Of a stretch of 64,000 nt of DNA, positions 1 through 64,000 are shown piece after piece; within the stretch, counting starts at the first letter, position 1, and each line of letters begins with the position of its first letter. The notes under the pieces were generated by a model. The model was not told where the DNA came from and searched no databases. It saw only the letters and a program-made list of their open reading frames with translations. The DNA comes from Candidatus Liptonbacteria bacterium (GTDB lineage: Bacteria > Patescibacteriota > Minisyncoccia > UBA6257 > 2-01-FULL-56-20), in assembly GCA_023244895.1 (NCBI GenBank), contig JAHFLL010000001.1, positions 268,009-332,008 of the forward strand, written 5' to 3'. The position numbers and the translations under genes are program-made.

Positions 1-561
1 AGGTTTCATATTTTTAACAAGCAGTTTTCGGAAGATGAATATTGGGTTCGGGTGAATGCAATAAAAAATAAAATGTCAGAACGGGAAGAGTACGGCGAGT
101 TTTTTTCGCTCAAGTTAGGTCTAATGCCATATCAGTCCAGTTTCGGACAGATGTATTTTCCCCTAGATGTAGAGTCGGTGGGGGAAATGGGTATTCCTTG
201 GTACGCGGAACCAGCCTTAAAGTTGTCTACCGAGGAGGTTCTTAAAAATGATGATTTGCCGACAAAGATAGTGGACACAGGAGACGATGTTTTACAAAAG
301 ACTATAACATGCGAAGAGAGCGGAGCGCCTTATCGGCTTACTAAGATAGAGCTGGATTTCTACCGGCGCATGAATCTGCCGGTGCCTCGGAAGCATCCCT
401 GGCGCAGAATACAGGACAGAATCAAAAGAGAGCACGGCATGATTTTATATCCATTTTTATGCCCCAAATGCACAGAGGAATCATGGTCGGTTTATAACGA
501 GGAGGACCAGAAGAGGTATAAGATATATTGCGAAAAGTGCTATTTGAAAGAGGTGGTATAG
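1..561 (+). CDS. Cys-rich zinc-ribbon protein, 5'-truncated at window edge; paralog of the C-terminal half of the next gene
   Basis: Reading frame is open from base 1. C-terminal CxxC...CxxC motifs and a ...CYLK ending mirror the C-terminus of the 593..2299 protein. Confidence 0.55.
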   Translation, partial: RFHIFNKQFSEDEYWVRVNAIKNKMSEREEYGEFFSLKLGLMPYQSSFGQMYFPLDVESVGEMGIPWYAEPALKLSTEEVLKNDDLPTKIVDTGDDVLQKTITCEESGAPYRLTKIELDFYRRMNLPVPRKHPWRRIQDRIKREHGMILYPFLCPKCTEESWSVYNEEDQKRYKIYCEKCYLKEVV

Positions 562-592
562 AGCAGTAGTTAGCAGGAAGGAAATCAATAAA

Positions 593-2299
593 ATGGGACC
601 AGAAACAAGAAATTGTCAGAACTGCCAGAGAGGCTTCGCTATCGATCCCGAGAATTTTTCCTTTTACGAAAGAATAAAAGTTCCTCCTCCAACCTTTTGC
701 CCTCCATGTAGATTCCAAAGAAGATTGTTGTTTTGGAATGCCATTAATCTCTATAAGCGACCCTGCGATTTATGTCACAGCTTCAATGTTTCCGTATATG
801 CTCCGGAGGCGCCCTATACGGTTTATTGTCCTAAATGCTGGTGGAGTGATGATTGGGACGCAAGAGATTATGGACAAGATTATGATTTCTCCCGGCCTTT
901 TTTCGAGCAACTGAACGAATTTTGGCATAAGGTTCCGCTCATCGGTTTGTCCACTGATTTAACCGCCATTGAAACGTGTCCCTACAATCACGACAGTGGA
1001 CACGTCAAGAATTGCTATTTAATTTTTCACGGAGAAACAGTAGAAGATTCCGCGTACGGATACTTTGTGGGCTACAGCCAATCTATGTTGGATTGTTCTG
1101 CGGTGGAACAAAGTCAATCTTGCTATGACAGCATGCATTGCTATCGCGCCAATCATTGCGTAGGCATACGCGATCAGATTTCCGAGTCGGTAAACTGTTT
1201 ATTTTGCCGGGACTCGCAAAACTGCCAAGACTGTTTCGCCTCCGCTAATCTTAGGAATAAGAAGTACTATGCCTGGAATAAGCCTCTAAGCAAAGAGGAA
1301 TATCAAAAAGAAATTTCTAAATATGATTTAGGGTCTTATAAGGTCTATCGTGAACTTCAGACCAGGGCGCAAGATTTCTGGAAAACGCAGGTACCCAAAT
1401 CGGAATACAACGAATTTGCAGTTAATTGCACAGGGTCAAATATTTTTAGGTCGAAAAATGTTAAAGATGCTATCGAGACCTATGACACCGAGGACTCTAG
1501 ATACATATTTCGCGTCTGGGGACCGGGGAATAAAAATTGCCATGACATTTCCATGTGGGGAGTTAATCTGTCTAATTCTTACGAGAACATAGTGGTTGGA
1601 GATCACTCAACCGGCATGCTGTTCTGCAATGAAGCTGGTCTTGGTTCTTCGGATGTGCGCTACTCTAAGACTTCCATCTCTGGCAGTCATAACTTCGCCT
1701 GCGTATCTCTTAGGAAGGGGAATAACATGATATTTAATAAACAATATTCTCCAGAAGAATACTTGAAAATGGTTGAGAAGATAAAGAAGCACATGGACGA
1801 GATGCCGTATATAGATAAGGCCGGACGAATATATCGCTACGGAGAGTTTTTCCCTCCAGAAATGTCGCCTTTCGCCTACAACGAAACCCTAGCTTCTAAC
1901 CTATTTCCCATGGACAAAGAAGGAATCGAGCGAGCCGGCTATCGTTTTAGAGAGGTAAAACAGGAGGATGCCATCGCCACTATGAGCTACGAAGAATTGC
2001 CTGACCACATTAAGGACGCGCCAGATTCTGTTTTGAATGAACGGATATCTTGCGAGCAGTGCAGCCGAACTTTCCGTTTAATAGAAATGGAGTTGTCTTT
2101 TTTGCGCAGACAGAATCTACCATTGCCGCGAAGGTGTCCATTCTGTCGTATAGACGAGAAGCTCAATATCTGGGTCAAAGACAATAGGAGAATTTTAAGA
2201 ATTTGTGCTGATTGTGGTAAAAATATGGAGTCAAAATATTCCGAACAGGATGCCGAGGATGTATTCTGCCGCGCCTGCTATCTCAAAAAAATAGATTAG
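593..2299 (+). CDS. Cys-rich hypothetical protein with N- and C-terminal zinc-ribbon motifs
   Basis: 568 aa ORF with many CxxC pairs and a Cys-rich middle (SCYDSMHCYRANHCVG...). Tandem paralog of the upstream partial gene. Confidence 0.5.
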   Translation: MGPETRNCQNCQRGFAIDPENFSFYERIKVPPPTFCPPCRFQRRLLFWNAINLYKRPCDLCHSFNVSVYAPEAPYTVYCPKCWWSDDWDARDYGQDYDFSRPFFEQLNEFWHKVPLIGLSTDLTAIETCPYNHDSGHVKNCYLIFHGETVEDSAYGYFVGYSQSMLDCSAVEQSQSCYDSMHCYRANHCVGIRDQISESVNCLFCRDSQNCQDCFASANLRNKKYYAWNKPLSKEEYQKEISKYDLGSYKVYRELQTRAQDFWKTQVPKSEYNEFAVNCTGSNIFRSKNVKDAIETYDTEDSRYIFRVWGPGNKNCHDISMWGVNLSNSYENIVVGDHSTGMLFCNEAGLGSSDVRYSKTSISGSHNFACVSLRKGNNMIFNKQYSPEEYLKMVEKIKKHMDEMPYIDKAGRIYRYGEFFPPEMSPFAYNETLASNLFPMDKEGIERAGYRFREVKQEDAIATMSYEELPDHIKDAPDSVLNERISCEQCSRTFRLIEMELSFLRRQNLPLPRRCPFCRIDEKLNIWVKDNRRILRICADCGKNMESKYSEQDAEDVFCRACYLKKID

Positions 2300-2341
2300 C
2301 GGAGGCTACAAATTTAGCCGGATTTGTAGCATAATAGGGCC

Positions 2342-3181
2342 ATGTCACAGAATTCCAAGAAAATCGCGGTGGTTTATCACGGCGACTGCCCGGACGGATT
2401 CTCGGGTGCCTGGGTTGCGCGTAAAAAACTAGGCAATAAGGCGGAATATATTCCTGCTTCCGATAGGCATACTCCTCCGGAGGGGCTGGAGGGAAGAGAG
2501 GTGTATTTAATAGATTTTACTTATGCCGTACCGGTAATGGAGAAGCTAAAATCACAAGTTAAAAGATTGGTGGCGATAGACCACCATATTTCCCAACAAG
2601 AGTCCGTCAAAGTGGCGCACGAATATTCCTTCGCGCTCAATCATTCTGGGGCGGTTTTGGCCTGGAAGTATTTCAATTCCAATAAAAAAATGCCGAAGCT
2701 GCTTAACTATGTAGAAGATTATGATATCTGGAATTTCCGACACCCCGCCTCAATGCCCGTGCACGCTTTGATTGAATCAACCCACTTTACCTTTAAAAAT
2801 TGGGATAAACTATCCGCGGACTTGGACAAGCCCGCTACGGCTAAAAGAAGGATTTCGGAAGGCAAGATAGTTCTGGGTCTGTTTGATAAAATTTTGGAAC
2901 GGCTTTTGGGCTACGCGGAAAAAGTTGTTTTTGAGGGATTTGAGATAATGGCGGTAAATTCTCCGGTTTTAAACGACCAATTGGGAAATGTTTTATGCAA
3001 GAAACATCCGCCCTTGGCGATTGTCTGGCGGAGGGAGCGCAATCATATTCATGTTTCCTTGCGTTCGGACGGAAGCGTAGACGTGTCAAAGCTAGCCGCT
3101 AAATTTGGGGGAGCGGGTCATCGGGCCGCCTCCGGTTTTAGCTTGGGAAAAGACCAACCCCTGCCCTGGCGTCCGGTTTAA
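2342..3181 (+). CDS. DHH-family phosphoesterase (NrnA-like oligoribonuclease/pAp phosphatase)
   Basis: Motifs HGDCPDGFSG and AIDHH, plus a C-terminal GGAGHRAASGF (GGGH of DHHA1). Confidence 0.7.
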   Translation: MSQNSKKIAVVYHGDCPDGFSGAWVARKKLGNKAEYIPASDRHTPPEGLEGREVYLIDFTYAVPVMEKLKSQVKRLVAIDHHISQQESVKVAHEYSFALNHSGAVLAWKYFNSNKKMPKLLNYVEDYDIWNFRHPASMPVHALIESTHFTFKNWDKLSADLDKPATAKRRISEGKIVLGLFDKILERLLGYAEKVVFEGFEIMAVNSPVLNDQLGNVLCKKHPPLAIVWRRERNHIHVSLRSDGSVDVSKLAAKFGGAGHRAASGFSLGKDQPLPWRPV

Positions 3182-3205
3182 AAGTGAGCTATCGTTAGCT
3201 TATAT

Positions 3206-3649
3206 ATGACCAAAGAAGAGCTTTTCCCCAGTAAAATACTGGTCCACACGGATGGTGGTTCGCGAGGTAACCCTGGGCCGGCTGCGATTGGGGTGGTTAT
3301 CGGTGGCAAGGAATACGGCGAATATCTGGGAGTAAAGACTAATAATCAGGCGGAATATCAAGCCGTTGTTTTCGCCTTCAAAAAAATGAAGCAGATTTTG
3401 GGCAAAAAGAAGACCAAGGAAACAGAGGTCCTTTTTAGATTGGACAGTGAATTGGTGGTAAAGCAGATTAACGGGCAATATAAAATATTGGAACCCGATC
3501 TGCAGCCGCTGTTTTTAGAAATTTGGAACGCCCGTTTGGACTTTAAAAAAGTTGAATTCGTGCACGTGCCTCGCGAAGAGAATAAAATAGCGGACAAAAT
3601 TGTTAACCATATTCTAGACCAGGAGAAAAGAACCTCTTATCAGAATTAG
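3206..3649 (+). CDS. rnhA: Ribonuclease HI
   Basis: Motifs TDGGSRGNPGPAA, NNQAEYQA and REENKIAD. Confidence 0.8.
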   Translation: MTKEELFPSKILVHTDGGSRGNPGPAAIGVVIGGKEYGEYLGVKTNNQAEYQAVVFAFKKMKQILGKKKTKETEVLFRLDSELVVKQINGQYKILEPDLQPLFLEIWNARLDFKKVEFVHVPREENKIADKIVNHILDQEKRTSYQN

Positions 3650-3694
3650 GCTGGTGGGAGCGTGTTCTAAAGCGACGTCTTTGCGACAGACTTC

Positions 3695-3726
3695 ATGAAA
3701 CGAAAAGACCCCGCGTGAGCGGGGCT
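3695..3726 (-). terminator. Rho-independent terminator after rnpB
   Basis: Hairpin GACCCCGC-GUGA-GCGGGGUC followed by UCUUUUCGUUU on the minus strand. Confidence 0.55.
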
Positions 3727-4083
3727 TTCGGTAATTCGTAAGCCGGATTCTGTGCCTCCGAAAAATCGGAGCGGTAATCATTTCTCTGGACCCTCGATTA
3801 CTCTCGGGTTCTTGCGGCACAAACCATTGCTTACGCAATGGAGTACGACCTTGCACCCAGTAAGGATTTAGCCGTTTCACTCCTGCTTTTTTGTCCCTAT
3901 GGCAGGATTAAGCCAACTAGCTTGGGATCGGGCTCTCTTGGCTCTTTCGGACCAAGACGTCACTGCTCGCACCTCTCGCATTACTGCGGTCCGCCGTTAG
4001 CGGATACGCTTGTCTCGCGAAGCGAGACTGGTGTCCGGACTTTCCTCTCCTTGAAAAATCAAAGAGCGATTACCTGAATTACG
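3726..4083 (-). ncRNA. rnpB: RNase P RNA (bacterial type A-like)
   Basis: Minus strand carries CR-I GGAAAGUCCGGAC (complement of 4033-4045) and CR-IV ACAGAAUCCGGCUUAC (complement of ~3737-3755). P1 pairs GUAAUUC with GAAUUAC. Ends are approximate. Confidence 0.75.
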
Positions 4084-4089
4084 TTCCTA

Positions 4090-4118
4090 ATTATATCAAA
4101 ACGTAAGGTTTTGGTCAA
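4090..4118 (-). promoter_or_regulatory. sigma70-like promoter for rnpB (TTGACC-17-TATAAT)
   Basis: Minus-strand TTGACC (complement of 4113-4118), 17 nt spacer, then TATAAT (complement of 4090-4095). The -35 overlaps the terminator hairpin of the upstream mgtC-like gene. Confidence 0.6.
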
Positions 4119-4153
4119 TTCGACCAAACCCTTCTTTCTGAGTTGGTGGCTCG

Positions 4154-4591
4154 TCAGTTATTTTTCCGAACCTCCCTTATTTCCGTCTTGCGCAATATAT
4201 AAAGCAATACCGCGAAAAGTATTCCCGAGAAAGCCGCAAATTCTATCAGACCCACGCCGGCTAGTACGCCCACTGCGGAGGTGGTCCAGATGACGGCGGC
4301 AGTAGTCAATCCATGCGCGCGTTTATCGTCCTTAATAATCGTACCAGCTCCTAAAAATCCAATACCCACGACAATATTCGCGATAACTGCTAGAGCAGAT
4401 CCGGAAGCGGAAGAGGCTCCAATAATGCCGGGCAGGCTCAAGCCGACCATTGCGAAAATAACCGACCCGCCCGCCACCATCATGCCGGTGCGCACGCCCG
4501 CTTCTTTTCCAACTAGTTCACGCTCCAGGCCCATAAGGGCTCCGAGTGCGAGCGCCACCAGTAGGCGAATGACCATTTGAGAAAATTCCAT
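4154..4591 (-). CDS. MgtC/SapB family membrane protein
   Basis: LALGALMGLERE motif and multiple TM segments. Start chosen at the internal Met (MEFSQMV) rather than the longest ORF. Confidence 0.65.
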   Translation of the reverse strand: MEFSQMVIRLLVALALGALMGLERELVGKEAGVRTGMMVAGGSVIFAMVGLSLPGIIGASSASGSALAVIANIVVGIGFLGAGTIIKDDKRAHGLTTAAVIWTTSAVGVLAGVGLIEFAAFSGILFAVLLYILRKTEIREVRKNN

Positions 4592-4662
4592 TGTTGCTTT
4601 ATTATAGCATACGTGATTTAAACGATCTCGGGCGGTAGGCAAGACTTTAAAAAATATAAAAA

Positions 4663-6066
4663 ATGAGAATAAATATAGGAGACATCTCGGGCAAGGTGGG
4701 TGAGCAGGTTGAGCTGAAGGGCTGGGTGCATGCCCGGCGCGACCACGGCAAGTTGGTTTTTATAGACCTAAGAGATAGAAGCGGATTGGCGCAGATAGTG
4801 CTTACGCCACAGATAGAAGGCGCCTCCGACCTACGCTTGGAATATGTGGTGGGAATAACGGGCAAGGTAAAAGAGCGCCCTGCCAGCATGGTAAACAAAG
4901 ACCAGCTAAACGGAGCTTATGAGGTAGAAGCCAGCACGCTTCAAATACTCAACAAATCCGAGCCAGTTCCTTTTCCGATAGATACGGATGGTTATGAGCA
5001 AAGTGATGACCTGAGAATGAAGTACCGGTATTTGGATTTGAGGCGTGAGCGCATGCAACGCAATCTGAAGGCCAAGCATGAGGCGTCTCAATTTATTCGC
5101 AACTATCTGACCGAAAAAGGATTTTGGGAGGTAGAAACTCCAATTTTAACCAAATCCACTCCGGAGGGAGCGAGGGACTTTCTGGTGCCGTCTCGCCTTC
5201 AAAAAGGTAAGTTTTACGCTCTGCCTCAATCGCCTCAGCAATATAAACAGATGCTCATGATCGCGGGAGTGGAAAGATATTTTCAGATAGCGCGCTGTTT
5301 TAGAGATGAGGACCCGCGCACCGATCGTGCCTATGGGGAATTTACCCAGTTGGATTTGGAAATGTCTTTCGCGACCCAGGAAGACATTATGCAATTAGCG
5401 GAAGATTTATTTACCAAACTAACCCACGCGATCTTCCCTGAGAAGAAGATATCCCAAACACCCTGGCCAAGACTTTCCCATAAGGATGCGATGGAAAAAT
5501 ATGGAACGGATAAGCCGGACTTAAGAAAGGATAAAAACGACCCGAACGAACTGGCTTTTGCCTGGACCGTGGATTTTCCGCTCTTTACCGAGCAGACCGC
5601 AGACGACTTTTTCCATGGCTCCGGTTCTGCCAAGTTCGCGCCTTCGCACCATATGTTTACGGCGCCCCATCCGGATGATGTCGCGCTTTTAGACACAGAC
5701 CCCATGAAAGTTAGAGGGCTCCAGCACGACATGGTTTTGAATGGTTACGAGGTTGGTGGGGGAAGTGTGCGTATCCATCAGCGCGAGGTACAGGAAAAAA
5801 TATTTGACCTGATTGGGTTCAGCGCGGAGCAGAAAAAACAGTTTGATTATTTCTTGAGTGCTTTTACCTATGGCGTGCCCCCGCACGGAGGCATAGCTCC
5901 GGGATTGGATAGGTTCTTATTCGCCATCTTGGGCGAAAAGAGCATTCGTGAAATAATTGCTTTTCCGGCCACCTCCGGTGGTCAGACGGCGGTTATGACT
6001 GCGCCCTCGGAAGTCGACCCGAAGCAGTTAAAAGAGCTAGGCATAGAAATAAGTAAAAAAGAGTAA
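4663..6066 (+). CDS. aspS: Aspartate--tRNA ligase, class II, short form lacking the GAD insertion
   Basis: Motifs FRDEDPRTDR, GGGSVRIHQRE and GVPPHGGIAPGLDRF. N-terminal OB fold. Confidence 0.8.
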   Translation: MRINIGDISGKVGEQVELKGWVHARRDHGKLVFIDLRDRSGLAQIVLTPQIEGASDLRLEYVVGITGKVKERPASMVNKDQLNGAYEVEASTLQILNKSEPVPFPIDTDGYEQSDDLRMKYRYLDLRRERMQRNLKAKHEASQFIRNYLTEKGFWEVETPILTKSTPEGARDFLVPSRLQKGKFYALPQSPQQYKQMLMIAGVERYFQIARCFRDEDPRTDRAYGEFTQLDLEMSFATQEDIMQLAEDLFTKLTHAIFPEKKISQTPWPRLSHKDAMEKYGTDKPDLRKDKNDPNELAFAWTVDFPLFTEQTADDFFHGSGSAKFAPSHHMFTAPHPDDVALLDTDPMKVRGLQHDMVLNGYEVGGGSVRIHQREVQEKIFDLIGFSAEQKKQFDYFLSAFTYGVPPHGGIAPGLDRFLFAILGEKSIREIIAFPATSGGQTAVMTAPSEVDPKQLKELGIEISKKE

Positions 6067-6140
6067 ATTCCCGATGCCCCCGAAGGGATCGGAATCCCGA
6101 CCGAAGCGTCGGTAGATTAATCAATAATAAATAAACTAAT

Positions 6141-7217
6141 ATGAAGGGCGTGAATTTTCCGATATTCAATATTAAATCCGGAGAAGGCTCCAGGAAGTTT
6201 AATCTGAGTAGTCCCGCAGAGCGCAAAGAATACTTCGCGCAAAAAGCCGGACCAGAGATAGAAAAGATTAGGAAGTATTTGGCCGAGGGTAAGACCTTCG
6301 TGGGATTCCTGCTGGGCAAGAAGAACTCCGGCAAGGGGACTTATTCTAAATTGATAATGGAGGCGGTAGGAGGGGACAAGATTGGTCATGTCTCTATCGG
6401 CGACATTGTACGCGACGTGCATGGCAGTTTGTCTGATCCCGCCAAAAAGAAAGAACTAGGAGAATTCCTTTCCAAGAATTATCGCGGCTTTCACACCCTT
6501 GAAGAGATAGACGATTTAATTGAGGGTCGCAGTCAGTCCACGCTCGTATCCACAGAGCTGATTATCGCCCTTTTAAAATATGAAATTAGCAAGCGTCCCA
6601 GGCAGGCCATATTTATTGATGGTTTTCCGCGCGGTTTGGATCAGATTGCGTACTCAATGTTTTTGAAAGATGTTCTGGGCTACAGAAACGATCCCGACTT
6701 TTTAGTCTTTATAGATCTTCCGACGACAATAATAGAGGCACGCATCAAGACTCGCGTTATCTGCCCTATCTGCAAGGTTCCGCGCAGCACCAAGCTTATG
6801 GCTACAAGTGAGGCCGGATATGACGCGGAAAAGAAGGAATTCTATTTGATGTGTGATAATCCGGAGTGCAATAAGGCGCGCATGGTGCCTAAAGAAGGGG
6901 ACTCTCTCGGCATAGAGCCTATTCGAGACCGCTTGGAGCTGGATGAGAAAATAATCAAGCAGCTATTGGATGTGAGCGGTTGGTCTAAGATTTATTTGCG
7001 CAACGCTCTGCCGGCGGATAAAGCTTCAGAAGTTGTGGACGATTACGAAATAACTCCAATGTACGACTATGAGCTAGACGAGGCGTCCGGCAAGGTTAAG
7101 ATAAAAGAATCGGTTTGGACCGTCGCGGACGACGAGGGAGTGACCTCTTGCAGTCTTTTACCCCCGCCGGTGGTGGTTACTTTTCTAAAGCAGATTGTGC
7201 AAGCCCTAGGACTCTAA
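6141..7217 (+). CDS. Adenylate-kinase-like NMP kinase with N-terminal extension and Cys4 LID
   Basis: P-loop GKKNSGKGTYSKL. LID-like segment RVICPICK...CDNPEC...RDRLELDE. Confidence 0.45.
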   Translation: MKGVNFPIFNIKSGEGSRKFNLSSPAERKEYFAQKAGPEIEKIRKYLAEGKTFVGFLLGKKNSGKGTYSKLIMEAVGGDKIGHVSIGDIVRDVHGSLSDPAKKKELGEFLSKNYRGFHTLEEIDDLIEGRSQSTLVSTELIIALLKYEISKRPRQAIFIDGFPRGLDQIAYSMFLKDVLGYRNDPDFLVFIDLPTTIIEARIKTRVICPICKVPRSTKLMATSEAGYDAEKKEFYLMCDNPECNKARMVPKEGDSLGIEPIRDRLELDEKIIKQLLDVSGWSKIYLRNALPADKASEVVDDYEITPMYDYELDEASGKVKIKESVWTVADDEGVTSCSLLPPPVVVTFLKQIVQALGL

Positions 7218-7230
7218 CTTTCCGCTCGGC

Positions 7231-7941
7231 CTAGTATCTTTTGACGGTGTATTTGCGCTCCACAAACTGGAAAGCGCCGGATTTTATTATTTTAATGGTT
7301 TCATCCACCCCGTCGAAAACATCCGGCAACCTGAATATTTCCTCTTCTCTAGTCCAGGCATTTTTACCGCCTTCGATATTATCTCTTAGCGTGCCGGTGG
7401 GATTTTCTGTCTTTACTATGAAAAAATATTTATCTTCCAGTAATTCGCCTGATTCTGAATAGTCCATTTTGTGCTTTACGCCAGAGATGGATAATTCAGC
7501 GGAAAGCCCCGCCTCTTCCTGAAGCTCGCGCGCGGCAGTCTCTAAAATCGTCTCGCCCCAGCGCACCTTCCCCGTGATAAACCCATGATAACCAAAATAT
7601 GGCTGTTTGAGTCTCTGTTGTATCAAAAAAAGTTCTTCGCCATTCCCGCTGTTTTTTATACAAGAGACTGATACTCCCAGCTTGGCCTGTCGCTCAAAGA
7701 CCATTTGGGCGGAGTCGGTATCGAAGCGATTGGCGAATTCTTTGCCGGGCGCGGTGAGTTCGTAGCCCGCGTCGGTTTTACGGATAAGATTTAATTCCGC
7801 GAGCCGGCGTAGGTGAAAGCTAAATTGATCGCTAGAAACCCCTTCCACATTCAACTCCGAAAACTTGCGTTCCGGGTGAAATATTAACTCTTTCAATATC
7901 TTGGCCTGGATGGGGTGAATATCTGCTTGGTTTATAGACAT
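7231..7941 (-). CDS. Winged-helix HTH plus NUDIX hydrolase domain protein
   Basis: N-terminal HTH (LRRLAELNLIRK). Nudix box GKVRWGETILETAARELQEEAGL. Confidence 0.65.
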   Translation of the reverse strand: MSINQADIHPIQAKILKELIFHPERKFSELNVEGVSSDQFSFHLRRLAELNLIRKTDAGYELTAPGKEFANRFDTDSAQMVFERQAKLGVSVSCIKNSGNGEELFLIQQRLKQPYFGYHGFITGKVRWGETILETAARELQEEAGLSAELSISGVKHKMDYSESGELLEDKYFFIVKTENPTGTLRDNIEGGKNAWTREEEIFRLPDVFDGVDETIKIIKSGAFQFVERKYTVKRY

Positions 7942-7964
7942 ATTCCCATTTTAGACACGTCCGA

Positions 7965-8500
7965 CAACTTGTCTAGTGAAGTCGGGTTCACTAGATATTA
8001 AACGAGAACAGACCGACACGCATCGGGCATGTGGGTCTGTTTCTTCTTGCTACTGCTCTTGCGTCAGAGTCCCAGGAGTCGTCGCACGACTCCGCGAGGA
8101 TCCCCGTCGCCTTTCTGAAAAAACTCGGTTGCCCGGACGGGGAGCTTGTCGTACTCCGCGTAAGACATCGAGCTTGTCATCAGCGTCGGTGTGTCGGGGC
8201 TCTCCGCTTGAACTACGGCGACCACCGTATCTCCGTAGGGTCCGGGCGGCATCCGGTAGTCCACGATTGCGAGCTTGAATGGCTGGCCCGCCGCTACTGC
8301 CTCACGGATCTTGGAGATGGCCTCCGTCGCCCCGCCGGCCGTGACGATCTCGATCTCCGCACCGATGGTCTCGAGAAGTGCCCTCATCCCCACGAGAGCG
8401 ATTGGCGTATCATCTACCACGAGAATGCGTCTTATCATGGTTCCTGCCCCCCCTCTCTCTTCTGGAGGCCATTATATTATCCATGTCTTTTAAGTCAATT
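7965..8500. other. GC-rich island A (about 65% GC), carries the orphan receiver gene
   Basis: Sharp compositional shift relative to flanks. Own SD and terminator (CAGACC...GGTCTG plus U-run). Confidence 0.5.
8064..8438 (-). CDS. Single-domain response regulator (CheY-like receiver), inside GC-rich island A
   Basis: Motifs LVVDD and AIVDYRMP. About 65% GC. SD-like GAGGGGGGG sits upstream of the ATG. Confidence 0.6.
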   Translation of the reverse strand: MIRRILVVDDTPIALVGMRALLETIGAEIEIVTAGGATEAISKIREAVAAGQPFKLAIVDYRMPPGPYGDTVVAVVQAESPDTPTLMTSSMSYAEYDKLPVRATEFFQKGDGDPRGVVRRLLGL

Positions 8501-8512
8501 ATAAAAAAGGAC

Positions 8513-8548
8513 TTGACATTATATTTACTACGCTATACTATAGTATAG
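8513..8548 (+). promoter_or_regulatory. Promoter plus operator module 1: TTGACA-17-TACTAT overlapping the 16 bp perfect palindrome CTATACTATAGTATAG
   Basis: TTGACA at 8513-8518, -10 at 8536-8541, palindrome at 8533-8548. The ATG at 8550 implies a leaderless mRNA. Confidence 0.6.
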
Positions 8549-8549
8549 T

Positions 8550-8900
8550 ATGCAAAATAAAAAAATGAACAAGAAAGAAAAGTGGCAGAACGAGGATAGT
8601 GAGGAGTTATTTAAAGCCGTGCTTGGTCTTAAAAATACGTCCGAAGCTAGGGCTTTTTTTAGAGATCTTTTAACCGAGAAGGAGATTTTGGAGTTCGGTC
8701 AGCGCTGGAAGGTGGCCAGGATGTTGTCCGAGAGTGTTCCTTATTCAGAAATAGGGCATAGAACCTGGATGAGTCCCAGAACCATAGCGCGTATTCAAAA
8801 ATGGCTTAAAAGCGGGAGGGGCGGTTACCGCTTAGCAATTCATCGGTTGGAGCAGAAAGCGGGTAAAAGGCCCGTTGCTGGCAAGAAAAGAAACAGATAG
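8550..8900 (+). CDS. YerC/YecD family TrpR-like DNA-binding protein
   Basis: Motifs FFRDLLTEKEILEFGQRWKVARML, PRTIARIQKWL and SGRGGYRL match the YerC/TrpR-like pattern. Confidence 0.75.
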   Translation: MQNKKMNKKEKWQNEDSEELFKAVLGLKNTSEARAFFRDLLTEKEILEFGQRWKVARMLSESVPYSEIGHRTWMSPRTIARIQKWLKSGRGGYRLAIHRLEQKAGKRPVAGKKRNR

Positions 8901-8963
8901 GCAAGGGGGTTGGGTAGAGGAATAAGTAAGCACCCCCCTTGCTTCCATTGAATATTTAAACCC

Positions 8964-8998
8964 TTGACTTTTTTATCCACCGCTATACTATAGTATAG
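8964..8998 (+). promoter_or_regulatory. Promoter plus operator module 2: TTGACT-16-TACTAT overlapping a second copy of the same 16 bp palindrome
   Basis: TTGACT at 8964-8969 and palindrome at 8983-8998. The shared 19-mer CGCTATACTATAGTATAGT matches module 1. Confidence 0.55.
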
Positions 8999-9004
8999 TG
9001 CACT

Positions 9005-9100
9005 ATCGGGGGTGACTACTGGGAGAGAGTAGAGAAGAGTAGAGGATAAGAGAGAAGAAGAGGAAGATAAGAAAGAAGAGAGAGGGTGGCGTGGGGTGGA
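9005..9100 (+). repeat. Polypurine (GA-rich) tract of about 95 nt
   Basis: Plus strand is almost entirely G/A (gagagagtagagaagagtagaggataagagagaagaagagg...). The two minus-strand ORFs across it are low-complexity artefacts. Confidence 0.7.
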
Positions 9101-9182
9101 ACACATTAGGTAGATGAGTGGGGTGAAATTGTAATGGGAGTACGAGCCGAGGGGCACTAGATTGGTTAAACAAGAGAACAAT

Positions 9183-9275
9183 ATGACTAAACAAAATATA
9201 AATTTTAATACGAGCGCCGGGCATCACAACCAACTCTTCCGAGAAGAGATTGGTTGTGGTTTTTATTTTTCTTAA
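9183..9275 (+). CDS. Candidate 30-aa leader peptide ORF running through a terminator hairpin
   Basis: ATG...TAA encodes MTKQNINFNTSAGHHNQLFREEIGCGFYFS. No SD, like host genes. Weak evidence. Confidence 0.2.
   Translation: MTKQNINFNTSAGHHNQLFREEIGCGFYFS
9225..9270 (+). terminator. Strong rho-independent terminator
   Basis: Hairpin CACAACCAACTCTTC / GAAGAGATTGGTTGTG followed by TTTTTATTTTT. Confidence 0.65.
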
Positions 9276-9310
9276 TAAGAAACAACACTCATTCTCCTCT
9301 CGGAAGTTCC

Positions 9311-9356
9311 GAGGGGTGTCGGCAAACCGAGCCCCTCACGAGAGGGGCTCTTTGAT
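9311..9356 (+). promoter_or_regulatory. Alternative-hairpin (attenuator-like) element upstream of the GCS2-like gene
   Basis: GAGGGGT (9311-9317), GCCCCTC (9331-9337) and GAGGGGC (9342-9348). The middle segment can pair with either flank. The perfect 9 bp stem GAGCCCCTC/GAGGGGCTC is followed by TTTG. Confidence 0.4.
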
Positions 9357-9382
9357 ATTGGCAGAACAAGAGGGAGGACGAT

Positions 9383-10396
9383 ATGAACGCTAAGGACCTG
9401 GTCCAGTACTTCACGCGCGGACTGAACGGGCTCTATGAGCTCGGAACAACAATCGGGATTGAGGTTGAGACCCAGTTCGTGGATCTGGGTGGTCGTGCCA
9501 TCCGGACGGAAATCGCCCAGCAGATCTTCCGGGGTTTCGTCGCTAGCGGTTGGAGGGTCGTGACGCGCAAGGGCGAGTTGCTGACGGAATTAATCTCTCC
9601 CGGGAATGATAGGTTGCTCTACGAGCTTGGCCGGCACAATTTGGAAATCAGTGCCGCGCCACGTCCCGCCGACGCGGTCGTCCCTGCCGTCCTGCGCTTA
9701 CTGGCGGAACTTTACGGCCAGGCTTGGAACTTGGGCGTTCGTCCGCTTCTTGCTCCGATCTTGGAGACGGAAGAGGACCTCCTGGTCGTGCCGGACGAAC
9801 GGGACGCGCAATGGGTAAGGACAGACGGGCGAAGCGCGCTCAATAATCTAACCAGATGCTCGGCGGTGCAGTTTACTATCGATGTGCCGCTCAAGGACGC
9901 GATACGCTGCGTCAATGTTCTGAACGAGATGAAATACTCCTTCCTGAACGAGTATCCCCAGGAGGAGTTGTGGCGGCGCTATATCAAGGAATCAGCCGCC
10001 ACCTATTCTCCCAGCCGCTACGGCGGTCCGGATCGCTTCGCCGATCTGGATGATTACTGCGCGAAACTGGCCGAGCATGGCGTGGTGCGAGACGGTAGGG
10101 TGGTGCCGTGCGAGTCGGCGGGGGAGGTGGATATCCCGCTCTTCCTGCGTTCAGTCTGGTGGTACTTCAGATTGAAGCGTTATGGTCCGAAGCTTTGCCT
10201 GGAAGTGCGCCCGTTCGCGCGGGGCAGGGATTCGAAAATCCAGGAGGATCTGGATCGGGTGCTGCAAATTCTGGGCATCTCCGGTCGGGAGCGCATGGAG
10301 CGAACGGTCGCCAGCCTTCGGGACAGTCTTGAGACACTGAAGTTCCAGGCGGTCCGCCGGCCCGTGTCTCTCGATTGGCCTTCGGGTGGTCACTAA
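9383..10396 (+). CDS. Carboxylate-amine ligase (GCS2/YbdK-like) family protein, GC-rich island B
   Basis: N-terminal TIGIEVETQFVD resembles the YbdK GIELEMQ motif. About 62% GC. Strong SD GAGGGAGGA 5 nt before the ATG. Confidence 0.4.
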   Translation: MNAKDLVQYFTRGLNGLYELGTTIGIEVETQFVDLGGRAIRTEIAQQIFRGFVASGWRVVTRKGELLTELISPGNDRLLYELGRHNLEISAAPRPADAVVPAVLRLLAELYGQAWNLGVRPLLAPILETEEDLLVVPDERDAQWVRTDGRSALNNLTRCSAVQFTIDVPLKDAIRCVNVLNEMKYSFLNEYPQEELWRRYIKESAATYSPSRYGGPDRFADLDDYCAKLAEHGVVRDGRVVPCESAGEVDIPLFLRSVWWYFRLKRYGPKLCLEVRPFARGRDSKIQEDLDRVLQILGISGRERMERTVASLRDSLETLKFQAVRRPVSLDWPSGGH

Positions 10397-10408
10397 ATCG
10401 CAAAGTAG

Positions 10409-10445
10409 TTGGGGCCGGACATCGTAGTCCGGCCCAATTTTTATA
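10409..10445 (+). terminator. Rho-independent terminator
   Basis: TTGGGGCCGGAC-ATCGTA-GTCCGGCCCAA followed by TTTTT. Confidence 0.65.
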
Positions 10446-10514
10446 TAGAAATAAATCAAAACCACCGTCCATCTGGGCGAAGTCCGTTACTAATGTGTCC
10501 TGTTCTGATCTCCG

Positions 10515-11237
10515 TTAAGATTGTTTCTTGAATGCTTCCACGATCTTGTCTAAATCTCCGTCCAAAATCTTCTCTATGTTATGAAACTTTTTACCGATGC
10601 GGTGGTCCGTAATCCTGTCTTCCGGGAAGTTGTAGGTACGAATCTTTTCGGAGCGGTCTGCACTACCAATTTGCTCGTTACGGTTCAGACCTGATTTTTT
10701 TGCCTCTTCTTCCATTTGAGCTTCGTGCAGCTTGGCCCGCAAAATTGTCATGGCGCGTTCGCGGTTGCCATGCTGGGAGCGTTCTACCCGGGAAGATATT
10801 ACGATGCCAGACGGTTTGTGAAGCACGCGTACCGCGCTTTCAATTTTATTCACATTCTGTCCGCCCGGCCCGCCTCCACGCGAGAAAGTTACTTCCAGAT
10901 CGCCTTCGTTTATTTGGACCTCTTTGGCTTCTACCTCCGGCATAATCGCGACGGATGCGGTAGAGGTGTGTACCCGGCCGGCTTTCTCGGTCTTAGGCAC
11001 TCTTTGTACGCGGTGCACGCCGGACTCCTGTTTTAGAGCGTCGTAGCAACCCTCGCCGGATATACCTGCCACAAAAGATTTATATCCGTATAAGGAAGTT
11101 TCGTTACTGTCTATTATGCTAAAGCCCCAGCCGCGCCTTTGGGCATACCTTTGATACATGCGCGCCAAGTCGCCCGCGAAGATGGCGGCTTCGTCTCCGC
11201 CCGCACCGGCTCTGATTTCTAAAATAATCTTATTCAT
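10515..11237 (-). CDS. prfA: Class I peptide chain release factor (RF1-like) lacking N-terminal domain 1
   Basis: GGQ motif SRGGGPGGQNVNK, RVQRVPKTEKAGRVHTS and an RF1-like C-terminus. The protein starts at RF1 domain 2 (ILEIRAGAGGDEA). An in-frame TAA sits 2 codons upstream of the ATG. Confidence 0.75.
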   Translation of the reverse strand: MNKIILEIRAGAGGDEAAIFAGDLARMYQRYAQRRGWGFSIIDSNETSLYGYKSFVAGISGEGCYDALKQESGVHRVQRVPKTEKAGRVHTSTASVAIMPEVEAKEVQINEGDLEVTFSRGGGPGGQNVNKIESAVRVLHKPSGIVISSRVERSQHGNRERAMTILRAKLHEAQMEEEAKKSGLNRNEQIGSADRSEKIRTYNFPEDRITDHRIGKKFHNIEKILDGDLDKIVEAFKKQS

Positions 11238-11246
11238 AGATGTTTA

Positions 11247-11276
11247 TGCAGAGATTCTAACAGAAGGAGTCGGGAG
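11247..11276 (-). promoter_or_regulatory. sigma70-like promoter TTGAAT-17-TAGAAT for the RF gene
   Basis: Minus-strand TTGAATctcccgactccttctgtTAGAAT, followed by a 16 nt leader before the ATG. Confidence 0.5.
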
Positions 11277-11285
11277 ATTCAATCT

Positions 11286-11314
11286 GATTGACTCGTTTTT
11301 GTCTCGGAGGCATA
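11286..11314 (+). promoter_or_regulatory. Divergent promoter TTGACT-17-CATACT for the island C small peptide gene
   Basis: ttgactcgtttttgtctcggaggcatact, back-to-back with the RF promoter. Confidence 0.45.
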
Positions 11315-11337
11315 CTCTTTGTCAGGAGGGCAGGGCG

Positions 11338-11484
11338 ATGATACCTCACCCGGCGGTAGTATTCGGGCTTGATGCTGTTACGGTGCGACAGTTGATCGTG
11401 GCCGGCATCGCGGTCTGCGTCGTGTCCGTCGCCCTCGGAGTCGCGGGCGCGGCCGGACTCGTCTACCTCGTTTCTTTGATCTAG
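11338..11484 (+). CDS. 48-aa hydrophobic (single-TM) peptide, GC-rich island C
   Basis: Peptide MIPHPAVVFGLDAVTVRQLIVAGIAVCVVSVALGVAGAAGLVYLVSLI. SD CAGGAGGG 8 nt upstream. Confidence 0.4.
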   Translation: MIPHPAVVFGLDAVTVRQLIVAGIAVCVVSVALGVAGAAGLVYLVSLI

Positions 11485-11866
11485 AGCTCGGACAGGCGCG
11501 CATGGGGTATCCTACGCGCCACGGGATGTGTGTCCCATCCGGGGCGGGGATGCTCTGGTCGTGCTGTTCAGTGTTGCCTCTGGGTAAGCGGCATGCTTTG
11601 CCGCTCGGTCTTTGGGCAACATTGCTCAGTTGCGGACGACTGGAGCATCTCCGTGTTTTCACAAGTCTTGATTCGGTGGGCGGTCTTGCTACTGGCAGGC
11701 ATCACCGCTTGAGGCGTGTGACCTCAGCCGAATCATGGGGCGCGGTCTGGTGGATTACCCAGGCTAGGCAGGCGGGGCAATGAAGCCAGCCGCGCCCTCT
11801 CATAGCGACCTCCGGAACCTACGGGAACCGGGGGTTTTGACTTATTTAGGGTCATATTCCAGCCAC

Positions 11867-11894
11867 TTGACATGGGCTGTGGATATGCTATAAT
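11867..11894 (+). promoter_or_regulatory. Consensus sigma70 promoter TTGACA-16-TATAAT
   Basis: ttgacatgggctgtggatatgcTATAAT, a perfect match to both hexamers. Confidence 0.6.
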
Positions 11895-11900
11895 GCATCT

Positions 11901-12500
11901 CAAGTGGGCGAGTGGGGATTCTTGGTCGGCGTCGGCTCTACGGAGCTACTGGCCACCTTCCCTCCCGAGCCTGCGGCGCTTTCGCCGCGTCGACTCGAGC
12001 GAGCGGGGGATTTCTTGGGCAGATTCGTCTGACCCACCCCCTCGTCCACAACCCTGCCGGCGGGTTCCACCGGTAATCGTTCTTGCGGGGCACAGCGCCG
12101 TCGGCACCGCGCACCGCCCCAAGACCATACGGGCCTGACCACATGGCCCACATTGGAAGGGAGGAAGAAAGTTCCGAAACCGAGACGTAGACGTTTGTGG
12201 AGGAGGGAAGACCAAATCTACAGATGGGTCTCGGGATGGCTGATCCCCATCCGGACGCGCTTCAAGGGATAAAATCCTAGGGCTAATAACCCGAAGCGTG
12301 AAAGTAGGATCGCAGGTAAGTAGGCGACCCAAAGCAGGGCGCCACCAACGGAGGTAACCACTCGGGAGTTCGCACGACCTTCGGGCCGGCGACGAGACGA
12401 CGGGGCACGCGCGACACGCATCCGCCCCAAACCCGAGAGAGCGATACTTCCAATCGGCGCCCTGCTATAGTCAACGGCCCCAGAGCATCAAAGCTCGGGG
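11901..12500 (+). ncRNA. Candidate GC-rich structured non-coding RNA of unknown family (about 600 nt)
   Basis: Lies downstream of the consensus promoter. No plausible ORF on either strand, only overlapping Arg/Pro-rich artefacts. The 5' GGGGAUUCUUGGUCGGCGUCGG loosely resembles a tmRNA 5' end, but no tag ORF or T-arm was found. Confidence 0.25.
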
Positions 12501-12581
12501 TCGTTTGCGTTTTGGGGATATGGTTCGCCCTCCCTTTCCTTTCCTGCTAGAATAACTTTTACTGGAAGATATAAATAAGCC

Positions 12582-13082
12582 ATGTTGCATAAACGCCCGG
12601 GCGACAAAAATGTTTATTTAAAAGTGGGCGCCTTAGTTCAAAAAAGAGGCGAGCTTTTACTAATCAAGGAGCGGAGTAATTGGAAAAAGAAATATCTTTG
12701 GAACACCATCAAGGGTAGTTTCGAGGGGGGAAAAGACAAAACCATAATGGCCGCGGTAGCACGGGAAGCCTGGGAAGAGGCGCGGGTTAAGATAAAAATC
12801 ACCCATCTCCAAAGCGTGAGTCATGCATATCAATATCAGAAAACTTTTATTCAATTCAATTTTGTGGCGGAACTTGTAAGTGGTGACGCAAGACTGCCGC
12901 TTCCAAAAGAGCAGCGTCTTTTAGATGAAGACATAGTTGAGGTGCGCTGGTTTAGTAGAAAGGAGGTTCAGAAACTGAAGGCCAGGGACATGATTAATAA
13001 CCGTGCCTGGGTTGCGGTTCAGGATTGGCTGGCTGGCAAGAGATTTCCCTTGGTCGCCATCCGAGAGTTGAATAAGCTTTAA
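12582..13082 (+). CDS. NUDIX-like hydrolase
   Basis: Degenerate Nudix box GSFEGGKDKTIMAAVAREAWEEARV. Confidence 0.45.
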   Translation: MLHKRPGDKNVYLKVGALVQKRGELLLIKERSNWKKKYLWNTIKGSFEGGKDKTIMAAVAREAWEEARVKIKITHLQSVSHAYQYQKTFIQFNFVAELVSGDARLPLPKEQRLLDEDIVEVRWFSRKEVQKLKARDMINNRAWVAVQDWLAGKRFPLVAIRELNKL

Positions 13083-13083
13083 G

Positions 13084-14079
13084 ATGAAGAGCCCTTTAGT
13101 CAGCAGAATTTTAAAGAAGCTCGCCAAGCGGGCGGGCGTAAAAGTTAATCTGGAGCCGAACTGGGGTTTCGTTGGCCAGGTGGTTTTACCAGATGGTAGG
13201 AAAAGATATTTTAGAAATACTAGTTTAGATTTGAATCCGCTGGGCGCGTCGGAAGTTGCAAGAGATAAAGACTACTCCAATTATTTCATGGGTAAGATGG
13301 GCTACCCCATTGTACCCGGGAAATCTTTCTTTTCGGATAAGTTGTCTACCGCCTTAAAATCTAAACGAAATATAGATGCGGGCTGGCGTTACGCTCAAAA
13401 AATAGGTTTGCCGGTTATCGTAAAGCCAAACAGCCGCAGTCAGGGCGTGGGCGTGAGTAAGGTTTCAAACAAAAAAGATTTTTACGCCGCTGCTAAGTTT
13501 GTTTTTAAAAAAGACAACGTGATGCTGGTGCAGCGCGCGCTTACGGGCAAGGATTATCGCATCGTGGTTTTAGATAAGGAAGTCATCTCCGCTTACGAGC
13601 GCCTGCCGCTTACGGTTGTGGGGGACGGCAAAAGTAGTATTTCTAAACTACTGGGCTTGCTACAAAAGAAATTTACGAGGGAGGGGAGAGACACCATGAT
13701 TAATCCGGAAGATTTTCGGATTAAGGCCAAGCTTCGGAGGCAGGGGCTAAAAATGAATTTTGTACCCAAGAAAAATGAGAAAATAACTTTATTGGACAAT
13801 GCCAACCTATCGGCTGGGGGCATGGCGCTCGATGTCACCGAAATTATTCATCCGGGTTTTAAGAAAATTGCGATTAAGCTCACCCGGGATATGGGCCTGC
13901 GCTATTGCGGAGTGGATTTGATGGTGGTGGGTGACATAGCTAAAGCTCCTCTAAAATACTGGGTGCTGGAGATAAACGCGGCAGCAGGATTGGATCACTA
14001 TGTTTCTTTGGGTAAAAAACAAGCTCGCATTGTGAATGACCTGTATCTCAAAGTATTGCGCGCGATGAAAAAATCCTAA
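13084..14079 (+). CDS. ATP-grasp family ligase (RimK/GshB/cyanophycin-synthetase-like)
   Basis: Motifs NLSAGG, VIVKPNSRSQGVGV and DYRIVVLD, typical of the ATP-grasp fold. Confidence 0.55.
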   Translation: MKSPLVSRILKKLAKRAGVKVNLEPNWGFVGQVVLPDGRKRYFRNTSLDLNPLGASEVARDKDYSNYFMGKMGYPIVPGKSFFSDKLSTALKSKRNIDAGWRYAQKIGLPVIVKPNSRSQGVGVSKVSNKKDFYAAAKFVFKKDNVMLVQRALTGKDYRIVVLDKEVISAYERLPLTVVGDGKSSISKLLGLLQKKFTREGRDTMINPEDFRIKAKLRRQGLKMNFVPKKNEKITLLDNANLSAGGMALDVTEIIHPGFKKIAIKLTRDMGLRYCGVDLMVVGDIAKAPLKYWVLEINAAAGLDHYVSLGKKQARIVNDLYLKVLRAMKKS

Positions 14080-14086
14080 ACAAATC

Positions 14087-14111
14087 AAAAACCGCCTTAA
14101 GGCGGTTTTTG
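14087..14111. terminator. Bidirectional terminator
   Basis: AAAAACCGCCTTAAGGCGGTTTTT. Confidence 0.7.
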
Positions 14112-14119
14112 AGTAGAAG

Positions 14120-14374
14120 CTACTTAGAAGCTTTCTTGGCGCGCACCTTCTTGGTCTTCTTGGGCGCGGTAGAAGCGCTCGCTCGGCGAGCCTTAAACTT
14201 CTCAACTCTTCCGGCGGTATCAATAAGCTTGTTCTCGCCAGTGTAGAAAGGATGGCAATTACTGCATATTTCCACGCGTATCTCTTCTTTAGTGGCTCCG
14301 GTTGTGACCGTGTGGCCGCAAGCGCAGATTAGCTTTGCTTTAGGAAAATATTTAGGATGAATTTCGTTTTTCAT
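14120..14374 (-). CDS. rpmE: 50S ribosomal protein L31
   Basis: Motifs IHPKY, C..C...C..H and [15 protein letters not shown]. Confidence 0.85.
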
Positions 14375-14474
14375 AACGGGAGGATTTTCGCTGATTTTTG
14401 GTGAAAAGTCAAATCGGGCTGGCTTAAATAAAACATCTCCGCGCCGGACCCCCTATGGGTGCGGCGCGGTTGGG

Positions 14475-14726
14475 CTACTGGATCGCGCTCAGGATGGCAT
14501 CCAGGTCGACTGGCCGCATAGAGAGCAGATCGTTGCACGTGGGGTGGGTCCGATGGGCGTTTGCCGCGCACTCAATGCGGACCCCGACCGCGCCCGCCAT
14601 AACCCGGGTGCCGTCCTTCCTGATGAGGTAGACGGCAGTTTCGTCGCCGTCTATCCCGACGACGAGAGCTGCGACTGGGCCACCAGCCACGGCCTCCACA
14701 TCCGTACGACTCACGGTCATGTCCAT
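14475..14726 (-). CDS. 83-aa hypothetical protein, GC-rich island D
   Basis: SD AGGAGG 6 nt upstream. Own promoter-like TTGATT-17-TAATCT. Terminator hairpin CCGCGCCG...CGGCGCGG plus U-run. Confidence 0.4.
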   Translation of the reverse strand: MDMTVSRTDVEAVAGGPVAALVVGIDGDETAVYLIRKDGTRVMAGAVGVRIECAANAHRTHPTCNDLLSMRPVDLDAILSAIQ

Positions 14727-14881
14727 CTGGGCCTCCTGCTGGCTACAGATTAGAATCTAGAGTTCTTTAAATCAATAAAAAATTGTCCCCAAAAGGTTTG
14801 TAAAAATTCAGAACGGCTCCGGGCGCTTGTGCGCGGAGCCGTCTTGGCTTACTGAGCCCGGTCACCCCCATCCAGGTTGTC

Positions 14882-15055
14882 CTATGGCCTTGCGAGCCTT
14901 AGGAACCCCCTGATCAGTTCCTGTACCACATCGTTGCAGAGGTACAGGAACAGGCCACCGATCAGGCAGATCACGAGAATGGCTGCCGCAACCGTGAGGT
15001 GCTTGGCGGTGCGGGTTATCGTTATTCTGTCTTCGTCCGACATGTGCACGGACAT
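14882..15055 (-). CDS. 57-aa single-TM small protein, GC-rich island D (below the 60 aa ORF cutoff)
   Basis: Peptide MSVHMSDEDRITITRTAKHLTVAAAILVICLIGGLFLYLCNDVVQELIRGFLRLARP. SD GGAGGG 4-5 nt upstream. Promoter-like TTGACG-17-CATAAT. Terminator hairpin plus U-run. Confidence 0.4.
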   Translation of the reverse strand: MSVHMSDEDRITITRTAKHLTVAAAILVICLIGGLFLYLCNDVVQELIRGFLRLARP

Positions 15056-15146
15056 GCAACCCTCCTGCTGATTGAAGATTATGTTGAAATTTAGGCATGC
15101 GTCAAATAGGGGCCTAAAAGCCCTTTCACTCAGGGCGTAATCAGAC

Positions 15147-15175
15147 TTGACTTTGGGGTTCGGTCCGTCTAGAAT
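15147..15175 (+). promoter_or_regulatory. 16S rRNA promoter TTGACT-17-TAGAAT
   Basis: ttgactttggggttcggtccgtctagaat, about 300 nt upstream of the 16S 5' end. Confidence 0.6.
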
Positions 15176-15471
15176 ATACCTCGCGTCTGATATGGGCGGT
15201 CCCTGCTGAACCGACAGCTTTTTGATAATTGAGACCCGTCATCTTTCGACAATTCAAGATGATCCATCTTGAACGGAGTCGAAAGATAAAAACAATAAAT
15301 CAGAAATAAGAGTTTTCTAGTTGTCCCAATGACAAACCCGATGAATGTACTTTACAGACATCGGTTCCGATCACGGTTTTTCACGCAAGTGAACTTTGCG
15401 AATTTGCATGGTTACTCCATTTGCAAATTCGCGTAGTCATTTTATCTTCGGATAAAATGGGTCGCGATCTT

Positions 15472-17009
<1,538 letters not shown>

Positions 17010-17111
17010 GTCGAATATTTTTCTTTTGAAAAATATGGTGCGTAAGCATTTCAGTCATTTGGGCAGCTAGAAAACTCTGATTTAAAAAGGGACCGATTGG
17101 TCCGTGGAAAG

Positions 17112-17137
17112 TAGGCCTGGTCAAAGGCCTATTTTCT
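17112..17137 (+). terminator. Terminator after 16S
   Basis: TAGGCC-TGGTCAAA-GGCCTA followed by TTTTCT. Confidence 0.45.
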
Positions 17138-17156
17138 ATGCTACAATCAATAAACT

Positions 17157-17558
17157 ATGGAACCAGCCAAAGTGTTAATTATTGAAGACGACCACTTCTT
17201 ATCCTCTATTTTAAAGAGCAAATTAGAGAAGGAGGGGTTTGAGGTTCACCAGGCTTTTGATGGAGATGAGGGCTTGGCTATACTCCAGACTTTCAAGCCG
17301 AATCTGATTCTGCTGGATTTGATTATGCCGAAATTGTCCGGCTTTGATGTTTTGCAGCAAGTTTCGGTTGACCCGGAGCTTAGTCAGATACCAATAATGG
17401 TCGCGTCCAACTTAGGGCAGGACAGCGACATCCAGAAGGCAAAATCACTGGGCGCGATAGATTATTACGTGAAAGTGCGCACCTCTATTGACGAACTGGC
17501 TCAATTAGTGAAAAATGTGATAAACCAAAACGCAGCCAGTCAACCGAATCAAACTTAA
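17157..17558 (+). CDS. Single-domain response regulator (CheY-like receiver)
   Basis: Motifs KVLIIEDD, LLDLIMPKLSG and a conserved K. A -10 TACAAT sits 9 nt before the ATG. Confidence 0.75.
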   Translation: MEPAKVLIIEDDHFLSSILKSKLEKEGFEVHQAFDGDEGLAILQTFKPNLILLDLIMPKLSGFDVLQQVSVDPELSQIPIMVASNLGQDSDIQKAKSLGAIDYYVKVRTSIDELAQLVKNVINQNAASQPNQT

Positions 17559-17562
17559 AACT

Positions 17563-17871
17563 ATGATAAAAGAAGAAATTTTGCAGAAAATAAAACCGGG
17601 CGCCAAAGTTAAGGTTTGGGAAGGCGCGGCCACCGCTCCTTTTCAGGGCTTGGTTATCGCGCGCAAGCATGGCTCCGAAAAAGGAGCGACCTTCACGGTG
17701 CGCACAGTGCTCGCCGGCGTAGGCGTGGAAAAAGTTTATCCCATAAATACTCCTATTATTAGTAAGGTGGATATCGTCTCCAGCCCCAAGAAGATTCATC
17801 GTTCCAAGTTGTACTTCGTGCGCAAGGCTTCCGGCGCTAAAGTGAGAAGGAAGTTGGGAGTATCTGTTTAG
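17563..17871 (+). CDS. rplS: 50S ribosomal protein L19
   Basis: Motifs PGAKVKVWEG, TFTVR, GVGVEKVYPINTP and KLYFVR. Confidence 0.85.
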   Translation: MIKEEILQKIKPGAKVKVWEGAATAPFQGLVIARKHGSEKGATFTVRTVLAGVGVEKVYPINTPIISKVDIVSSPKKIHRSKLYFVRKASGAKVRRKLGVSV

Positions 17872-17916
17872 GATATAGGACTTAGTCTTTAGAACTTAGA
17901 AACGTATGAAATACAC

Positions 17917-17947
17917 AAACCCCGCCCGAGCGGGGTTTGTGGTTTGA
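17917..17947 (+). terminator. Rho-independent terminator after rplS
   Basis: AAACCCCGCCCGAGCGGGGTTTGTGGTTTG. Confidence 0.7.
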
Positions 17948-17984
17948 AAAACATTGATAGCTAGCTTATAATCCCGAACGTAAC

Positions 17985-18067
17985 GCGCGGGTGGCGAAAT
18001 GGCAGACGCACTACCTTGAGGTGGTAGCGCTCGTAAGGGCGTGGAGGTTCGAATCCTCTCCCGCGCA
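17985..18067 (+). tRNA. tRNA-Leu (anticodon GAG), type II with a long variable arm
   Basis: Acceptor GCGCGGG/CCCGCGC, anticodon loop TTGAGGT, T-arm GGAGGTTCGAATCCTCT. Confidence 0.85.
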
Positions 18068-18090
18068 CAATCTAATAAATAGTCACAACC

Positions 18091-19599
18091 ATGGACACTC
18101 AAAGCTCGCAACCAAGCATATCGGCCAAGGCCTCTCTAATAGCGGGAGCCTCGTTGGCGTTGGGCTTACTTTTTGATTACTTTTTTTACGAAAAGGCTCC
18201 TGGAATAGGATTCCCGATATACGTGGGGCTGATTCTGGTGGGACTATTCGTTATCTCGGTATATTTTAAAAAGCGGGTAGATAAGCAGGCGCTTTGGCTT
18301 TTGATACCGCTGGCGTTCTTTAGCTCTATGGTCTTTGTGCGCTCCAGCATACTGCTTACGTTTCTAAATATTGTGGGTAGCTTCTTGTTGCTATTGCTTA
18401 TAGTAGAGGTGTCGCCCGTGCGGGCACTTAAAAGGTTTCTGGCGGAGGATTATATAAAAATAATTTTCCTGCCGCTCCAGTTTATTCGTCCATTTTTCCA
18501 AACGGTGGCGAGCATCTTTAAATTTAGAGAAGCGGGCGGGAAGCCAAGGGTATCCTCGCAGGTAATTAAGGGGGTGGTAATGGCTCTGCCGGTCCTTTTG
18601 GCATTTTTATTACTCTTTTCTTCGGCAGACCTTATTTTCCAGAAATACCTTTTAAACCTAATCCATATCAGCATAGACCCGCGGATTGTCTTTAGATCAA
18701 TTCTGGTATTGTGCGCCACTTCCGGCTTGATGGGGGCTTACGCCTATGCCTTCAGTAAAAAAGAAGAGGCGGCAGTTTCGGGCGAGACGAAGGATAAATT
18801 GCGCACGGTTGGCCAGATAGAAACCTCAATACTTTTGGGCGCGGTTAATGCTCTTTTTCTCGTGTTTATACTTGTTCAACTGACATATCTTTTCGGCGGG
18901 GAGGGCAACATCGCCTCGCAAGGATTTACCTACGCCGAGTATGCCCGCAAAGGATTTTTTGAATTGATCGCGGTCGCGGTCATTTCTTTTCTGCTAGTCC
19001 TGGCTACGGAAAAATATACGGCGAAGAAGGACACGGAACATACTTTAATTTTTAAAACATTAAGCACGGCGCTCACGGTGCAGGTAATGCTTATAATGGC
19101 GTCCGCCTTCAAGCGCCTTTTGCTCTATGAGGAAGCATACGGATTCACAACTCTTAGGTTGTATAGCCACGCTTTTATTATCTTTTTGGCAATTATCTTC
19201 GTTCTATTGCTCTATAAGATTTTTAAGGACAAAAGAGAAAATTTATTCGTATTTAGAGCCTTCATCTCCATTATCCTTTTTCTAGCCACCATAAATCTCC
19301 TCAACCCGGATGCGTTTATCGCTCGGCGCAACATTGAGCGGCTTAAGACCACCGAAGAGCTGGATGTTTATTACCTAAGCCGGCTGTCTGACGATGCCTT
19401 ACCCGAAACGATAAAAATATTGAATATCCCGAATGAAGATTTGAGAAAAAGTTTTGCGCGAGAATTGTATTGGCGGACTCAGGACCATGTTGCGCTTTTC
19501 TCCCGCTGGCAGTCCTCTAACATCTCCCGCATGAACGCGGACAGGATTTTGAAATCAAAAATTGCGGAGCTGGAACAGTCTAAAGATTATCAGCCATAG
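18091..19599 (+). CDS. Polytopic membrane protein of unknown function
   Basis: 502 aa with more than 10 predicted TM segments. Confidence 0.5.
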   Translation: MDTQSSQPSISAKASLIAGASLALGLLFDYFFYEKAPGIGFPIYVGLILVGLFVISVYFKKRVDKQALWLLIPLAFFSSMVFVRSSILLTFLNIVGSFLLLLLIVEVSPVRALKRFLAEDYIKIIFLPLQFIRPFFQTVASIFKFREAGGKPRVSSQVIKGVVMALPVLLAFLLLFSSADLIFQKYLLNLIHISIDPRIVFRSILVLCATSGLMGAYAYAFSKKEEAAVSGETKDKLRTVGQIETSILLGAVNALFLVFILVQLTYLFGGEGNIASQGFTYAEYARKGFFELIAVAVISFLLVLATEKYTAKKDTEHTLIFKTLSTALTVQVMLIMASAFKRLLLYEEAYGFTTLRLYSHAFIIFLAIIFVLLLYKIFKDKRENLFVFRAFISIILFLATINLLNPDAFIARRNIERLKTTEELDVYYLSRLSDDALPETIKILNIPNEDLRKSFARELYWRTQDHVALFSRWQSSNISRMNADRILKSKIAELEQSKDYQP

Positions 19600-19656
19600 A
19601 GCTTGTGTGTTTATCTGCGTTTCGTAAAAACCAGTGGAAAGTGGTTTAATTAAGGT

Positions 19657-20703
19657 ATGACTAAGTTGCATATCCTTTGGGGCGTGTTGGCTGTTTTGGT
19701 TCTAGTTGGTGGAGGTATTTTATATATATACAACATAGAGCCCAGCCTGAACCCACATCCAGTTGGCCCAATTGTGGGCGGCGATAGGGATGAGCATGGC
19801 TGTATCGGTTCCGCAGGTTATTCTTGGTGCGAGCTCAAGCAGAAATGTTTAAGAGTTTGGGAGGAGAAGTGCGAAGCGGGAACGACGAGTGATGTTAATA
19901 CCAAAACCCACATGACCAGCTGGTTTGAGGGTTTTGATTATGTAAATTTTGGCGTAAATTTGCCGCCCGATATCGCCCCGACCGCCAAGGGTGGCCAGGG
20001 TTGGCTAAGCTGGTGGGATAAGGGCGCCAATAAGGAGGTGTTACTATTCGCCTCATATGAAGGAGGAAGAGGATATGGCTTAAAAGAATATTTTGATTAT
20101 GTGATTTTGGCCAAGTGCCCCAAGTGCACGGAAAAAAGCGCTATGTCTCTGGGAAATATTTCCGGTAAGACATATTCGGACGGCGTCAAAGAATATGCTG
20201 ATTTTCTGGTCGCTAAAAATAACGGCGTTATGTTTCATATGGAATATCCCGCCGCCGCTTCTCAAAATGTCCAAAATATTTTGGCGACTTTTTGGAGCGA
20301 GTTTCCCAAAAGGGAAGAAGTGGAGGGCATGGAGCTAAAAATTTATCTAGTTAAGTCCAACGGTAATTCAGAAGAATATATTGAGGCGAAGCGCATGATT
20401 CCCAAGGCAAGCGCGGTGGCAACGGCGGCGATAAACGAGCTGTTGGTCGGTCCGTATCGCGCCGAGGTGGAAATGGGCTATTTTAGCGCCCTACCGCTGG
20501 GTAGTAGGCTTAACTCACTCAAGATAGAAAACGGCGTAGCCTATGCCGACTTCAATCAGCAGACCCAATCGGGCGGAGGCTCAACCAGTATGATGTTGCG
20601 TAGAAGTCAGATAACGCAGACGCTAAAACAATTTCCGACCATAAAATCCGTCGTGCTCTCGATTGATGGTAATTCTCAGCAGGATTTAATATTCCAACCG
20701 TAA
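19657..20703 (+). CDS. Membrane-anchored protein with C-terminal GerMN-like domain
   Basis: N-terminal TM segment. C-terminus INELLVGPYRAE...GYFSALPLGSRLNSLKIENGVAYADFN matches the GerMN/Gmad2-type fold common in CPR. Confidence 0.5.
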   Translation: MTKLHILWGVLAVLVLVGGGILYIYNIEPSLNPHPVGPIVGGDRDEHGCIGSAGYSWCELKQKCLRVWEEKCEAGTTSDVNTKTHMTSWFEGFDYVNFGVNLPPDIAPTAKGGQGWLSWWDKGANKEVLLFASYEGGRGYGLKEYFDYVILAKCPKCTEKSAMSLGNISGKTYSDGVKEYADFLVAKNNGVMFHMEYPAAASQNVQNILATFWSEFPKREEVEGMELKIYLVKSNGNSEEYIEAKRMIPKASAVATAAINELLVGPYRAEVEMGYFSALPLGSRLNSLKIENGVAYADFNQQTQSGGGSTSMMLRRSQITQTLKQFPTIKSVVLSIDGNSQQDLIFQP

Positions 20704-20709
20704 ATAAAA

Positions 20710-21405
20710 ATGGACATAAAAGGCAAGACAGTAATTATCACGGGAGGCAGTTCTGGTTTGGGTAGAGCACTGGCAGAGGGTTTTAAAAATGCCGGGGCGC
20801 ACGTTTTAATTTGCAGTAACAACCAAAAGGAGCTTCGAGAAGTAATAGTGGAGGCGGGAGTAGATGGCTTATTGTGCGATATAACTGATCCAGTCCAAGT
20901 GCAAGGCTTTGCCAAATCCGCGCATTCCAAATTGAAGAAAGTAGATATCTGGGTAAATAACGCAGGCGTAGGCAACCACCATACGGAGATAGAGCTTCAA
21001 GACCCCGCCTTCGTCCACAAGATGATGGAGGTTAATTTTTTTGGGATGATGTATGGCTCTCAAGAGGCGTTAAAGATTATGAAGAAGCAGAAGCAGGGAA
21101 CCATAATCAATATTCTTTCCATAAGAGCCATGAAAGCGCATCCCTTGTCCGCGGGCTACTCCGCGACAAAATGGGCGGCACGGGGCTTCGCGGAAGCGTT
21201 ACGAGTTGCGGGAGAAGAAAGCGGGGTGTCTGTCATAAATATTTATCCAACCGGTATGAAAACGGAATTTTACAACATCAATAAGCCAGACGATTATAGC
21301 CGTTTTATGGAACCAAGAGAGGTTGCGCGGCGGGTTATAGAAAATTTGGAACTTAGCAATCCGGAAGATGACCTGATTGTTGAAAAAAACAGTCTGTATT
21401 CCTGA
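20710..21405 (+). CDS. SDR family oxidoreductase
   Basis: TGGSSGLGRALA and YSATKWAARGFAEAL (YxxxK). Confidence 0.8.
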   Translation: MDIKGKTVIITGGSSGLGRALAEGFKNAGAHVLICSNNQKELREVIVEAGVDGLLCDITDPVQVQGFAKSAHSKLKKVDIWVNNAGVGNHHTEIELQDPAFVHKMMEVNFFGMMYGSQEALKIMKKQKQGTIINILSIRAMKAHPLSAGYSATKWAARGFAEALRVAGEESGVSVINIYPTGMKTEFYNINKPDDYSRFMEPREVARRVIENLELSNPEDDLIVEKNSLYS

Positions 21406-21420
21406 GTATCTACGTTCGGT

Positions 21421-21468
21421 AAAAACGGGAACAGGACGCGCAACGGGCGCATCCTGTCTTGTTCTGTT
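21421..21468. terminator. Bidirectional terminator between SDR and island E
   Basis: ACAGGACGCGC-AACGG-GCGCATCCTGT with T/A runs on both sides. Confidence 0.5.
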
Positions 21469-21471
21469 GCC

Positions 21472-21846
21472 CTAGGTGGGCGTCTCCTCTGGGAAGAGGA
21501 GTGTGCGCGTAGTGCATTTGTAAGTGTCCGCGCATCGCATTCCAACCTTACCCGCTTCTTGGAGCTTGGCTTGGATCTGCTTGTCCACTACGGCCCTTTG
21601 TGTCGCGTCGAGATCCTGCCATCCCGAACTAGACAAGGCCGCAATCATCGCATCGGCCACGACTTCGCCCATCAGGTGGCAATCTGATGATCCGAGTCCG
21701 TGGACCAGTCTTGATACCACTCCGGTGCGATAGCTGAACCTCGCTCCGATTCTTGACTTGGCAACGCTGAGTGAGCCACCTGACATCTCGTACGCAGTCC
21801 GGGCAGTTTCCACGAGTTCTTGCATTATCGCAATCGGTTCGGTCAC
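21472..21846 (-). CDS. 124-aa hypothetical protein (GTG start), GC-rich island E
   Basis: High-GC ORF with SD-like GGAAGGAAGG upstream. No recognisable domain. Confidence 0.35.
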   Translation of the reverse strand: MTEPIAIMQELVETARTAYEMSGGSLSVAKSRIGARFSYRTGVVSRLVHGLGSSDCHLMGEVVADAMIAALSSSGWQDLDATQRAVVDKQIQAKLQEAGKVGMRCADTYKCTTRTLLFPEETPT

Positions 21847-21973
21847 GGCGACGCCTTCCTTCCTGATTGAGTGGGAGAGCTGAAAACAATTTTCTTAAAT
21901 TATTACCCTCCGGTCAATGTGTATAACTTGAATTTGGCTGGAAACCTGCTAGATTTTTTACCAGAGGTGACTC

Positions 21974-22183
21974 ATGGCGAAACAGTGGAAACTGTCTGCG
22001 GATGGAATGCCGCAGAGGCCCGCTCGGCCCCGCAGACCGGATGCGCCCGAAGTCCCCGCGACCCTAGGTGGCAGCTACCTCGCTTCCACCGCAGGCCTCG
22101 GAACCACCAGTCCTCCGCCGAAGTTGCGAGGACGCGCACGATACGGTAAAGGCGCGTCATTCCGAGGGTGGGAGGCGCAGTAG
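21974..22183 (+). CDS. 69-aa Pro/Arg-rich small protein, GC-rich island E (tentative)
   Basis: SD AGAGGTG 5 nt before the ATG. Promoter-like TTGAAT-16-TAGATT at ~21929. Terminator at 22201-22233. Composition is low-complexity, so it may instead be an ncRNA. Confidence 0.25.
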   Translation: MAKQWKLSADGMPQRPARPRRPDAPEVPATLGGSYLASTAGLGTTSPPPKLRGRARYGKGASFRGWEAQ

Positions 22184-22200
22184 AACGGGAAACGAAGATT

Positions 22201-22233
22201 GGCGGCGTCGCGAGTGACGCCGCCACGCTTTTT
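22201..22233 (+). terminator. Rho-independent terminator
   Basis: GGCGGCGTCGCGAGTGACGCCGCC followed by ACGCTTTTT. Confidence 0.65.
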
Positions 22234-22249
22234 ATTATAGAATTCACTC

Positions 22250-22894
22250 ATGCGCTACATAGTTGGCTTAGATGAAGTGGGGCGAGGCCCGCTGGCCGGG
22301 CCGGTGGTGGTTGCGGCTGCCCTTATAATGCAAAATGTAAAAATTAAAGATAAAAAATTGGGGATACCGAGGGATTCCAAAAAGCTCACCCCAAAACAGA
22401 GAGAGGATTGGGTCAGATATTTTGAAAATAATCCCAAGATTTTTTACGCCGTCGCGCAGGTTTCGCCCAGAGTGATAGATAAAATAAATATCTCCGCCGC
22501 AGCAAACCTAGCCGCTTGGCGGGCCTACGGTAGGCTAATTAAAAAATCAAAAATCCATCCTTCGTCTAACTACGAACGGGCGAGCAAAATTAAAAATGTG
22601 GGAGTGTTCCTGGATGGGGGGTTGTATCTAAAGAAAAAAGGATTTTATCCTGGCGCGAAAACCATTATAAAAGGGGACCAGAAAATACCAGCGATTTCTA
22701 TCGCATCCATTATCGCCAAGGTCTATCGGGATGATTTAATGAACAAAATGGCAAAGAAGCATCCCGGGTATGGATTTGAAATTCATAAAGGCTATGGCAC
22801 CAAGGCTCATTATTCCGCTTTAAGAAAATTGGGTCCTTCCGAAATCCATCGGTTGACGTTTTTGGGAAAAAAACATAAAATCACAAAGTCGTAA
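22250..22894 (+). CDS. rnhB: Ribonuclease HII
   Basis: GLDEVGRGPLAGPVVVAA and DSKKL. Confidence 0.85.
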   Translation: MRYIVGLDEVGRGPLAGPVVVAAALIMQNVKIKDKKLGIPRDSKKLTPKQREDWVRYFENNPKIFYAVAQVSPRVIDKINISAAANLAAWRAYGRLIKKSKIHPSSNYERASKIKNVGVFLDGGLYLKKKGFYPGAKTIIKGDQKIPAISIASIIAKVYRDDLMNKMAKKHPGYGFEIHKGYGTKAHYSALRKLGPSEIHRLTFLGKKHKITKS

Positions 22895-22913
22895 TATCAG
22901 CAGGAAGTCGGCG

Positions 22914-22946
22914 ATCCCGCCTACGGCGGGATGCAAGATTTTCTAG
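22914..22946 (+). terminator. Rho-independent terminator after rnhB
   Basis: ATCCCGCC-TACG-GCGGGAT followed by GCAAGATTTT. Confidence 0.6.
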
Positions 22947-22975
22947 GCTCGTAAACTCACCAACAAAATCTAAGC

Positions 22976-23134
22976 ATGGGTGGCGTACCTACTAAACATC
23001 ATTCTCACGGCAAAGTTGGCCGCAGGCGGTCGCATCTGGCGTTGAAGAAAATAACGCTCAAGGTTTGTCCTACTTGTAACGGTCCTAAGGTGGCACATCG
23101 CACCTGCAAGCAGTGCGGCAAGAAGAGTAAGTAA
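22976..23134 (+). CDS. rpmF: 50S ribosomal protein L32 (52 aa, below the ORF-track cutoff)
   Basis: Translation MGGVPTKHHSHGKVGRRRSHLALKKITLKVCPTCNGPKVAHRTCKQCGKKSK. Confidence 0.75.
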   Translation: MGGVPTKHHSHGKVGRRRSHLALKKITLKVCPTCNGPKVAHRTCKQCGKKSK

Positions 23135-23157
23135 GTTAACTCGTCTAGTCGCACGAG

Positions 23158-23184
23158 ACCCCTTTTGGAATAAGGGGTTTTGTG
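23158..23184 (+). terminator. Rho-independent terminator after rpmF
   Basis: CCCCTTTTGGAATAAGGGG followed by TTTTG. Confidence 0.6.
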
Positions 23185-23210
23185 TTATTCTAAATTACAG
23201 TTAGCTCTTT

Positions 23211-23681
23211 ATGGCAACCAGGCACCTTATCAGAAGCGTCATACTCCAAACTTTATACGAATGGGATTTCTATAATCGCCAGCGAGATTTGGTTGCGATG
23301 CTGGATCGTAATCTAGCCGAATTCGCGCCCGAAATAGACGAGCCGGAATTTGCCTGGAAGATAATGAAGGGAGTGATAGACCATCTAAAGGAAATAGACG
23401 CGACAATTACGAAGGCGGCTCCAGAGTGGCCTATGGATAAGATTGCCATAGTAGATAGGAATATCTTGCGGATTGGTCTATACGAGCTTTTGTATGCCGA
23501 TCCAGAGGAGGTTCCGCCGAAAGTCGCTATAAACGAGGCAATTGAGATTGCAAAAAGCTATGGCGGACCGAACGCGGGTCGTTTTGTAAACGGCGTGTTG
23601 GGCACGGTTTACCGCGAACGCAAGGCATTGAAGCAGAAAGAACGGGAAGAGGAGGGAGGGCTGCAGGAAAAGAAAGAGTAG
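23211..23681 (+). CDS. nusB: Transcription antitermination factor NusB
   Basis: N-terminal ARxxxLQxLY-like segment and GRFVNGVLG. Confidence 0.75.
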
Positions 23682-23692
23682 AGAACCGAAAA

Positions 23693-24367
23693 ATGGACTT
23701 AGAAAAAAGAATAGGAGTAGTTTTTAAAAATAAAGATTTATTGAAAGAGGCCTTAACTCACAGGTCTTATTTGAATGAGCATCCAGAGTGGGAGCTGCCC
23801 CATAACGAGCGATTGGAGTTTTTGGGCGACGCAGTTTTGGAATTAGTGGTCACGGAATATCTATATAACCGTTTCCCGGATAAGCCGGAAGGACAACTTA
23901 CTATGTTGCGCGCCGCGCTGGTTAATTATCAGTTTTTGAGCAAAATCACGGCGGAGTTTGATCTAGATGGCGCAATGCTCATGTCGCGGGGCGAACGAGC
24001 GGATAATTCCAAGGCGCGCGAGGTAATTCTAGCGAACGCGATAGAATCTCTAATCGGCGCGATATATCTGGATCAGGGTTTTGAGATGGCAAAAAACTTC
24101 ATTCACCGTTTTGTTATTGAGTATTTGCCCCAGATACTTGAAACCAAGAGCTACAAGGATGCAAAGAGTGAGCTACAGGAAATCGTCCAGGAGAAGTTGA
24201 GGGTTACTCCCAGCTATAAGGTTTTGAGCGAAATAGGTCCGGCGCATAAGAGGACATTCAAGATAGGGGTCTATTTTGGCGATAAGTTGGTCGCTAGCGG
24301 AGAGGGATCTTCTAAACAGGAAGCTGAAATAGAAGCAGCAAGGGAAGCATTGAAGAAATACAAATAA
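23693..24367 (+). CDS. rnc: Ribonuclease III
   Basis: ALTHRSY, ERLEFLGDAVLELVV and a C-terminal dsRBD. Confidence 0.85.
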   Translation: MDLEKRIGVVFKNKDLLKEALTHRSYLNEHPEWELPHNERLEFLGDAVLELVVTEYLYNRFPDKPEGQLTMLRAALVNYQFLSKITAEFDLDGAMLMSRGERADNSKAREVILANAIESLIGAIYLDQGFEMAKNFIHRFVIEYLPQILETKSYKDAKSELQEIVQEKLRVTPSYKVLSEIGPAHKRTFKIGVYFGDKLVASGEGSSKQEAEIEAAREALKKYK

Positions 24368-24373
24368 GCCTTC

Positions 24374-26572
24374 ATGCCCCATCTTCTCAAAAAGTTAGAA
24401 CTGAACGGTTTTAAATCTTTTGCTCAGAGAACCGTTTTAGACTTTCCGGAGGGTATTACCGGCATAGTCGGTCCGAACGGTTCCGGCAAGTCCAACGTGA
24501 TAGACGCCATCCGCTGGCTTTTGGGCGAACGGGAAGCAAAGAATCTGCGCGGGGCCAAATCCGAAGACTTAATATTTGCGGGCACGGCCAAGCGCCCGCG
24601 CATGGGTCAGGCCTCCGCCAGCCTACATTTTGATAACAGCAGCGGTTTTTTCCCGGTGGATTTTTCGGAAATAATCATCACTCGCCAGGCCAGCCGGGAC
24701 GGTAATAATCAATATTTTATTAACAAGTCAGAGGTTCGCTTAAAAGATATTATTGATTTCTTCGCGCAGGCTCGTTTGGGTTCGCGCGGGCTAGTGGTAG
24801 TTACGCAGGGCAATAGCGATATGTTTATTCAGGCTAATCCTACTCAGAGAAGAGAAATGGTAGAGGAGATGCTGGGGCTAAGAGAGTATCAGCTAAAGAA
24901 GGGCGAAGCCGAAAGACGTCTTAAAAATACCCAGATAAACTTGGATAAAGTAAGCGCGCTCACGGAGGAAATTTTGCCCCACCTACGTTCTTTGAAGCGC
25001 CAGACCGGACGTTGGGAAAAAAGGGCGGTATTGGAGCAGGAACTACGTGATTTAGAAAATAGATTTTTTGGCTCTGCCTGGCAGGACATAGAAAGTAGAA
25101 AGAAAGCTTTGGAATCGGAGCTCGCCGAACATCACAAACAGCTATCGCATCTTTCTAAGGAAAAAGAGTCCGCGGAGCTGAGGTTAGCCAAGGTTGAATC
25201 CAACCAGCCGGAGGAACGCAAGGAGTTGCAGGAGATAAAAGAGAAAACCAGAAAATTGTTGGACGAAAGAAACGCGCTTCAGAAGGAAATCGGTCGTCTG
25301 GAGGCCCAGTTGGAATATTCTCCGGCGGCTCCTCAGAATCAGGCCACGCCGGAAGCCAGGGAGCTCCTGGAGTTCGTCAAAAAGATGAGAACCAAGCTGG
25401 AGGTCGCGCTAGACGACCCGGAAAAATTAGAAAGAGTGGTGGGGGAGATATTGGAGGAAGTGGAAGATTTTCTGGCTTCCGGTAGAAACATTCAAAGTAA
25501 AATTGCACCTCCGGCACAGAACCAGGAAATAAAAAACCGTTTTGAAAAAATTAAAAAGGATCTCGCCCTTCTGGACTCTAGCCTAAAAGATTTATCAGAG
25601 CGAGAAAAGCATCTGGAGAAGAACCAGGAGTCTTTCTATCAAGCTTTCAAGATGGCTGTGGCGGAGTTGGAGTCCGCTAAGGATAAGTTAGAGAGGTGGC
25701 ATAACGCGGAACAGCAGAAAAAGTTTGAATTAGAAAGGCTGAGTCTTCATATGGAAGAATGGTCCCGCCAGGTTGAGCAAAGCGGCCGGCGCGAGGAAGA
25801 GTTTCATAAACTAGAATCGCTTATGTCTCTTGGCGGGGAGGAGAAGGGTCAGATAGAACACCGCATTTTCAGGTTGCGCGGGGATTTGGCCAGTATCGGC
25901 GAGATAGATGAAGCATTACTAAAAGAGGCGCGCGAGACAGAGGAGCGTTATGAGTTTTTAAAAAGGGAGTCGGATGATTTGGAAAAAGCCAGAATTGATT
26001 TACGGGCACTTATTTCAGAGTTAAACGAGAAGATTAAGACTGAATTTGGTTCCGCCCTGGTTAAGATAAATGAGGAATTTGAAAAATTTTTCGGGGTTAT
26101 GTTTGGGGGAGGGCAAGCCAAGCTGAAATTGGAAAAACCCAAGTCCAGGCAGGCGGTCTCAGAGATAGAGGGCTCGATCTCTGCCGAGGCTCGCGTGCCG
26201 GATGAAGTCAAGGTGGAAGAGGACGAAGAGGTAGAGGCGGGCCTAGAAATAGACCTAAAGCTTCCCAGGAAGCGTATAAATTCGCTGGATGTCTTGTCTG
26301 GCGGAGAGAGGAGTTTGGTGGGCATAGCCGCCCTTTTCGCGCTTATATCCGTCAGCCCGCCCCCGTTTTTGGTATTGGACGAGGTAGACGCTCCGCTTGA
26401 CGAACGCAACACGCGTCGGTTTGCGGAAATGCTCAAGGAATTTTCCAAGCACAGCCAATTCATTCTAGTAACCCACAACCGGGCCACTATGGAGGCGGCC
26501 AATCTTCTTTATGGCGTGACCATGAACGAGGATGGAACTTCTAAGATTTTATCTTTGAGTATTGAGGTCTAG
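24374..26572 (+). CDS. smc: SMC-family ATPase, short (732 aa)
   Basis: Walker A GPNGSGKSN at the N-terminus, long coiled coil, signature LSGGERSL, Walker B LVLDEVDAPLD. Confidence 0.6.
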   Translation: MPHLLKKLELNGFKSFAQRTVLDFPEGITGIVGPNGSGKSNVIDAIRWLLGEREAKNLRGAKSEDLIFAGTAKRPRMGQASASLHFDNSSGFFPVDFSEIIITRQASRDGNNQYFINKSEVRLKDIIDFFAQARLGSRGLVVVTQGNSDMFIQANPTQRREMVEEMLGLREYQLKKGEAERRLKNTQINLDKVSALTEEILPHLRSLKRQTGRWEKRAVLEQELRDLENRFFGSAWQDIESRKKALESELAEHHKQLSHLSKEKESAELRLAKVESNQPEERKELQEIKEKTRKLLDERNALQKEIGRLEAQLEYSPAAPQNQATPEARELLEFVKKMRTKLEVALDDPEKLERVVGEILEEVEDFLASGRNIQSKIAPPAQNQEIKNRFEKIKKDLALLDSSLKDLSEREKHLEKNQESFYQAFKMAVAELESAKDKLERWHNAEQQKKFELERLSLHMEEWSRQVEQSGRREEEFHKLESLMSLGGEEKGQIEHRIFRLRGDLASIGEIDEALLKEARETEERYEFLKRESDDLEKARIDLRALISELNEKIKTEFGSALVKINEEFEKFFGVMFGGGQAKLKLEKPKSRQAVSEIEGSISAEARVPDEVKVEEDEEVEAGLEIDLKLPRKRINSLDVLSGGERSLVGIAALFALISVSPPPFLVLDEVDAPLDERNTRRFAEMLKEFSKHSQFILVTHNRATMEAANLLYGVTMNEDGTSKILSLSIEV

Positions 26573-26661
26573 ACAGCGCCCAATCCTTGCCTTTTGGCTC
26601 GTTTTATATTACTCTTACCTCGCTTAATTCATAATTCAATATTCTAATTTATCCTAATACT

Positions 26662-26964
26662 ATGCTAGTCATCAGATTGCAGCGCGTAGGCAAAAAGCAT
26701 CAACCCAGCTATAGGCTAGTGGTGGCAGAAAGGCGGTCCAAGATGATTGCCCCTCCCACCGAAGATTTGGGCACTTATAATCCTTCCGGTAAAAAAGCTT
26801 CTTTTAAGAAGGAGAGAATTTTGTATTGGCTGGGAGTTGGTGCTAAGGCAAGCGTTACTACCCATAACATTTTAGTCAAAGAGGGCGTTATTTCCGACAA
26901 GAAGAGAGCTGTTAGGATGAAGAAGGCTGTTCCGAAAGCGGCAGAGGCCGCTCCGGCTGCTTAG
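26662..26964 (+). CDS. rpsP: 30S ribosomal protein S16
   Basis: MLVIRLQRVGKKHQPSYRLVVAE. Confidence 0.85.
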   Translation: MLVIRLQRVGKKHQPSYRLVVAERRSKMIAPPTEDLGTYNPSGKKASFKKERILYWLGVGAKASVTTHNILVKEGVISDKKRAVRMKKAVPKAAEAAPAA

Positions 26965-27021
26965 TTTGACCAGTTTATAAATAAAAAAAGAAAGGTCGTA
27001 GAAGCTTAAATACAGACCAGA

Positions 27022-27339
27022 ATGAATAAAGAGAACGATAAGGAATTTTTGGAATTCTTGGTCAAATCCCTAGTGGATCACCCAGAAGATGTGCAGGTTG
27101 TCCGCACTGTAGATGAGCGGGGGGTACTGTTATCTTTAAGGGTAAATCCGGCGGATATGGGCCAGGTGGTAGGTCGCAAGGGCGCTACCGCGAATGCCAT
27201 TCGTCCGCTTTTGCGTATCGTGGGCAGGAAGAACAACGCCCATATCAATCTCAAGATTGAAGAGCCGGAGGGTAGTACCTATGTGCGACCGGTAGAAGAT
27301 GGCGCGCATCAGGCTGGCGGTCCGGAGGCGCAGATTTAG
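27022..27339 (+). CDS. KH-domain RNA-binding protein (UPF0109/YlqC-like)
   Basis: GQVVGRKGATANAIRPLL motif. Sits directly after rpsP, the usual YlqC position. Confidence 0.7.
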   Translation: MNKENDKEFLEFLVKSLVDHPEDVQVVRTVDERGVLLSLRVNPADMGQVVGRKGATANAIRPLLRIVGRKNNAHINLKIEEPEGSTYVRPVEDGAHQAGGPEAQI

Positions 27340-27358
27340 CCAATAGATTGCTTTCTTG

Positions 27359-27386
27359 TAAAATCCCCGCTTAGCGGGGATTTTAC
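27359..27386. terminator. Bidirectional terminator
   Basis: AAAATCCCCGCTTAGCGGGGATTTT. Confidence 0.7.
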
Positions 27387-27467
27387 TTTAAAACCCTTTT
27401 CAAAATATGGAATTTGAGTATAATATCCCCGTCGCGATCAATACTGACTCTTAAAAACTAATTCACT

Positions 27468-28028
27468 ATGCTTAACTATACGGACCTGAAGCGCGGAGTA
27501 ATATTTTTGTACGAAGGCCATCCCTACGAAGTGATAGAGGCTAATTTTTTGCGCATGCAACAGCGCAAGGCGGTGGTAAGCACCAAGATCCAAAATCTCG
27601 CAACGGGCAAAATTTTGGATAGAACTTGGCAGGCTTCGGACTCTTTTGAGGAAATAGAGGTGGAGCGCAAGAAAGCGATTTTTATTTATATTTCTAAGGA
27701 CGAATGTTGGTTCCATGAGGCGGGAGATAAGTCCAAGCGTTTTGCCGTAAAAGAAGAGATAGTTGGTTCCCCGGCAAGGTTTTTGAAAGCCAACACAGAA
27801 GTGGTTACCCTTATGTTTGGAGACAAGGTTCTGACGGTAGAAGTACCCATTAAGATGACCCTAGAGGTCAAAGAAGCTCCTCCGGGAGTGAAGGGCAATA
27901 CGGCCCAAGGGGGAGTAAAGCAGGTCGTTCTTGAGACGGGAGCAACCGTCAACACCCCGCTTTTTATAGAATCTGGCCAGAAGATTATAGTGAACACTCA
28001 GACGGGAGAGTATGTGGAGCGAGCTTAA
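27468..28028 (+). CDS. efp: Elongation factor P
   Basis: 186 aa. LKRGVIFLYEGHPYEV, VVLETGATVNTPLFIESGQKIIVNTQTGEYVER. Confidence 0.85.
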   Translation: MLNYTDLKRGVIFLYEGHPYEVIEANFLRMQQRKAVVSTKIQNLATGKILDRTWQASDSFEEIEVERKKAIFIYISKDECWFHEAGDKSKRFAVKEEIVGSPARFLKANTEVVTLMFGDKVLTVEVPIKMTLEVKEAPPGVKGNTAQGGVKQVVLETGATVNTPLFIESGQKIIVNTQTGEYVERA

Positions 28029-28065
28029 GACGGAACCTGAATTAGGAAATTAACAGTTGGGATAT

Positions 28066-28112
28066 GTAAAAACGATTTGGCTCCACCCCGGACGGGTGGA
28101 GCCTTGTCGATC
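28066..28112. terminator. Bidirectional terminator shared by efp and the island F gene
   Basis: GGCTCCACC-CCGGACG-GGTGGAGCC flanked by an A-run and a T-rich run. Confidence 0.6.
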
Positions 28113-28116
28113 TTAC

Positions 28117-29004
28117 TTAGGGGTCGGGTATATACGTCCCGCAGTTTGGACATTTGTACCCGTGCCCATTGCGGTACATGACCGCGTCGCAATCATCGCA
28201 CTTCCTATCTCCGTGCACGGGCTCTTTCTCTCCGTTTACGCCCGCGCAGAAACGAGCTTCGGGAGACAGGAATTCGATCGCCAGCCACCGGAAGACGTAG
28301 TCCACGATGGACTTCGCGAACCGAATCTTCGGATGTCTGGTCATCCCCGACGGTTCGAAACGCATGTGGCTGAACCTGTCTACCAGCGTCTCGAGAGGTA
28401 CGCCGTACTGCAGGGCAATTGTGATTGCACTGGCAAACGCGTCCGCGAAGCCCGAGATCATCGAGTCCCCGTTGGCCATCACGAGGAACAAGTCGGCGGG
28501 CTTGCCGTCTTCGTATCGCCCGACGGTTACGTAGCCCTGGTGGCCACCGATGTCGAACTTGTGGGAGAGGGCGCGTCTGTCTTCAGGTGGTCTGCGGCGC
28601 TCAACATCCATCCGTCTGGATGCCTTGGCGAGATCGCCAAACTTCAGATCCAGCCACCGGAAGATGTAGTCCGCGATGGATTTTGCGAATCCAATTCGCG
28701 GATGCTTGGTCATCCCGGATGGCTCGAAGCGCATGTGGCTGAACCTGTCTACCAGCGTCTCGAGAGGGACGCCGTACTGTAGGCAGTACGACACCGCCCG
28801 CGCGAATGCGTCCGCGAAGCCGGAGAGGGTTGACCCCTCCTTAGCCATCACGAGGAACAGCTCTCCGAGAGTGCCGTCCTCGTAGAAGCCTACCGTGATG
28901 TAGACTTTGTGCCCACCGATTTTAACTCGGTGCACGAGCGCGTTGCGCTCGTCCGGTAGCGTCCGCCGGAGGGGCGGGTTTACTAACGAGCTGCTAGCGC
29001 TCAT
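28117..29004 (-). CDS. Tandem-duplicated (~130 aa x2) domain protein resembling the class II ribonucleotide reductase C-terminal (TSCPD-like) domain, with C-terminal zinc ribbon. GC-rich island F.
   Basis: Two repeats share ...GGH.GY.TVG.YEDG...LFLVMA...SGFADAFA.A....LQYGVPLETLVDRFSHMRFEPSGMT.HP.I.FAKSI.DY.FRWL. The tail carries CDDCD...CPNCG. The antisense 241-aa ORF is rejected. Confidence 0.4.
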   Translation of the reverse strand: MSASSSLVNPPLRRTLPDERNALVHRVKIGGHKVYITVGFYEDGTLGELFLVMAKEGSTLSGFADAFARAVSYCLQYGVPLETLVDRFSHMRFEPSGMTKHPRIGFAKSIADYIFRWLDLKFGDLAKASRRMDVERRRPPEDRRALSHKFDIGGHQGYVTVGRYEDGKPADLFLVMANGDSMISGFADAFASAITIALQYGVPLETLVDRFSHMRFEPSGMTRHPKIRFAKSIVDYVFRWLAIEFLSPEARFCAGVNGEKEPVHGDRKCDDCDAVMYRNGHGYKCPNCGTYIPDP

Positions 29005-29126
29005 CCTCTTTATCTTCCTTTCTGGTTTAACAGCTGACTTTCTTATATCAGAATATAATTTAAAGTCAAATCCGGGTTCCGCTATCCTTGTCTTTTTGCC
29101 AAGATGTTCAATAATTTGGAAGTTAC

Positions 29127-30305
29127 ATGAAAAAGATTGCGAAAAAAGTATTTGTGGGAATGAGTGGGGGCGTGGACAGCTCCGTAGCCGCTTATTTGCT
29201 CAAGAAGCAAGGTTATAACGTGACCGGTGTTTTTATGCGTTGTTATAACTTAGATGGATGTTCCGAAAAAGACGCGGAGGATGCCCGCCGAGTAGCGGAG
29301 CATTTAAAAATCCCATTCTATGTTTGGGATTTTGAAAAGGAGTATAAAAAGAAGGTAGTAGATTATATGATTCGCGGTTACAAGAGTGGCATTACGCCCA
29401 ATCCAGACGTGATGTGCAATCGCGAGATAAAGTTCGGTTTATTCTTGGCGCGAGCACTAAAAATGGGCGCGGATTATGTCGCTACGGGGCACTATGTGCG
29501 GCTTCGCCGGAAAAGCGATCCGAATACCCCGAATCACATCCGAATTCCACGAAAAAAGGACGATTCGGAGCATTCGGATGGATTTGTAGGTTTGGGTCGC
29601 TACTCTCTGGCTATAGCCAAAGACCCAAATAAGGATCAATCCTATTTTTTATGGACACTGACTCAAAGACAGCTCCAACATTGTTTGTTCCCGATAGGAG
29701 ATTATCTAAAGCCTAAAGTTAGAGAAATTGCACGTAGAGCGGGACTGCCAACCGCGGACAAAAAAGATTCCCAAGGTATCTGCTTTTTGGGCATGGTTTC
29801 TATGGATGAATTTTTGGAGAAATATATCCCCAAAAAGAAAGGAGATGTGTTGGACGCGAAGGGTAAAAAAATAGGGGAGCACATTGGAGCCCATTTCTAT
29901 ACCATTGGGCAGAGGCAGGGCGTAGGCAACATAAAGCATCAAAAGGGGAATCAGATACACAAGCCAGTTTATGTTTCTAAGAAGGACGTGAGGAAGAACG
30001 TGGTGGTAGTAGAAGAAGAGGGCAGTCCGGCTTTGTATCGTAGCGTGGCGCGCCTGAGCGATCTGAATATTATTAATCCGATTGGTCCAAACAGGGGCAA
30101 GAGGACCAAGGTAAATGTTTGGACGAGAGTAAGATATAGACAGCCGCTAGCTCCAGCCGTGCTGGAGAAGTCCCAAGTACTAAATTCCAAACGTCAAACT
30201 TGGAAGCTAGTCTTTAAAAATCCGCAGAAGTTCGTGGCGGAGGGTCAGTCCGCGGTTTTTTATAAGAAGAACGGAGAAATGTTGGGCGGAGGGATAATCG
30301 TTTAA
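29127..30305 (+). CDS. mnmA: tRNA 2-thiouridylase MnmA
   Basis: PP-loop SGGVDSSVAA and the C-terminal catalytic region. Confidence 0.85.
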   Translation: MKKIAKKVFVGMSGGVDSSVAAYLLKKQGYNVTGVFMRCYNLDGCSEKDAEDARRVAEHLKIPFYVWDFEKEYKKKVVDYMIRGYKSGITPNPDVMCNREIKFGLFLARALKMGADYVATGHYVRLRRKSDPNTPNHIRIPRKKDDSEHSDGFVGLGRYSLAIAKDPNKDQSYFLWTLTQRQLQHCLFPIGDYLKPKVREIARRAGLPTADKKDSQGICFLGMVSMDEFLEKYIPKKKGDVLDAKGKKIGEHIGAHFYTIGQRQGVGNIKHQKGNQIHKPVYVSKKDVRKNVVVVEEEGSPALYRSVARLSDLNIINPIGPNRGKRTKVNVWTRVRYRQPLAPAVLEKSQVLNSKRQTWKLVFKNPQKFVAEGQSAVFYKKNGEMLGGGIIV

Positions 30306-30324
30306 ATTTGCTATAATTCTGGAC

Positions 30325-30846
30325 ATGGAAGAGATAGAGCTAACATATCTAGCGAAAAATTTACCAGATGGCATTTTGGAATTCCCCAGCAAGGAGATTT
30401 TGGATATTTATCTTCCGTCTTCCGCGGTTCATCCCGGGCTACGCATCCGAAAGTCGGGAGATAAATACGACATAACCAAAAAGCGTCCGCTAAAGGAGGG
30501 CGACTCTTCTTATCAGCTGGAAACGACCGTACCTCTTACCCCCGAAGAATATTCGGAAATAAGCACGCTCCCGGGCAAGAGGGTCCGCAAGATTCGTTAC
30601 TATTACGAGCAGAATGGTGCGAGCTATGAAGTAGACGTTTTCAAAGATAATCTGGAGGGCCTGGTCTTGGTGGATATTGAGTTCAAGACCGTGGAGGAAA
30701 AAGATAGTTTTGTAATGCCCGACTTCTGCCTGCGGGAAGTGACTCAGGAAACGTTTATTGCGGGAGGCATGGTCTGTGGCAAAAAGTACAGCGACCTAGA
30801 GGGTGACCTAGAGAGGTTTGGATATAAGCCATTATTTCTCAAATGA
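30325..30846 (+). CDS. CYTH-like (triphosphate tunnel metalloenzyme) domain protein
   Basis: EIELTY, RIRK and EVDVFKDNLEGLVLVDIEF acidic motifs. Stop overlaps the next start (ATGA). Confidence 0.45.
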   Translation: MEEIELTYLAKNLPDGILEFPSKEILDIYLPSSAVHPGLRIRKSGDKYDITKKRPLKEGDSSYQLETTVPLTPEEYSEISTLPGKRVRKIRYYYEQNGASYEVDVFKDNLEGLVLVDIEFKTVEEKDSFVMPDFCLREVTQETFIAGGMVCGKKYSDLEGDLERFGYKPLFLK

Positions 30847-31370
30847 TTATATTGATAACCGGAGATGGTAAAGGGAAGACCACTTCCGCCTTGGGGCAGA
30901 TGATGCGGGTTTTGGGGCGGGGTAAGTCCGCGCTTATGATCCAGTTTATTAAGGGCCCCTGGATATCGGGGGAAGATAAGTTTGGGGAAAAATATCATAT
31001 ATCAAACGATAAGTTTCAAATAAGAAAAAGAGGCTTGGGGTTTGTGGGGATTTTGGGAGACAAACTGCCCCGAGAAGAGCACGCGCGAGCGGCCAAGAGC
31101 GCCCTGGAGGAGTTCGGGAGAGAGCGGGAGTCCGGTAATTGGCACCTAATAGTTTTAGACGAGATTAATGTCGCGCTTTCTTTGGAGTTGCTGACGATAC
31201 AAGAAGTTTTAAACGCTATTAAGGATTATCCCGAAGATAGCTTACTGATGCTGACCGGCCGAGGCGCGCCCCAGGAATTGATTGATTTAGCGGATCTAGT
31301 GACGGAAACTAAGGACATTAAGCACCCCTACCACGACGGTCAGGATGCCAAGCCGATGGTGGAATTCTAG
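30843..31370 (+). CDS. cobO: Cob(I)alamin adenosyltransferase (CobA/CobO/BtuR family)
   Basis: MIILITGDGKGKTTSALGQMMRVLGRGKSALMIQFIKG closely matches the BtuR/CobA P-loop region. HLIVLDEIN also matches. Confidence 0.75.
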   Translation: MIILITGDGKGKTTSALGQMMRVLGRGKSALMIQFIKGPWISGEDKFGEKYHISNDKFQIRKRGLGFVGILGDKLPREEHARAAKSALEEFGRERESGNWHLIVLDEINVALSLELLTIQEVLNAIKDYPEDSLLMLTGRGAPQELIDLADLVTETKDIKHPYHDGQDAKPMVEF

Positions 31371-31437
31371 TCTTTACAAGGCCCATTTTTTTTACTATAC
31401 TGTCTGCCGTGCCCCTAAGGGGCTATTATCAATAAAA

Positions 31438-32211
31438 ATGACTGAAGACCAAACAATAGCTAAAGTAGAAGAGATTTTTACGGACCCGGCCTTTAAGGAT
31501 ATGGTGGAGGCGGGTATTTATTATGGCCGTAAAAAGAGCAAGACCCATCCCAAAATGAAACAGTTCACTTTGGGTAATCGCAGTGGCATAGAGATAATCA
31601 ATTTGATCAAGACCAAGGAGCTGCTAGATGAGGCCCTAAAGGTTATTGAAGACAGGGTAAAAAACGGAGGCAGCATTCTGGTTGTTGCGACTCAACCGCA
31701 AGCAGAGGAGGCGGTAACTTTCGCGAATGAGTTTGGCTTTCCGGTAGTCAATAAGCGCTGGCTGGGTGGAACTCTCACTAATGGACGCATAATACTAACT
31801 CGCATTGAGCACTTTAAGAAGTTAAGAAATGATTTGGCTCAGGGCCTACTTGAAAAATATACCAAGAAAGAAAGATTAGGCTTTGAGAAAGAAACTAAGA
31901 AAACTACAGAGCTTTTAGGTGGACTGGAAAACTACAACGGCCGGCCGGCGCTGATGTTGGTTATTGATTCCAATATGCATATGACTGCCGTGCGAGAGGC
32001 GCACCACATGCATGTTCCGGTAATCGCCTTTTCCAACACGGATGTTGATCCGGACACGGTGGACTATCTGGTCTTGGGAAACAATAAGGCGCGCGTGGGC
32101 ATTAGTTGGTTCTTGGGTAAGGTAAGAGAAGCGGTAAAATCCGGTATTGCGGCACGGCCGGTAGTCAAGCCCGCGGAAGAGAAAGTGGAACCATCCGCGG
32201 ATAAGAAGTAA
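31438..32211 (+). CDS. rpsB: 30S ribosomal protein S2
   Basis: FTLGNRSGIEIINL and RWLGGTLTN. Start moved to the internal ATG at 31438. The upstream ORF extension is rejected. Confidence 0.8.
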   Translation: MTEDQTIAKVEEIFTDPAFKDMVEAGIYYGRKKSKTHPKMKQFTLGNRSGIEIINLIKTKELLDEALKVIEDRVKNGGSILVVATQPQAEEAVTFANEFGFPVVNKRWLGGTLTNGRIILTRIEHFKKLRNDLAQGLLEKYTKKERLGFEKETKKTTELLGGLENYNGRPALMLVIDSNMHMTAVREAHHMHVPVIAFSNTDVDPDTVDYLVLGNNKARVGISWFLGKVREAVKSGIAARPVVKPAEEKVEPSADKK

Positions 32212-32244
32212 AATTAGCGGGTAATAAAAATTAAATAAAATTTT

Positions 32245-32694
32245 ATGTCTCAACCAGCGAGTTTAGTTCAGCAGTTGCGAGAATTGACCGGCGCGGGCGT
32301 AATGGAGTGCAAGAGAGCATTGGAGGATGCGGCGGGCGATATGGAAAAAGCAAAAAAGCTCATTGCGGAGCGTGGTTTGGCTAGTGTGGGCAAGCGTTCC
32401 GAGCGGGAAACCGGCGCGGGCTTACTTAAGACTTATGTTCATAATAATCGTATCGGCGTTCTCTTGGAGATAAGGGCGGAGACCGACTTCGTGGTCCGTT
32501 CTGATCCCTTCCAGCAATTGGCGCAAGAACTAGTTATGCAGATAGCGGCGGTGGAAGTGGAGAGTGTGGAAGATTTATTGAAGCAACTTTACGTTAGAGA
32601 CGAATCTAAGACGGTAGACATCTTAGTTAAGGAGGTTATCGCCAAGGTTGGCGAAAACGTACGTATTACCCGCTTCGCTCGTTTCGCGTTATAA
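32245..32694 (+). CDS. tsf: Elongation factor Ts, short form
   Basis: LRELTGAGVMECKRALE. 149 aa, as in reduced genomes. Confidence 0.8.
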   Translation: MSQPASLVQQLRELTGAGVMECKRALEDAAGDMEKAKKLIAERGLASVGKRSERETGAGLLKTYVHNNRIGVLLEIRAETDFVVRSDPFQQLAQELVMQIAAVEVESVEDLLKQLYVRDESKTVDILVKEVIAKVGENVRITRFARFAL

Positions 32695-32727
32695 TTAGGG
32701 AGCCCCAGTTTAGCTGGGCTTAAATCA

Positions 32728-33066
32728 ATGGATGCCATTCAATTCATATTTTCAACTACTTTAATGATAGCGGTGGGCGTGGTTTTGTATTTCTCCGCGC
32801 GCGCCCTACCCAGGATTTCAGATGACAATGGGGAGCAGAAGGCGTCTCTTTTGGAGCGCTGGCTGACTTCCGAGATGCCGAACCGGCTGGACCAGGTGCT
32901 TAATAACTATATGGGCAAGTTCTTTCGCAAGCTAAAGGTATATATATTGCGCATGGACAATGTCTTGACCGGTAAGCTAAGGAAAATGAATATGGAGCAG
33001 AACGGTAAGCCCAGAATAGACTTCAACGAAATAACCGGAGACAAGAATATGGAGGGAGGGGAGTAG
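32728..33066 (+). CDS. Small membrane protein, hypothetical
   Basis: N-terminal TM segment. No homology recognised. Confidence 0.35.
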   Translation: MDAIQFIFSTTLMIAVGVVLYFSARALPRISDDNGEQKASLLERWLTSEMPNRLDQVLNNYMGKFFRKLKVYILRMDNVLTGKLRKMNMEQNGKPRIDFNEITGDKNMEGGE

Positions 33067-33160
33067 GCTCTAGCTATTGCCGAAAAGGGCTAATTTTTGT
33101 TAAATTAGATGCGCCCACATGACGCTGTTTTGAGCGGAGGGCGTGGGAGTGGTTTTACAT

Positions 33161-33244
33161 GCACGGGTGGCAGAGCGGTCAATTGCAATAGACTGTAAAT
33201 CTATCGCCTTTATGGCTACGCAGGTTCGAATCCTGCCCCGTGCA
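33161..33244 (+). tRNA. tRNA-Tyr (anticodon GTA), long variable arm
   Basis: Acceptor GCACGGG/CCCGTGC, anticodon stem ATAGA/TCTAT with loop CTGTAAA, T-arm GCAGGTTCGAATCCTGC. Confidence 0.85.
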
Positions 33245-33355
33245 CAAAAAACAGAACGTGATATTCTTTATGAGTATCACGTTTTGTTTTGTATAGTCAG
33301 ATTCGAACCGCGGGCCGCAGGCTCCGAAGAGGAGCCGAAGGTTTCGAGCATAGTA

Positions 33356-33772
33356 ATGCGAGAGGCGAATCCCATCCCGTGCACTAAGAAAATGAGAAAA
33401 GACGTAGTTGTTAAAAAATCCCGATTATCTGGCATGGGCGTTTTTGCTGCCAGGAGTTTTAAAAAAGGGGAGGTTGTGATGCGCTGGAATCCGCTGACGA
33501 TCAATAAGGAAGATTTAAAAAAATTATCACGGAAGGAGCGGCGCTATATTAACCATCCAGCCCCGGGAAAGTATTTTTTAATGCAACCACCGGAACGATA
33601 TGTAAATCATTCCTGTGATGCAAATACTATCGCTAGAAACTCCCGGGATGTCGCGAGAAGAGCTATAAAAAAAGGAGAGGAGATAACATCTGATTACGAA
33701 AAGCTGGGTCCATCAACGATTGTTTTCAAATGCATGTGTGGTTCTAGAAAATGTCGTGGAAAAGTGTCTTGA
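33356..33772 (+). CDS. SET-domain protein (putative lysine methyltransferase)
   Basis: GMGVFAARSFKKGEVV, NHSCDAN and GEEITSDY. The upstream part of the tracked ORF overlaps the tRNA and is rejected. Confidence 0.65.
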   Translation: MREANPIPCTKKMRKDVVVKKSRLSGMGVFAARSFKKGEVVMRWNPLTINKEDLKKLSRKERRYINHPAPGKYFLMQPPERYVNHSCDANTIARNSRDVARRAIKKGEEITSDYEKLGPSTIVFKCMCGSRKCRGKVS

Positions 33773-33817
33773 ATCGGAAGAAAATTATAACATCGTCCCA
33801 TCCTGTGCACCAACAAA

Positions 33818-34900
33818 ATGAAAATTGAAGACCTCGGTTACGACGATTCTTTTGAGGTCAATCGCAATAAATTAGGACTGGCCGAATTTTCGGTTGCACG
33901 GGTCGTGGTTCAGCATAGGGGAGTCTACAAGGTCAAGAACGCGGATGGGGAATACCTGGCGAAGATAACCGGTAAGCGGATGTTTGAGGCCGTCTCCCGA
34001 GAAGATTATCCCGCCGTAGGAGATTGGGTGGCGATTGCTGTGCTCGGCCAGGGGCAGGCCATTATTCGGGGCGTATTGCCGAGAAGAACGATAATCAAAA
34101 GAAAGCATGGAGATAGAGACAGACTTAAGGAAAAGAGCGAGACACAGATTATCGGGACGAACATTGACGTGGCATTTGTGGTTGAGTCGGTGGATAGAGA
34201 TTACAATTTGAACCGATTGGAGAGATATTTTGCCATAGTAGGCGACGGGGGCGTGAAGCCTGCCATAATAATCAACAAAACAGACCTAATCTCTAAAACG
34301 GAACTTGACCTAAAATTAACCCAGCTTAGAGCCAGGTTCGGGGACGCAGATATTGTAATTACCAGCACCAGGACGGAAGAGGGATTGGACGAGCTTAAGG
34401 CCCGCATTCAAAGCGGGAAGACCTATTGTTTTTTGGGTTCGTCCGGAGTTGGAAAGTCCTCTTTGATTAATAAACTGCTCGGAGAAAATGTTATAAAGAC
34501 CGAGGAGATAAGTCTTAGTACCGGCAAGGGCAGGCACACCACCACCAACCGGGAAATGTATTTTTTGGAAAACGGGGGGATTGTGATAGACAACCCGGGC
34601 ATGCGGGAAGTGGGGATGACGGACGTGAGCGCGGGCATAGACAATTTATTTGATGAAATAACGGCTTTGGCCGATAAGTGCAAGTATGCTGATTGTGCCC
34701 ACATAGAGGAGCCCGGTTGCGGAGTTCTACTCGCCCTCAAAGCCGGCAAATTGGATAAAGATAAATACTTAAACTATATTAATCTGAAGAAGGAGGCCAA
34801 GCACTATGAAATGACCGAGCTAGAAAAGAGAGAGAAGGACCGCCGATTTGGAAAGTTTATCAAAAAGGCCAAAGAAGAAGTGAAGAGATATAAGTCTTAG
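33818..34900 (+). CDS. rsgA: Ribosome small-subunit-dependent GTPase A (RsgA/YjeQ)
   Basis: G-motifs in circularly permuted order, GSSGVGKSSLIN, and the zinc cluster CKYADCAHIEEPGC. Confidence 0.8.
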   Translation: MKIEDLGYDDSFEVNRNKLGLAEFSVARVVVQHRGVYKVKNADGEYLAKITGKRMFEAVSREDYPAVGDWVAIAVLGQGQAIIRGVLPRRTIIKRKHGDRDRLKEKSETQIIGTNIDVAFVVESVDRDYNLNRLERYFAIVGDGGVKPAIIINKTDLISKTELDLKLTQLRARFGDADIVITSTRTEEGLDELKARIQSGKTYCFLGSSGVGKSSLINKLLGENVIKTEEISLSTGKGRHTTTNREMYFLENGGIVIDNPGMREVGMTDVSAGIDNLFDEITALADKCKYADCAHIEEPGCGVLLALKAGKLDKDKYLNYINLKKEAKHYEMTELEKREKDRRFGKFIKKAKEEVKRYKS

Positions 34901-34970
34901 GATCTATTAGTAGACTTTGCGTGAGATGTTTTAGGCACAAAGAAGAGTGATATAATGCCGTAGTAATAAA

Positions 34971-35405
34971 ATGACCTGCCCTTATTGCGAATTGCCAGAA
35001 CTAAAAACAAGAACGATCGTAAGGAATCGTTCAGCGTGGGCTTTCCCGACTAACATCCCAATAGTTCCCGGCCATATTTTGATTGCGCCGATTAGATGTG
35101 TGCCTACCTTTGAGGAGCTTACCTCCGATGAGGTTGAAGACATATTTGATTTAAAAAAGAAGCTGAAGCTGGCTCTCATAAAATCATTCGGAGCTGAAGG
35201 ATTTAATTATGCTTGGAATGAAGGCGACCTAGCTGGGCAATCCATCCCGCACTTTCACCTCCATATGCTTCCCCGAAAGACCGGGGACGAAGGGATAACG
35301 GAATATGAGCCGAGGAAATTTCTATACCGTCCCGGATCAAGAGAGAAAACCCCAGAGCAGGAATTGGCTAAGGTGGCGGATCTAATTAGAGGCTCAATTG
35401 AATAA
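34971..35405 (+). CDS. HIT family hydrolase
   Basis: HFHLHMLPR histidine triad. Confidence 0.75.
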   Translation: MTCPYCELPELKTRTIVRNRSAWAFPTNIPIVPGHILIAPIRCVPTFEELTSDEVEDIFDLKKKLKLALIKSFGAEGFNYAWNEGDLAGQSIPHFHLHMLPRKTGDEGITEYEPRKFLYRPGSREKTPEQELAKVADLIRGSIE

Positions 35406-35408
35406 ACT

Positions 35409-35954
35409 ATGTCCGTAAACATCACCTATTTTGTTCACGGGACGACCACGGATAACGAAAAAGACATATCGTCCGGATGGTATGATGTAGAGTTGTCGGA
35501 TTTGGGAGTAAGACAGTCCACTGAGCTTAGAGACAAGATAAAAGATAAAAAATTTGATGTGGTTTTCTGCTCCGATCTCAAAAGGGCAACCAATTCGACA
35601 AGGCTGGCATTTGAAGGGTTAGCTCCCATAATACCCGACCAAAGACTTAGAGAGTGCAACTACGGGGAATACAATGCTAAGCCTTCGGAGGTGGTTGAGC
35701 CAATGTGCGAGAAGCTATTGGACGAAAGATTCCCAGGAGGGGAAAGCTATGAAGACGTGAAGGCCAGAATTTCTGATTTTTTGGATTTTTTAAAAGCTAA
35801 CTATGACGGTAAATCCGTCGCGATTGTCGCTCATAAGGCGCCTCAGCTCGCGCTCGACGTTCTGCTTAAGGGGAAGACCTGGGAGCAGGCTTTTGCCGAA
35901 GACTGGCGCAAGACCCGTTCTTGGCAACCGGGCTGGGACTATATTCTTAACTGA
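35409..35954 (+). CDS. Histidine phosphatase (phosphoglycerate-mutase-like) family protein
   Basis: N-terminal VHGTTTDN, a variant of the RHGxT motif. Confidence 0.5.
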   Translation: MSVNITYFVHGTTTDNEKDISSGWYDVELSDLGVRQSTELRDKIKDKKFDVVFCSDLKRATNSTRLAFEGLAPIIPDQRLRECNYGEYNAKPSEVVEPMCEKLLDERFPGGESYEDVKARISDFLDFLKANYDGKSVAIVAHKAPQLALDVLLKGKTWEQAFAEDWRKTRSWQPGWDYILN

Positions 35955-35987
35955 TTTTATATTAAAGAGAAGAGGATATTTTATACG

Positions 35988-36197
35988 ATGTCTCCCGATA
36001 ACCCCGCGCCACCTAAAAGAAGCGAAATCCGCCCGGGCGTGGCGGTTTGGGTTATAGAGAAAGAGAATTATGGCACGAACAAATACGTCCAGGGCATAGT
36101 AAAAGACGTTTTAACCTCCATTAGCAATCACCCCCGTGGCATAAAAGTTCGCCTCACGGACGGCACCATCGGGCGGGTGCAGTGGCTGGTGGATTAG
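35988..36197 (+). CDS. YwbE family small protein
   Basis: GIVKDVLTSISNHPRGIKVRLTDGTIGRV matches the YwbE/TIGR03833 pattern. Confidence 0.55.
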   Translation: MSPDNPAPPKRSEIRPGVAVWVIEKENYGTNKYVQGIVKDVLTSISNHPRGIKVRLTDGTIGRVQWLVD

Positions 36198-36212
36198 TGC
36201 TACAATTGCTCC

Positions 36213-36794
36213 ATGCCTAAGCGGGTCTTTATCGTGCACGGTTGGGATGGCAGTCCAGAAGAGGGCTGGTTTCCTTGGCTGAAGAAAAATCTCACAGATA
36301 GGGGTTTCAAGCCTAGAATCCTTGAGATGCCGAATCCGGGCGAACCGATTATAAAAGATTGGGTGTCGTGCATTGCTAACGCAGTAGGCGCGATAGATAA
36401 TCAAACTTACTTTGTCGGACACAGCATCGGCTGCCAGGCAATCCTAAGATATTTAGCCGGCATTAGTCAGGATGTTCAGGCGCGCGGAGCGGTTTTTGTG
36501 GGCGGGTGGATAGAGGTGAGCGGTCTTGAAACAGAAGAAGAACGCAGGATCGCCCAGCCCTGGCTCACGACTAAAATAGATTTCTGGAAAGTAAGACAGC
36601 ATGCCCGCAGGTTCTCCGCGATATTTTCGGATAATGATAAGTTCGTCCCTTTAAGCAACAGAGAAATATTTAAAAAAGAACTCGGAGCGAAAATAATAAC
36701 CGAACACAATAAGGGACATTTTAGCGGTAGTGATGGCACGACCGAACTACCGAACGCGCTAGAAGAGGTATTTCAGATGCAATTTATGGAGTAA
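36213..36794 (+). CDS. Alpha/beta hydrolase, RBBP9/YdeN-like serine hydrolase
   Basis: IVHGWDGSPEEGWFPWL and the nucleophile elbow GHSIG. Confidence 0.6.
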   Translation: MPKRVFIVHGWDGSPEEGWFPWLKKNLTDRGFKPRILEMPNPGEPIIKDWVSCIANAVGAIDNQTYFVGHSIGCQAILRYLAGISQDVQARGAVFVGGWIEVSGLETEEERRIAQPWLTTKIDFWKVRQHARRFSAIFSDNDKFVPLSNREIFKKELGAKIITEHNKGHFSGSDGTTELPNALEEVFQMQFME

Positions 36795-37288
36795 TGCACG
36801 AACATTTGGGTCGGGCTATCGTTTTAGAGGTTTTGCCGCGCGGCAATTCGGACGCACGGGTGATTTTGTTTATGGAGAAAATGGGCAAACTTCTGGCGCG
36901 CGCGCAGAGCTTAAGAAAAATAACCTCCAAACTAGCCTCTCACCTCCAGCCGGGCAATTTGGTGCGGGTAAGAGTGATAGAGAAGGGCAATTTGGTTCAG
37001 GTGGTGGACGCCCTCAAGATTGGTAAGGTTAGCGCGGATCTAGAAAAACTCCACCTACTCAGCGGTCTTTTAGCGGATAATCAGCCCGAGGATAAGTTAT
37101 GGCAAGAGGTCGCCAAAGACGGCTTGTCTTGGCGGGAGATACTTAAACTATTGGGCTGGGACCCGGATCATGCCGCTTGCCACATTTGCGGTCATGTTAA
37201 GGTAGCGTCTTTTCACGTCCGTAGCCAGGATTTTTTCTGCGGGGAGTGTTCTTCTCAATTACGGCCAAATGAGCTAATATTTATATAA
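36794..37288 (+). CDS. recO: Short RecO-like recombination mediator with C-terminal zinc finger
   Basis: N-terminal OB-fold pattern RAIVLEVLPRGNSDARVILFMEKMGKL. C-terminal CHICG...CGEC. Confidence 0.45.
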   Translation: MHEHLGRAIVLEVLPRGNSDARVILFMEKMGKLLARAQSLRKITSKLASHLQPGNLVRVRVIEKGNLVQVVDALKIGKVSADLEKLHLLSGLLADNQPEDKLWQEVAKDGLSWREILKLLGWDPDHAACHICGHVKVASFHVRSQDFFCGECSSQLRPNELIFI

Positions 37289-37291
37289 ATT

Positions 37292-39016
37292 ATGACTCAG
37301 ATGACAAGAGTTTTGGTTGTTTTGGCGGTTTTGGTCGTGCTGGCGATCGCTGCCGTGGGCGCCTATTTTATTTGGTTCGCGCCCCCGCCCGCCGGCGTGG
37401 AATTGGAATTTCAAACTCCTGCGGAAGTGTCGGTTGGGCAACCGTTTGAAGTGTCTGTCCATTTTTCCAATCCCAATGATCAGATTATTAAAAATGCCAG
37501 GATGTCGCTTATTTTGCCGGAAGGGATATCTTTTGTGGGAAAGTCGGGCGAGCTAAAAGTTTCGGAGCAAATGATAGGGGATATCGGTCCCGGCAGTTTA
37601 AATAAGCAGTCATTTAATTTAATAGTCACAAACGGAGTCCAGTCCGTTAAAAGAATATCAGCCAAGATAACTTATGGGCTAGAGAGTAATCCCTCCGCGG
37701 AATTTGAATCTAAAAAAGAGGCCAGTATCTCAATCGGGCAATCGTCTATTTCTTTGTCTTTCTCCGCGGCGGAGAAAGTTTTCGCCGGTCAGAATTTTGA
37801 TATAGGAATAAATTATGTGAATAACACCAATCAGGACCTGGAAAATGTTCAGTTAAAGCTGGAATACCCGCCCGTATTTCAATATAAGGAGAGTAGTGTC
37901 GAGCCTTCGCATGGTAATAATTTTTGGGATCTAGGGTCTCTGGCAGCCGGCAAGAACGGAGAAATAGCTATTACCGGGAATCTGGTTGGGCAGGTTGCCG
38001 GAGAGTACGTTTTTAATGGAACTATTACCGCCTCTTACCAGGGTCAGACATATACTATTAGCGGACAGGCGATTAAAATAGGCATCGCGACCTCACCCCT
38101 TGTTATCGGGGTTCAGGTGAATGGCTCTTCGGAAGGAGTTTTAAATTTCGGTCAGATTGCTCGCTACACCATTAACTATCGCAACGATTCCAATACCTCT
38201 CTCTCTAACTTATCCATAGAGGCGAACTTGGTGGGGCAGGCTTTAGATTTATACAGCTTGCGTACGGAGGGATCGCTTAACTCGGTTAGGAACACGATTA
38301 CATGGAACAAGGCCACGACTCCAACTCTAGCTTCCATTTTGCCTGGCGGGACGGGTAGAGTGACTTTTGATGTTCAAATGAAGAAGCAATTCGCGCCCAC
38401 TAAATTAACAGACAAAGATTATTCCGTGCGGGTTGACGCTCAAATTGAATCTCCCACCGTGCCGGCCGGCGCAAGCGGAGACAAGACAATGTCAATGACC
38501 GGCCTAGAGAGCAAGCTGGCTGGATATTTAGGCCTGGAGGCCAAGGCTTTTTTCCGAGATGCTTCGTCCGGCATTCTTAACTCCGGACCTTATCCGCCCA
38601 AGGTCAACGTTCCGACCAGATACACGATTCATTGGATATTAAAAAACTACACCACCGATATGGGTAACGCGCGGGTTTCCGCCTATCTTCGTCCCAACAC
38701 CAAGTTTACCGGCACAACCAAGAGCACGACAGGTTCCAAGCCAGAATATAATTCCCAAACAGGGGAGGTCGTTTGGGATGTGGGCAGTATCGCCGCCGCG
38801 CAGGGTATTGTGGGCGGCAAGCTGGAGGCCATCTTCCAGGTAGAAAATACTCCTGGCGCGAACGAGATCGGCAAAGATTCTAATTTAATAAGCGAGAGCA
38901 AGCTAACAGCCAAAGACCTTTTTACCGATCTAGACATAACCGGTAGCGCATCCGCGATAGACACCAACCTGCCAGGCGATACGAGTTTTGGCGGCAGTAG
39001 ATCAGTTGGACAATAA
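37292..39016 (+). CDS. Large secreted/surface protein with beta-rich repeat domains (DUF11-like)
   Basis: N-terminal TM/signal anchor, then repetitive Ser/Thr/Asn-rich segments without Cys. Confidence 0.4.
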   Translation: MTQMTRVLVVLAVLVVLAIAAVGAYFIWFAPPPAGVELEFQTPAEVSVGQPFEVSVHFSNPNDQIIKNARMSLILPEGISFVGKSGELKVSEQMIGDIGPGSLNKQSFNLIVTNGVQSVKRISAKITYGLESNPSAEFESKKEASISIGQSSISLSFSAAEKVFAGQNFDIGINYVNNTNQDLENVQLKLEYPPVFQYKESSVEPSHGNNFWDLGSLAAGKNGEIAITGNLVGQVAGEYVFNGTITASYQGQTYTISGQAIKIGIATSPLVIGVQVNGSSEGVLNFGQIARYTINYRNDSNTSLSNLSIEANLVGQALDLYSLRTEGSLNSVRNTITWNKATTPTLASILPGGTGRVTFDVQMKKQFAPTKLTDKDYSVRVDAQIESPTVPAGASGDKTMSMTGLESKLAGYLGLEAKAFFRDASSGILNSGPYPPKVNVPTRYTIHWILKNYTTDMGNARVSAYLRPNTKFTGTTKSTTGSKPEYNSQTGEVVWDVGSIAAAQGIVGGKLEAIFQVENTPGANEIGKDSNLISESKLTAKDLFTDLDITGSASAIDTNLPGDTSFGGSRSVGQ

Positions 39017-39066
39017 TTAAGAAATAGGATTTAATCGTCAGAAATCAGACAACATAAACAAAACAG

Positions 39067-40455
39067 ATGGAGAAAAAACAGGAGAAATCGGATTTGATGG
39101 AAAAGATTGTGAGTCTTTGTAAGAGGCGCGGATTTGTTTTCCCGGGCTCAGAGATCTATGGGGGATTGGCCAACTCCTGGGACTATGGTCCTTTGGGCGT
39201 AGAGCTTAAGAATAATATCAAGAGCTATTGGTGGAAGAAGTTTGTGCACCAGCGGGACGACATGGTGGGCATAGACGCGGCACTTATTATGAATCCCAAG
39301 GTCTGGGAAGCGAGCGGGCATTTATCTAATTTTTCCGACCCGCTCATAGAGTGTGAAAAATGTCACGAACGATTTCGTTGCGACGATCCGCATTCTCCAG
39401 AGGCGACGCAGGAGATGTTTGATCACCTGACCAAAAAGCATTCAGATGTTAAACACCTGGTGTCTAGCTTCAAGCTAATAGGGGAAAATTTCACGAAGCC
39501 GAAGCAATTCAACTTAATGCTCAAGACTTTTTTGGGTCCAGCTGAAGAGAGCGTTAATACGGTCTATTTCCGTCCCGAAACGGCGCAAGCTATGTTTGTG
39601 GATTTTAAAAATGTTTTGACTACTAGCCGCAAGCAAGTTCCTTTTGGTATCGCTCAAATCGGTAAGGCTTTCCGGAACGAAATAACGCCAGGCAATTTCA
39701 TTTTTCGCACACGGGAGTTTGAACAGATGGAAATAGAATACTTCATACATGAATCCGGTTGGCAGGAGTTCTTTGAACACTGGAAAGAGCAAATGAATGA
39801 ATGGATGAGGGAGGTGGGTATCAACTTGGACCTGGTCCACGAGGTAGAAATATCGGAAGAGGACCGAGCGTTTTATTCCAAGCGCACCATAGATTTTGAA
39901 TTTGATTTCCCGTTCGGGCAGAAAGAGCTGTTTGGTTTGGCATATCGCACGGACTACGACCTAAGCAGGCACCAAAAAGAATCCGGAGAAAATCTGGCCT
40001 ACAAAGACCCGCAAACCGGGGAAGAGTTTATCCCGCATGTGATAGAGCCAACCTGGGGCGTGGACCGGGCCATGCTTGCGATATTGGTGAGCGCCTATCA
40101 AGAGGACGGCGAGAGAGTTTATCTCAAGCTAAAACCGTCTATGGCGCCCTACAAGGTGGCCGTTTTCCCGCTTCTGGCCAACAAGCCCCAGTTGGTGGAG
40201 AAGGCGCGAGAGATATACGACTTACTTAGAAAGGATATGAATGTCGCCTGGGACGACCGGGGCAATGTGGGTAAGCGTTACTACGCGCAAGATGAAATCG
40301 GTACGCCTTATTGCATTACGGTAGACTTTGATACCCTGGGCGAGAAGGGAGAGGAATTAAAAGACACCGTTACCGTGCGCGACCGTGATACAGCTAAGCA
40401 GGAACGAATGAAGATAGGGGAGCTAAAGGCTTATCTTAAAGAAAAGATCGGGTAG
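39067..40455 (+). CDS. glyQS: Glycine--tRNA ligase (alpha2 type)
   Basis: RRGFVFPGSEIYGGLANSWDYGPLG and a class II core. Confidence 0.85.
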   Translation: MEKKQEKSDLMEKIVSLCKRRGFVFPGSEIYGGLANSWDYGPLGVELKNNIKSYWWKKFVHQRDDMVGIDAALIMNPKVWEASGHLSNFSDPLIECEKCHERFRCDDPHSPEATQEMFDHLTKKHSDVKHLVSSFKLIGENFTKPKQFNLMLKTFLGPAEESVNTVYFRPETAQAMFVDFKNVLTTSRKQVPFGIAQIGKAFRNEITPGNFIFRTREFEQMEIEYFIHESGWQEFFEHWKEQMNEWMREVGINLDLVHEVEISEEDRAFYSKRTIDFEFDFPFGQKELFGLAYRTDYDLSRHQKESGENLAYKDPQTGEEFIPHVIEPTWGVDRAMLAILVSAYQEDGERVYLKLKPSMAPYKVAVFPLLANKPQLVEKAREIYDLLRKDMNVAWDDRGNVGKRYYAQDEIGTPYCITVDFDTLGEKGEELKDTVTVRDRDTAKQERMKIGELKAYLKEKIG

Positions 40456-40591
40456 ACAAGCTTGGGGGTATAGGCTCGGACTAGTAAAGACTCTAACTTA
40501 TCCACAGGGGCTTGTTTGTGTTATATCATATGTGATATACTACTAATAAAGGACATATAACACGTGGCTTATAAAAATAAGCAAAAATATT

Positions 40592-42136
40592 ATGGACAAG
40601 AAAACTAAAAAAGCGCCAGTTGTGGAAAACGAGCAGGAAAAAATAGGTAAGTTTATCGCGGACTTACGGGAAAGATTGGGTTTAACCCAAGAGGATTTAG
40701 CCAAAGAGCTTAAAACCAGCCAAAGCGCTATCGCGCGCATGGAGGCGGGCGAGCAAAATTTCTCAACCGAAATGCTTGGTAAATTAAGCCATGCCCTAAA
40801 CCGACCGATTATTCAACTCGCGAGCGGAGCGGTTAACTTCAAGATTGAGGGCGGGCACAAGCTTTCCGGCACGATAGTTACCAATACTTCCAAAAACTCC
40901 GCGGTCGGCCTCTTAATGGCCACGCTCATCAATAAAAATAAAACGATTCTGAAAAGAATGCCTCGCATAGAAGAGGTGTATCGTTTGTTGGAGGTACTGG
41001 AAAGCTTGGGCGTATCAACCAAATGGCTGGAGGGCAATGACTTGGAAATCGTTCCGCCCGCCAAGCTTAACCTGGCGGGACTTAACACCGAATCCGCCAC
41101 CCGCACCCGTAGCGTGCTAATGTTGCTCGGCCCGCTTATCCATCTTTTTCCGGAATTCAAACTGCCTTATCCGGGTGGCTGTAAATTGGGCAGACGCACG
41201 GTGCGACCGCATCTTTTCGCCCTAGAGAAATTGGGCGTGAAGATTAAGGCCACGCATGGTTATTATCATGTTAGGTCCAGTCGGCTAAGGGCGTCAGAGG
41301 TAGTGCTCTACGAATCGGGAGACACGGTAACCGAAAATGTGGTTATGGCGGCGGCACGGCTCGACGGAGTAACTACCGTCAAATTCGCCTCAGCCAACTA
41401 TATGGGCCAGGACGTTTGCCACTACTTGGAAGCCCTGGGCGTGCAAGTGGAGGGCATAGGCACCAGCACTCTTAGGATTTACGGCAAGTCGGAGATTGAT
41501 TCACCGGTAGTTTTTTACCCCGGCGAAGATCCCATTGAGTCAATGTTGTTTTTGTCGCTCGCGGCCACTACCAACTCTTCCATAACCATTGAACGTTGCC
41601 CGATAGACTTTTTGGAGCTGGAACTTCTGAAGTTGGAGAAGATGGGTTTCAAGTACAAAATATTAAAGCGTTACAAGTCTTATAATGGCTACACCAATTT
41701 GGTGGACATAAAAACTCTGCCGTCCAAGCTGAAGGCGCTGGAGGAAAAGATACATGCTCAGCCATTCCCGGGCATAAACATAGACAACTTGCCCTTCTTC
41801 GTGCCGGTAGCTACCCAGGCCAAGGGCACCACTTTAATTCACGACTGGACTTATGAAAATCGGGCAATTTACTACATGGAAATGGTCAAGCTAGGCGCGG
41901 ATGTGATTTTGGCCGACCCTCACCGAGTTTATGTGAACGGTCCGACCGAACTGCGGGGTGCGGAGGTAGTCTGCCCGCCCGCCTTGCGTCCGGCAGTCAT
42001 TATTCTAATCGGTATGTTGGCCGCTAAAGGAACTTCCGTCTTGCGCAACGTCTACTCCATCAATCGCGGTTACGAAGATTTGTGCAATCGTCTAAACAAG
42101 CTGGGCGCGAGGGTTGAAATAATGCAGGGGGTGTAG
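40592..42136 (+). CDS. murA: UDP-N-acetylglucosamine 1-carboxyvinyltransferase with N-terminal XRE-type HTH domain
   Basis: N-terminal LRERLGLTQEDLAKELKTSQSAIARMEAG. MurA core with KLSGTIVTNTSKNSAVGLLMA and the active-site Cys in PYPGGCKLGRR. Confidence 0.7.
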   Translation: MDKKTKKAPVVENEQEKIGKFIADLRERLGLTQEDLAKELKTSQSAIARMEAGEQNFSTEMLGKLSHALNRPIIQLASGAVNFKIEGGHKLSGTIVTNTSKNSAVGLLMATLINKNKTILKRMPRIEEVYRLLEVLESLGVSTKWLEGNDLEIVPPAKLNLAGLNTESATRTRSVLMLLGPLIHLFPEFKLPYPGGCKLGRRTVRPHLFALEKLGVKIKATHGYYHVRSSRLRASEVVLYESGDTVTENVVMAAARLDGVTTVKFASANYMGQDVCHYLEALGVQVEGIGTSTLRIYGKSEIDSPVVFYPGEDPIESMLFLSLAATTNSSITIERCPIDFLELELLKLEKMGFKYKILKRYKSYNGYTNLVDIKTLPSKLKALEEKIHAQPFPGINIDNLPFFVPVATQAKGTTLIHDWTYENRAIYYMEMVKLGADVILADPHRVYVNGPTELRGAEVVCPPALRPAVIILIGMLAAKGTSVLRNVYSINRGYEDLCNRLNKLGARVEIMQGV

Positions 42137-42177
42137 ATGGGATTGTGGTAATAGCGTAAAATACATAAAAAGATTCA

Positions 42178-42528
42178 ATGACAGAAGAGAAACCATTCAT
42201 AAAGAAATTGTCGGACATACCCATAGAAGACGCCCATGGCGGAAGCGGGAAGAGGCAATTAATATTAACCCAAGAAGATCATGTTTCAGAACGGCTTCAG
42301 GCTATGACAAAAGGTTTTCTATCGGCTGGGGCGGTTTTCGATTGGCACAAGCATGAGGGAGTGGACGAACTGTTTTTCGTGATTAAGGGAGATGGGCTTG
42401 TAGAGTTTAGGGAGACGCAGGGCATGAGTTATGCAAACGAGGACGTGGTCTATGTACCATCCAATATTGAGCACAAAATCACAGCCCAGAAAGACACAGA
42501 ATTTATATTTATTCGCCTAAATCGCTAG
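42178..42528 (+). CDS. Cupin domain protein
   Basis: WHKHEG...ELFFVIKG and YVPSNIEHK are cupin motifs. Confidence 0.6.
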   Translation: MTEEKPFIKKLSDIPIEDAHGGSGKRQLILTQEDHVSERLQAMTKGFLSAGAVFDWHKHEGVDELFFVIKGDGLVEFRETQGMSYANEDVVYVPSNIEHKITAQKDTEFIFIRLNR

Positions 42529-42658
42529 GATTGTCTTGGAGGTGTCCAGAGAACATAAATCTAGCCTAAATATTTTAGCCCGCCCGCCAGATTTGAAATT
42601 AGGGTTCTTTAGAGTTAGTATTCATCCAATTAACCAGGTCGTCATTTAATAAACAAAA

Positions 42659-43408
42659 ATGTATTACTTAATAACCTTCGTCGTAGTCATAATTTTGGTA
42701 AGTATTCGCCAAATTAATCAGTGGGAAAGAGGTGTGAAATTCACTTTGGGTAGATTCACCAGCACCGTCGGGCCTGGCTGGCGACTGGTTATTCCCGTTT
42801 TCCAGACGATGAAGAAGGTAGATATGCGTCTTAAGACGGTGGATGTACCGGCGCAAGACGCCATCACTAAGGATAACGTTTCCGCTAAGATTAACGCGGT
42901 TATTTACTACAAGGTCACGGACGCGGCCAAGGCGATTATAGATATACAGAACATTGATTACGCGGTAATACAGTTGGCCCAGACCACGATGCGCAACATC
43001 AGTGGTTCGGTAACGCTGGACGAGCTTCTGGCAGAGAGACAGAGTATCTCCGAAAAAATTGAGCAGATTGTGGACGCGGCCACCAAGGACTGGGGCGCGG
43101 ATGTGGTAACGGTTGAGCTTAAGGATATTGATTTGCCGGAGGATATGGTGCGCACTATCGCCAAGCAAGCGGAGGCGGAGCGCGAGCGCAGAGCCGTCAT
43201 CATAAACGCGGAAGGAGAAGTAATAGCGGCGCACAATTTGGCCAAAGCGGCGGAAATATTGGGAGCTTCGAGGGGCGCTTTGCACTTGCGTACCCTAAAC
43301 TCCATTAATGATATTTCTTCGGATAAGTCCAATACGGTAGTGTTCACTATTCCGCTTGAAATTATGCAGGCCATCACCGGTTTTGTGGAAAGTAAGCAAG
43401 CTAAATAA
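42659..43408 (+). CDS. SPFH/band-7 (stomatin/prohibitin-like) protein
   Basis: N-terminal TM segment, then PVFQTMKKVDMRLKT...PAQDAITKDNV, typical SPFH. Confidence 0.75.
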   Translation: MYYLITFVVVIILVSIRQINQWERGVKFTLGRFTSTVGPGWRLVIPVFQTMKKVDMRLKTVDVPAQDAITKDNVSAKINAVIYYKVTDAAKAIIDIQNIDYAVIQLAQTTMRNISGSVTLDELLAERQSISEKIEQIVDAATKDWGADVVTVELKDIDLPEDMVRTIAKQAEAERERRAVIINAEGEVIAAHNLAKAAEILGASRGALHLRTLNSINDISSDKSNTVVFTIPLEIMQAITGFVESKQAK

Positions 43409-43440
43409 GGGTTAGCTATTCCAACTGTTTGAAGAAGGGC

Positions 43441-43475
43441 TCATTTGAAAAAATGGGCCCTTCGGCGTAGAATAG
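43441..43475 (+). promoter_or_regulatory. sigma70-like promoter TTGAAA-17-TAGAAT for mreB
   Basis: ttgaaaaaatgggcccttcggcgtagaat. The spacer contains the 3' half of a 10 bp hairpin. Confidence 0.45.
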
Positions 43476-43503
43476 AGCCTGTTAAATAGCCCGCAAAACA
43501 AAG

Positions 43504-44511
43504 ATGTTTACCCGCAAAATAGGTATAGATTTAGGGACTGCGAACACGGTCGTTTTTGTGCCGGGTCGTGGTTTTATCATCAATGAACCGACCATTGTAG
43601 CTCTCCGTAAGCCCGAAAATACGGTCTTAGCGGTGGGGGTGGAAGCTAAGGAGATGATTGGGCGTACCAGCGAGGAAATAGTGGCCTATAGACCCCTCAA
43701 AGATGGCGTAATCGCGGACTATTACATCACCAAGGCGCTTCTTACCTACTTTATCCGTAAGGCGGTGGGACGAGGCAATATCTTTAAGCCAGACGTGATT
43801 ATCTCCGTCCCGGCGGGAATTACCCAGACTGAGCGGAGAGCGGTTATAAACGCGGGCGAAGAGGCGGGCGCGAAGAACGTTTTTATTGTGCGCGAACCGG
43901 TTCTGGCGGCGCTTGGTGCCGGAATTCCGATTAATGCTCGTTCCGGGCATATGATTGTAAATATGGGCGGAGGCACATCCGAGGTGGCTGTTATCGCTTT
44001 GGGTAATATTGTTTCTTGGGCCAGCGTGCGTATCGCGGGTAATAAATTTGACCAAGCCATCACGGACTTTGTTAAAAAGAAATATTCTCTGGCCATTGGC
44101 GAACAAACTTCCGAGACGGTGAAGATAGAGATTGGCTCTGCTCTGCCCACTAAAGAAAAGACAGAGCATCAATTGCGCGGGCGCAGCTTGACCAACGGGC
44201 TACCTAAAGATGTTGTTCTAAATAGTAACGAGATAGCGGAGGCGTTACAGCCACTACTAATAGACATAGCTTCTGCCGTCCAAAATGTTTTTAACGAAAC
44301 TCCGCCGGAGCTGGTGGCGGATATTATGGGCAAGGGCATAATACTTTCCGGAGGAAGCGCCCAGTTGCATCACCTTTCCGAATTTTTTGAAAGATTTTTG
44401 GGCGTGGCCGCTTACGTGGCGGAAGACCCGCTTTTCTGCGTGGCTAAAGGCACAGGCTTGATCTTAGACCATTTGGAGGTGTACAAACAAACCCTGCTCA
44501 ATAAACGCTAG
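43504..44511 (+). CDS. mreB: Rod shape-determining protein MreB
   Basis: IGIDLGTANTVVFV, and the N-terminal region matches MreB. Confidence 0.85.
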   Translation: MFTRKIGIDLGTANTVVFVPGRGFIINEPTIVALRKPENTVLAVGVEAKEMIGRTSEEIVAYRPLKDGVIADYYITKALLTYFIRKAVGRGNIFKPDVIISVPAGITQTERRAVINAGEEAGAKNVFIVREPVLAALGAGIPINARSGHMIVNMGGGTSEVAVIALGNIVSWASVRIAGNKFDQAITDFVKKKYSLAIGEQTSETVKIEIGSALPTKEKTEHQLRGRSLTNGLPKDVVLNSNEIAEALQPLLIDIASAVQNVFNETPPELVADIMGKGIILSGGSAQLHHLSEFFERFLGVAAYVAEDPLFCVAKGTGLILDHLEVYKQTLLNKR

Positions 44512-44612
44512 TAAGAGGAGTAGGTAGCAGGTAGAATGTAGTATAAAATTACCACGAATTCGATTTTATTAGATACTTACATTACCTACTGCTCACTACT
44601 ATCTACTTACTA

Positions 44613-45461
44613 ATGTTGATTGGCCACGAAGAGTTAAAAAAGGAATTTTGCGCTTGGGCGGACGGTGGGAGCCTGGCGCAAAGCTACATATTTTACGGTC
44701 CGGCCCGGGTCGGTAAGTTCGCGTTCGCGCGCGCGTTGAGCAACTATTTGGAAAACGGGGTGTTTGAAAAAGAATCCCAGGCACCCCTGGGCGATGCCTT
44801 AGTGGTTGCGACGGATGAGTCCAATTCAATCGGCATAGATCGCGCCCGCGAGATAAAAAAATTTCTTTGGCAAAAACCAAACCGCAGCGCTAATCGGACG
44901 CTAATAATAGACCGGGCGGAGTTGCTGACGGATGAGGCGCAAAACGCGCTCCTTAAGATTACAGAGGAACCTCCCGCTTCAAGCCTTCTGATTTTAGTTG
45001 TTGAAGACCCAGAGTCCTTGAGGCCAACCCTCCAATCCAGATTTCGTAAGATTTATTTTGGTCCGGTTTCTCTGAAGAAGATAGAAAAATGGTTACAGAC
45101 GGATTTCAGTATGTCCAAAGAGGAATCCGTAAGTATGGCGGAAAAGTCTTTGGGCTTGCCGGGCTTGGCGGCGGAGCTAACAGATAAGGACAGCGCTCTC
45201 TCTCGCGGGCTGGGCCTGGCTGGGAAGTATCTAAAACTGCAAGGCGCGGCGAGGGGAGCATTTATTAAAGAGATGCTGGAAGACGAAACTTTCAGGTTGG
45301 ATAATTTTTTGGAGGCTCTGGCTATGTTTGCTAGTCAATCCGGCTACAGACAGGCAGGTTTTTGGCACTATCTTTTGGAGTTGCGCAGGCAGGTTAGTTC
45401 CTTTAATCTTAATCCGCGGATACAGCTGAGTGCGCTCTCGCGACATATAGACAATAGATAA
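44613..45461 (+). CDS. holB: DNA polymerase III delta-prime-like AAA+ subunit
   Basis: Degenerate P-loop YGPARVGK, NALLKITEEPP and SRFRKI. Confidence 0.65.
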   Translation: MLIGHEELKKEFCAWADGGSLAQSYIFYGPARVGKFAFARALSNYLENGVFEKESQAPLGDALVVATDESNSIGIDRAREIKKFLWQKPNRSANRTLIIDRAELLTDEAQNALLKITEEPPASSLLILVVEDPESLRPTLQSRFRKIYFGPVSLKKIEKWLQTDFSMSKEESVSMAEKSLGLPGLAAELTDKDSALSRGLGLAGKYLKLQGAARGAFIKEMLEDETFRLDNFLEALAMFASQSGYRQAGFWHYLLELRRQVSSFNLNPRIQLSALSRHIDNR

Positions 45462-45501
45462 GACGTATCACATAACAATTAACACGCAACAATAACCAAA
45501 A

Positions 45502-46056
45502 ATGTTGGAATCAATAATAAAAGAATTAGAGGGCAAGCTAAATCAGGTAACGGGCTTTTTCCAGTCCGAATTGCAGGGTGTGCGCAGTAATCGTCCCTCG
45601 GTGGGACTTTTGGAAGATATTAAGGTGGAATATTACGGTCAGATAATGCAAATAAAACAACTGGCGTCCCTTTCTATCCGCCCGCCCAGAGACATTGAGG
45701 TCAGTATTTGGGATAAGGGCGCGGTGGGCGCGGTAGCCAAAGCGATTGAAACCGCCAAAGCGGGATTTTCGGTTTCAAACGACGGTAACATCGTGCGTGT
45801 TTCCTTACCGCCCTTGACCGACGAACGACGCGCGGAAATGACCAAATTGGTTAAAAGAATGTCGGAAGACGCGCGCATATCAATCCGGGGCGAAAGAGAT
45901 GAGGCGAATAAAAAAGTTAAAGCAGGGGAGGACTCCGGGCAGATAACCGAGGACCAGGCCTTTAAAGGCAAGGAACAGATCCAAAAGAGTACGGAAGCGG
46001 CTAATAAGCAGGTAGAGAACTTATTGAATAGCAAGATAGCGGAACTTAGCGAATAG
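45502..46056 (+). CDS. frr: Ribosome recycling factor
   Basis: VRSNRPSVGLLEDIKVEYYG and ISIRGERDEANKK. Confidence 0.85.
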   Translation: MLESIIKELEGKLNQVTGFFQSELQGVRSNRPSVGLLEDIKVEYYGQIMQIKQLASLSIRPPRDIEVSIWDKGAVGAVAKAIETAKAGFSVSNDGNIVRVSLPPLTDERRAEMTKLVKRMSEDARISIRGERDEANKKVKAGEDSGQITEDQAFKGKEQIQKSTEAANKQVENLLNSKIAELSE

Positions 46057-46081
46057 CCATTTTACTGCTATAATAAGCCCT

Positions 46082-47122
46082 ATGCTAACTGGAATATTGG
46101 TAGTCTTGGGTTTGGCTTTATTGGTCTTGAGTCACGAGGCAGGGCATTTTTTCGCGGCGAAATCTTTCAAAATGAAGGTAGAGGAGTTTGGTTTCGGTTT
46201 CCCCCCGAAAATATTTTCCAAAAAGAAGGGGGGTACAATTTATAGTATAAACCTCTTGCCTTTGGGCGGATTTGTTCGCATCGCCGGAGAGAATGAAAGA
46301 TTGTTGGGCGACGATAAGGCTTTGGAATCTTATCCGCCGGAAGAGAGGAGAAAATTGTTTTTTAACCAGCCCCCTTGGCGACGGAGTGTAGTTATTCTAG
46401 CGGGCATAACCATAAACATTGTTTTAGGCTGGGTTCTTTTTTCGGGTGTCTTGTGGGTCGGCTCTTCCGATAATTTGATTGTGGCGGGTGTGCAGGAGGG
46501 CTCTCCCGCGGAGCAGGCAGGCATATTGCCTCAAGACCAAATTTTAAATTTCAAGACGGATGCGGAGTTTATTAAATTCGGAAAAGCGAACGGAGGCCAA
46601 GCGATAAAAATACATATTGAGCGAAAGGGCGAGGCGAAAGAAATCGAGGTTACGCCCAGGATTAATCCCGCTCCGGGACAGGGCGCGACCGGCATAATCC
46701 TGGCGGGCATAACTCCTAGGCCACTTGGAACGGCTTTAAAGGACGGAGTAATTATGACTTGGCAGTCTATTGCTCAAACCTTTGAGGGTTTGGCGCTCAT
46801 CTTCAACAGTTTAATTCAGTATGGCAGACTGCCGGAAGGTATTATGGGGCCGGTTGGAATATTTTCTGTCGCGCAAGAGAGCGCGCGCGTTAGTATCGTA
46901 TTCTTTATCCATCTTCTGGCGCTTATATCCATAAATCTGGCAGTCCTTAATCTGTTGCCAATCCCGGCTTTAGATGGAGGCAGGTTTTTGCTGATACTCA
47001 TAGAAAAGATAAAAGGCTCTCCGGTCTCGCGTAAAATAGAGATAGGCATAAATACCACCGGCTTGGTTTTGCTCCTACTTTTGATGTTAGCGGTTACGGT
47101 GCGGGACGTGATGCAGCTTTAG
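46082..47122 (+). CDS. rseP: RIP metalloprotease RseP (site-2 protease)
   Basis: HEAGHF at the N-terminus, PDZ-like middle, LNLLPIPALDGG at the C-terminus. Confidence 0.8.
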   Translation: MLTGILVVLGLALLVLSHEAGHFFAAKSFKMKVEEFGFGFPPKIFSKKKGGTIYSINLLPLGGFVRIAGENERLLGDDKALESYPPEERRKLFFNQPPWRRSVVILAGITINIVLGWVLFSGVLWVGSSDNLIVAGVQEGSPAEQAGILPQDQILNFKTDAEFIKFGKANGGQAIKIHIERKGEAKEIEVTPRINPAPGQGATGIILAGITPRPLGTALKDGVIMTWQSIAQTFEGLALIFNSLIQYGRLPEGIMGPVGIFSVAQESARVSIVFFIHLLALISINLAVLNLLPIPALDGGRFLLILIEKIKGSPVSRKIEIGINTTGLVLLLLLMLAVTVRDVMQL

Positions 47123-47517
47123 CCCGCGCCGTTTTCTAGCAACAGGGATATCCTTTTTAATATTTTAGGATGCCAAAATTTGTATAATTCGGCATCTTCC
47201 GGTTTGATCCAGGCAAATTCCTGATGCTCTTTGCTCAAAACTATCTTTGGGTTATTTTCGATTTCGCACAAAAATGTAGTTACATAAGAATCCTTATCAT
47301 CACTTGTGTCTGCGTCCAGCACTTTTTTTATCAACAAATCTACTATCCCGGTTTCTTCTCTAATCTCCCTTAGCAATCCTTCGGCGCAGGTTTCATTTTC
47401 TTCCAGCCTGCCTCCGGGCAGCATCCATGAATCATTTTTCTTTAATATCAAAATTTGCCCCATTTTATTTCTAATTATGGCGGCTTGTCCCACCTTGAAT
47501 CTTTTATGACTATTCAT
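47119..47517 (-). CDS. NUDIX hydrolase
   Basis: Nudix box GGRLEENETCAEGLLREIREETGI. Confidence 0.75.
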   Translation of the reverse strand: MNSHKRFKVGQAAIIRNKMGQILILKKNDSWMLPGGRLEENETCAEGLLREIREETGIVDLLIKKVLDADTSDDKDSYVTTFLCEIENNPKIVLSKEHQEFAWIKPEDAELYKFWHPKILKRISLLLENGAG

Positions 47518-48748
47518 ACCTCAAGGCCTCAATCGGATCTTTTTTAGCAGCCTGTCTCGCGGGATAGATTCCGAAGATTAGCCCTATTGCGGAAGAAACT
47601 CCAATGCCCAGTATTACGGAAGATAGGGGCAGGAAGAAACCCCACTCCATACCATAAAAGTTAGTTAGAACGGTGGCGATTAAGAACGATAAGGCGCCTC
47701 CGAGGGCGATGCCTATTATGCCTCCTAGGCCGGTCAGTATGATCGCTTCCAGCAGGAACTGGCTCAAGATGTTGTTGTTGGTTGCCCCGAGCGCCTTGCG
47801 CAGGCCTATTTCATGGGTGCGCTCCGTAACCGAGACGAGCATTATATTCATAATGCCTATACCACCTACCACCAGAGATATGGCGGCTATCGCGGCCAGA
47901 AATACGGTCAGAGCGCTCATAATAGTGCTGACCATAGCCATCGCGTCCGCCTGAGTTTCTACGAAGAAGTCGTCCTTGTCCGGGTCGGTAATGTTGTGGT
48001 TGTTGCGCAGGGTGCGCTCAATATCGCTTACGGTCGCTTCAATGTTTGCCTCGCTGTCGGCCTCTACCACGAGGCGGTTGTAGTGCTTGATGCCAAAAAT
48101 ATATTGTTGCGCGGTAGTGTAGGGCACGAAGATGACCTTATCAAAATTTAAGAAGGAGACTTGGCCGGTTTTGGGCAGGATGCCAACCACTCTTAGATTT
48201 CTGCCCTTAATCTTTATTTTTTGACCCAGCGCGTCATCGTTGCCGAATAGCTCATCCTTAACTTCGGAACCTATAATCGCCACTTCACTATAACCGAGTA
48301 TTTCTTCTTCCGTGAAGACTCTGCCTTGGTTGGGATAGGTGTCGTATATGCGGAAGCCCATACTGGTTCCGCCGAAAATAGTTGGCACATATATTTCGTT
48401 ACCATAGGTCGCGGATTCACTGCCAAAAACGACCGGCATTATTTCTTGGGCATGGGGCACGTTGCCCTTGTTGAGCAGAGATTCCAAATCCCTCTTTTTG
48501 AGCGAGTCGGTAAAGGTGGAGAGCGAATCCGTCAGGCTGGTGGGGTGCTTGCCGGGCGAGACCCCGATAATTTTAGAGCCCACGCTTTGGATTTGCTCAA
48601 GAATGAGGTTTTGCGCTCCTTGGCCGAGCGACATAACCATAATAATGGAGGTTATACCTATCACTATGCCCAAAATAGTGAGCAGGGAACGGGACTTGTG
48701 CGTTTTAAGGCCGATTATGGCTGTTTTAAGAAGGTAACGACTGCGCAT
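47510..48748 (-). CDS. ABC transporter permease (MacB/FtsX-like)
   Basis: N-terminal TM, large periplasmic domain, C-terminal FtsX-like TM bundle. Confidence 0.75.
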   Translation of the reverse strand: MRSRYLLKTAIIGLKTHKSRSLLTILGIVIGITSIIMVMSLGQGAQNLILEQIQSVGSKIIGVSPGKHPTSLTDSLSTFTDSLKKRDLESLLNKGNVPHAQEIMPVVFGSESATYGNEIYVPTIFGGTSMGFRIYDTYPNQGRVFTEEEILGYSEVAIIGSEVKDELFGNDDALGQKIKIKGRNLRVVGILPKTGQVSFLNFDKVIFVPYTTAQQYIFGIKHYNRLVVEADSEANIEATVSDIERTLRNNHNITDPDKDDFFVETQADAMAMVSTIMSALTVFLAAIAAISLVVGGIGIMNIMLVSVTERTHEIGLRKALGATNNNILSQFLLEAIILTGLGGIIGIALGGALSFLIATVLTNFYGMEWGFFLPLSSVILGIGVSSAIGLIFGIYPARQAAKKDPIEALRYE

Positions 48749-49467
48749 TATTTTCTGAAAGATTCTTTGGCCAGATGCCTGGTCTTGACCTTTTCGTCGC
48801 TCTCAATGCGTCCGTCTCTGACCCGGATTATGCGTTCCGCGTGTTCGGCAGTGTAGGTTTCGTGCGTTATTAAAACTATGGTATGGCCCTGTTCCATATT
48901 TAAAGTTTGAAGAACCTCCATTACGGCCTGTCCCGATTTGGAGTCCAGGTTGCCGGTCGGTTCATCCGCGAAGATGACCCTGGGCGAATTTACCAGGGCG
49001 CGCGCGATTGCGGCGCGTTGCTTTTCTCCGCCGGAGAGCTGAGATGGCACGTGGGTCAGGCGATGCTCCAATCCAACCGAGCGAATCGCGCCCAAAGCCA
49101 TTTCCTCCCATTTTTTTTCCGGAAACTTTGAATAGAGTAGGGGAAGTTTAACGTTTTCCAACACTGAAGTTCGGGAAAGCAAATTAAAGGATTGAAAGAT
49201 AAAGCCCATTTCCTGGTTGCGCACGTGCGCCATGCTTTCCTGGTCATAGGAACAGATCTCTTTGCCGTTGAAATAGTATTTACCGCTGGTAGGACGGTCC
49301 AGAAAGCCCAAAATATGGAGTAGGGTAGATTTGCCCGAGCCGGACGGTCCCATTATCGCCACAAATTCACCTTCCTTTATGGAGAAGGTTATATCGTCCA
49401 ATGCCAGCGTCTCTACGTCTTCATTGGCGTAGGCCTTATGCAATTCGACGGTCTCTATAAGCTTCAT
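48748..49467 (-). CDS. ABC transporter ATP-binding protein (MacB/LolD-like)
   Basis: [42 protein letters not shown]. Confidence 0.85.
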
Positions 49468-49480
49468 GGGCTTATGCTCT

Positions 49481-51043
49481 TTATTCCGGCGAGCTTAAGA
49501 TTATTTCTCCTTCCGTGAGCCCGCTGACTATTTCCACGTTTCCGTCCGAACCACGCAGGCCGGTCACAACCTCTCGCTCCTGCCCGGTTATCTGTTCGGC
49601 AACGTAAATCATAACTATTTTTTTGCCATCCGAAGTTTTGACCGAGCGTTGGGGGATAGAAATGACCCCGCTCTTTTTCTGGGTCATGATGTCCAGATTG
49701 GCGGTCATGCCCGGCTTGGCCTGTTCGTATTTTTTGTCAAAGAGAACTTTTGTTTTATAAGTGGCCACCCCTTCGATAACGGTTTCGGATGGGTCAATGC
49801 TGGCCACCTTGCCGGCAAACTTAACGTCTTCTCCGTAAGCATCCAGAGTAATCACTGCCGTGTCTCCTATCTTTACCTTCGCAATGTCCACCTCCGGGAT
49901 GTTGGACTCTATCAGCAAACTGCCCGCGATTAGCGAGACTAGGTTTACGTTGGTCGCGACTATGGCTCCTTCTTTGGCGTCCTGCCTGGTAATCACTCCG
50001 GATTGGGGCGCCCGCAGAACAGTTTTGGCCAACTGGGCTTGTATTAGCTCCACGTTAGCCCTGGCCTGAGCGACTTGCGCCTCCTGCACTTTTATTTCTT
50101 CCGGATCGCTGCCGGATAGCATTTTGTTTAGCTCGTCGTTTGTTCTCACAACCACTAATTCTTGAGATGCAAGGGTGTCTATTCGGGTGTTTATCGCGGA
50201 GAGGGCGCTAGTCACATTGGTCCGAGCAGTATTGATGCTGGTTCTGTATTCGCTTATAGTGGCACCGCTTATCCCAGACGCATCTGCCACCGCTGAATTT
50301 ATAACAGCCAGAGCGCCGCGTATAACCTCCAAATGTTTTTGGGAGGTCACAAGAATCGGCTTGTCTTTCTCGGTTGCGGTACTGGTTTTATCAAATTGAT
50401 TTAGCTCTAGAAGCCAGGTGCGCAACTCCGCCCCCGCGGCATAGCGCTCTCTTTCCGCGTCATTCTTGACCTGAGAAGACAATGTTTGAAATGCCAGAGC
50501 AACATTTGAATCCTCATCATTGCTAAAGAGGGAGTCAATCTGCTTGCGCATGGCATCGTCAGCTTTAATATAAGCATCATGAATAACGTCGCTGATGCCA
50601 CGGTAGTAATTGGTCAGATCTTGCTCGGCTTTAGCCAGGTCGGTTTTTTTAGCCTGAACATCTTCTGCTCTGCTTCCGCGTTTTAACTCATCTAGCTTCG
50701 CGACTTGCGCGTCCACGCTGGCCTCCGCCTGACTAAGCTGAGCTTGAAGTTCAGAGGTGTCAAGCGTCACTAAGGCTTGTCCCGCACCAACCCTGTCTCC
50801 GACTTTAACGTATGTATTCCTTACCCTACCGCCCCGCTCAAAGGAGAGATCGATATCTTGATTAGGAGTAACTTTACCGGTTACGGAAACTTCTTGAACT
50901 ATATCGCCCCGCTCAATCTTAATGGTCGCGGGACCACTTTTCGGTTTACCCCCAAAAGAGAACCAGGCAACAGCAATTATGACTAGTACTAAAAGGATAT
51001 AGGACTTCTTTCTGTTTTTTAGATGATCAATTATGTTTTTCAT
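49481..51043 (-). CDS. HlyD/MacA-family periplasmic adaptor subunit
   Basis: N-terminal TM, long coiled coil, beta-barrel/lipoyl-like segments. Adjacent to the ABC pair. Confidence 0.7.
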   Translation of the reverse strand: MKNIIDHLKNRKKSYILLVLVIIAVAWFSFGGKPKSGPATIKIERGDIVQEVSVTGKVTPNQDIDLSFERGGRVRNTYVKVGDRVGAGQALVTLDTSELQAQLSQAEASVDAQVAKLDELKRGSRAEDVQAKKTDLAKAEQDLTNYYRGISDVIHDAYIKADDAMRKQIDSLFSNDEDSNVALAFQTLSSQVKNDAERERYAAGAELRTWLLELNQFDKTSTATEKDKPILVTSQKHLEVIRGALAVINSAVADASGISGATISEYRTSINTARTNVTSALSAINTRIDTLASQELVVVRTNDELNKMLSGSDPEEIKVQEAQVAQARANVELIQAQLAKTVLRAPQSGVITRQDAKEGAIVATNVNLVSLIAGSLLIESNIPEVDIAKVKIGDTAVITLDAYGEDVKFAGKVASIDPSETVIEGVATYKTKVLFDKKYEQAKPGMTANLDIMTQKKSGVISIPQRSVKTSDGKKIVMIYVAEQITGQEREVVTGLRGSDGNVEIVSGLTEGEIILSSPE

Positions 51044-51165
51044 GTGTTTTTATACCCGGACATTATATCTCAAAGTTAACCAATATGGAACCTGGGGCTC
51101 CGGAACGCATAACATGAAACACGGAACACGGGGACTCGCTTGTTTCGTGTTAGGTGATGCGTGTT

Positions 51166-52545
51166 TTATGTCTGGCGGTAGTCCTCAATTATCTTAAGCA
51201 ATAATCGGATGGGGGAACCGGTTGCGCCCTTGGCTAGCTCATCCGTGTCGGAGGGAGTCATGGTGGGCGCCATGTCTATGTGTAACCAGGGATAGTTCTT
51301 GGCGTATTGATATAGAAACATGCCCGCGTTAATCGCATCTCCACATTTTTCTTTCCTACCCGCGTTTAGGATATCCCCGAAATCACCCTTAATGTATTCG
51401 TAGTATTCATCCCAAAGTGGCAGGGGCCAGACATAATCTCCGCTTTCTTCGCCCCATTTGCGAGTGTTTTTTTCTAAGGATTCGTTTCGGGTCATAATCG
51501 CGGAGGCCTTTTCTCCTAGGGCGACGATTGATGCACCAGTTAAGGTTGCCACGTCCACCACCAGCTGAGGATGGAATCTTTCCGCGTATGCCAATGCGTC
51601 CGCTAAAACCAAGCGCCCTTCCGCGTCGGTGTTTTTTATCTCTATAGTCGGTCCGGAAAGAGGACGAATTACATCGCTGGGATGAAAGCTGGAACCAGAA
51701 ACGGCATTTTCCGCGGCTGGAATTATTCCGACAATGTGGCGCTTAACTTTCAATTTCGCGGCCAAAATGCATGCGTGGATAACTGCCGCGCCGCCCGCCA
51801 TATCAAGGTGCATATCTCCCAGCCCCTCCCCGGGTTTTATATTTATGCCACCGGTGTCAAAAGTTATGCCCTTGCCTACCAAAACGATTGGCTCTTCCTT
51901 GCGTCCGGCGTATTCCATAATAATAAACTTCGGTTCTGCAACCGCGCCCTGTCCTACTGCCAAAACCGCCCGCAGGCCGGCGCCCTCCATCTCTTTTTTG
52001 TTCAAGACGGTAACTTTGATGGGCAAGCCTTTGCTGGCTGTTCTCGCGCTATCTGCCAGAACGGCGGGAGTCATGTCCGCTCCCGGCGTATTAGATAGAA
52101 CCCGTGCGGAATTTATTTCCCGACCAATCATCTGTCCTCGCTCTATGGCTCTGCGGAGGGAGACCGGAGTTTTATGAATCAAGGCTATTTCTTCCAGAAA
52201 CGGCCAGCCCGCCTTGGGGGTGGTTTTATATGCTACGGATTCAAAGTCGGCCAATTCAAAATTTTGAACCAATATGTCCGCGAGTTCTTGAGGTGTTAGG
52301 CGTAATTTTGGGAAACGGAACTCATCCAGAAATATGGCGATTTTTTTAAGGTTGTTCGCCTTGGTCTGGCGGACTACTTTGCGAGCCAAGATTATCAGCT
52401 TGCGGCGATTAAGATTTTTAATATCTTCCACTCCTACTATCAACTTTTCCGCCCCCGGAGAGCTTTCCCTATAGCTGGCAATGCCTTCTTTTAGGGAGAC
52501 CTGCGTGAATCCGGCTGGAATACGCGAAATTACGCTTATTTTCAT
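51166..52545 (-). CDS. pepA: Leucyl aminopeptidase (M17)
   Basis: NTDAEGRLVLADAL motif. Confidence 0.85.
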   Translation of the reverse strand: MKISVISRIPAGFTQVSLKEGIASYRESSPGAEKLIVGVEDIKNLNRRKLIILARKVVRQTKANNLKKIAIFLDEFRFPKLRLTPQELADILVQNFELADFESVAYKTTPKAGWPFLEEIALIHKTPVSLRRAIERGQMIGREINSARVLSNTPGADMTPAVLADSARTASKGLPIKVTVLNKKEMEGAGLRAVLAVGQGAVAEPKFIIMEYAGRKEEPIVLVGKGITFDTGGINIKPGEGLGDMHLDMAGGAAVIHACILAAKLKVKRHIVGIIPAAENAVSGSSFHPSDVIRPLSGPTIEIKNTDAEGRLVLADALAYAERFHPQLVVDVATLTGASIVALGEKASAIMTRNESLEKNTRKWGEESGDYVWPLPLWDEYYEYIKGDFGDILNAGRKEKCGDAINAGMFLYQYAKNYPWLHIDMAPTMTPSDTDELAKGATGSPIRLLLKIIEDYRQT

Positions 52546-52605
52546 AGCTTCAACATAGCCAAATTGAGGGGGTTGGTCAAACGTCTATCTTGTGCAAAAA
52601 ACCTA

Positions 52606-53907
52606 TTATCGCCCAAGGGCAAAGAACATAGCGATGGCCGCCGCGCCCATGATTACAAATCCGCCCCAAACAAACAAGCTGGAGAGAAGGCCGCTTTTAT
52701 GTTCGCCCATTACTTTCTCGCTCCTTGCGATTTTTGCGATAAGAAAAATAAGCGGTACCGCGGCGACGCCGTTAAAAACCGCGGCGAACACGAGCGCTCG
52801 CATCGGGTCTATTCCCAAGAAGTTGATAGCCAGACCGATTATAGTGGCGATTGTTATTACTCCGTAGAATCCGTGCGCGCGCTTAAATTTTAGATTCAGG
52901 CCCTCCTTCCAATTGAGTGTTTCCGAAACAGCGTAAGACGCTGAAGCGGAAAGAACCGGTACGGCCAATAGTCCCAGGCCGATAATTCCGATTGCGAATA
53001 TGAGCTTTGCCAAAAAGCCGGCGAAGGGGAAGGTGTGCACCAGCGGTTCCAGCGCCCGAGCCGCGTCCGCGGCAGTAGTAATATTTGTTACCCCGTTAGA
53101 ATTTAAGACCGTAGCCGCAACGACGATAATGCTCCAAGTCGCGATTTCGGAAGAGAGCATTCCGATAAAATTATCCATTCTGAGGCGCTGCAAAAAGGAT
53201 TTAGTAATATGCGGTCCGTCTTTTCTCATAAGCCCCAGCCTTCTTTCTTCTTCGTTTTCTTCAGACGCTTCCCAGAAAAACATATAAGGAGAGATGGTGG
53301 TTCCGAAGACGCCGGTAATGATAAACAGAAAAGCAAAACTTAGTTCCACGTGCGGGACGAACGTAGCTTTGAGCAGTTCCATCCACGGCTCTTTCACTAA
53401 AAACAAGGTGATGGGATAAGCCAGAAGAGAGAGGGCGAGCCACTTTAGAATTTTGGAGTAAGTCTTGTAGGAGGTAAAAATTTCCAAGACCAAGATGACA
53501 ACCGTGAAAAAGAGCGTAAGAACAGCGAAGTTTATCGGTAAAACGAGATGTGCCGCCGCACCCATAGCTCCCAAGTCCGCTCCGATGTTGATAGTATTGG
53601 CTACTAAAACCAAGATGAGGGTCGCATAAAGAATCTTTTTGTTGTAGTGCTCTTTAATAGCTGCCGCCAAGCCCTTGCCGGTCACCGCGCCTATCCTGGC
53701 GCAGGCTTCCTGAATCGCGGTCATAAAGGGCAACAACAATAAAGCCGTCCAGAGTTGGCCATAGCCGAACTGGGCGCCGGTCTGGGAATAAGTGGCGATT
53801 CCGGAGGGGTCGTCGTCCGCCGCTCCGGTTACTATGCCCGGTCCCAGAGCGCGAAAAAACGACGCTACTTTTTTAAAAGGATGCAGCGCGCGTGTTTTCC
53901 AGGTCAT
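52606..53907 (-). CDS. mntH: NRAMP-family divalent metal transporter (MntH-like)
   Basis: GPGIVTGAADDDPSGI, GAQFGYGQLW...IGAVTGKGLA. Confidence 0.75.
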   Translation of the reverse strand: MTWKTRALHPFKKVASFFRALGPGIVTGAADDDPSGIATYSQTGAQFGYGQLWTALLLLPFMTAIQEACARIGAVTGKGLAAAIKEHYNKKILYATLILVLVANTINIGADLGAMGAAAHLVLPINFAVLTLFFTVVILVLEIFTSYKTYSKILKWLALSLLAYPITLFLVKEPWMELLKATFVPHVELSFAFLFIITGVFGTTISPYMFFWEASEENEEERRLGLMRKDGPHITKSFLQRLRMDNFIGMLSSEIATWSIIVVAATVLNSNGVTNITTAADAARALEPLVHTFPFAGFLAKLIFAIGIIGLGLLAVPVLSASASYAVSETLNWKEGLNLKFKRAHGFYGVITIATIIGLAINFLGIDPMRALVFAAVFNGVAAVPLIFLIAKIARSEKVMGEHKSGLLSSLFVWGGFVIMGAAAIAMFFALGR

Positions 53908-53911
53908 ATGT

Positions 53912-54649
53912 TTATTGCATCACGAAAGAAGCGCGTACTACCGAGGTTATCTGCTTCTCTATGGACGAGGTGTCGTATGAGCCATAGTCGGAAACGTCTG
54001 TGGAATTAACCTGGGTTATTTGGAACACGCCCTGGCTGGCGGATTTTATCTTACCAACCTTACTGCCGGAACTTTCCGCGATCTTGCTGGCGCGTACCTG
54101 GGCATCTTCCGTTGCCTTAGAAAGCATTTCCAGCTTAATATCCGCCAGTTTGCTGTAATAGTATTCCAGCGGGCGGGAAGCGAAAGTCACGCCCTGGTCT
54201 ATTAGTTCTCCGCTCTTTTGGGCTATGCGAGTTATCTTCTCCACATCACTCAGTTGAACCTGAATATTTTGGGTAAGATTATAACCGGTTATCTCGCCCG
54301 ACTTCCCGCCGTAGTTACTGCCGTAGTTGTAGTTAGTCTGCACATCTATCACGCCTACGGTAATATCTTTTTCTTCCACCCCGTTAGCTTTTAAAAACGC
54401 CATTACTTTTTCCAGGTCGCCCTTCATCAAGCGGTAAGAGTCGGATAATTTACTCGTGTCCGCCTGGCGGGAGATATAGCTGTTCCACTTTCCAACGTCG
54501 GAAGTAATAATTTTTTGAGAATAACCGGACACGGATATGACATTATCAAGCGAGCGCACCTGGTAGATGGCGTAGGCGACTATTATAGAAACTATCACCA
54601 AACACCCCCCGATTATTAGCCCGAAAACAGACAAACCTTTATTAGTCAT
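53912..54649 (-). CDS. SIMPL-domain (DUF541) protein, membrane-anchored
   Basis: N-terminal TM. C-terminal GVFQITQVNST is SIMPL-like. Confidence 0.6.
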   Translation of the reverse strand: MTNKGLSVFGLIIGGCLVIVSIIVAYAIYQVRSLDNVISVSGYSQKIITSDVGKWNSYISRQADTSKLSDSYRLMKGDLEKVMAFLKANGVEEKDITVGVIDVQTNYNYGSNYGGKSGEITGYNLTQNIQVQLSDVEKITRIAQKSGELIDQGVTFASRPLEYYYSKLADIKLEMLSKATEDAQVRASKIAESSGSKVGKIKSASQGVFQITQVNSTDVSDYGSYDTSSIEKQITSVVRASFVMQ

Positions 54650-54747
54650 GGTCTATATGAATTAATCTAACGACTTGTCTATTATAGCAAAAACAAGGAG
54701 AACTCTGCTATTGTGTCGCGCTACGGGGTTGGTGCTATAATTTAGCT

Positions 54748-55029
54748 ATGAATAAAAAAATAATTTTAGCCGTAGTCGCGGTTTTGGTTCTCTTGGGGGT
54801 TTGGTGGTGGTACAAGTCGAAACCGGGCGCAAGCTCGGACGAAAATAGCGCCATGGGTCCCGGCGGAGAGGGAGCGGCAATTCCAGTGGCAGATCAGTCT
54901 TTAGGTGCTTCAATCTATTCTCAGGTAGGAGCAACCGGCAACCCGGCCGAGAAGATGCCGGACACGAATCCTCTGGGCGACAAGTCCAATCCAATCAAGG
55001 GCGCGTACAACAATCCTTTTGGAGAATAA
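54748..55029 (+). CDS. Small secreted/membrane-anchored protein
   Basis: N-terminal TM anchor. A -10 TGCTATAAT with extended TG lies 10 nt upstream. Confidence 0.4.
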   Translation: MNKKIILAVVAVLVLLGVWWWYKSKPGASSDENSAMGPGGEGAAIPVADQSLGASIYSQVGATGNPAEKMPDTNPLGDKSNPIKGAYNNPFGE

Positions 55030-56869
55030 TATGAAAAAAATAATTAGTCTTACTCCGGTCTTGGTGCTGTCTTTAGGGTTAATGATCAGCTCCGCGATAG
55101 TCGCTTTTGCGCAGGTTTCTGTGACCGCGACTCCGGCAGGAGTAACAGTGGGGGCAGCTCCGGCGGGGGTAATTTTCCCGATAGCGGAACTTGGTAATTG
55201 TAAAAATCAGGGTGACTGCAAGTCTTATTGTAATAAGAAAGAAAATATTCAGGCCTGCGTCGGTTATGCCGAGAAAAACGGCATGATGTCCGCGCAAGAT
55301 GCCGCCCAGGCGCGCGAGTTCGCGGACGCGTTAGCAGGGGAAGCACCGGGTGGGTGTCAAGATAAAAAGACCTGCGAAAAGTATTGCGCGGATATTTCTC
55401 ATTTGGATGAGTGCGTGGCTTTCGCGGAAAAGCATAATTTTGTGGACAAGGGCGACTTGGCGGTAGCTAAAAATATCGCCAAAGCGTTAAAGAGCGGCAA
55501 GAAGCTGCCAGGCGGATGCAGCAGCCAGGCTTCTTGTAACAACTACTGCGAGAATACCGAGCACGCGGAAGAGTGTATCTCTTTCGCGGAGGGAACGGGA
55601 ATTCTCTCAGACGCGGATTTAGCAGAAGCTAAGAAGGTTCTGCCTCTCATAAAGGCGGGCAAGGCGCCGGGCGGGTGTAAAACTAAGACGGAATGTAAGG
55701 CCTACTGCGAAGCGGATGGTCATTTTGAGGAGTGTATCTCTTTCGCGGAGGAGGCTGGCTTTGTGGATAAAGAGGAAGCTGTGATGGCTCGTAAAACCGG
55801 AGGTAAGGGACCGGGTGGGTGCAAGTCTAAGGCTGCTTGCGAGGACTACTGCAATAAATCGGAAAATGCCGCCACCTGTTTTAATTTCGCCAAAGAGAAA
55901 GGACTTCTTTCCGAGAAAGAGGTAAAAGAAATAGAAGATGGTATGGGTCGTTTGCGCTCGGGATTAAGCCAGATGCCGCCCGAGATGGTGGATTGCTTGA
56001 AAGAAGGTTTGGGCGCGGATTCGGTTTCTAAAATTGAAGCCGGGACGTTAATTCCGGGTCCGAAAGTTGGCGAAATGGTTAAGGCTTGCGTTAGTAAATC
56101 TCTGCCCAAATTAAAAGAGAAGATGAATTCTGCCATGAAGATGGCGACGCCGGAAGTAAAGGCGTGTTTGGAGCAGGGCGGAATTAATGAGGCGGAGTTA
56201 GAAAAAATACAGAACGGCGAGGCGCCTAGCCCGAGCCTAGGAGACGTGATGAAGAAATGTTTCAACGTCTTGAAGAAAGAGGGGCTAGATAAAGCTCGGG
56301 CGGGTCTGGCTAAAATGCCGCCCCAGATGCGCCAGTGCGTGGAAGATAAACTGGGTGCGGATGTTTTACGTAAGATAGCGAATGGCGAAGATGTGGAGGC
56401 TGGCGCGGAAATGGGGGAGGCGTTTGAGTCTTGCGTGCAAAATGCGGCTGGAGCCGCCGGGGAACAGTTCAAGAACGCACAAATTCCAGCCGGGGCTAAA
56501 AAGTGCATTGAAGATAAGCTGGGCATGGATGTTCAGAGCGCGGTAAATGCCGGAAAGATAAGCGGACCGGAAGAGGTTCAAAAATTGATAATGGAGTGTA
56601 TGAAGGGGGCTATCCCGGGCGGAGCACCTAGTGGTGCGGGTGGTCCTCCGGATGGTACCCGAATGGGTCCTCCAGCAGGGACAGATATGGGTCCACCGCC
56701 CGGCATGGGTATGGGTGGTCCGGTTCCAGCTCCGGGAGGTCCTGGTGCGGGTGGTCCGCCTGCGGGAGGTGGCGGTCCGGACTGCTCTCAGTTTGCATCC
56801 GCTCCATCTTGCGACTATGTCCCAGCCGGTCAGCCCCAGGAGATGTGCAAGAAGTGCAGGGGACAATAA
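55019..56869 (+). CDS. Secreted modular Cys-rich repeat protein with Gly/Pro-rich C-terminal tail
   Basis: Signal peptide. Six ~45-aa modules (PGGC..K..C..YC......EC..FAE..G). Three or four second-type modules (MPP.M..C.E..LGAD). Poly-G/P tail ending in C-rich CSQFASAPSCD...CKKCRGQ. Confidence 0.5.
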   Translation: MENNMKKIISLTPVLVLSLGLMISSAIVAFAQVSVTATPAGVTVGAAPAGVIFPIAELGNCKNQGDCKSYCNKKENIQACVGYAEKNGMMSAQDAAQAREFADALAGEAPGGCQDKKTCEKYCADISHLDECVAFAEKHNFVDKGDLAVAKNIAKALKSGKKLPGGCSSQASCNNYCENTEHAEECISFAEGTGILSDADLAEAKKVLPLIKAGKAPGGCKTKTECKAYCEADGHFEECISFAEEAGFVDKEEAVMARKTGGKGPGGCKSKAACEDYCNKSENAATCFNFAKEKGLLSEKEVKEIEDGMGRLRSGLSQMPPEMVDCLKEGLGADSVSKIEAGTLIPGPKVGEMVKACVSKSLPKLKEKMNSAMKMATPEVKACLEQGGINEAELEKIQNGEAPSPSLGDVMKKCFNVLKKEGLDKARAGLAKMPPQMRQCVEDKLGADVLRKIANGEDVEAGAEMGEAFESCVQNAAGAAGEQFKNAQIPAGAKKCIEDKLGMDVQSAVNAGKISGPEEVQKLIMECMKGAIPGGAPSGAGGPPDGTRMGPPAGTDMGPPPGMGMGGPVPAPGGPGAGGPPAGGGGPDCSQFASAPSCDYVPAGQPQEMCKKCRGQ

Positions 56870-56957
56870 CTAGTAACCAGTAGTTAGTAGATAGAAGTTA
56901 GAAGTTAGAAGATAGAATGTAGAAGTTGGAATAAAGAGAGGGGACGGGAATGAGTAA

Positions 56958-56990
56958 TGGCCGAGCGCGATGTTTTGCGCTCGGCCATTG
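56958..56990. terminator. Bidirectional hairpin terminator
   Basis: GGCCGAGCGC-GATGTTTT-GCGCTCGGCC. Confidence 0.5.
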
Positions 56991-57012
56991 CCGTTCTCTT
57001 GCCGTCTTCCGT

Positions 57013-57516
57013 TTACCGCTGCTCGGCTGCGACAGGCGGCCAAGCGGGCGGGACGACCGGACGGACGGGCCGACCGGCTTCTTCCGCCAGGTAGTCCTTG
57101 AAGCTGATTCGACCGTCCTGAGCGGACGAGCGTCGCAGAGCAAAGTCGTACTCGCGCGCCCAGTCTACGACGGCGAAGAACTTGGCGGTGGCAGCCTTGA
57201 ATCTGGATTCGTAGGACCTGAGGTTGTCCTCCAGGGACTGGGTGTCCCAGATTTCCGACTCTGCCGCCGCGCGAAGCCGCTTCTGGAGGAGGCCGATGCC
57301 CTTACTCCAGGCCTCACACTCGCGTGCGAGCTTGACGAGTCTCGCGTCCATGTCCTCGTCCGAGAGGAGTTGGTGCACCACCGCCATGGTCTTCTTGATG
57401 AACCGACTACGCACCGCGCTGGCCGCAATGGACCAGGTTATGGCGCCGGTCAAGATGGAGAAAAAGACAAGGAGCGCCAGCTGAACCTCACGCGTGATGT
57501 CCATATCCAAGCTCAT
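57013..57516 (-). CDS. 167-aa membrane-anchored coiled-coil protein, GC-rich island G
   Basis: N-terminal TM, then charged helical region. SD CGGGGGT 5 nt upstream. About 62% GC. Confidence 0.4.
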   Translation of the reverse strand: MSLDMDITREVQLALLVFFSILTGAITWSIAASAVRSRFIKKTMAVVHQLLSDEDMDARLVKLARECEAWSKGIGLLQKRLRAAAESEIWDTQSLEDNLRSYESRFKAATAKFFAVVDWAREYDFALRRSSAQDGRISFKDYLAEEAGRPVRPVVPPAWPPVAAEQR

Positions 57517-57714
57517 ATGTACCCCCGAGACACTCTTTGCTTGATTGCCATCCGGAGATTTGCTCCAGAGAGGGACGATTTGCGCCCCTAAAGAGTCTGG
57601 CCAAAGAATATATGTTTATTGAAAAATGTCAATGGTAACTGAGTCAATAAAGACAGCAAGCAGATTATTAATAATTGATTATTAATTACTGTTATAATAA
57701 GATGGTTCCGCGAT

Positions 57715-57787
57715 TGGGAGATCGTCTAATGGTAGGACAGCGGCCTTTGAAGCCGTGAATCTAGGTTCGATTCCTAGCCTCCCAGCA
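57715..57787 (+). tRNA. tRNA-Gln (anticodon TTG)
   Basis: Acceptor TGGGAGA/CCTCCCA with one A-C mismatch. 3-bp D stem. Anticodon loop CTTTGAA. T-arm CTAGGTTCGATTCCTAG. Confidence 0.75.
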
Positions 57788-57844
57788 TTCGTCCAGTATA
57801 GACGCTTGTTTCTCGGCATTCTTAGATTATGTATAATGTTTTAA

Positions 57845-58492
57845 ATGAAAGAGCTTATTTTAAGGAATAAATTGGCTTGGACGAATCGCAATTTTCTGAT
57901 TAGCACACTTCTTGGTCTGGCGCTGTTGCTTATTGGTTTCATCGTCACTTATTATGCCAATGCGTTTGCTACCGTGAGCGCCAGCAATTATGTTTCTGAC
58001 TTGATTTTAGATAACGTACCGGTTATGGGCGTAGATTTTTTATATTATCGGGGCATATTGATATTTATCGCTTTCCTTACCTTAATTCTATTTTACGAGC
58101 CCAAAAGGATTCCTTTCATCCTTAAAATCATCGCGGTTTTTTATCTGGTAAGATCGTTTTTTATGATTCTTACTCATCTGGCTCTACCGATAGATGTCTC
58201 TTCGGAATCCTTAAGTTCTGTTTCCAACTTTTTAAGTTCCGGCGCGGACCTATTCTTTTCGGGCCACGCGGGTGCGCCCTTTATCATTGCCTTGGCTTTT
58301 TGGAATAACAAGACCTTGCGCTTTATATTTCTTGCCGGTTCCGTGTTCGGGGCGCTTATGGTCATTCTTGGGCATATGCATTATTCCATAGATGTATTTT
58401 CCGCCTACTTCATCGCTTATGGAATTTATAAATTCTGCCAATACTTTTTTAGAGAAGATCACCAAAGAGCCGGATTGGGTCGCCCTATATAA
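57845..58492 (+). CDS. PAP2-superfamily membrane phosphatase-like protein
   Basis: FFSGHAG and GHMHYSIDV motifs (SGH and H...D), multiple TM. Confidence 0.5.
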   Translation: MKELILRNKLAWTNRNFLISTLLGLALLLIGFIVTYYANAFATVSASNYVSDLILDNVPVMGVDFLYYRGILIFIAFLTLILFYEPKRIPFILKIIAVFYLVRSFFMILTHLALPIDVSSESLSSVSNFLSSGADLFFSGHAGAPFIIALAFWNNKTLRFIFLAGSVFGALMVILGHMHYSIDVFSAYFIAYGIYKFCQYFFREDHQRAGLGRPI

Positions 58493-58523
58493 AATATTAA
58501 GCCCGACGTGATTCGTTATCCCT

Positions 58524-58772
58524 ATGCACTTCGTCTATATTCTTAAATGTGCCGATAAGTCCCTGTACACCGGCTGCACCAACAATCTTGAGAAAAGATT
58601 AGAGGAGCATAATAATTCCAAAAAGGGAGCGCGCTATACCAAAGCTCGGCGCCCCGTAAAACTTATTTATCAAGAGAGATTTAGAACTCTCCACCGTGCC
58701 CGTGCGCGGGAAGCCGAAATAAAAAGCTGGCCGAGGGAGAAGAAGTTGGACTTGATAGATAAATCTAAATGA
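58524..58772 (+). CDS. GIY-YIG nuclease family small protein (UPF0213-like)
   Basis: [28 protein letters not shown]. Confidence 0.7.
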
Positions 58773-59173
58773 TTCAAAACCGCATGTCTCTAAAAACAAT
58801 AAAAAGAATTATAGTCGGGGTTGTCGCGCTGATTCTAGTGCTCACGGTGCTGGAATTTCCGGCGCCGGTTGGGTTTGAGGTTAGACCGCAAGATAATGTT
58901 TCTCTGTGGTGGCTAGCCTTATTTTTGGCCAGTCTAGCATCTGAAATAGCCACGATTTCACTGGTCTTTAGATGGCCGAGCTTGGGCGCGAAATTTGGGC
59001 TTCTAGCCGCGACTCTCAATATCTTGCAGGTTGTCGCCGACCAGACTCACATGATGCAACCGGAAATAGCCCCTTTGGGATATTTGCTTTTGGAAGACGC
59101 TGTGGCGTTCGCTTCTTTGGCATTGAGTTACTTCTCTTGGAAGATTTTAACGATATATAAATCTCGTTCCTAA
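58769..59173 (+). CDS. Small membrane protein, hypothetical
   Basis: 3-4 TM segments. Start overlaps the upstream stop. Confidence 0.4.
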
Positions 59174-59249
59174 GCTGAATAAAGCTTCACTTGTTTCCTG
59201 TTTGGGAGGGGATTAGTATTAGGGGCAATACAGGAGCCTTAATTTATAT

Positions 59250-60059
59250 ATGTTCAGACAGCTCAAGCAAGCCTCGGTCATTATCAGCTCGGCGTTCCAG
59301 AGAATGCTGAGCTATCAATTTTCAGTCATAACTTACCGCATCGGCGAAGTCGCGGAGGTTTTGGTTCTTATTCTGATGTGGAGCGCCATTTATTCTAGTG
59401 GCAATGGCGCGGTTAAGGGTTTTACCTTAAACGAGATGATTACCTATGTTCTGGTCGGTAATCTTTGCGCGGTAGCCGTCCGAAGTTTTCTGCCTTCTGT
59501 CGTCGCGCGCGACATTGAAGAGGGCAAGTTGTCTATGTTCCTCGTCAAACCGATACCTTACATAAAATATATATTTTTAAACGAATTGGGGCGCATTTTC
59601 CTTTCTACCGTGCTCTCCGTGATATCTCAGCTATGCGTCATATTATTTTTCTTGGATAGAATATTTATCAATACGGACTGGAGATATATCTGCTTAATAT
59701 TCTTAATGCTTATCCTCGCATTTATTATTGAACTCTTAATCGGTTTCCTGATAGGCGCGATAGCTTTCTGGACAGAAGAGGTGAACGGCTTGCAGACCAC
59801 GTTAGAGCGCATAAAAAGATTTTTCTCGGGTGGTTACTTCCCGCTTAGTCTTCTGCCAATATATCTTATAACCGCCAGCAAATACCTCCCGTTCCAGTAT
59901 TCTTTTTTTGCGCCCGCCCAGCTGTATCTTAAAAAAGTTGATTTGGGCCAAGGTCTAGAGGGTATATTGATTCAAGTTGTGTGGGTGATACTACTATCCC
60001 TTATAGTGCGCGTAGTGTGGCATATGGGATTGCGTAAATATGAAGCAGTTGGATCTTAA
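59250..60059 (+). CDS. ABC-2 family transporter permease
   Basis: Six TM segments. Adjacent to the ATPase. Confidence 0.6.
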   Translation: MFRQLKQASVIISSAFQRMLSYQFSVITYRIGEVAEVLVLILMWSAIYSSGNGAVKGFTLNEMITYVLVGNLCAVAVRSFLPSVVARDIEEGKLSMFLVKPIPYIKYIFLNELGRIFLSTVLSVISQLCVILFFLDRIFINTDWRYICLIFLMLILAFIIELLIGFLIGAIAFWTEEVNGLQTTLERIKRFFSGGYFPLSLLPIYLITASKYLPFQYSFFAPAQLYLKKVDLGQGLEGILIQVVWVILLSLIVRVVWHMGLRKYEAVGS

Positions 60060-60062
60060 AAT

Positions 60063-61040
60063 ATGGACATAATCCGCGTTAAAAATTTAGTAAAAAGTTA
60101 CGAGATATATCGCAAAGAGCCGGGCTTGTGGGGCTCGGTAAAATCCTTCTTCTACCGTAAGAAGGATTTCGCGGAAGCGGTCAAGGATATTTCTTTTACC
60201 ATTAAAGAAGGGGAGGTGGTCGGGTTTTTGGGTCCGAATGGTGCCGGTAAGACCACGACTCTCAAGATATTGTCCGGGATTTTGTATCCGACTTCCGGTA
60301 GCGTGGAAGTGTTGGGCTTTACTCCTTACGACCGAAAAAAAGAGTTTAAAAAACAGTTTGGCATAGTAATGGGCCAAAAAGACCAGCTGGTGCGGATGCT
60401 TCCGGCTATGGACAACTTTCTGCTTTTTAAAGAGTTCTATGAGGCACCGGAAGGAGAATTTGATAAGACTCTGGAAGAGCTTATAGAGCTTTTGGATGTA
60501 AAAGAATTTTTGAATATTCCAGTCAGAAAGCTATCTCTCGGCCAGCGTATGCGCTGTGAGCTAATCGCCGCCCTACTCCACAATCCCAAAGTGCTTTTAT
60601 TGGATGAACCGACCATCGGCTTAGACGTAGTCGCTCAAAAGAACATTCGGGATTTTATACGAAAATATAATCAGAAGAAGAAGACTACCATTCTCTTAAC
60701 CTCTCACTATATGGATGACATTAAGGAGTTATGCGAGCGGGTCATTATTATTAACTTTGGCAAAATAATTTACGATGGCAAGCTGGCAGATCTAATATCC
60801 AGATATGCCACGGAAAAAATCATTAAGATCACCGCGACCGATACTATTTCTAAAGAGTCTTTAGGGAAATTTGGACGGGTGGAGGATTATCAGGGCATTC
60901 GGGCACTGATACGCGTTCCCAGGGATAGGGTCAAATCCGTGGCGGCGGAGATTATCAGTTCCAATCTGCCAGTGGACGATATTTTCATAGAAGACATGCC
61001 GATTAGCGACATCGTGCGAGCGATATTTGAGGGCAGGTAA
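60063..61040 (+). CDS. ABC transporter ATP-binding protein (ABC-2 exporter type)
   Basis: GPNGAGKTTTLKIL, LSLGQRMRCELIAALL, LLLDEPTIGLD. Confidence 0.85.
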   Translation: MDIIRVKNLVKSYEIYRKEPGLWGSVKSFFYRKKDFAEAVKDISFTIKEGEVVGFLGPNGAGKTTTLKILSGILYPTSGSVEVLGFTPYDRKKEFKKQFGIVMGQKDQLVRMLPAMDNFLLFKEFYEAPEGEFDKTLEELIELLDVKEFLNIPVRKLSLGQRMRCELIAALLHNPKVLLLDEPTIGLDVVAQKNIRDFIRKYNQKKKTTILLTSHYMDDIKELCERVIIINFGKIIYDGKLADLISRYATEKIIKITATDTISKESLGKFGRVEDYQGIRALIRVPRDRVKSVAAEIISSNLPVDDIFIEDMPISDIVRAIFEGR

Positions 61041-61058
61041 TTAAGACCGACCTTCAAT

Positions 61059-61412
61059 CTATTTTTCCGGAAAACTCAGGCGCTCAAAGACGCTGCGAAT
61101 CATCATCCTATTGCCCGCGATCAAAGCTACGTTTAAGTCGCTCGCGAACTTGCCCAGCTTGTTCTCAAACACCCGAGCTTTTGCTCGGTCTGCGGTTTTG
61201 CAGGCAAAGTTTGTTTGAGTCATCTCCGCCAGCGCCCGGCGATAGTGCCCAACCGACTCCCGAAGCTCTTCGTCTCCACCCGAAGTAAGAGCCTTGTCCA
61301 GATTTGTACCCGCCTTGCCCAGCGCCAACGAGAAGTAGGCCCAGCTTTCGGGCCTGTTTACCTTGCGAATCTCCTCTGGCGGAAGAAACTCCGGACGCAA
61401 CTTATCAAACAT
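61059..61412 (-). CDS. 117-aa hypothetical protein, moderately GC-elevated, SD-like GGAGG next to the ATG
   Basis: ORF with no recognised domain. GC is about 54%, above the local background. Confidence 0.35.
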   Translation of the reverse strand: MFDKLRPEFLPPEEIRKVNRPESWAYFSLALGKAGTNLDKALTSGGDEELRESVGHYRRALAEMTQTNFACKTADRAKARVFENKLGKFASDLNVALIAGNRMMIRSVFERLSFPEK

Positions 61413-61568
61413 GCCTCCACTCTACTCTCTTTGTCCCATCCCGTCCATTATTTAAGCCATAGTTCTTGCAGTGTCGGCGCGTTTCTCGGTCCTGTTTTTT
61501 GGTTTGCACCACCCTCTATCTTTTGTTATTTTTTAATAAGACCAAACAAAAATATAAATTTTTTAAAA

Positions 61569-62000
61569 ATGAACAAAATATTAATTGCGGGATTGATAAT
61601 AATATTAGTTTTATTGGGGGTTTATTTTTATTGGCCTAGCGAAAAGCAGGCGCGAATGGAAAATATTCCGACCGTCAGCGAAAGAGACCCGAATCCGCCC
61701 GCTTCCTATCCGGGTAGGTGGCGAAGCGATGAAGACGCCAAATATGAACTGGAATTCTTAGCGAGCGGTTCTTTTGTGGAATATTATGATGGTAAGGAAA
61801 CCGAAAAAGGCACTTGGCTGGAGACGCCGAGCCTGGGCGCCGAGGCGAGCAACTATGGAGACCTAGGGACGTCTGGGCCGTTTCTAAAACTTCAGCGCGG
61901 AGATGGTCCCTACCTATACAAGGTTTTGAAAGAGGACTCTGCCTCTCTTCAGATTATTTATCTGGGCCGGGGCAATACCCTGAGCTTCACCAGAGAGTAG
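61569..62000 (+). CDS. Membrane-anchored/secreted hypothetical protein (143 aa)
   Basis: Start moved to the internal ATG (MNKILIAGLIIILVLLGVYFYWP). The upstream ORF extension is antisense to the previous gene. Confidence 0.5.
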   Translation: MNKILIAGLIIILVLLGVYFYWPSEKQARMENIPTVSERDPNPPASYPGRWRSDEDAKYELEFLASGSFVEYYDGKETEKGTWLETPSLGAEASNYGDLGTSGPFLKLQRGDGPYLYKVLKEDSASLQIIYLGRGNTLSFTRE

Positions 62001-62064
62001 TTTAATTTGTTGGACGGTTTAAATTTACGTACATAAGCATGTAAGACCGTGGTATAATAGATTT

Positions 62065-62262
62065 ATGGAAGAAGATATATTGAAAAGAATTGAACAGCAG
62101 GAGAAGAGGCTGGAGGAGATTTATGTTTCCGTGGAGAAGACCAGGAAATATTTTCTCTGGACGATGATCATCACGGTAATCACAATCGTGTTGCCCCTAA
62201 TCGGTTTAGCGGTTGTGATCCCCATGCTTTTCAGCACTTACACTAGCGCCCTGGGTATTTAA
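62065..62262 (+). CDS. Small membrane protein with a coiled N-terminus
   Basis: -10 TGGTATAAT lies 6 nt upstream, implying a leaderless mRNA. One C-terminal TM. Confidence 0.4.
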   Translation: MEEDILKRIEQQEKRLEEIYVSVEKTRKYFLWTMIITVITIVLPLIGLAVVIPMLFSTYTSALGI

Positions 62263-62275
62263 TTTGTGGTGAGTC

Positions 62276-62779
62276 ATGAAGATTTTTAGCCGCAGGAAAC
62301 TGGACCCCAGGAAAAAAGACACGGGACCATTTTATGTTACCGCGCAGGGGCTCGCGGGTCTTAAGCAACAGCTCGCGCATCTTAAGAGTGTTTTGCCGGG
62401 CTATATCGCGGAAACCGCACGCACCGCGGCTTATGGCGACAGGTCGGACAACGCGGAATATAAAGACGCGAAGGGGACTTTGCGCCGGACCAACTATCGC
62501 ATATTGGAGTTGGAGGACCAGCTAAAGCGGGCGGAAATTATCAAATCCGGATTCAATTCTTCCGGAATAGTGGAGCTGGGGTCCACGGTTGTGCTGAGCG
62601 CGGGCCAATCCCAGAAAAGTTTTCAAATTGTCGGCCCACACGAAACTAATCCCGGCGAGGGGCGCATTTCGCACCAGTCTCCGCTCGGTTCGGCTCTCTT
62701 GGGTCACAAGAAAGGCGACGTGGTTAAAGTTAAAATAGCCAACGCCTGGCTGGAATATGGCATATTAGAGGTAAGATGA
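62276..62779 (+). CDS. greA: Transcription elongation factor GreA
   Basis: YGDRSDNAEYKDAK, HQSPLGSALLGHKKGDVV. Confidence 0.75.
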   Translation: MKIFSRRKLDPRKKDTGPFYVTAQGLAGLKQQLAHLKSVLPGYIAETARTAAYGDRSDNAEYKDAKGTLRRTNYRILELEDQLKRAEIIKSGFNSSGIVELGSTVVLSAGQSQKSFQIVGPHETNPGEGRISHQSPLGSALLGHKKGDVVKVKIANAWLEYGILEVR

Positions 62780-62841
62780 AGCCGGGGCGTTAAGAAGTAT
62801 GTGAATTCCATAAGCAACCGTTTTGGTGCTAAACTGGGGAC

Positions 62842-63795
62842 GTGAAAAACATAGTCACTATCGGTGGTGGGAGCGGCAGTTTCGTGGTTTTAAGCGCGCT
62901 TAAGCGCTATCCCGTCAACCTCTCCGCTATTATTTCCATGGCGGATGACGGGGGATCCACGGGGATGTTGCGCGATCAGTATGGCGCCCTGCCCCCGGGC
63001 GATATCCGGCGTGCCCTGGTAGCTCTTTCGGAATCGTCCGAGACTATGCGCAACCTATTTAATTATCGTTTCGAGAGTGGTGGTTTGGGCGGACACAGCT
63101 TCGGCAACCTATTCATTACCGCCCTTGAAAAGACTACCGGCAGTTTCGCTTCCGCCCTGCAGGAGGTTTCCAATATTTTAAACATTAACGGAGAGGTCGT
63201 GCCGGTAACTTTTGACGACGTGCGCTTATACGCGAAGCTGGAAGATGGGAAAATTTTAAAAGGGGAGACGAATATAGATATACCCGTTCATATAGATCGT
63301 TCTCCGATTGAGAGGGTTTGGCTCGCGCCGGAAGCAAGGATAAATCCCAGTGTGCGACGAGTGTTGAAAACGGCGGATTTAATTGTTATCGGTCCGGGAG
63401 ACATATACACCAGCATTTTGCCTAATTTTCTAGTTAAGGGAGTGGCGGAAGAAATCCGCAAATCCAGGGCGGTTAAGGTGTATATCTGCAACCTAATGAC
63501 TAAGCAAGGCGAGACGGACGGATATGCCGGTAAGGATTATCTCAAAAAAATAGAAGAATATCTGGGTAAGGGCGCGATAGATTACGTTATTTTTAACAAC
63601 AAGCGTCCGACCGAGAGGGTGATGAAAAAGTACCGCAAGGAAAACGCCAAGTTTGTAGAGATTGCCGGCATCGGCGAGAAAATTGGTAGAACCAAGTGCA
63701 TTTATTCCGACCTATTGGATTATGAAAAAGTTGTGCGTCACGGTCCGCCCCGCAAATTGGCCGGTATCTTGTTGCGCCTGATAGAAGGGGTATAA
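62842..63795 (+). CDS. YvcK/CofD-like family protein (UPF0052, gluconeogenesis factor)
   Basis: GTG start. IGGGSGSFVVLSAL...MADDGGSTGMLR. Confidence 0.75.
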   Translation: MKNIVTIGGGSGSFVVLSALKRYPVNLSAIISMADDGGSTGMLRDQYGALPPGDIRRALVALSESSETMRNLFNYRFESGGLGGHSFGNLFITALEKTTGSFASALQEVSNILNINGEVVPVTFDDVRLYAKLEDGKILKGETNIDIPVHIDRSPIERVWLAPEARINPSVRRVLKTADLIVIGPGDIYTSILPNFLVKGVAEEIRKSRAVKVYICNLMTKQGETDGYAGKDYLKKIEEYLGKGAIDYVIFNNKRPTERVMKKYRKENAKFVEIAGIGEKIGRTKCIYSDLLDYEKVVRHGPPRKLAGILLRLIEGV

Positions 63796-63836
63796 CTCGG
63801 ACGTGTTTATCCCTGGCGTGGTGCTATGATGACTAT

Positions 63837-64000
63837 GTGGAATACGTAGCCAAAAGAGAACCCCTTAGCTCGCTGTCTCATTCTGTGGGAGTGGTTTTGT
63901 CTATTGTGGCGTTGATTTTCCTTATTCTCTCCGCCGTAGAGAACGGTACCGCTCGGAATATCGTTGGCTTCACTATTTTCGGAACGAGTTTGATTCTCTT
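63837..64000 (+). CDS. Hemolysin-III/YqfA family channel protein, 3'-truncated at window edge
   Basis: Open frame reaches the window end: ...SLSHSVGVVLSIVALIFLILSAVENGTARNIVGFTIFGTSLIL. Start (GTG at 63837) is tentative and no ATG is in frame. Confidence 0.4.
   Translation, partial: MEYVAKREPLSSLSHSVGVVLSIVALIFLILSAVENGTARNIVGFTIFGTSLIL

Follow-up and report, generated by a model that had tools for sequence, protein, structure and literature searches.

GC-rich transcription units in a parcubacterial window

The window, i.e., the whole 64-kb stretch analyzed here, carries core genes of a tiny, Kaiserbacteria-like Parcubacterium (Patescibacteria/CPR) from groundwater. Two-state segmentation delimited seven segments at 0.60 to 0.67 GC (8013-8470, 9296-10435, 11325-12534, 14439-14743, 21998-22322, 28079-28978, and 56605-57449) against a background of 0.47. 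The coarse GC profile agrees with this partition, and all seven GC-rich segments listed in an earlier reading of the letters alone (the sequence-only reading) are thus real. The 56605-56869 portion was rejected as part of island 7, being the Gly/Pro-rich tail of a host gene, and a further GC spike at 53660-53853 is the conserved N terminus of an NRAMP transporter.

RNA folding revealed strong hairpins (−21 to −43 kcal/mol) flanking every unit, and host-type −35/−10 boxes were found at the units by a promoter scan and direct reading. Unit edges all coincide with a promoter or a terminator. GC-rich stretches closely match transcription units, with AT-rich, host-like promoters, a pattern that suggests constraint at the mRNA level rather than arbitrary insertion boundaries. 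The description of each segment as a self-contained unit with promoter, SD-like motif, small gene, and hairpin terminator holds except for I3b (∼11500-12540) and I5b (21974-22183), in which neither codon periodicity nor a convincing ORF was found. Comparison of the islands with one another, including a check for short repeats common to their boundaries, uncovered no boundary repeats or common sequence, and the islands are therefore not a repeat-defined cassette family. No integrase is present, as already stated from the letters, and a search for phage or defence signals found none.

Sharp compositional boundaries in a metagenome-derived genome could also result from foreign GC-rich fragments mis-joined into a CPR contig. 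We give this explanation next to no credence. The junctions are reproduced at 99.99 to 100% identity in the per-run Logan assemblies SRR14366791 and SRR14366796 and in an ENA MEGAHIT assembly, so that the junction chimerism considered by the sequence-only reading is not seen in three independent assemblies. Moreover, orthologous arrangements occur in three other lineages from unrelated projects, and the boundaries are all neat at a promoter or terminator.

Gene content of the islands

The first island carries on the minus strand a stand-alone receiver gene (I1; 8064-8438; 124 aa; GC, 0.61; GC3, 0.71) with GAGAGGGGGGG upstream, and a terminator hairpin (8003-8049; minus strand; −21.6 kcal/mol) followed by a T-rich run in a region that is 85% conserved in the sister genome L041. 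Its earlier identification as a CheY receiver is supported at the threshold of Pfam Response_reg (30.5 bits; cutoff, 30.2). The ortholog at the same sister-genome locus shares 83% amino acid identity, with a dN/dS of 0.27.

A host TrpR-like gene (8550-8900, within the plus-strand feature at 8533-8998) precedes I2. The 16-nt palindrome CTATACTATAGTATAG marks both the promoter of this gene (8533-8548) and a second promoter, which faces I2 (8983-8998); these are its two exact copies in the 64 kb, against an expectation of 0. I2 (9383-10396; plus strand; GC, 0.60; GC3, 0.72) encodes a glutamate-cysteine-ligase/YbdK-like carboxylate-amine ligase of 337 aa, and its proposed GCS2-like nature is supported by the match of an AF2 model (pLDDT, 91) to 2gwc (E = 1e-11; TM, 0.64). 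The plus-strand leader (9296-9382), consisting of two GC-rich hairpins and then the SD-like GAGGGAGG (9370-9377), is 91% identical to that of the sister genome, above coding-region conservation, with the SD intact and the spacer altered there. The terminator hairpin with its T-run (10412-10435; plus strand; −21.1 kcal/mol) is also conserved in the sister genome. About 200 I2 homologs were found, in CPR genomes, and in other CPR genomes a Trp_repressor gene lies immediately upstream of them. This adjacency in distant CPR genomes and the duplicated operator argue for regulatory integration, and I2 is probably wired to the host TrpR-like operator. The gene evolves with a dN/dS of 0.15 to 0.16, and its homologs are SD-led in essentially all of the independent CPR contexts compared, with elevated GC3 in 4 of 6. 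For a native CPR family with these features elsewhere, gene-specific selection fits at least as well as transfer.

I3a (11338-11484; plus strand) is an ORF for a predicted 48-aa membrane peptide with the SD CAGGAGGG, a promoter-like site at 11288-11316 in the promoter scan, and GC1/2/3 of 0.71/0.41/0.73; independent assemblies also have it annotated as a gene. I3b (11867-12515; plus strand) is a candidate structured ncRNA or decayed gene. It has a perfect σ70 promoter (11867-11894; 12/12 match with TG extension) and a GC-rich transcript of ∼615 nt devoid of a convincing ORF, with MFE z scores of −5.45 and −3.69 on the plus and minus strands, respectively, and no match in Rfam. On the minus strand, I4a (14475-14726) is an orphan gene of 83 aa with the SD CAGGAGG, a GC3 of 0.77, and a −26.6-kcal/mol terminator hairpin (14439-14469; unit, 14439-14726); it is 98.4% identical in the relative L050, where ddl is 90.5% identical. 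The adjacent I4b (14882-15055; unit, 14810-15055; minus strand) is an ORF for a 57-aa membrane peptide, with the same SD as I3a, a GC3 of 0.76, and a −29-kcal/mol terminator hairpin (14810-14844).

I5a (21472-21846; 21418-21846 with its terminator; minus strand) encodes an all-helical orphan of 124 aa with a GTG start and GGAAGGAAGG upstream. It has just two homologs, both within the genus and at the same SDR/rnhB slot, and a dN/dS of 0.13 to 0.28; its model (pLDDT, 80) gave no fold match. The neighboring I5b, a GC-rich ORF of 69 codons on the plus strand (21974-22231 with its terminator hairpin), has GC1/2/3 of 0.66/0.67/0.66, i.e., no codon periodicity, and no similarity to the differing genes that L051 and L054 carry in its place; whether it is a coding gene is doubtful.

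I6, between efp and mnmA (28117-29004; 28079-29004 with its terminator at 28079-28103; minus strand), encodes a 295-aa tandem TSCPD protein with a Zn ribbon. Two Pfam TSCPD matches and NCBIfam PRK06556 (class II ribonucleotide reductase [RNR]; 320 bits) support the tandem TSCPD assignment first made from the translation. The sister ortholog in the same slot is 82% identical (dN/dS, 0.21), and the contig that carries the best full-length relative has 63% GC. I6 is the only island with a demonstrable outside origin, namely, a class II RNR from whose C-terminal part it derives. I7 (57013-57516; unit, 56946-57516; minus strand) is an orphan of 167 aa with an N-terminal hydrophobic segment and a −42.6-kcal/mol hairpin (56946-56998) common to I7 and the upstream host gene. 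An overlapping plus-strand ORF (56950-57591) is disfavoured, since GC1/2/3 of 0.62/0.46/0.79 favours the minus frame. No I7 homologs were found among 1.84 billion representatives. A tRNA-Gln gene lies nearby, at 57715.

Conservation, selection, and slot turnover

Comparison with contig fragments from two or three relatives located I1, I2, I4a, I5a, and I6 at the same loci in sister lineages at 7 to 20% nucleotide divergence. Island genes are under purifying selection (dN/dS, 0.13 to 0.34), and at synonymous sites they have diverged no more than the flanking core genes have (dS, 0.03 to 0.83 versus 0.28 to 1.66). The lower island dS may reflect synonymous-site constraint rather than later exchange. 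Island GC3 stays at 0.65 to 0.77 in both lineages, with symmetric third-position changes.

Slot contents vary among relatives. The occupants between efp and mnmA are I6 in the window, I6 and x122 in the sister, and s116a and s163 in L051; the SDR/rnhB slot holds I5a and I5b, I5a with s111 and s116b, or an I5a homolog with s124. The window lacks another slot gene, s54, that two relatives carry. The x122/s116a cassette has flanks 84 to 91% identical and ORFs only 37% identical. A family of small GC-rich cassettes, as alternatively proposed from the letters, fits this turnover in a loose version, but not in the sense of shared boundary repeats or common sequence.

The explanation put forward by the sequence-only reading was recent transfer from a donor of high GC content that uses SDs, perhaps an actinobacterium with this organism as its epibiont; the SDs would then be nonfunctional leftovers. 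It is favored by the strong departure of GC3 and codon usage from those of the core, by canonical SDs despite the missing anti-SD, by the PRK06556-type top model and GC-rich nearest full-length relative of I6, and by lineage-specific slot genes such as x122 and s54. We nonetheless consider it very improbable. The five islands with same-locus orthologs find their best matches in close relatives, with a dS comparable to or below that of the core; the genes are under purifying selection, and the SD motifs are conserved, not decaying. I2 has its relatives in CPR and seems to be regulated through a host operator, and I7 and I5a lack homologs in sampled organisms outside the genus. Actinobacteria are well sampled, and a donor there should therefore have given matches.

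SD-like motifs in a lineage without an anti-SD

The 16S rRNA gene (15470-17009; plus strand; Rfam SSU alignment, model positions 1 to 1533) ends in a tail (16996-17009) that aligns as GGACCAAUUAAAUU, the consensus being GGAUCACCUCCUUU; AUUAA occupies the place of CCUCC. A scan of the whole 16S gene found neither CCUCC nor a displaced tail. The 16S of the relative L008 also lacks the anti-SD, and the status of the compared relatives is deduced from the window and this more distant relative. Anti-SD loss affects about half of Parcubacteria (PMC9297842).

Within the window, GGAGG occurs ≤20 nt upstream of 0/60 host genes and 4/9 island genes, and any SD 4-mer upstream of 6/60 and 8/9, respectively. 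The mean duplex ΔG with a canonical anti-SD is −1.05 kcal/mol for host genes and −9.64 kcal/mol for island genes. When the window is pooled with two related lineages, a set in which orthologs are not independent, SD cores stand ahead of 23/25 slot genes and of 6/83 core genes (Fisher P = 7e-16). Upstream base composition does not explain this enrichment, with 19 observed versus 8.1 ± 2.1 in shuffles. The claim that the island SDs are functionally out of place is thus upheld: the 16S has no anti-SD, core genes are SD-less, and island genes are SD-led. The puzzle is that an SD-like core is kept in 8/8 ortholog sets, including those with an unalignable UTR, across lineages without an anti-SD.

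With such a ribosome, island mRNAs cannot use SD:anti-SD pairing. Initiation would instead rest on an accessible start region; in 20/20 slot genes, the start window folds less stably than internal windows do (−5.6 versus −10.3 kcal/mol). The purine-rich tract may keep the start open in a structured GC-rich mRNA or may be read by some factor. In a stronger form of the latter idea, something besides the 16S tail recognizes the motifs and provides a separate initiation or regulatory channel for accessory genes, e.g., a CCUCC-bearing trans-acting RNA, a second rRNA variant, an RNA-binding protein, or, at the extreme, the ribosomes of a partner cell that express island genes. Motif conservation and enrichment beyond base composition are consistent with such a reader, and I3b would be a candidate RNA, given its perfect promoter, strong fold, CCUUCCCUCCC sequence, and both anti-SD-like and SD-like tracts on direct reading. 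Bacteroidia offer a precedent: although otherwise blind to SDs, such an organism can have a regulatory SD on a select gene (PMC9976891). However, the CCUCCC tract of I3b is paired internally in the predicted fold, and the accessible-start explanation is simpler, which makes a dedicated reader improbable. The rRNA survey covers 64 kb of the 840-kb genome, and a second rRNA copy may lie elsewhere.

Origin of the islands

The islands differ from the core genome in both composition and translation. The compositional contrast, proposed by the sequence-only reading, is borne out by GC segmentation, GC3 (0.70 in slot genes versus 0.53 in core genes, pooled over three related genomes), and the 3-mer signature. 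The GC-corrected 3-mer signature of window islands correlates with that of slot genes found only in relatives at r = 0.61; the latter correlate with the host at r = 0.17, and the islands correlate with the host at r = 0.55 (null, 0.91 ± 0.03).

These features could have arisen in situ, if selection on a subset of native leadered, accessory, or regulated genes favored highly structured GC-rich mRNAs whose initiation tract is purine-rich, or if some GC-biased process acted on them locally. The SD-like motif and the composition would then mark a gene class, not an origin. The case for this draws on I2, which is CPR-wide with its TrpR partner, yet GC3-elevated in most contexts and SD-led nearly throughout; on the stationary GC3 and the dS below that of core genes; on SD-like cores that outlast alignable UTRs; on GC-rich stretches that equal transcription units behind host-like promoters; and on orphans without donor homologs. 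In contrast, the derivation of I6 from a class II RNR C terminus with a GC-rich relative, presence/absence and unrelated replacement in one slot, which need gene gain beyond composition drift, and an oligonucleotide signature differing from the host by more than a GC shift all count against it. The association between GC and SD is also weak across 55 related loci, and we know of no mechanism that lifts the GC3 of single genes by ∼0.2 between boundaries defined to within tens of bases. In-situ divergence is thus rather unlikely.

We favor the interpretation that the islands are probably old, stably kept, small flexible islets in fixed intergenic slots, drawn from a genus-wide pool. Each unit consists of one or two accessory genes between core genes and forms an autonomous module, in which a host-type σ70 promoter and a short GC-rich leader with a terminal purine-rich SD-like tract precede a small ORF, followed by a GC-rich hairpin terminator. 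I1, I2, I6, I5a, and I4a are orthologous across lineages. Other units are present, absent, or swapped in their slot for GC-rich, SD-led genes unrelated to them, most likely by recombination via the conserved flanks. The products are functional proteins under purifying selection, with I2 likely under the host TrpR-like repressor. A GC3 of ∼0.7 and separate codon preferences would point to an ultimate source of the pool, or an evolutionary regime, apart from the core, and the distinct composition would be old and maintained, not the fading trace of a recent import.

Comparison with known systems

Acquired genes are more often AT-richer than their host; the units described here are, unlike these, GC-richer. 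Both islands of horizontally transferred genes and anti-SD loss are already published for Parcubacteria. Horizontal transfer and genomic islands account for up to 13% of Patescibacteria genomes, with most transfers within the phylum (PMC12455944). Like those flexible islands, our units have core-deviant composition, fixed places between conserved core genes, locus contents that differ among relatives, many hypothetical genes, and exchange that appears to be mostly within the lineage. Unlike usual flexible islands, they are tiny (one or two genes; 0.3 to 1.3 kb) and lack mobility genes and flanking repeats, with tRNA association in one exception only, and every unit bears an SD-like motif in an anti-SD-less lineage. 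Integron gene cassettes are likewise small, mostly single-gene units whose functions are unknown and whose content varies between relatives; in contrast, the islands have no integrase, attC-like common repeats, or array, and each has its own promoter and terminator at a dispersed site.

The 16S tail without CCUCC and the SD-less core genes resemble those of the anti-SD-less Parcubacteria of Tsurumaki et al. 2022 (PMC9297842), in whose available text neither a residual SD-led gene class nor a link between SD and composition, both seen here, is described. A parallel in translation is with Bacteroidia (PMC7797042, PMC9976891, PMC13000453), whose near-SD-free genomes keep a strong conserved SD-like element on a few genes and whose SD-blind ribosomes coexist with an SD on rpsU for autoregulation. 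Bacteroidia retain a sequestered anti-SD, usable when bS21 is absent, whereas here the anti-SD sequence itself is replaced; there, a single ribosomal protein gene is SD-led, whereas here the SD-led genes are accessory, GC-rich, and numerous. Such Bacteroidia-like retention of the SD on few genes implies a function other than general initiation.

Anatomy of the GC-rich islands

All seven GC-rich segments listed by the sequence-only reading were confirmed (0.60 to 0.67 GC against a background of 0.47). These islands (I1 to I7, with a and b denoting sub-units) deviate from the core genes in GC content (0.60 versus 0.47), in GC at third codon positions (GC3, 0.70 versus 0.53), and in their 3-mer signature. 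Their small ORFs show the order GC3>GC1>GC2 that is typical of GC-rich coding sequences, and their GC3 values range from 0.62 to 0.79 versus ∼0.5 in the host; the exceptions are I5b, a doubtful ORF without periodicity, and the ∼1-kb candidate noncoding RNA unit I3b, which lacks a convincing ORF. The architecture proposed for each unit was also borne out, with an AT-rich, host-type promoter at its start, as judged by promoter scan and direct reading, and a strong hairpin (−21 to −43 kcal/mol) closing it. Two further GC spikes (53660-53853 and 56605-56869) were considered as islands and discarded as ordinary Gly/Ala/Pro-rich parts of host proteins. Assembly chimerism was rejected as well: the junctions of islands 1 to 4 match at 99.99 to 100% in independent assemblies, namely the Logan contigs of two individual SRA runs and one ENA assembly. 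Island junctions also recur at orthologous loci in other lineages.

Loss of the anti-SD and start regions of the core genes

The RNA genes of the window are a lone 16S rRNA gene (15470-17009), a weak class A RNase P RNA, and three tRNAs. Ddl-anchored scanning placed the window among Parcubacteria/Paceibacteria, with Kaiserbacteria-like relatives at ≤61% identity; across genomes and metagenomes, these scans recovered distant relatives only (≤62%), which lack conserved synteny and were left out of the slot comparison. The 16S 3′ tail (16996-17009) aligns as GGACCAAUUAAAUU with the consensus GGAUCACCUCCUUU, carrying AUUAA instead of CCUCC. The latter motif is missing from the whole of the window's one 16S gene, which has no displaced canonical tail either, so that the complementary anti-SD on which canonical SD-dependent initiation relies is lacking at the 16S 3′ end. 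The Kaiserbacteria relative L008 is likewise devoid of CCUCC (GGAUUCAUUCCAAC at L008:3307-3360). Both findings match the anti-SD loss published for part of the Parcubacteria, about half of which miss the motif (PMC9297842). A co-evolved host SD matching the altered tail was rejected, there being no enrichment of such pairing upstream of host genes (−1.29 versus −1.17 ± 0.16 in shuffled sequences).

Core genes are A/T-rich upstream, and their ATG is frequently preceded by a TATAAT-like box at a distance of only a few bases; a box so near the start codon suggests leaderless mRNAs for many of them. ATAAA/AATAA is enriched within the 20 nt upstream of core genes (19 of 60 versus 7 expected). In many of the ∼60 core genes of the window the TATAAT-like box ends ∼5 to 9 nt before the ATG (e.g., at 2342, 30325, 36213, 46082, 54748, and 62065), and TAAGC is also enriched within the upstream 20 nt. 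Two other features of the translation and RNA-processing apparatus were recorded. The class A RNase P RNA (3727-4082, minus strand) barely exceeds its gathering threshold (103 versus 100 bits) and is thus a very divergent RNase P, and a release-factor gene with PCRF and RF-1 domains (10515-11237, minus strand) encodes 240 amino acids, which is short for RF1/RF2.

SD-like tracts upstream of the slot genes

The proposal that island genes carry strong SD sequences held up. GGAGG occurs ≤20 nt upstream of four of the nine island ORFs versus none of 60 host genes, and any SD 4-mer upstream of 8/9 versus 6/60; 8 of the 9 window island ORFs have their SD at the 5 to 12 nt 5′ of the start codon that we set as the position criterion. 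Mean duplex energies with the canonical anti-SD ACCUCCUUU are about −9.64 kcal/mol for islands versus −1.05 kcal/mol for host genes. When the genes occupying intergenic slots between core genes in the window and its relatives were pooled (n = 25) and compared with core genes (n = 83), SD 4-mers were found in 23/25 versus 6/83 (p = 7e-16) and GC3 was 0.70 versus 0.53 (p = 1e-13). Slot genes contain 19 SD 5-mers versus 8.1 ± 2.1 in composition-preserving shuffles. The SD-like core is kept in all eight ortholog sets, including those with an otherwise unalignable UTR, and it also precedes genes of the I2 family in distant, SD-poor CPR genomes, where GC3 is often raised too. Start regions of slot genes are much less structured than interiors (−5.6 versus −10.3 kcal/mol, 20/20 genes), as are those of core genes; these predicted open start regions are consistent with accessibility-driven initiation in both classes.

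Beyond the close relatives, in 55 loci from more distant Parcubacteria, strong SDs (7%) and GC-elevated ORFs (3.4%) are both rare and only modestly associated with each other, and the clean GC3/SD dichotomy therefore appears to be confined to this genus. The Ddl-anchored relatives depict an SD-poor clade in which GC-elevated ORFs are rare. Similar islands may be sporadic elsewhere in the clade, because L023, a more distant Parcubacteria genome with a background GC of 0.51, carries two high-GC3 genes: one for an RTX-like GGxGxD repeat protein (L023:16400-17167, minus strand; GC3 0.90, GGAGG SD) and a 352-amino-acid gene (L023:13219-14277, plus strand; GC3 0.82).

Judging from the 16S sequence, the conserved SD-like tract of the slot genes is one that this ribosome should be unable to pair. 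The GGAGG-type tract might still be a selected functional signal in anti-SD-less Parcubacteria that is recognized not by the 16S tail but by another factor and that opens a second initiation or regulatory channel for GC-rich accessory genes, but we regard this as unlikely. Candidates for this factor are an RNA-binding protein, a CCUCC-bearing RNA acting in trans (for example, the I3b transcript), and a minor variant of the rRNA. Under such a separate-channel reading, core genes would be leaderless or A/U-led and the channel would be reserved for the accessory class.

Age and origins of the islands

The islands had been read as recent acquisitions, with an actinobacterial host as a possible donor. 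This recent import is rejected, because I1, I2, I4a, I5a, and I6 sit at the same loci in relatives and evolve with dN/dS of 0.13 to 0.34, with dS values (0.03 to 0.83) equal to or below those of flanking core genes (0.28 to 1.66); island GC3 does not differ between the two lineages, and third-position differences are symmetric. Orthologs at matching loci in close relatives are what the sequence-only reading itself had named as refuting evidence. The sister genome GCA_964529845.1 aligns collinearly with window 6742-11091 (80 to 86% nucleotide identity); I1 and I2 are in place there, with GC contrast and GAGGGAGG unchanged. This genome also has I6 between efp and mnmA (82% amino-acid identity, GC3 0.77). 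I4a, an orphan gene, is present in a relative with ∼93% identity, and the only two homologs of the orphan I5a lie in the SDR/rnhB slot of relatives. The window and its relative L051 share I5a at 90% identity, versus 50% to the sister, core genes being roughly equidistant, and I4a is 98.4% identical between genomes whose ddl is 90.5% identical. Set against the core, these identities are suggestive of exchange by recombination, with synonymous-site constraint as the alternative.

As far as homology of I2, I5a, I6, and I7 indicates, island origins appear to be heterogeneous and mostly not actinobacterial. An actinobacterial donor is at odds with I2 being closest to other CPR and with I5a and I7 having no outside homologs: none of I7 was found among 1.84 billion representatives, none of I5a outside the genus, and no relatives of either in viral-contig scans. 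The nearest relatives of I6 are C-termini of class II ribonucleotide reductases (RNRs). Pfam and NCBIfam returned no match for I3a, I4a, I4b, I5a, I5b, and I7; I5a is confidently predicted to form a helical bundle, for which the PDB yielded no significant match. The reported lack of integrase and transposase was upheld, since Pfam, PHROG, and PADLOC mobility matches are absent from island ORFs; PHROGs and PADLOC gave generic receiver and RNR matches only, without phage or defense signal.

Turnover of slot genes and their shared signature

Three core-bounded loci (efp/mnmA, SDR/rnhB, and SMC/rpsP), compared across the window, the relatives L045/L054, and L051, hold differing genes, as expected of flexible islets. 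The efp/mnmA slot is occupied by I6 in the window, I6 and x122 in the sister, and s116a and s163 in L051. The contents of the SDR/rnhB slot are I5a and I5b; I5a, s111, and s116b; or an I5a homolog and s124. In the SMC/rpsP slot, s54 is present in two relatives and missing from the window. All slot genes compared are GC-rich and nearly all are SD-led. x122 and s116a share a conserved promoter and leader (91%), as well as the terminator plus mnmA promoter (84%), around ORFs with 37% amino-acid identity and undetectable nucleotide similarity. In tblastn searches with the relatives' slot proteins against the window, no decayed remnants were found in I3b or I5b. In L051, a ∼2.8-kb insertion (L051:13799-16436) separates the DUF4153 gene from rplS, an interval that in the window holds only tRNA-Leu (17985-18068). 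Its genes are two of host composition plus a family of three paralogs (s74, s85, and s88), which are GC-rich and SD-led and encode small basic proteins.

GC-corrected 3-mer signatures correlate at r = 0.61 between window islands and slot genes found only in relatives, at 0.17 between the latter and the host, and at 0.55 between islands and host (null, 0.91 ± 0.03). Codon preferences also differ between islands and host (CTC, 0.41 versus 0.09; GTC, 0.37 versus 0.16). For the islands as a whole, the reading that we favor is a pool of flexible single-gene islets that has long been resident and is maintained by selection. In-situ selection on this gene class, instead of foreign origin, is a serious rival to this reading.

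Individual island genes

The receiver label of I1 (8064-8438) was sustained by a Pfam Response_reg match at cutoff (30.5 bits); its sequence shows the acidic pocket and phospho-acceptor Asp expected of receivers (DD at residues 9-10, D59, a T/S region, and K108). I2 (9383-10396) proved compatible with its GCS2-like label, since its AF2 model (pLDDT 91) predicts a GCL/YbdK fold, matching 2gwc (Foldseek E = 1e-11, TM 0.64) and also YbdK 1r8g; sequence-level Pfam GCS2 support is weak (2/30 members, E about 0.004). About 200 I2 homologs occur in CPR genomes at 45 to 55% identity. The neighbors of I2 in other CPR genomes are either a Trp_repressor gene or GATase/peptidase-C26, GCS2, and folate genes. 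In the window, the 16-nt palindrome CTATACTATAGTATAG has exact copies at 8533-8548 and 8983-8998 (0 expected), of which the first overlaps the −10 of the promoter of a TrpR-like gene and the other a second, I2-facing promoter. The sister genome is devoid of a 325-nt stretch that includes this second promoter, and I2 directly follows TrpR there. The second promoter drives a ∼100-nt, almost pure A/G leader (purine-rich tract at about 9005-9110). The sister I2 (L041:2271-3274) is divided between two ORF calls (131 and 202 amino acids) that overlap at 2666, an apparent frameshift. As dN/dS is ∼0.15 in both parts, the split is due to an error in sequencing, to a lesion that arose very recently, or to a programmed event.

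The tandem-TSCPD label of I6 (28117-29004, minus strand) was corroborated by Pfam TSCPD over two stretches (E = 1e-27). NCBIfam PRK06556 (class II RNR) matches with 320 bits at model positions 740-859, and there are weak Zn-ribbon matches at residues 266-294. I6 is not an RNR because the catalytic domain is absent; it is a tandem duplication of the C-terminal class II RNR region that comprises TSCPD and the Zn ribbon. The sister shares the internal duplication, which thus predates the split. The best full-length relative lies on a 63% GC contig. In parts, the TSCPD repeats are 78 to 88% identical at the nucleotide level.

In I3b (11867-12515, plus strand), a perfect consensus promoter precedes a ∼615-nt GC-rich plus-strand RNA with a fold z-score of −5.45. 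It features an anti-SD-like tract, CCUUCCCUCCC, a further tract, GGAAGGGAGG, and the SD-like tracts GGAAGGGAGGAAG and GGAGGAGGGAAG. Neither the Rfam search with gathering thresholds nor a permissive Rfam scan of island 3 assigned I3b or another island to a family.

Significance and comparison with known systems

Two gene classes thus coexist: core genes with GC3 of ∼0.5, SD-less and often apparently leaderless, and slot genes with GC3 of ∼0.7 and almost always SD-led. The element that merits follow-up is that SD-like tracts persist although the anti-SD is gone. A functional tract would provide a natural experiment on what SD-like sequences do in the absence of SD:anti-SD pairing; if it has no function, its persistence over substantial divergence calls for explanation. 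GC3 plus SD is also a practical sequence-only marker of the flexible gene pool in these uncultured host-dependent bacteria, and this pool is the likeliest place for partner-interaction genes.

Like classical genomic islands, the units deviate in composition, but they lack mobility genes, repeats, and a common tRNA site. Only I7 has a tRNA neighbor, and the check for boundary repeats revealed no sequence, flanking repeats, or att sites common to the islands beyond chance-level matches. Integron gene cassettes are defined by attC and an integrase, whereas the islands share no imperfect inverted repeat, encode no integrase domain, and are dispersed, each with its own promoter. Islands acquired by horizontal transfer are known in Patescibacteria (PMC12455944). 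Such islands and anti-SD loss are each documented, and their meeting in a clean two-class genome is undescribed in the literature searched. Among the nearest published precedents are the SD-blind Bacteroidia, in which the SD is kept on select genes.

Follow-up and report, generated by a model that had tools for sequence, protein, structure and literature searches.

The hisR locus

The window, by which we mean the whole 64,000-nucleotide (64-kb) stretch of an ultrasmall Candidatus Liptonbacteria (Patescibacteria) genome analysed here, contains a gene for a TrpR-like regulator, two promoter-like sites that are each overlapped by a copy of the same palindrome, a leader region with a short open reading frame (ORF) and a gene for a ligase-like protein (Table 1).

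Table 1 Features of the hisR locus, with positions in the window
Feature	Position	Strand	Details
Promoter-like site P1, for hisR/yerC	8513–8541	+	TTGACA, 17 nt, TACTAT; 10/12 matches, promoter scan
Candidate operator O1, 20-bp HisR-box register	8531–8550	.	cgCTATA-ctatag-TATAGta; palindrome core 8533–8548
hisR (yerC/yecD family, TrpR-like repressor), 116 aa	8550–8900	+	Recognition helix MSPRTIARIQ
GC-rich, terminator-like hairpin with weak T tail	8901–8942	+	Immediately 3′ of the hisR stop; inverted repeat
Promoter-like site P2	8964–8991	+	TTGACT, 16 nt, TACTAT; promoter scan
Candidate operator O2, second HisR-type box	8981–9000	.	Palindrome core 8983–8998
C-free, purine-rich tract	9020–9089	+	5′ part of the promoter P2 transcript; read from sequence
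Leader ORF, 30 codons (MTKQNINFNTSAGHHNQLFREEIGCGFYFS)	9183–9275	+	Tandem His codons CAT CAC at 9222–9227
Hairpin P1 (segment 1 : segment 2)	9223–9260	+	Second His codon in the 5′ base; then TTTTTATTTTT
Long-range helix 2:3 (segment 2, 9236–9262; segment 3, 9280–9306)	9236–9306	+	Inverted repeat; RNAalifold consensus
Hairpin of segment 3′ and segment 4 (CCTCTCGGAAGTTCCGAGGGG)	9296–9316	+	Lost once helix 2:3 forms; folding
Terminator-like hairpin	9329–9350	+	GAGCCCCTC-ACGA-GAGGGGCTC, then TTTGATATT; terminator scan
Target gene, 337-aa protein, predicted GCL/GS fold	9383–10396	+	SD GAGGGAGGA at 9370–9378

By its sequence, the product of hisR is a Patescibacteria member of HisR (YerC/YecD), a family of TrpR-like histidine repressors. 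It scores 63.7 bits against Pfam Trp_repressor PF01371 (cut-off 27) and 67.5 bits against NCBIfam TIGR02531 yecD_yerC (cut-off 42.2), and among PDB sequences it matches 3frw (4e-17) and 3g1c (1.2e-15). The latter is HisR of E. eligens (PMC9413887), with which the window protein shares a well-conserved effector-side helix. Its homologues number 319, the close ones being from Patescibacteria.

An earlier, sequence-only reading of this DNA had considered the YerC/YecD family poorly characterised and a defined operator a new handle on it; on both points the literature is ahead. In B. subtilis, yerC is the gene for the histidine repressor HisR, whose published operator spans 20 bp (cacTTTA-N6-TAAAgtg; consensus cacTTTAnnnnnnTAAAgtg) and has been validated in vitro; autoregulation is frequent, with an operator upstream of hisR in about half of the published genomes, and L-histidine has been demonstrated as co-repressor for DNA binding, for R. 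gnavus HisR only (PMC9413887). That 2022 survey (Ashniev et al.) covered Firmicutes, Actinobacteria and Synergistetes and did not include Patescibacteria (PMC9413887), and none of the publications searched combines HisR with this phylum.

Immediately downstream of hisR, the hairpin at 8901–8942 folds at −20.4 kcal/mol (z −1.8), is partly kept in one related locus (L001) and missing in another (L030), and may act as a terminator. A divergent response-regulator gene at 8064–8438 was considered as the source of the palindrome-binding protein and rejected: it encodes a receiver domain only and is absent from L001, where both boxes persist.

Twin palindromes overlap two promoter-like sites

The 16-nt sequence CTATACTATAGTATAG is a perfect palindrome with exact copies at 8533–8548 and 8983–8998 and no others in the 64-kb window. 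A search allowing up to three mismatches over the 64 kb returned two further matches, both of them the first copy overlapping itself; 0.13 matches were expected by chance at this threshold, and four were reached in none of 100 shuffles. The pair had been noted from the sequence, together with a shared 19-mer and overlapping TTGAC(A/T)-16/17-TACTAT promoters, and all of this is borne out: the 19-mer CGCTATACTATAGTATAGT stands at both 8531–8549 and 8981–8999, and the promoter scan recovers both promoters among seven promoter-like sites in the region around hisR, against 1.9 expected. Nor is the 16-mer scattered through the window in the manner of a repeat element, as both of its exact copies lie at promoter-like sites.

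Operator O1 overlaps the −10 of promoter P1, and its end meets the hisR ATG. Because this ATG, at 8550, directly follows the 18-bp box, the mRNA may plausibly lack a leader, or nearly so. The leaderless yerC transcript proposed earlier stands at that strength, whereas the autorepressor layout proposed with it gains comparative support, as described below.

Comparison of related loci reveals a footprint of invariant half-sites and −35 elements against a drifting box centre and spacer. The TTGACAT of promoter P1 is unchanged across four related loci while its spacer differs, and the O1 half-sites CTATAC/GTATAG are constant in the window, L001, L030 and L023, with variation in the central 4 nt. 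At the second site, the block from −35 to −10 of promoter P2 is kept in the window, L001 and L030, and the O2 16-mer occupies the same position in the latter two. Elsewhere in the 64-kb window, CTATA-N6-TATAG with at most one mismatch gave, besides the two sites, one chance-level match in a 520-aa ORF at 50244, and canonical CTTTA-N6-TAAAG gave matches at chance level only.

HisR boxes across Patescibacteria

In the HisR register, the window box cgCTATActatagTATAGta reads cgCTATA-N6-TATAGta, with one symmetric T-to-A change per half-site (CTTTA to CTATA). Its 5-6-5 architecture is identical to that of the HisR operator, and its half-site departs from every published consensus at one position. 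We regard the window boxes as a lineage-specific variant of the known HisR box and as putative binding sites. The operator of TrpR proper, TGTACTnGTnnACnAGTACA, was rejected as a model, having GNACT half-sites 8 bp apart as against CTATA half-sites 6 bp apart in the window.

For comparison we assembled 66 non-redundant Patescibacteria hisR loci (labelled L001 and so on), which hold 119 boxes in the 17.5 kb near hisR as against three in the remaining 328.5 kb; the 119 comprise canonical boxes, the majority, and CTATA and CTTTC variants. A box ends 0–3 nt 5′ of the hisR start in 63 of the 66 loci, a second box lies upstream at the −35 in 33, and a box follows the hisR stop within 125 nt in 22. 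Within a genome the two copies co-vary: both are CTATACTATAGTATAG in the window, CTTTCCTTAAGGAAAG in L005 and ACTTTACTAAACTAAAG in L007. The recognition helix pairs with the box type (SSTT with TTTA, SPRT with TATA and SSKT with TTTC), a correspondence that may reflect just two or three independent evolutionary events, and its variable residues align to Ile79 and Ala80 of TrpR, which are DNA-contacting positions. Since the boxes are confined to the flanks of hisR, keep invariant half-sites and −35 elements, co-vary within genomes and track the recognition helix, the comparison supports the view that the palindromes behave as operators cognate to the hisR product, one probably autoregulatory and the other acting on the second promoter.

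A leader with tandem His codons and exclusive helices

The second module had been described as pointing into a polypurine leader and a downstream ligase-like gene. The orientation towards leader and gene stands, and the polypurine stretch exists, C-free at 9020–9089. Roughly 40–50 nt of it are missing in both L001 and L030, however, and it appears to be a non-conserved low-complexity expansion specific to the window lineage; the functional core would instead be the His-His ORF together with a conserved RNA switch.

Both the ATG of the leader ORF and its tandem His codons (HH) are kept in L001 and L030. Of the 66 loci, 41 have two or three His codons in a row in frame (HH or HHH); in 20 of them these lie in the C-terminal tail of HisR, where every occurrence is in frame, and in 21 they lie in a short ORF. 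Relative to the window, a 1-nt indel in L023 shifts the frame after HH while the RNA is conserved; the homologous RNA of L023, L031 and L032 encodes the HisR tail, using a different frame (..AHHPISSGKRSAVV). An HH..EEI.CG motif is common to the window, L001, L030, L005, L035 and L012, and across clades conservation is limited to HH and base-pairing.

Two of the RNA helices compete for segment 2. Hairpin P1 folds at −21.7 kcal/mol (z −4.7), and across 12 leaders 81.9% of its cells are paired, as against at most 60.5% in slid controls, with four pairs changed on both sides. Helix 2:3, which excludes both hairpin P1 and the 9296–9316 hairpin, folds at −29.0 kcal/mol (z −5.8) and has 92.4% of cells paired as against at most 58% in slid controls, with eight compensatory pairs and a score reached in none of 500 shuffles. 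When a ribosome was mimicked by masking the window His codons, helix 2:3 formed in the predicted fold. With tandem His codons in a short candidate ORF and covarying, mutually exclusive helices, the leader has the predicted make-up of an attenuator.

The output of this putative switch is seen best in relatives. The window 3:4 hairpin has no T-run, whereas its sister-clade equivalent carries one in L005, L012, L036 and L056 and would therefore be a terminator. A hairpin with a T-run is present in 31 of 40 HH loci, and in these relatives the terminator stem is gone in 25 of 31 minimum-free-energy folds once the His codons are covered by a ribosome. The window clade shows no clear output, and its leader stop codon is located 3′ of the hairpin P1 T-run. 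Two candidate outputs in the window gained no support: the hairpin at 9329–9350 as a regulated terminator, which stays under every folding condition tried, and sequestration of the SD, for which partition-function folding predicted an unchanged accessibility (0.52, 0.49 and 0.52). Rfam searches, at gathering scores over the whole window and at E≤10 over 8400–9500, returned microRNA models and His_leader (E 5.9), no meaningful family, and no T-box match in the leader.

The downstream ligase-like gene

The 337-aa product of the downstream gene found nothing in Pfam (E≤0.01), NCBIfam, or PDB sequence or profile searches. Its AF2 model (pLDDT 91) most resembles 2gwc in Foldseek (E 4e-11, TM 0.64), then YbdK and glutamine synthetase (GS), which predicts a glutamate-cysteine-ligase (GCL)/GS fold. 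The label GCS2-like given to this gene earlier is thus justified at the level of fold and gets no support from the sequence searches of the protein; a precomputed PF04107 match does exist on three of its homologues. The family is widespread across Patescibacteria, most members having about 295 aa, and its invariant Glu/Arg columns include E27, E29, E88, E274 and R276. In three of three distant homologues the gene lies immediately 3′ of a Trp_repressor gene. We know of no link between the enzyme and histidine. Other genes stand behind hisR and the HH element in relatives, encoding HisD, HisG, a HutH-like lyase and an M20 peptidase.

Proposed mechanism

We give a probability of roughly 0.78 to the reading that the locus is a HisR system with two operators, in which hisR is autoregulated and O2 controls the His-codon leader and the ligase-like gene. 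Within it, we infer DNA binding, a histidine effector, the transcription starts, ribosome stalling and the switch output (termination or translation). Binding to O1 and O2 would depend on L-histidine, by analogy with characterised HisR, and, as each operator overlaps the −10 or start of a sigma-70-like promoter, a bound repressor would occlude RNA polymerase. O1 at promoter P1 would provide autoregulation of hisR, on a leaderless or near-leaderless mRNA, and O2 at promoter P2 would govern a separate transcript made up of the purine-rich 5′ stretch, the 30-codon His-His leader ORF and the ligase-like gene. When His-tRNA is scarce, a ribosome would stall on the His codons and free segment 2, which would pair with segment 3 and remove the downstream 3:4 hairpin, following the logic of a leader-peptide attenuator. 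Given both a repressor and an attenuator, low histidine would switch on the ligase-like gene at two levels, much as the E. coli trp operon is governed by TrpR together with trpL.

More tentatively, at a little under even odds, hisR and the histidine attenuator may form one fused Patescibacteria module, which the window clade has secondarily split into two operator-controlled transcripts and in which the ligase-like enzyme is induced by histidine starvation. In such a module, the leader peptide that sets the fate of the transcript into the next gene would be encoded by the end of the repressor gene itself, its C-terminal tail (..HH..stop). Should this be true, the ligase-like family could be the most conserved cargo of the module, acting in histidine salvage or conjugation in organisms with little amino-acid biosynthesis of their own.

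The locus would extend HisR to a large and little-studied phylum, and the coupling of the repressor to a putative attenuator, within a single ORF in many genomes, is unusual. A regulator and palindrome that looked orphan gain a likely ligand (histidine), an operator rule and an autoregulatory logic. The combinations SSTT/TTTA, SPRT/TATA and SSKT/TTTC may serve as a natural specificity series for reading the TrpR-family recognition code, and an unannotated GCL/GS-fold family, now marked as probably histidine-regulated, acquires a starting hypothesis for its biochemistry.

Alternative explanations

A YerC/HisR-family regulator could use these same operators with an effector other than histidine, the His-His ORF then being no sensor. 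This would suit a target that is a ligase-fold enzyme and neither a his nor a hut gene, a 64-kb window in which no histidine biosynthesis or transport genes were found, and 18 relatives in which the second box precedes a SLOG cluster-4 gene and the HH element is absent; Patescibacteria are, moreover, generally poor in amino-acid biosynthesis. We nevertheless consider it unlikely, given in-frame HH beside hisR in 41 of 66 loci, the HisD, HisG and HutH-like genes directly after hisR and HH in several relatives, and the effector-side helix conserved with E. eligens HisR. Another idea is that ORF 9183–9275 encodes a functional peptide, such as a precursor modified by the adjacent enzyme, and not a regulatory leader. 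The short ORF does stand immediately 5′ of a gene for an ATP-dependent ligase-fold enzyme, and six loci share HH..EEI.CG; yet conservation across clades is confined to HH and base-pairing, the HH element is also found ahead of unrelated HisD, HisG, HutH-like and M20 peptidase genes, and a RiPP precursor is rejected because the reading frame differs in L023, L031 and L032; we regard a peptide product as highly improbable.

Concerning the palindromes themselves, they might be a duplicated strong promoter core, nearly self-complementary (TATACT/TATAGT), with no repressor bound: both copies sit on −10 regions, and AT-rich −10 sequences are near-palindromic by nature. Such a core would hardly account for relatives in which the palindrome at the same place differs (ACTTTA-N6-TAAAGT, ACTTTC-N6-GAAAGT) and extends well past the −10, for a second copy over the −35 or 3′ of the stop in half of the loci, for identity of the motif with the validated HisR box, or for other local promoter-like sites without a palindrome, such as 8498–8471 on the minus strand; we hold it very unlikely. 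Faintest of all is the prospect that the two copies represent RNA hairpins, or the termini of some mobile or repeat element. A 23-nt palindrome RNA could fold (−7.7 kcal/mol), but transcription is predicted to start within the palindrome, so that its own promoter would yield RNA from only half of it, and a mobile element is at odds with two copies only in 64 kb, positions that are syntenic across loci, and the absence of target-site duplications and transposase. We retain the reading of a histidine-responsive HisR system with two operators.

Comparison with known systems

With HisR of Firmicutes, Actinobacteria and Synergistetes, the window system shares the PF01371/TIGR02531 family, a 20-bp 5-6-5 operator, putative autoregulation and one or a few nearby targets, and the canonical cTTTA-N6-TAAAg box of published HisR is found in Patescibacteria relatives. 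The window clade departs from published HisR in its cTATA-N6-TATAg box, in an SPRT helix instead of ST(A/T)T and in its likely target, a GCL/GS-fold enzyme in place of the his operon, hisXYZ or yuiF. HisR is here combined with a His-codon leader, whereas Firmicutes his attenuators were reported solely in lineages without HisR, and the 2022 HisR survey holds no report of a repressor gene physically coupled to a His-codon attenuator (PMC9413887). The ligase-like protein has a predicted fold like those of plant GCL (2gwc), YbdK (1r8g/1tt4) and GS, and is shorter than GCL, YbdK (GCS2) and GS and below all sequence thresholds, including the PF04107 gathering threshold.

Resemblances to the proteobacterial His leader and to candidate his attenuators of Firmicutes are a short ORF holding His codons in a row, helices after it that exclude one another and, in most relatives, an intrinsic terminator. 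The match to His leader RF00514 is not significant (16.9 bits, the gathering score being 49; E 5.9), the His codons number two or three (two in the window) as against three to seven in described his leaders, and the window clade, unlike proteobacterial and Firmicutes his leaders, has no clear terminator after the switch.

The arrangement also recalls E. coli trp (TrpR and trpL), with a TrpR-family repressor, an operator over a promoter, putative autoregulation and, ahead of the gene under control, a leader that like trpL has a tandem pair of regulatory codons and can form alternative hairpins. It differs in that the amino acid would be histidine, in that the repressor gene lies directly upstream of the leader and in that, in many relatives, the tail of the repressor itself would supply the leader peptide.

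A HisR-family gene between two palindromic promoter modules

The gene described in the sequence-only reading as a YerC/TrpR-like regulator (hisR) is indeed one: its product exceeds the curated cut-offs of Pfam Trp_repressor and NCBIfam TIGR02531 (YerC/YecD) and matches three PDB 'putative Trp repressor' entries, and it matches 3G1C, the structure of E. eligens HisR (PMC9413887), with E 1.2e-15. The same reading called the YerC/YecD family poorly characterised, which is out of date, as B. subtilis yerC is now HisR, a TrpR-family histidine repressor with a published operator (Ashniev et al., BMC Genomics 2022, PMC9413887). This operator is a 20-bp palindrome (consensus cacTTTAnnnnnnTAAAgtg for Firmicutes, Actinobacteria and Synergistetes), a HisR site precedes around half of hisR genes, and in vitro R. 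gnavus HisR binds its own site, with binding stimulated by L-histidine (PMC9413887). Patescibacteria lay outside the coverage of that survey (PMC9413887), and a literature search found no paper treating HisR and Patescibacteria together.

The perfect palindrome claimed for both sides of the gene was recovered at both positions, as were its overlap with the second hexamer of each promoter-like site and the 19-mer common to the two sites, CGCTATACTATAGTATAGT. Allowing up to three mismatches, the 64 kb hold no further copy except self-overlaps, and shuffles give a mean of 0.13 matches. The palindrome/promoter feature is real and non-random.

Features of the window around hisR and its downstream transcript
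Feature	Position	Description
RNase P RNA	3727-4082	103 bits; gathering score 100
Adenylate-kinase-like gene	6141-7217	358 aa, unusually long; 61.5 bits, NCBIfam adk cut-off 168
Response-regulator gene	8064-8438 (-)	62% G+C
Leader/SD of response-regulator gene	8448-8463	CCCCCCTCTCTCTTCT; purine-rich on the minus strand
Promoter-like site P1	8513-8541	TTGACA-17-TACTAT
Palindrome O1	8533-8548	CTATACTATAGTATAG
hisR	8550-8900 (+)	116 aa, between the palindromes
GC-rich hairpin	8901-8942	3' of hisR stop, before P2/O2
Promoter-like site P2	8964-8991	TTGACT-16-TACTAT
Palindrome O2	8983-8998	CTATACTATAGTATAG
C-free purine tract	9020-9089	3' of P2/O2; ends in AGAAGAGAGAGGGTGG (9074-9089)
Leader ORF	9183-9275	30 codons; CAT CAC at 9222-9227, 5' foot of hairpin P1
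Hairpin P1 (segments 1:2)	9223-9260	-21.7 kcal/mol, z -4.7; then TTTTTATTTTT
Long-range helix (segments 2:3)	segment 2 of hairpin P1 with 9280-9306	-29.0 kcal/mol, z -5.8; alternative to hairpin P1
Hairpin (segments 3:4)	9296-9316	
Hairpin	9329-9350	then TTTGATATT
Predicted SD	9370-9378	
Ligase-like gene	9383-10396 (+)	predicted GCL/GS fold; 58-61% G+C
G+C-rich interval	11238-12580	around 1.3 kb between prfB-like gene and NUDIX-like ORF
16S rRNA gene	15470-17009	complete
tRNA-Leu	17985	next RNA gene after 16S

Several features lie apart from this module. The response-regulator gene is present in the related locus L023 and absent from the syntenic locus L001, which suggests that it was inserted or lost beside hisR; it and the ligase-like gene are richer in G+C than hisR and its neighbours (around 40-46%). 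Relatives keep the adenylate-kinase-like gene syntenic with aspS and hisR. The interval downstream of the prfB-like gene has 57-60% G+C, versus around 45% in neighbouring genes, and contains neither an ORF of convincing length nor an Rfam match at E<=1. No 23S or 5S match was found anywhere in the 64 kb, and the solitary 16S gene points to an unlinked rRNA operon.

Boxes across Patescibacteria hisR loci

Exact-protein look-ups, GTDB genomes and JGI metagenomes yielded 66 hisR loci after de-duplication, all on Patescibacteria-type contigs, the closer of which conserve the gene order aspS, adk-like, NUDIX, hisR, unknown gene, prfB. Counted as C-T-[T/A]-T-[A/C]-N6-inverse, a box ends 0-3 nt 5' of the hisR start codon in 63 of the 66 loci; 33 carry a second box that covers the -35, 23-32 bp upstream, and 22 a box within 125 nt 3' of the stop codon. 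Scatter of the motif had been named beforehand as refuting evidence, and across the 66 loci the boxes are not scattered: the 17.5 kb around hisR hold 119 exact boxes and the other 328.5 kb hold 3, two of which lie further downstream of hisR in one locus (L036).

Box copies within one genome change together, with CTATACTATAGTATAG twice in the window, CTTTCCTTAAGGAAAG twice in L005, ACTTTACTAAACTAAAG twice in L007/L024 and TCATACACTAGTGTATGA twice in the outlier L085 (38% identity). The four closest loci share an unchanged -35 TTGACAT and unchanged half-sites CTATAC/GTATAG; their promoter spacer and central four bases (TATA, TCTG, CATA, TCTA) vary, the pattern expected of an N6-spaced operator.

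The box type goes with the start of the recognition helix. MSSTTIARIQ accompanies ACTTTA-N6-TAAAGT in most loci; MS(P/M)RTIARIQ accompanies ACTATA-N6-TATAGT or TATA/TAAA hybrids (window, L001/L004, L030, L023, L037, L031, L032); and MSSKTIARIQ accompanies ACTTTC-N6-GAAAGT or TTTC/TAAA hybrids (L005, L053, L055, L063 and the L009 type), with one exception, L035. Aligned with 3G1C, the variable residues occupy the positions of TrpR Ile79/Ala80, which are among those contacting DNA (PMC9413887). The groups are clades, and hence few independent events lie behind this co-variation.

Two further arrangements were seen. In L085 the palindromes, 18-mers that start 104 nt before and 408 nt after the first matched base (L085 position 3001), enclose the distant TrpR-family homologue and are nearer the TrpR-type ACTAG core, giving the same architecture with another specificity. 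In 18 Patescibacteria loci (L008, L009, L018, L041-L061 and others) a SLOG cluster-4 (PF18306) gene directly follows hisR, with the second box just 5' of it and no His-His element, making it a different candidate HisR target.

A His-codon leader RNA

Across the 66 loci, 41 have in-frame HH or HHH before a hairpin such as that of the window leader, 21 of them in a short ORF after hisR and 20 in the HisR C-terminal tail (for example AHHPISSGKRSAVV in L023, THHHAHTFR in L029 and AHHTSLT in L016, each ending at the stop); every CAYCAY found in the tails is in the hisR frame. A hairpin with a T-run follows 41-93 nt downstream in 31 of 40 HH loci. We masked a 30-nt ribosome footprint and computed MFE folds: with the footprint on the His codons the terminator stem disappears in 25 of the 31, and in those 25 it is present with the footprint on the leader stop codon. 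Genes that follow the element in relatives include those for histidinol dehydrogenase, two HisG types, a HutH-like lyase, an M20 peptidase (the target in L014 and L067) and a nucleoside hydrolase, which ties the module to histidine. By eye, the gene in this position in L070 resembles the AstE/AspA-type deacylase family; two distant loci (L087, 3415-4239; L089, 3414-4238) also have a gene of that type convergent to their ligase-like gene. The deacylase and peptidase contexts are a possible hint at histidine release from conjugates.

In the window clade, the existence of an RNA switch is well supported. On an alignment of 12 leaders RNAalifold chose the long-range helix, which has 92.4% of cells paired (at most 58% with slid partners), both sides changed in 8 of 23 pairs and a score reached by none of 500 shuffles; hairpin P1 has 81.9% (at most 60.5%) and four compensatory pairs. 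In folding, a ribosome placed on the His codons lets the full 2:3 helix form and the 3:4 hairpin is lost. The T-run of the latter is absent in the window and present in L005, L012, L036 and L056, the 9329-9350 hairpin stays in every folding condition, and predicted SD accessibility does not change; the switch may act in this clade through termination, translation or RNA stability.

Relative to L023, the window has around 320 nt inserted between the hisR body and the His-His element, comprising a terminator-like hairpin, the P2/O2 block, the purine tract and a new start codon, and its arrangement looks like the derived state. Alignment with L001 and L030 shows the P2/O2 block to be near-invariant and the purine tract to be largely a window-specific expansion, so we assign the tract no specific role; conservation resumes 3' of it, with the leader ORF and its hairpins. 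Its 3' end is 94% complementary to CCCCCCTCTCTCTTCT. Purine-rich, C-poor 5' leaders also occur in L005 (upstream of hisR) and L026/L036, and may be a general habit of the window organism. The motif AGATTGGTT occurs at 9159-9167 and 9248-9256; its upstream copy, kept in L001 as AGATTGATT, could replace segment 2 in pairing with segment 1 (AACCAACT), an additional alternative 5' of the leader ORF start.

The ligase-like gene, a proposed target

The label 'GCS2-like' for the downstream ORF held at the level of fold and found no match in Pfam, NCBIfam or PDB sequence searches. The ORF is a member of an extensive Patescibacteria family of roughly 295-aa 'hypothetical proteins', three members of which have a precomputed PF04107 match. 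Its AlphaFold2 model (30-sequence alignment; mean pLDDT 91) best matches plant glutamate-cysteine ligase 2gwc in a Foldseek search of the PDB (E 4e-11, TM 0.64), followed by E. coli GCL, YbdK and glutamine synthetases. Three homologues (47-49% identity) in unrelated contexts each follow a Trp_repressor gene at a distance of 67-110 nt. In all three, a canonical HisR box precedes that gene, its tail reads KLHHH or KLHHNN, and a terminator is present; the unit of hisR, His-His element and ligase-like gene is therefore widespread. The ligase-like gene may have a link to histidine salvage.

Proposed regulation and alternatives

We propose that a HisR-type repressor would repress its own gene, and that a second operator-controlled promoter would feed a leader with His codons and, behind it, the ligase-fold gene; sequence comparison and folding are the basis here for DNA binding, effector, transcription starts and ribosome stalling alike. 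The most serious alternative, an effector other than histidine in the window clade, we consider improbable. The palindromes might instead be a bare duplicated promoter core, but this leaves unexplained that the boxes reach beyond the -10, vary in sequence from clade to clade and correspond to the validated HisR motif. Their copy number and position contradict an RNA hairpin or mobile repeat. As a candidate binder, the response regulator was rejected: it has a receiver domain only and is missing from L001, which has both boxes.

The small leader ORF could also encode a peptide product, a reading contradicted by the frame change in relatives. The window leader has RNA homologues in L023, L031 and L032 that carry a 1-nt indel 3' of HH. 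The peptide that follows reads SSGKRSAVV there and LFREEIGCG in the window, yet the pairing is kept; conservation falls on the His codons and RNA structure, not on a peptide product.

Comparison with known systems

Beyond the literature found, the proposed regulation adds a tight coupling of repressor and His-codon attenuator and an uncharacterised target family. Loss of the terminator under a His-codon footprint in relatives follows the same logic as a leader-peptide attenuator. The operator and autoregulation are known HisR biology. The phylum is new, and the half-site is a variant: the window box (cgCTATA-ctatag-TATAGta) shares half-site length and 6-bp spacer with the HisR consensus (cacTTTA-nnnnnn-TAAAgtg), but differs from it by one symmetric T-to-A change per half-site.

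Follow-up and report, generated by a model that had tools for sequence, protein, structure and literature searches.

Leader-peptide attenuation is a textbook mechanism, and the CPR bacteria (Patescibacteria) are uncultivated organisms with reduced genomes that are assumed to be amino-acid auxotrophs; a literature search found no description of leader-peptide attenuation in them. Among the described systems, the hisL attenuator of Enterobacteria (RF00514) resembles the CPR element reported here in that a short ORF, containing consecutive His codons, extends into the first strand of a series of mutually exclusive helices with a terminator at its end, and the predicted logic is the same, with stalling at the His codons leading to antitermination. 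His attenuators predicted in the Bacillus cereus group, Peptostreptococcaceae, and Erysipelotrichales (PMC9413887) share this likeness. Known His attenuators carry 3–7 His codons (seven in E. coli hisL) in a separate ORF and target his biosynthesis or transport, whereas the CPR elements have 2–3 His codons (two in the window, the 64,000-nucleotide stretch of DNA analyzed here), a leader peptide that is mostly the tail of the repressor gene hisR, and a target gene encoding a Glu-Cys-ligase fold; the window lineage also has a six-segment relay with two terminators, unlike the known His attenuators. In E. coli trp, as probably in the window, a TrpR-family repressor at the promoter (TrpR) is combined with a leader-peptide attenuator downstream (trpL). 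The amino acid here is histidine, and the repressor is encoded within the transcription unit itself, in most cases by a gene fused to the leader. Such trp-like dual control would respond to the amino acid both in free form and on charged tRNA, with the window hairpin T1 (S1:S2) taking the place of the trp 1:2 hairpin, from which it differs in having its own U-run.

The repressor YerC is reported to be the histidine-responsive HisR, whose DNA binding in vitro is histidine-dependent and whose regulon is known in Firmicutes, Actinobacteria, and Synergistetes (Ashniev et al. 2022, PMC9413887). The comparative set of that study contains no CPR genomes (the term is absent from the paper), and in it HisR and RNA attenuators control different lineages, whereas in the CPR operon both would act together. 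Riboswitch, T-box, and ribosomal-leader families likewise are 5' cis-regulatory RNAs with alternative terminator and antiterminator folds, but the present element has no conserved ligand-binding core; the part conserved as its sensor is a reading frame that carries regulatory codons.

The features of the locus are collected in Table 1. We consider it probable, from sequence comparison and folding, that the region between hisR and the ligase gene is a leader-peptide attenuator in which the ribosome senses the supply of histidyl-tRNA, acting on top of HisR repression, the purine tract being only an expanded 5' UTR.

Table 1 Features of the hisR–ligase locus, numbered from the first nucleotide of the window.
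Feature	Position	Strand	Description
Promoter P1 (predicted)	8513–8550	+	−35 TTGACA 8513–8518, −10 TACTAT 8536–8541
HisR box O1 (putative)	8531–8549	+	CGCTATACTATAGTATAGT; inside P1
hisR	8550–8900	+	yerC/yecD-type TrpR-family repressor, 116 aa; PF01371 1.7e-17, TIGR02531 1.1e-18
Insertion	8846–9221	+	~370 nt extra compared with the ancestral fused hisR-leader; separates the HisR core (ending in '...RL' codons) from the His codons
Hairpin T0	8899–8944	+	3' of the new hisR stop; −20.4 kcal/mol, poor U-tract
Promoter P2 (predicted)	8964–9000	+	−35 TTGACT 8964–8969, 16-nt spacer, −10 TACTAT 8986–8991
HisR box O2 (putative)	8981–9000	+	CGCTATACTATAGTATAGTG; inside P2; 19/19 identical to O1
5' UTR of leader ORF	9001–9182	+	G/A-rich, C-poor (G 39%, C 8%); about 183 nt
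Polypurine core	9021–9089	+	64/69 nt purine (93%), five T, no C
Leader-peptide ORF (predicted)	9183–9275	+	30 aa, MTKQNINFNTSAGHHNQLFREEIGCGFYFS; ATG 9183, TAA 9273–9275
T1	9223–9272	+	S1 (9223–9239):S2 (9243–9260), then U-run GUUUUUAUUUUUCUU; intrinsic-terminator-like hairpin
Antiterminator 1 (predicted)	9236–9306	+	S2 (9236–9258):S3 (9283–9306); −28.4 kcal/mol; matches the family-wide A:B pairing
S3':S4 hairpin	9294–9318	+	CCUCUCGGA / UCCGAGGGG; −14.4 kcal/mol; sequesters S4
Antiterminator 2 (predicted)	9311–9337	+	S4 GAGGGGU 9311–9317:S5 GCCCCUC 9331–9337 plus inner 4-bp helix; −18.8 kcal/mol
T2	9329–9359	+	S5 (9329–9337):S6 (9342–9350), then CUUUGAUAU; 9 bp, −19.6 kcal/mol
SD and ligase gene	9370–10396	+	SD GAGGGAGGA (9370–9378); 337 aa; carboxylate-amine ligase, Glu-Cys-ligase/glutamine-synthetase fold; family conserved across CPR

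A previous, sequence-only reading had proposed a cis-regulatory leader with a terminator/antiterminator topology, and both folding and covariation support this. The strong terminator it placed at 9225–9270 corresponds to T1, whose 17-bp stem has one bulge and a stability of −21.7 kcal/mol and is followed by a U-run, and the 30-codon ORF that it described as reading through the terminator stem is present and crosses both arms of T1. This ORF is the key to the leader: its two His codons, CAT (9222–9224) and CAC (9225–9227), lie at the 5' arm of T1. Its His codons had been overlooked, as had the HisR boxes, the hisR-tail relic, and the CPR-wide occurrence of the device. Further downstream, the middle one (GCCCCTC, 9331–9337) of three reported segments can indeed pair with either flank (GAGGGGT, 9311–9317; GAGGGGC, 9342–9348), and these two pairings, S4:S5 and T2, are nearly isoenergetic. 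Five helices are thus chained, with neighbors sharing a strand: S1:S2 (T1), S2:S3, S3':S4, S4:S5, and S5:S6 (T2). All five fold in the window and in L064, L078, L079, and L072, T1 despite sequence differences, and in five relatives 18–20 of the 20 S2:S3 pairs are kept, with U-A replaced by C-G and G-C by A-U at some of them. As a whole, 9215–9362 folds at −64.5 kcal/mol (z = −7.5), and none of 200 shuffles folded as well. The U-tract after T2 is weak; T2 passes a simple terminator scan. Searching metagenomes with the T2 hairpin gave a single, unrelated contig.

These helices suggest the following mechanism. On a ribosome-free leader, T1 would form and transcription would stop at its U-run. When histidyl-tRNA is plentiful, the ribosome would reach the stop codon at 9273, covering S2 and the start of S3; S3':S4 and T2 would form, stopping transcription before the ligase gene. 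When histidyl-tRNA is scarce, a ribosome stalled on CAU-CAC would cover S1 and let S2 pair with S3, and the free S4 would capture the emerging S5, blocking T2 and allowing read-through into the ligase gene. Abundant histidine would also shut P1 and P2 through HisR. Alternative-structure folding with ribosome footprints shifted the fold among these states: masking at the His codons switched the minimum-energy fold from T1 to S2:S3, and masking at the stop codon gave a fold with S3':S4 and T2. Under the His-codon mask the minimum-energy fold still holds T2 (T2 plus small helices, −24.4 kcal/mol, vs −18.8 kcal/mol for S4:S5), which means that any antitermination at T2 could only be a kinetic effect. 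Also weighing against the model are the presence of just two His codons, the weak leader SD, the poor U-tract of T2, the low score of the window in the family model described below, and a target gene outside histidine biosynthesis and transport. To our knowledge, close coupling of transcription and translation is so far undemonstrated in CPR bacteria, and attenuation here would imply that the coupling is close enough. The element is compact and could be tested with reporters.

The same arrangement recurs across CPR loci. Of 63 distant CPR loci, 37 have the ligase gene immediately behind a co-oriented hisR, with spacers mostly of ~76–150 nt and commonest near 105 nt; the corresponding interval of the window (9276–9382) is 107 nt. 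An ORF that ends 70–125 nt upstream of the ligase ATG and contains HH, HHH, or HxH was found in ~60 of 64 distinct loci, the motif sitting 10–17 codons before the stop. In most loci this ORF is the C-terminal tail of hisR, such that one transcript would sense both free histidine (through HisR) and charged tRNA-His (through the ribosome), and elsewhere it is a free-standing leader, e.g., MNIAKLNFQNHHNQLSLAKEG and MLFAINTSHHHSTSVARGG. CAU and CAC interchange among the loci, so it is codon identity that is conserved and not the nucleotides.

The covariation that the sequence-only reading had proposed to look for in relatives was found for both alternative pairings in an alignment of 32 distant loci. 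For the antiterminator A:B, 81% of the cells are paired, compared with 37–55% when the partner is slid by 1–3 columns, both partners vary in 15 of 18 pairs, and none of 500 shuffles reached the score. The covarying positions include some in the terminator loop, and A:B covariation is therefore not explained by similarity between A and C. Pairing in the terminator B:C reaches 93%, with both-side changes in 7 of 10 pairs, and most family members have U-rich tails (GGGGGUUUUCGUUUG) after it; L068 and L070 lack the U-run and have segment C running into the SD, which suggests that part of the family may act on translation. Applied to free-leader loci outside its training set, a covariance model (R1) built solely from 32 hisR-fused loci recovers the element immediately 5' of the ligase gene, with E-values of 1e-17 to 1e-4. 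In the window its best match is at the expected place (9214–9306; 14.8 bits; E 0.21 for the window alone and 0.96 in the pooled search), and the alignment puts CAUCAC on the model His codons, S2 on A, and S3 on B; the R1 search gave no match at E ≤ 1 in L064, L072, and L016. The anatomy of the window fits the family, with 107 nt from stop to ATG, HH before A, and both A:B and B:C possible, and its homology to the family runs via L064 and L078, both of the usual fused type. By Rfam, in a scan of the window at gathering thresholds and a scan of 8850–9450 at E ≤ 10, there was no T-box or common riboswitch match, as the sequence-only reading had judged by eye, and no family at threshold; only chance miRNA-like hairpins and a sub-threshold His_leader appeared, RF00514 scoring 16.9 bits at 9221–9319 (gathering score 49; E = 3.2). 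The suggestion of a riboswitch-like element thus found no backing in Rfam.

What sets the window lineage apart is the ~370-nt insertion, which is missing in L064 and L078 and present in L072 and L077, and which comprises a new hisR end, the second HisR-box promoter, and the G/A-rich 5' UTR. We infer that it turned the His-containing tail of hisR into a free-standing leader ORF under its own HisR-controlled promoter. T1 and the 3' half of the ORF are the relic of the ancestral hisR C-terminal tail and the leader stop codon is the ancestral hisR stop, whereas the present tail of hisR (EQKAGKRPVAGKKRNR) is lineage-specific. Orthologous leaders begin MIKQNRNFNTSAGHHSQLFREEIG... in L072 and MIKLNGNLNRNAAHHNQLFRE... 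in L077, and HH is kept in both. Insertion rather than deletion was called because the junction points to an ancestral '...RL|HH...' and the fused form is widely distributed; phylogeny could not settle this point because the relatives are mosaic, with identities of 83–87% for the HisR core, 85–89% for NUDIX, and 97% for the ADK-like protein. As to its source, P2 and the ~10 nt that follow it are similar to the hisR promoter of L078 (score 37, higher than in any of 300 shuffles), and the resemblance of the leader start region to the L078 hisR start is weak (p ~0.08), which keeps the origin of the insert tentative. Two other origins were considered and rejected: a decayed second hisR coding copy, since the UTR of neither the window nor L072 is significantly similar to hisR coding sequence, and a mobile element, since no further copies occur in the window or in any locus compared. 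The hairpin T0 behind the new hisR stop, which is poorly conserved in L072 and L077, is possibly a partial terminator or insulator. Three independent assemblies (L065–L067) carry the region without any difference, so it is no assembly artefact.

Both promoters contain what the sequence-only reading called operator modules, and comparison with the published regulon identifies these as putative HisR boxes. The protein belongs to the same family as HisR of the known regulon (PF01371, TIGR02531), a 20-bp palindrome of consensus cacTTTAnnnnnnTAAAgtg lies over the promoter across CPR loci, and hisR appears to be autoregulated here as well. At the position homologous to O1, ~40 CPR loci have cACTTTAnnnnnnTAAAGTg, the HisR box consensus as published (PMC9413887). 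Where other CPR loci have a canonical cacTTTAnnnnnnTAAAgtg-type box, the window lineage has the variant CGCTATACTATAGTATAGTG: O1 and O2 are putative operators, 20-bp palindromes over the −10 element with the symmetric variant half-site CTATA for CTTTA, and O2 of L072 is a perfect 20-bp palindrome. The box occurs at only these two sites in the 64-kb window, and the P1 and P2 regions share only the −35 element and the 19-nt box. Since O1 ends at the hisR ATG, the P1 mRNA is probably leaderless; transcription from P2 is predicted to start near 8998–9000.

The most conspicuous feature of the locus, the purine tract, is its least conserved part. Described before as almost pure G/A over 9005–9100, the tract is present, but it is 84% purine over that interval and reaches 93% only in its core. 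Within the 64 kb, the only 60-nt windows with at least 90% purine or pyrimidine are those in the tract, and the top value in 200 first-order Markov simulations was 83%. Tandem Repeats Finder (TRF) detected degenerate repeats with periods of 21 (2.6 copies), 10, and 5, and in the fold ensemble the tract is mostly unpaired. It shrinks to ~31 nt in L072, its L077 counterpart is not a purine tract, and it is missing from the close relatives L064 and L078 and from L079. Outside the tract, the window UTR is 86% identical to that of L072 and 69% to that of L077; it is 36 nt longer than the L072 UTR, and alignment puts the extra sequence within the tract. No similarly pure tract lies just upstream of the ligase gene in L001–L063 (two windows scored as 100% 'pyrimidine', in L024 and L044, could be masked runs of N). 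From these comparisons the tract is most likely a lineage-specific expansion of the 5' UTR with no sequence-specific role, and its proposal as a protein-binding or riboswitch-like functional core does not hold. The suggestion that the G/A-rich, C-poor composition itself is selected, as a shield against Rho (the opposite of a C-rich rut) or as a ribosome standby platform, would add to the attenuator model and has a modest chance of being right: the UTRs of all three detached-leader lineages are G-rich and C-poor (G 38–39%, C 8–19%) despite low sequence identity, the hisR 5' UTR of L078 also starts purine-rich, and the leader SD is weak (AAGAGAA in the window, none in L077), but tract length and sequence vary freely, the tandem repeats fit neutral slippage, and the L077 UTR is purine-rich only in part. 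That P2 to T1 encodes a stand-alone small RNA of ~270 nt, in which the tract serves as a sponge for an RNA-binding protein or ribosomes and the ORF is incidental, would suit the good promoter-like site, the strong terminator, and the largely unpaired tract of a composition unique in the window; it is very improbable given the poor conservation of the tract, the homology of T1 and the 3' half of the ORF to the ancestral hisR tail, the conservation of the HH-containing ORF in L072 and L077, and the absence of an Rfam match. Least probable of all is that a protein (TRAP-, Hfq-, or CsrA-like) or a metabolite binds the purine-rich leader and chooses between the hairpins, as the adjoining TrpR-like regulator and the triplet-like repeats of period 5 and 10 might hint. 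A TRAP leader has 9–11 (G/U)AG triplets at 2–3-nt spacing over the antiterminator, whereas the longest such chain in the window is four (9027–9044), a length that 21 of 500 composition-matched shuffles equal, and the poorly conserved tract lies ~130 nt upstream of T1 without overlapping the alternative helices. Moreover, no riboswitch or T-box family matched, and the fused relatives would work without a purine-rich leader.

Two further alternatives concern the His codons and the point at which they act. The HH(H) tail could be a functional part of HisR, for metal or ligand binding, with the hairpins as plain terminators and the antiterminator as a by-product, and in most loci the His residues are indeed part of the HisR polypeptide. 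This is very unlikely, as the detached leaders (window, L072, L077, L016) retain the His codons and the re-terminated hisR loses them. In L018, L021, and L031, which have ~1.2 kb between hisR and the ligase gene, hisR stops directly behind the core and the ligase gene is preceded by its own free-standing His leader, and many other close HisR homologs, counted irrespective of their genomic context, lack an HH tail. The covariation of segment A with the terminator loop and the YWF motif at the same place in the leader of a ligase paralog also argue against it. Across these loci, then, the HH tail appears to track the attenuator and not the HisR protein. A different possibility, that the His-codon sensor acts mainly on translation or mRNA stability, e.g., through access to the ligase SD, and not on termination at T2, is unlikely, if less so: the weak U-tract at T2, the L068 and L070 variants, and the complementarity of S5 (CCCCUC) to SD-like sequence speak for it, but most family members have U-rich tails after B:C, T1 of the window lineage is a canonical intrinsic terminator, and the window SD lies 20 nt past T2 and is unpaired in most folds. 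A histidyl-tRNA-reading attenuator of transcription, widespread in CPR genomes and backed by covariation, is thus the reading we prefer.

The regulated gene is neither a histidine biosynthesis nor a histidine transport gene. It was previously called SD-bearing and GCS2-like; the SD is present, and the likeness holds at the level of the fold only, as the window protein has no Pfam or NCBIfam match. Its AlphaFold model (pLDDT 90.6) matches the plant Glu-Cys ligase 2gwc (E 2e-11, TM 0.69) and also E. coli GshA, YbdK (1r8g), and glutamine synthetases, and PF04107 was assigned to 3 of 120 ligase homologs among the matches listed. The family is without annotation in the sources searched, and the attenuator offers a first functional handle on it by a tie to histidine and, for a paralog, to aromatic amino acids. 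The small ORF was considered as a RiPP precursor for the ligase and rejected, since its tail is homologous to hisR tails and the HH/terminator logic is family-wide. Upstream of the distant ligase paralog, the same kind of element was found in 9 of 9 loci, with a leader that has F/Y-W-F instead of HH. It is possible, though we put it forward tentatively and on the doubtful side, that the paralogous Glu-Cys-ligase-fold ligases of CPR bacteria each lie behind an attenuator with its own codons (HH(H) or F/Y-W-F), that the leaders report the amino acid served, and that together they belong to a gamma-glutamyl pathway, as yet undescribed, for salvaging or buffering specific amino acids in auxotrophs, in which the histidine sensor would be the ribosome finishing HisR itself. 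Downstream of the CPR ligase paralogs there is often a gamma-glutamyl cyclotransferase-like or an amidotransferase/C26-like gene.

Our reading of 8400-9800 recovered every feature listed by the sequence-only reading (Table), in a region identical across three independent assemblies and with only two copies of the 19-nt palindrome in 64 kb. The Rfam search, folding and comparative covariation it proposed were all run: the leader region had no Rfam match, the fold of 9215-9362 was far more stable than shuffled sequences (z = -7.5), and two family-wide helices, A:B and B:C, covary. Its claim of a cis-regulatory leader stands as an attenuator and falls both as a riboswitch and as a device based on the purine tract. 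The best explanation, which we consider probable, is a His-codon leader-peptide attenuator under a promoter controlled by HisR, the TrpR-family repressor encoded just upstream. We infer all mechanistic steps from sequence, folding and covariation. The element would work as the classical his and trp attenuators do and is not a member of RF00514. What is new is that the usual leader is the repressor's own C-terminal tail, and also the phylum and target gene; we found no description of this attenuator in the literature searched.

Table. Features of the window leader and of related loci (energies in kcal/mol; positions in the window unless a locus is named).
Feature	Position	Detail
TrpR-family gene (hisR)	8550-8900	PF01371 1.7e-17; TIGR02531 yecD_yerC 1.1e-18
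Palindrome CGCTATACTATAGTATAGT 5' of hisR	8531-8549	contains the -10 of a sigma-70-like promoter
Second copy of the same 19 nt	8981-8999	follows promoter-like site TTGACT, 16 nt, TACTAT
30-codon ORF	9183-9275	encodes MTKQNINFNTSAGHHNQLFREEIGCGFYFS
T1 (S1:S2)	9223-9260	17-bp hairpin, then U-run; -21.7
Long imperfect inverted repeat	9236-9262 with 9280-9306	
S2:S3 (family A:B)		-28.4
S3':S4		-14.4
S4:S5		-18.8
T2 (S5:S6)		-19.6
GAGGGGT / GCCCCTC / GAGGGGC segments	9311-9348	
Ligase gene	starts 9383	337 aa; preceded by SD
Recurrent ligase-neighbor genes	L004 4993-5448; L034 4891-5358; L037 4982-5461; L023 5045-5818; L050 4945-5664; L001 1542-2369 (-)	
Second attenuator	L003 5803-5965; L014 5754-5893; L023 5838-6002; L033 5797-5931; L062 5804-5946	also L011, L022, L028, L042

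Published work names YerC HisR and describes it as a repressor of the TrpR family that responds to histidine, with a 20-bp palindromic box (consensus cacTTTAnnnnnnTAAAgtg) validated in vitro for Ruminococcus gnavus (PMC9413887). At about 40 CPR loci (e.g. L008, L010, L034, L047), the 75 nt upstream of hisR contain exactly the published consensus, cACTTTAnnnnnnTAAAGTg, overlapping the -10, and frequently also a further box that takes in the -35 TTGACT. The box of the window lineage is a symmetric variant, CGCTATACTATAGTATAGTG (window sites 8531-8550 and 8981-9000); the second box of the relative L072 is a perfect 20-bp palindrome. What had been called operator modules are thus identified as predicted HisR boxes. 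At many loci only 1-10 nt separate the box from the hisR ATG, and the hisR transcript may thus be leaderless.

Scanning genomes with the ligase alignment yielded 63 loci, 37 of which carry a hisR/yerC homolog immediately upstream on the same strand, with spacers mostly of ~76-150 nt and commonest near 105 nt (107 nt from small-ORF stop to ligase ATG in the window). Where the leader is fused to the repressor, the hisR tail consists of HH(H), about four codons, segment A (e.g. CCAAUCACGGAGAGGGUU) and the stop, followed ~30 nt later by hairpin B:C (AACCCCCUCC-loop-GGAGGGGGUU) and UUU(U/A)CGUUUG. Segment A can pair with B as well as with part of the terminator loop. Across 32 distant loci, 81% of A:B cells were paired, against 37-55% with the partner slid; 15 of 18 pairs showed changes on both sides, and none of 500 shuffles reached the observed score. 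Covariation was strongest at positions within the terminator loop, and because of that location similarity between A and C cannot explain it. For B:C, 93% of cells were paired, with both-side changes in 7 of 10 pairs. Where no hisR is adjacent, the leader is a free-standing ORF (e.g. MNIIFGNFYHHNFLFLGRGLS, MLFAINTSHHHSTSVARGG, MYAYFGQHHHINALSLREDCF, MNIAKLNFQNHHNQLSLAKEG) with its own promoter, and a covariance model built from fused loci only detected the element in these independent loci (E 1e-17 to 1e-4). An ORF of this kind, with HH, HHH or HxH placed 10-17 codons ahead of its stop and the stop 70-125 nt from the ligase ATG, was present at about 60 of the 64 distinct loci.

The His tail accompanies the attenuator and not HisR. 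At L018, L021 and L031, where hisR lies ~1.2 kb from the ligase, hisR stops just after its core, and the ligase has a free-standing His leader; the HH tail is absent from many other close HisR homologs, their genomic context aside; and where leader and hisR are detached (window, L072, L077, L016), the His codons remain with the leader. A natural control is provided by a distant ligase paralog, preceded by the same kind of element in 9/9 paralog loci, with F/Y-W-F where His leaders have HH. Built to the same plan, this second attenuator is found ~1.9 kb downstream of the ligase with the His leader; aromatic residues cluster in its free-standing leader peptide (e.g. MNNLYKNTNFYWFTYNLSRGRCFC, MHQRINTFSYWFINKPRSGKVF, MRNLINSYFWFINNS), and the colinear paralog behind it, 253-280 aa, is ~22% identical to the ligase. 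The 64 kb of the window contain no such paralog.

Variants were also observed. A four-segment subtype (1:2, 2:3, 3:4) occurs at L016 (3810-3992) and at L081 and L082 (950-1160), the latter two with the fused tail ...HHHAHTFR*; in L016, hisR ends early and a separate 20-codon leader, MNIPRAIWPNSKHYHAHTFR*, lies only 39 nt downstream, which is a second, independent un-fusion. At L068 and L070 (both 1340-1500), the leaders are very short (MHHPTISRERGLG, MHHLNISRERGLG), and segment C (GGGAGGGG) overlaps the SD of the ligase gene and is not followed by a U-run; here the switch seems to act on translation, by sequestering the SD.

In the window lineage the element comprises six successive segments (S1-S6, 9223-9350), whose five helices all fold in the window, L064, L078, L079 and L072 despite sequence divergence, S2:S3 retaining 18-20 of 20 pairs with compensatory exchanges. 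The free RNA folds into T1, S3':S4 and T2; with a ribosome footprint masked over the His codons S2:S3 replaced T1, and with the mask at the stop codon S3':S4 and T2 formed, a polarity that agrees with the simpler three-segment form. Because the minimum-energy fold of the stalled state still contains T2, antitermination there would depend on kinetics, S4:S5 having to form before S6 is transcribed. This persistence of T2 and its weak U-tract are the soft points of the attenuator model. In L072, the T2 loop has a ~45-nt insertion that folds into its own hairpin, and the T1 U-run is degraded.

In L064, whose ligase is 87% identical to the window's, hisR continues directly into the T1 homolog, its stop codon aligns with that of the window small ORF, and window 8832-9234 is represented by just 33 nt; L078 (ligase at least 90% identical) has the same fused form. 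From this arrangement it follows that the 3' half of the small ORF and T1 are a former hisR C-terminal tail; ~370 nt (roughly 8846-9221) apparently form an insertion that parts the HisR core '...IHRL' from the His codons. Since the fused junction '...GRL(A)HH...' of L064 and L078 recurs throughout CPR loci, we read the fused state as probably ancestral and the window state as derived; phylogeny did not settle the point because the relatives are mosaic. Across 6141-7941, compared with L072 and L064, the ADK-like protein is 97% identical between window and L072, the adjoining NUDIX 85% and the HisR core 87%, and HisR of L078 is only 61% identical to the window's; recombination among related strains is likely. 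L072 and L077 share the detached architecture (new hisR tail, P2/O2 promoter-box copy, G/A-rich UTR, leader ORF), their HisR being 84% and 80% identical to the window's over the full length and 87% and 86% in the core. In L072 (3040-4066) the same leader and relay precede an unrelated 268-aa gene without a Pfam match, then a Peptidase_S66 gene, in place of the ligase.

The tract described as almost pure G/A is present, at 84% purine over 9005-9100 and 93% (64/69) in its core (9021-9089), which is unique in the window and exceeds 200 Markov simulations. It consists of degenerate tandem repeats (period 21, 10 and 5), lies outside all the alternative helices and gave no support for a TRAP-like triplet array. 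The window UTR is 86% identical to that of L072 outside the tract and 36 nt longer, the additional sequence aligning within the tract; at the tract's position L072 has ~31 purine-rich nt and L077 G-rich mixed sequence, and L064, L078 and L079 have no such UTR. The tract therefore arose recently, when a shorter purine-rich core expanded in tandem. G-rich, C-poor sequence is the opposite of a Rho-loading site. The UTRs of the window, L072 and L077 all have this composition and would remain free of structure; they could act as a Rho shield or as a standby platform for ribosomes.

Sequence comparison ruled out the insert being a decayed hisR coding copy, and no other copies of it were found in the window or in the loci compared. 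Because P2 and its first transcribed bases resemble the L078 hisR promoter, recombination or duplication of a promoter-UTR-start module would fit, on thin evidence. That L078 promoter (1520-1660) has a hybrid box, GCGCTATACTAAGATAAAGCGC, and a ~95-nt purine-rich 5' UTR (GGGAGAAGGTGATAAAAGGGAAGGG...) resembling the start of the window UTR; the inserted module could derive from a promoter of this type. The 16 nt 5' of the leader ATG (9161-9176, ATTGGTTAAACAAGAG) are 81% identical to 9357-9372 (ATTGGCAGAACAAGAG), 5' of the ligase SD and ATG, which could be chance or a duplicated translation-initiation region.

The 337-aa ligase had no Pfam, NCBIfam or PDB sequence match. Its family, spread across CPR bacteria, has members of ~295 aa (197 proteins at E <= 1e-3); the named homologs are all CPR/Patescibacteria, the group to which the genome of the window also belongs, and PF04107 was found in three among the 120 matches listed. 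The description "GCS2-like" is right at the level of fold, since an AlphaFold model predicted from an alignment (pLDDT 90.6) has structural matches to glutamate-cysteine ligase from plants (2gwc; E 2e-11, TM 0.69) as well as to E. coli GshA, YbdK and glutamine synthetases. The window ligase is ~40 aa longer than the family norm; its C-terminus (coding 10280-10396) is modeled with low confidence (pLDDT <75 from about residue 300). In L064 (2271-3274) gene prediction splits the gene into ORFs of 131 and 202 aa, reflecting either a frameshift/pseudogene or an assembly error. Genes recurring directly after the ligase encode GGACT/AIG2-like gamma-glutamyl cyclotransferases, class-I amidotransferase/Peptidase_C26 and class-II amidotransferase (GATase_4), and an AstE/AspA-like gene often lies nearby on the opposite strand; these neighbors suggest gamma-glutamyl chemistry. 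In the window, the gene after the ligase is release-factor-like and on the opposite strand.

Between that release-factor-like gene and a NUDIX gene, 11240-12580 is a ~1.3-kb GC-rich stretch (52-57%, vs ~47% elsewhere) with no convincing ORF on either strand. The RNase P RNA at 3727-4082 (-) scores barely above the Rfam gathering threshold (103 vs 100 bits), which fits a divergent CPR lineage.
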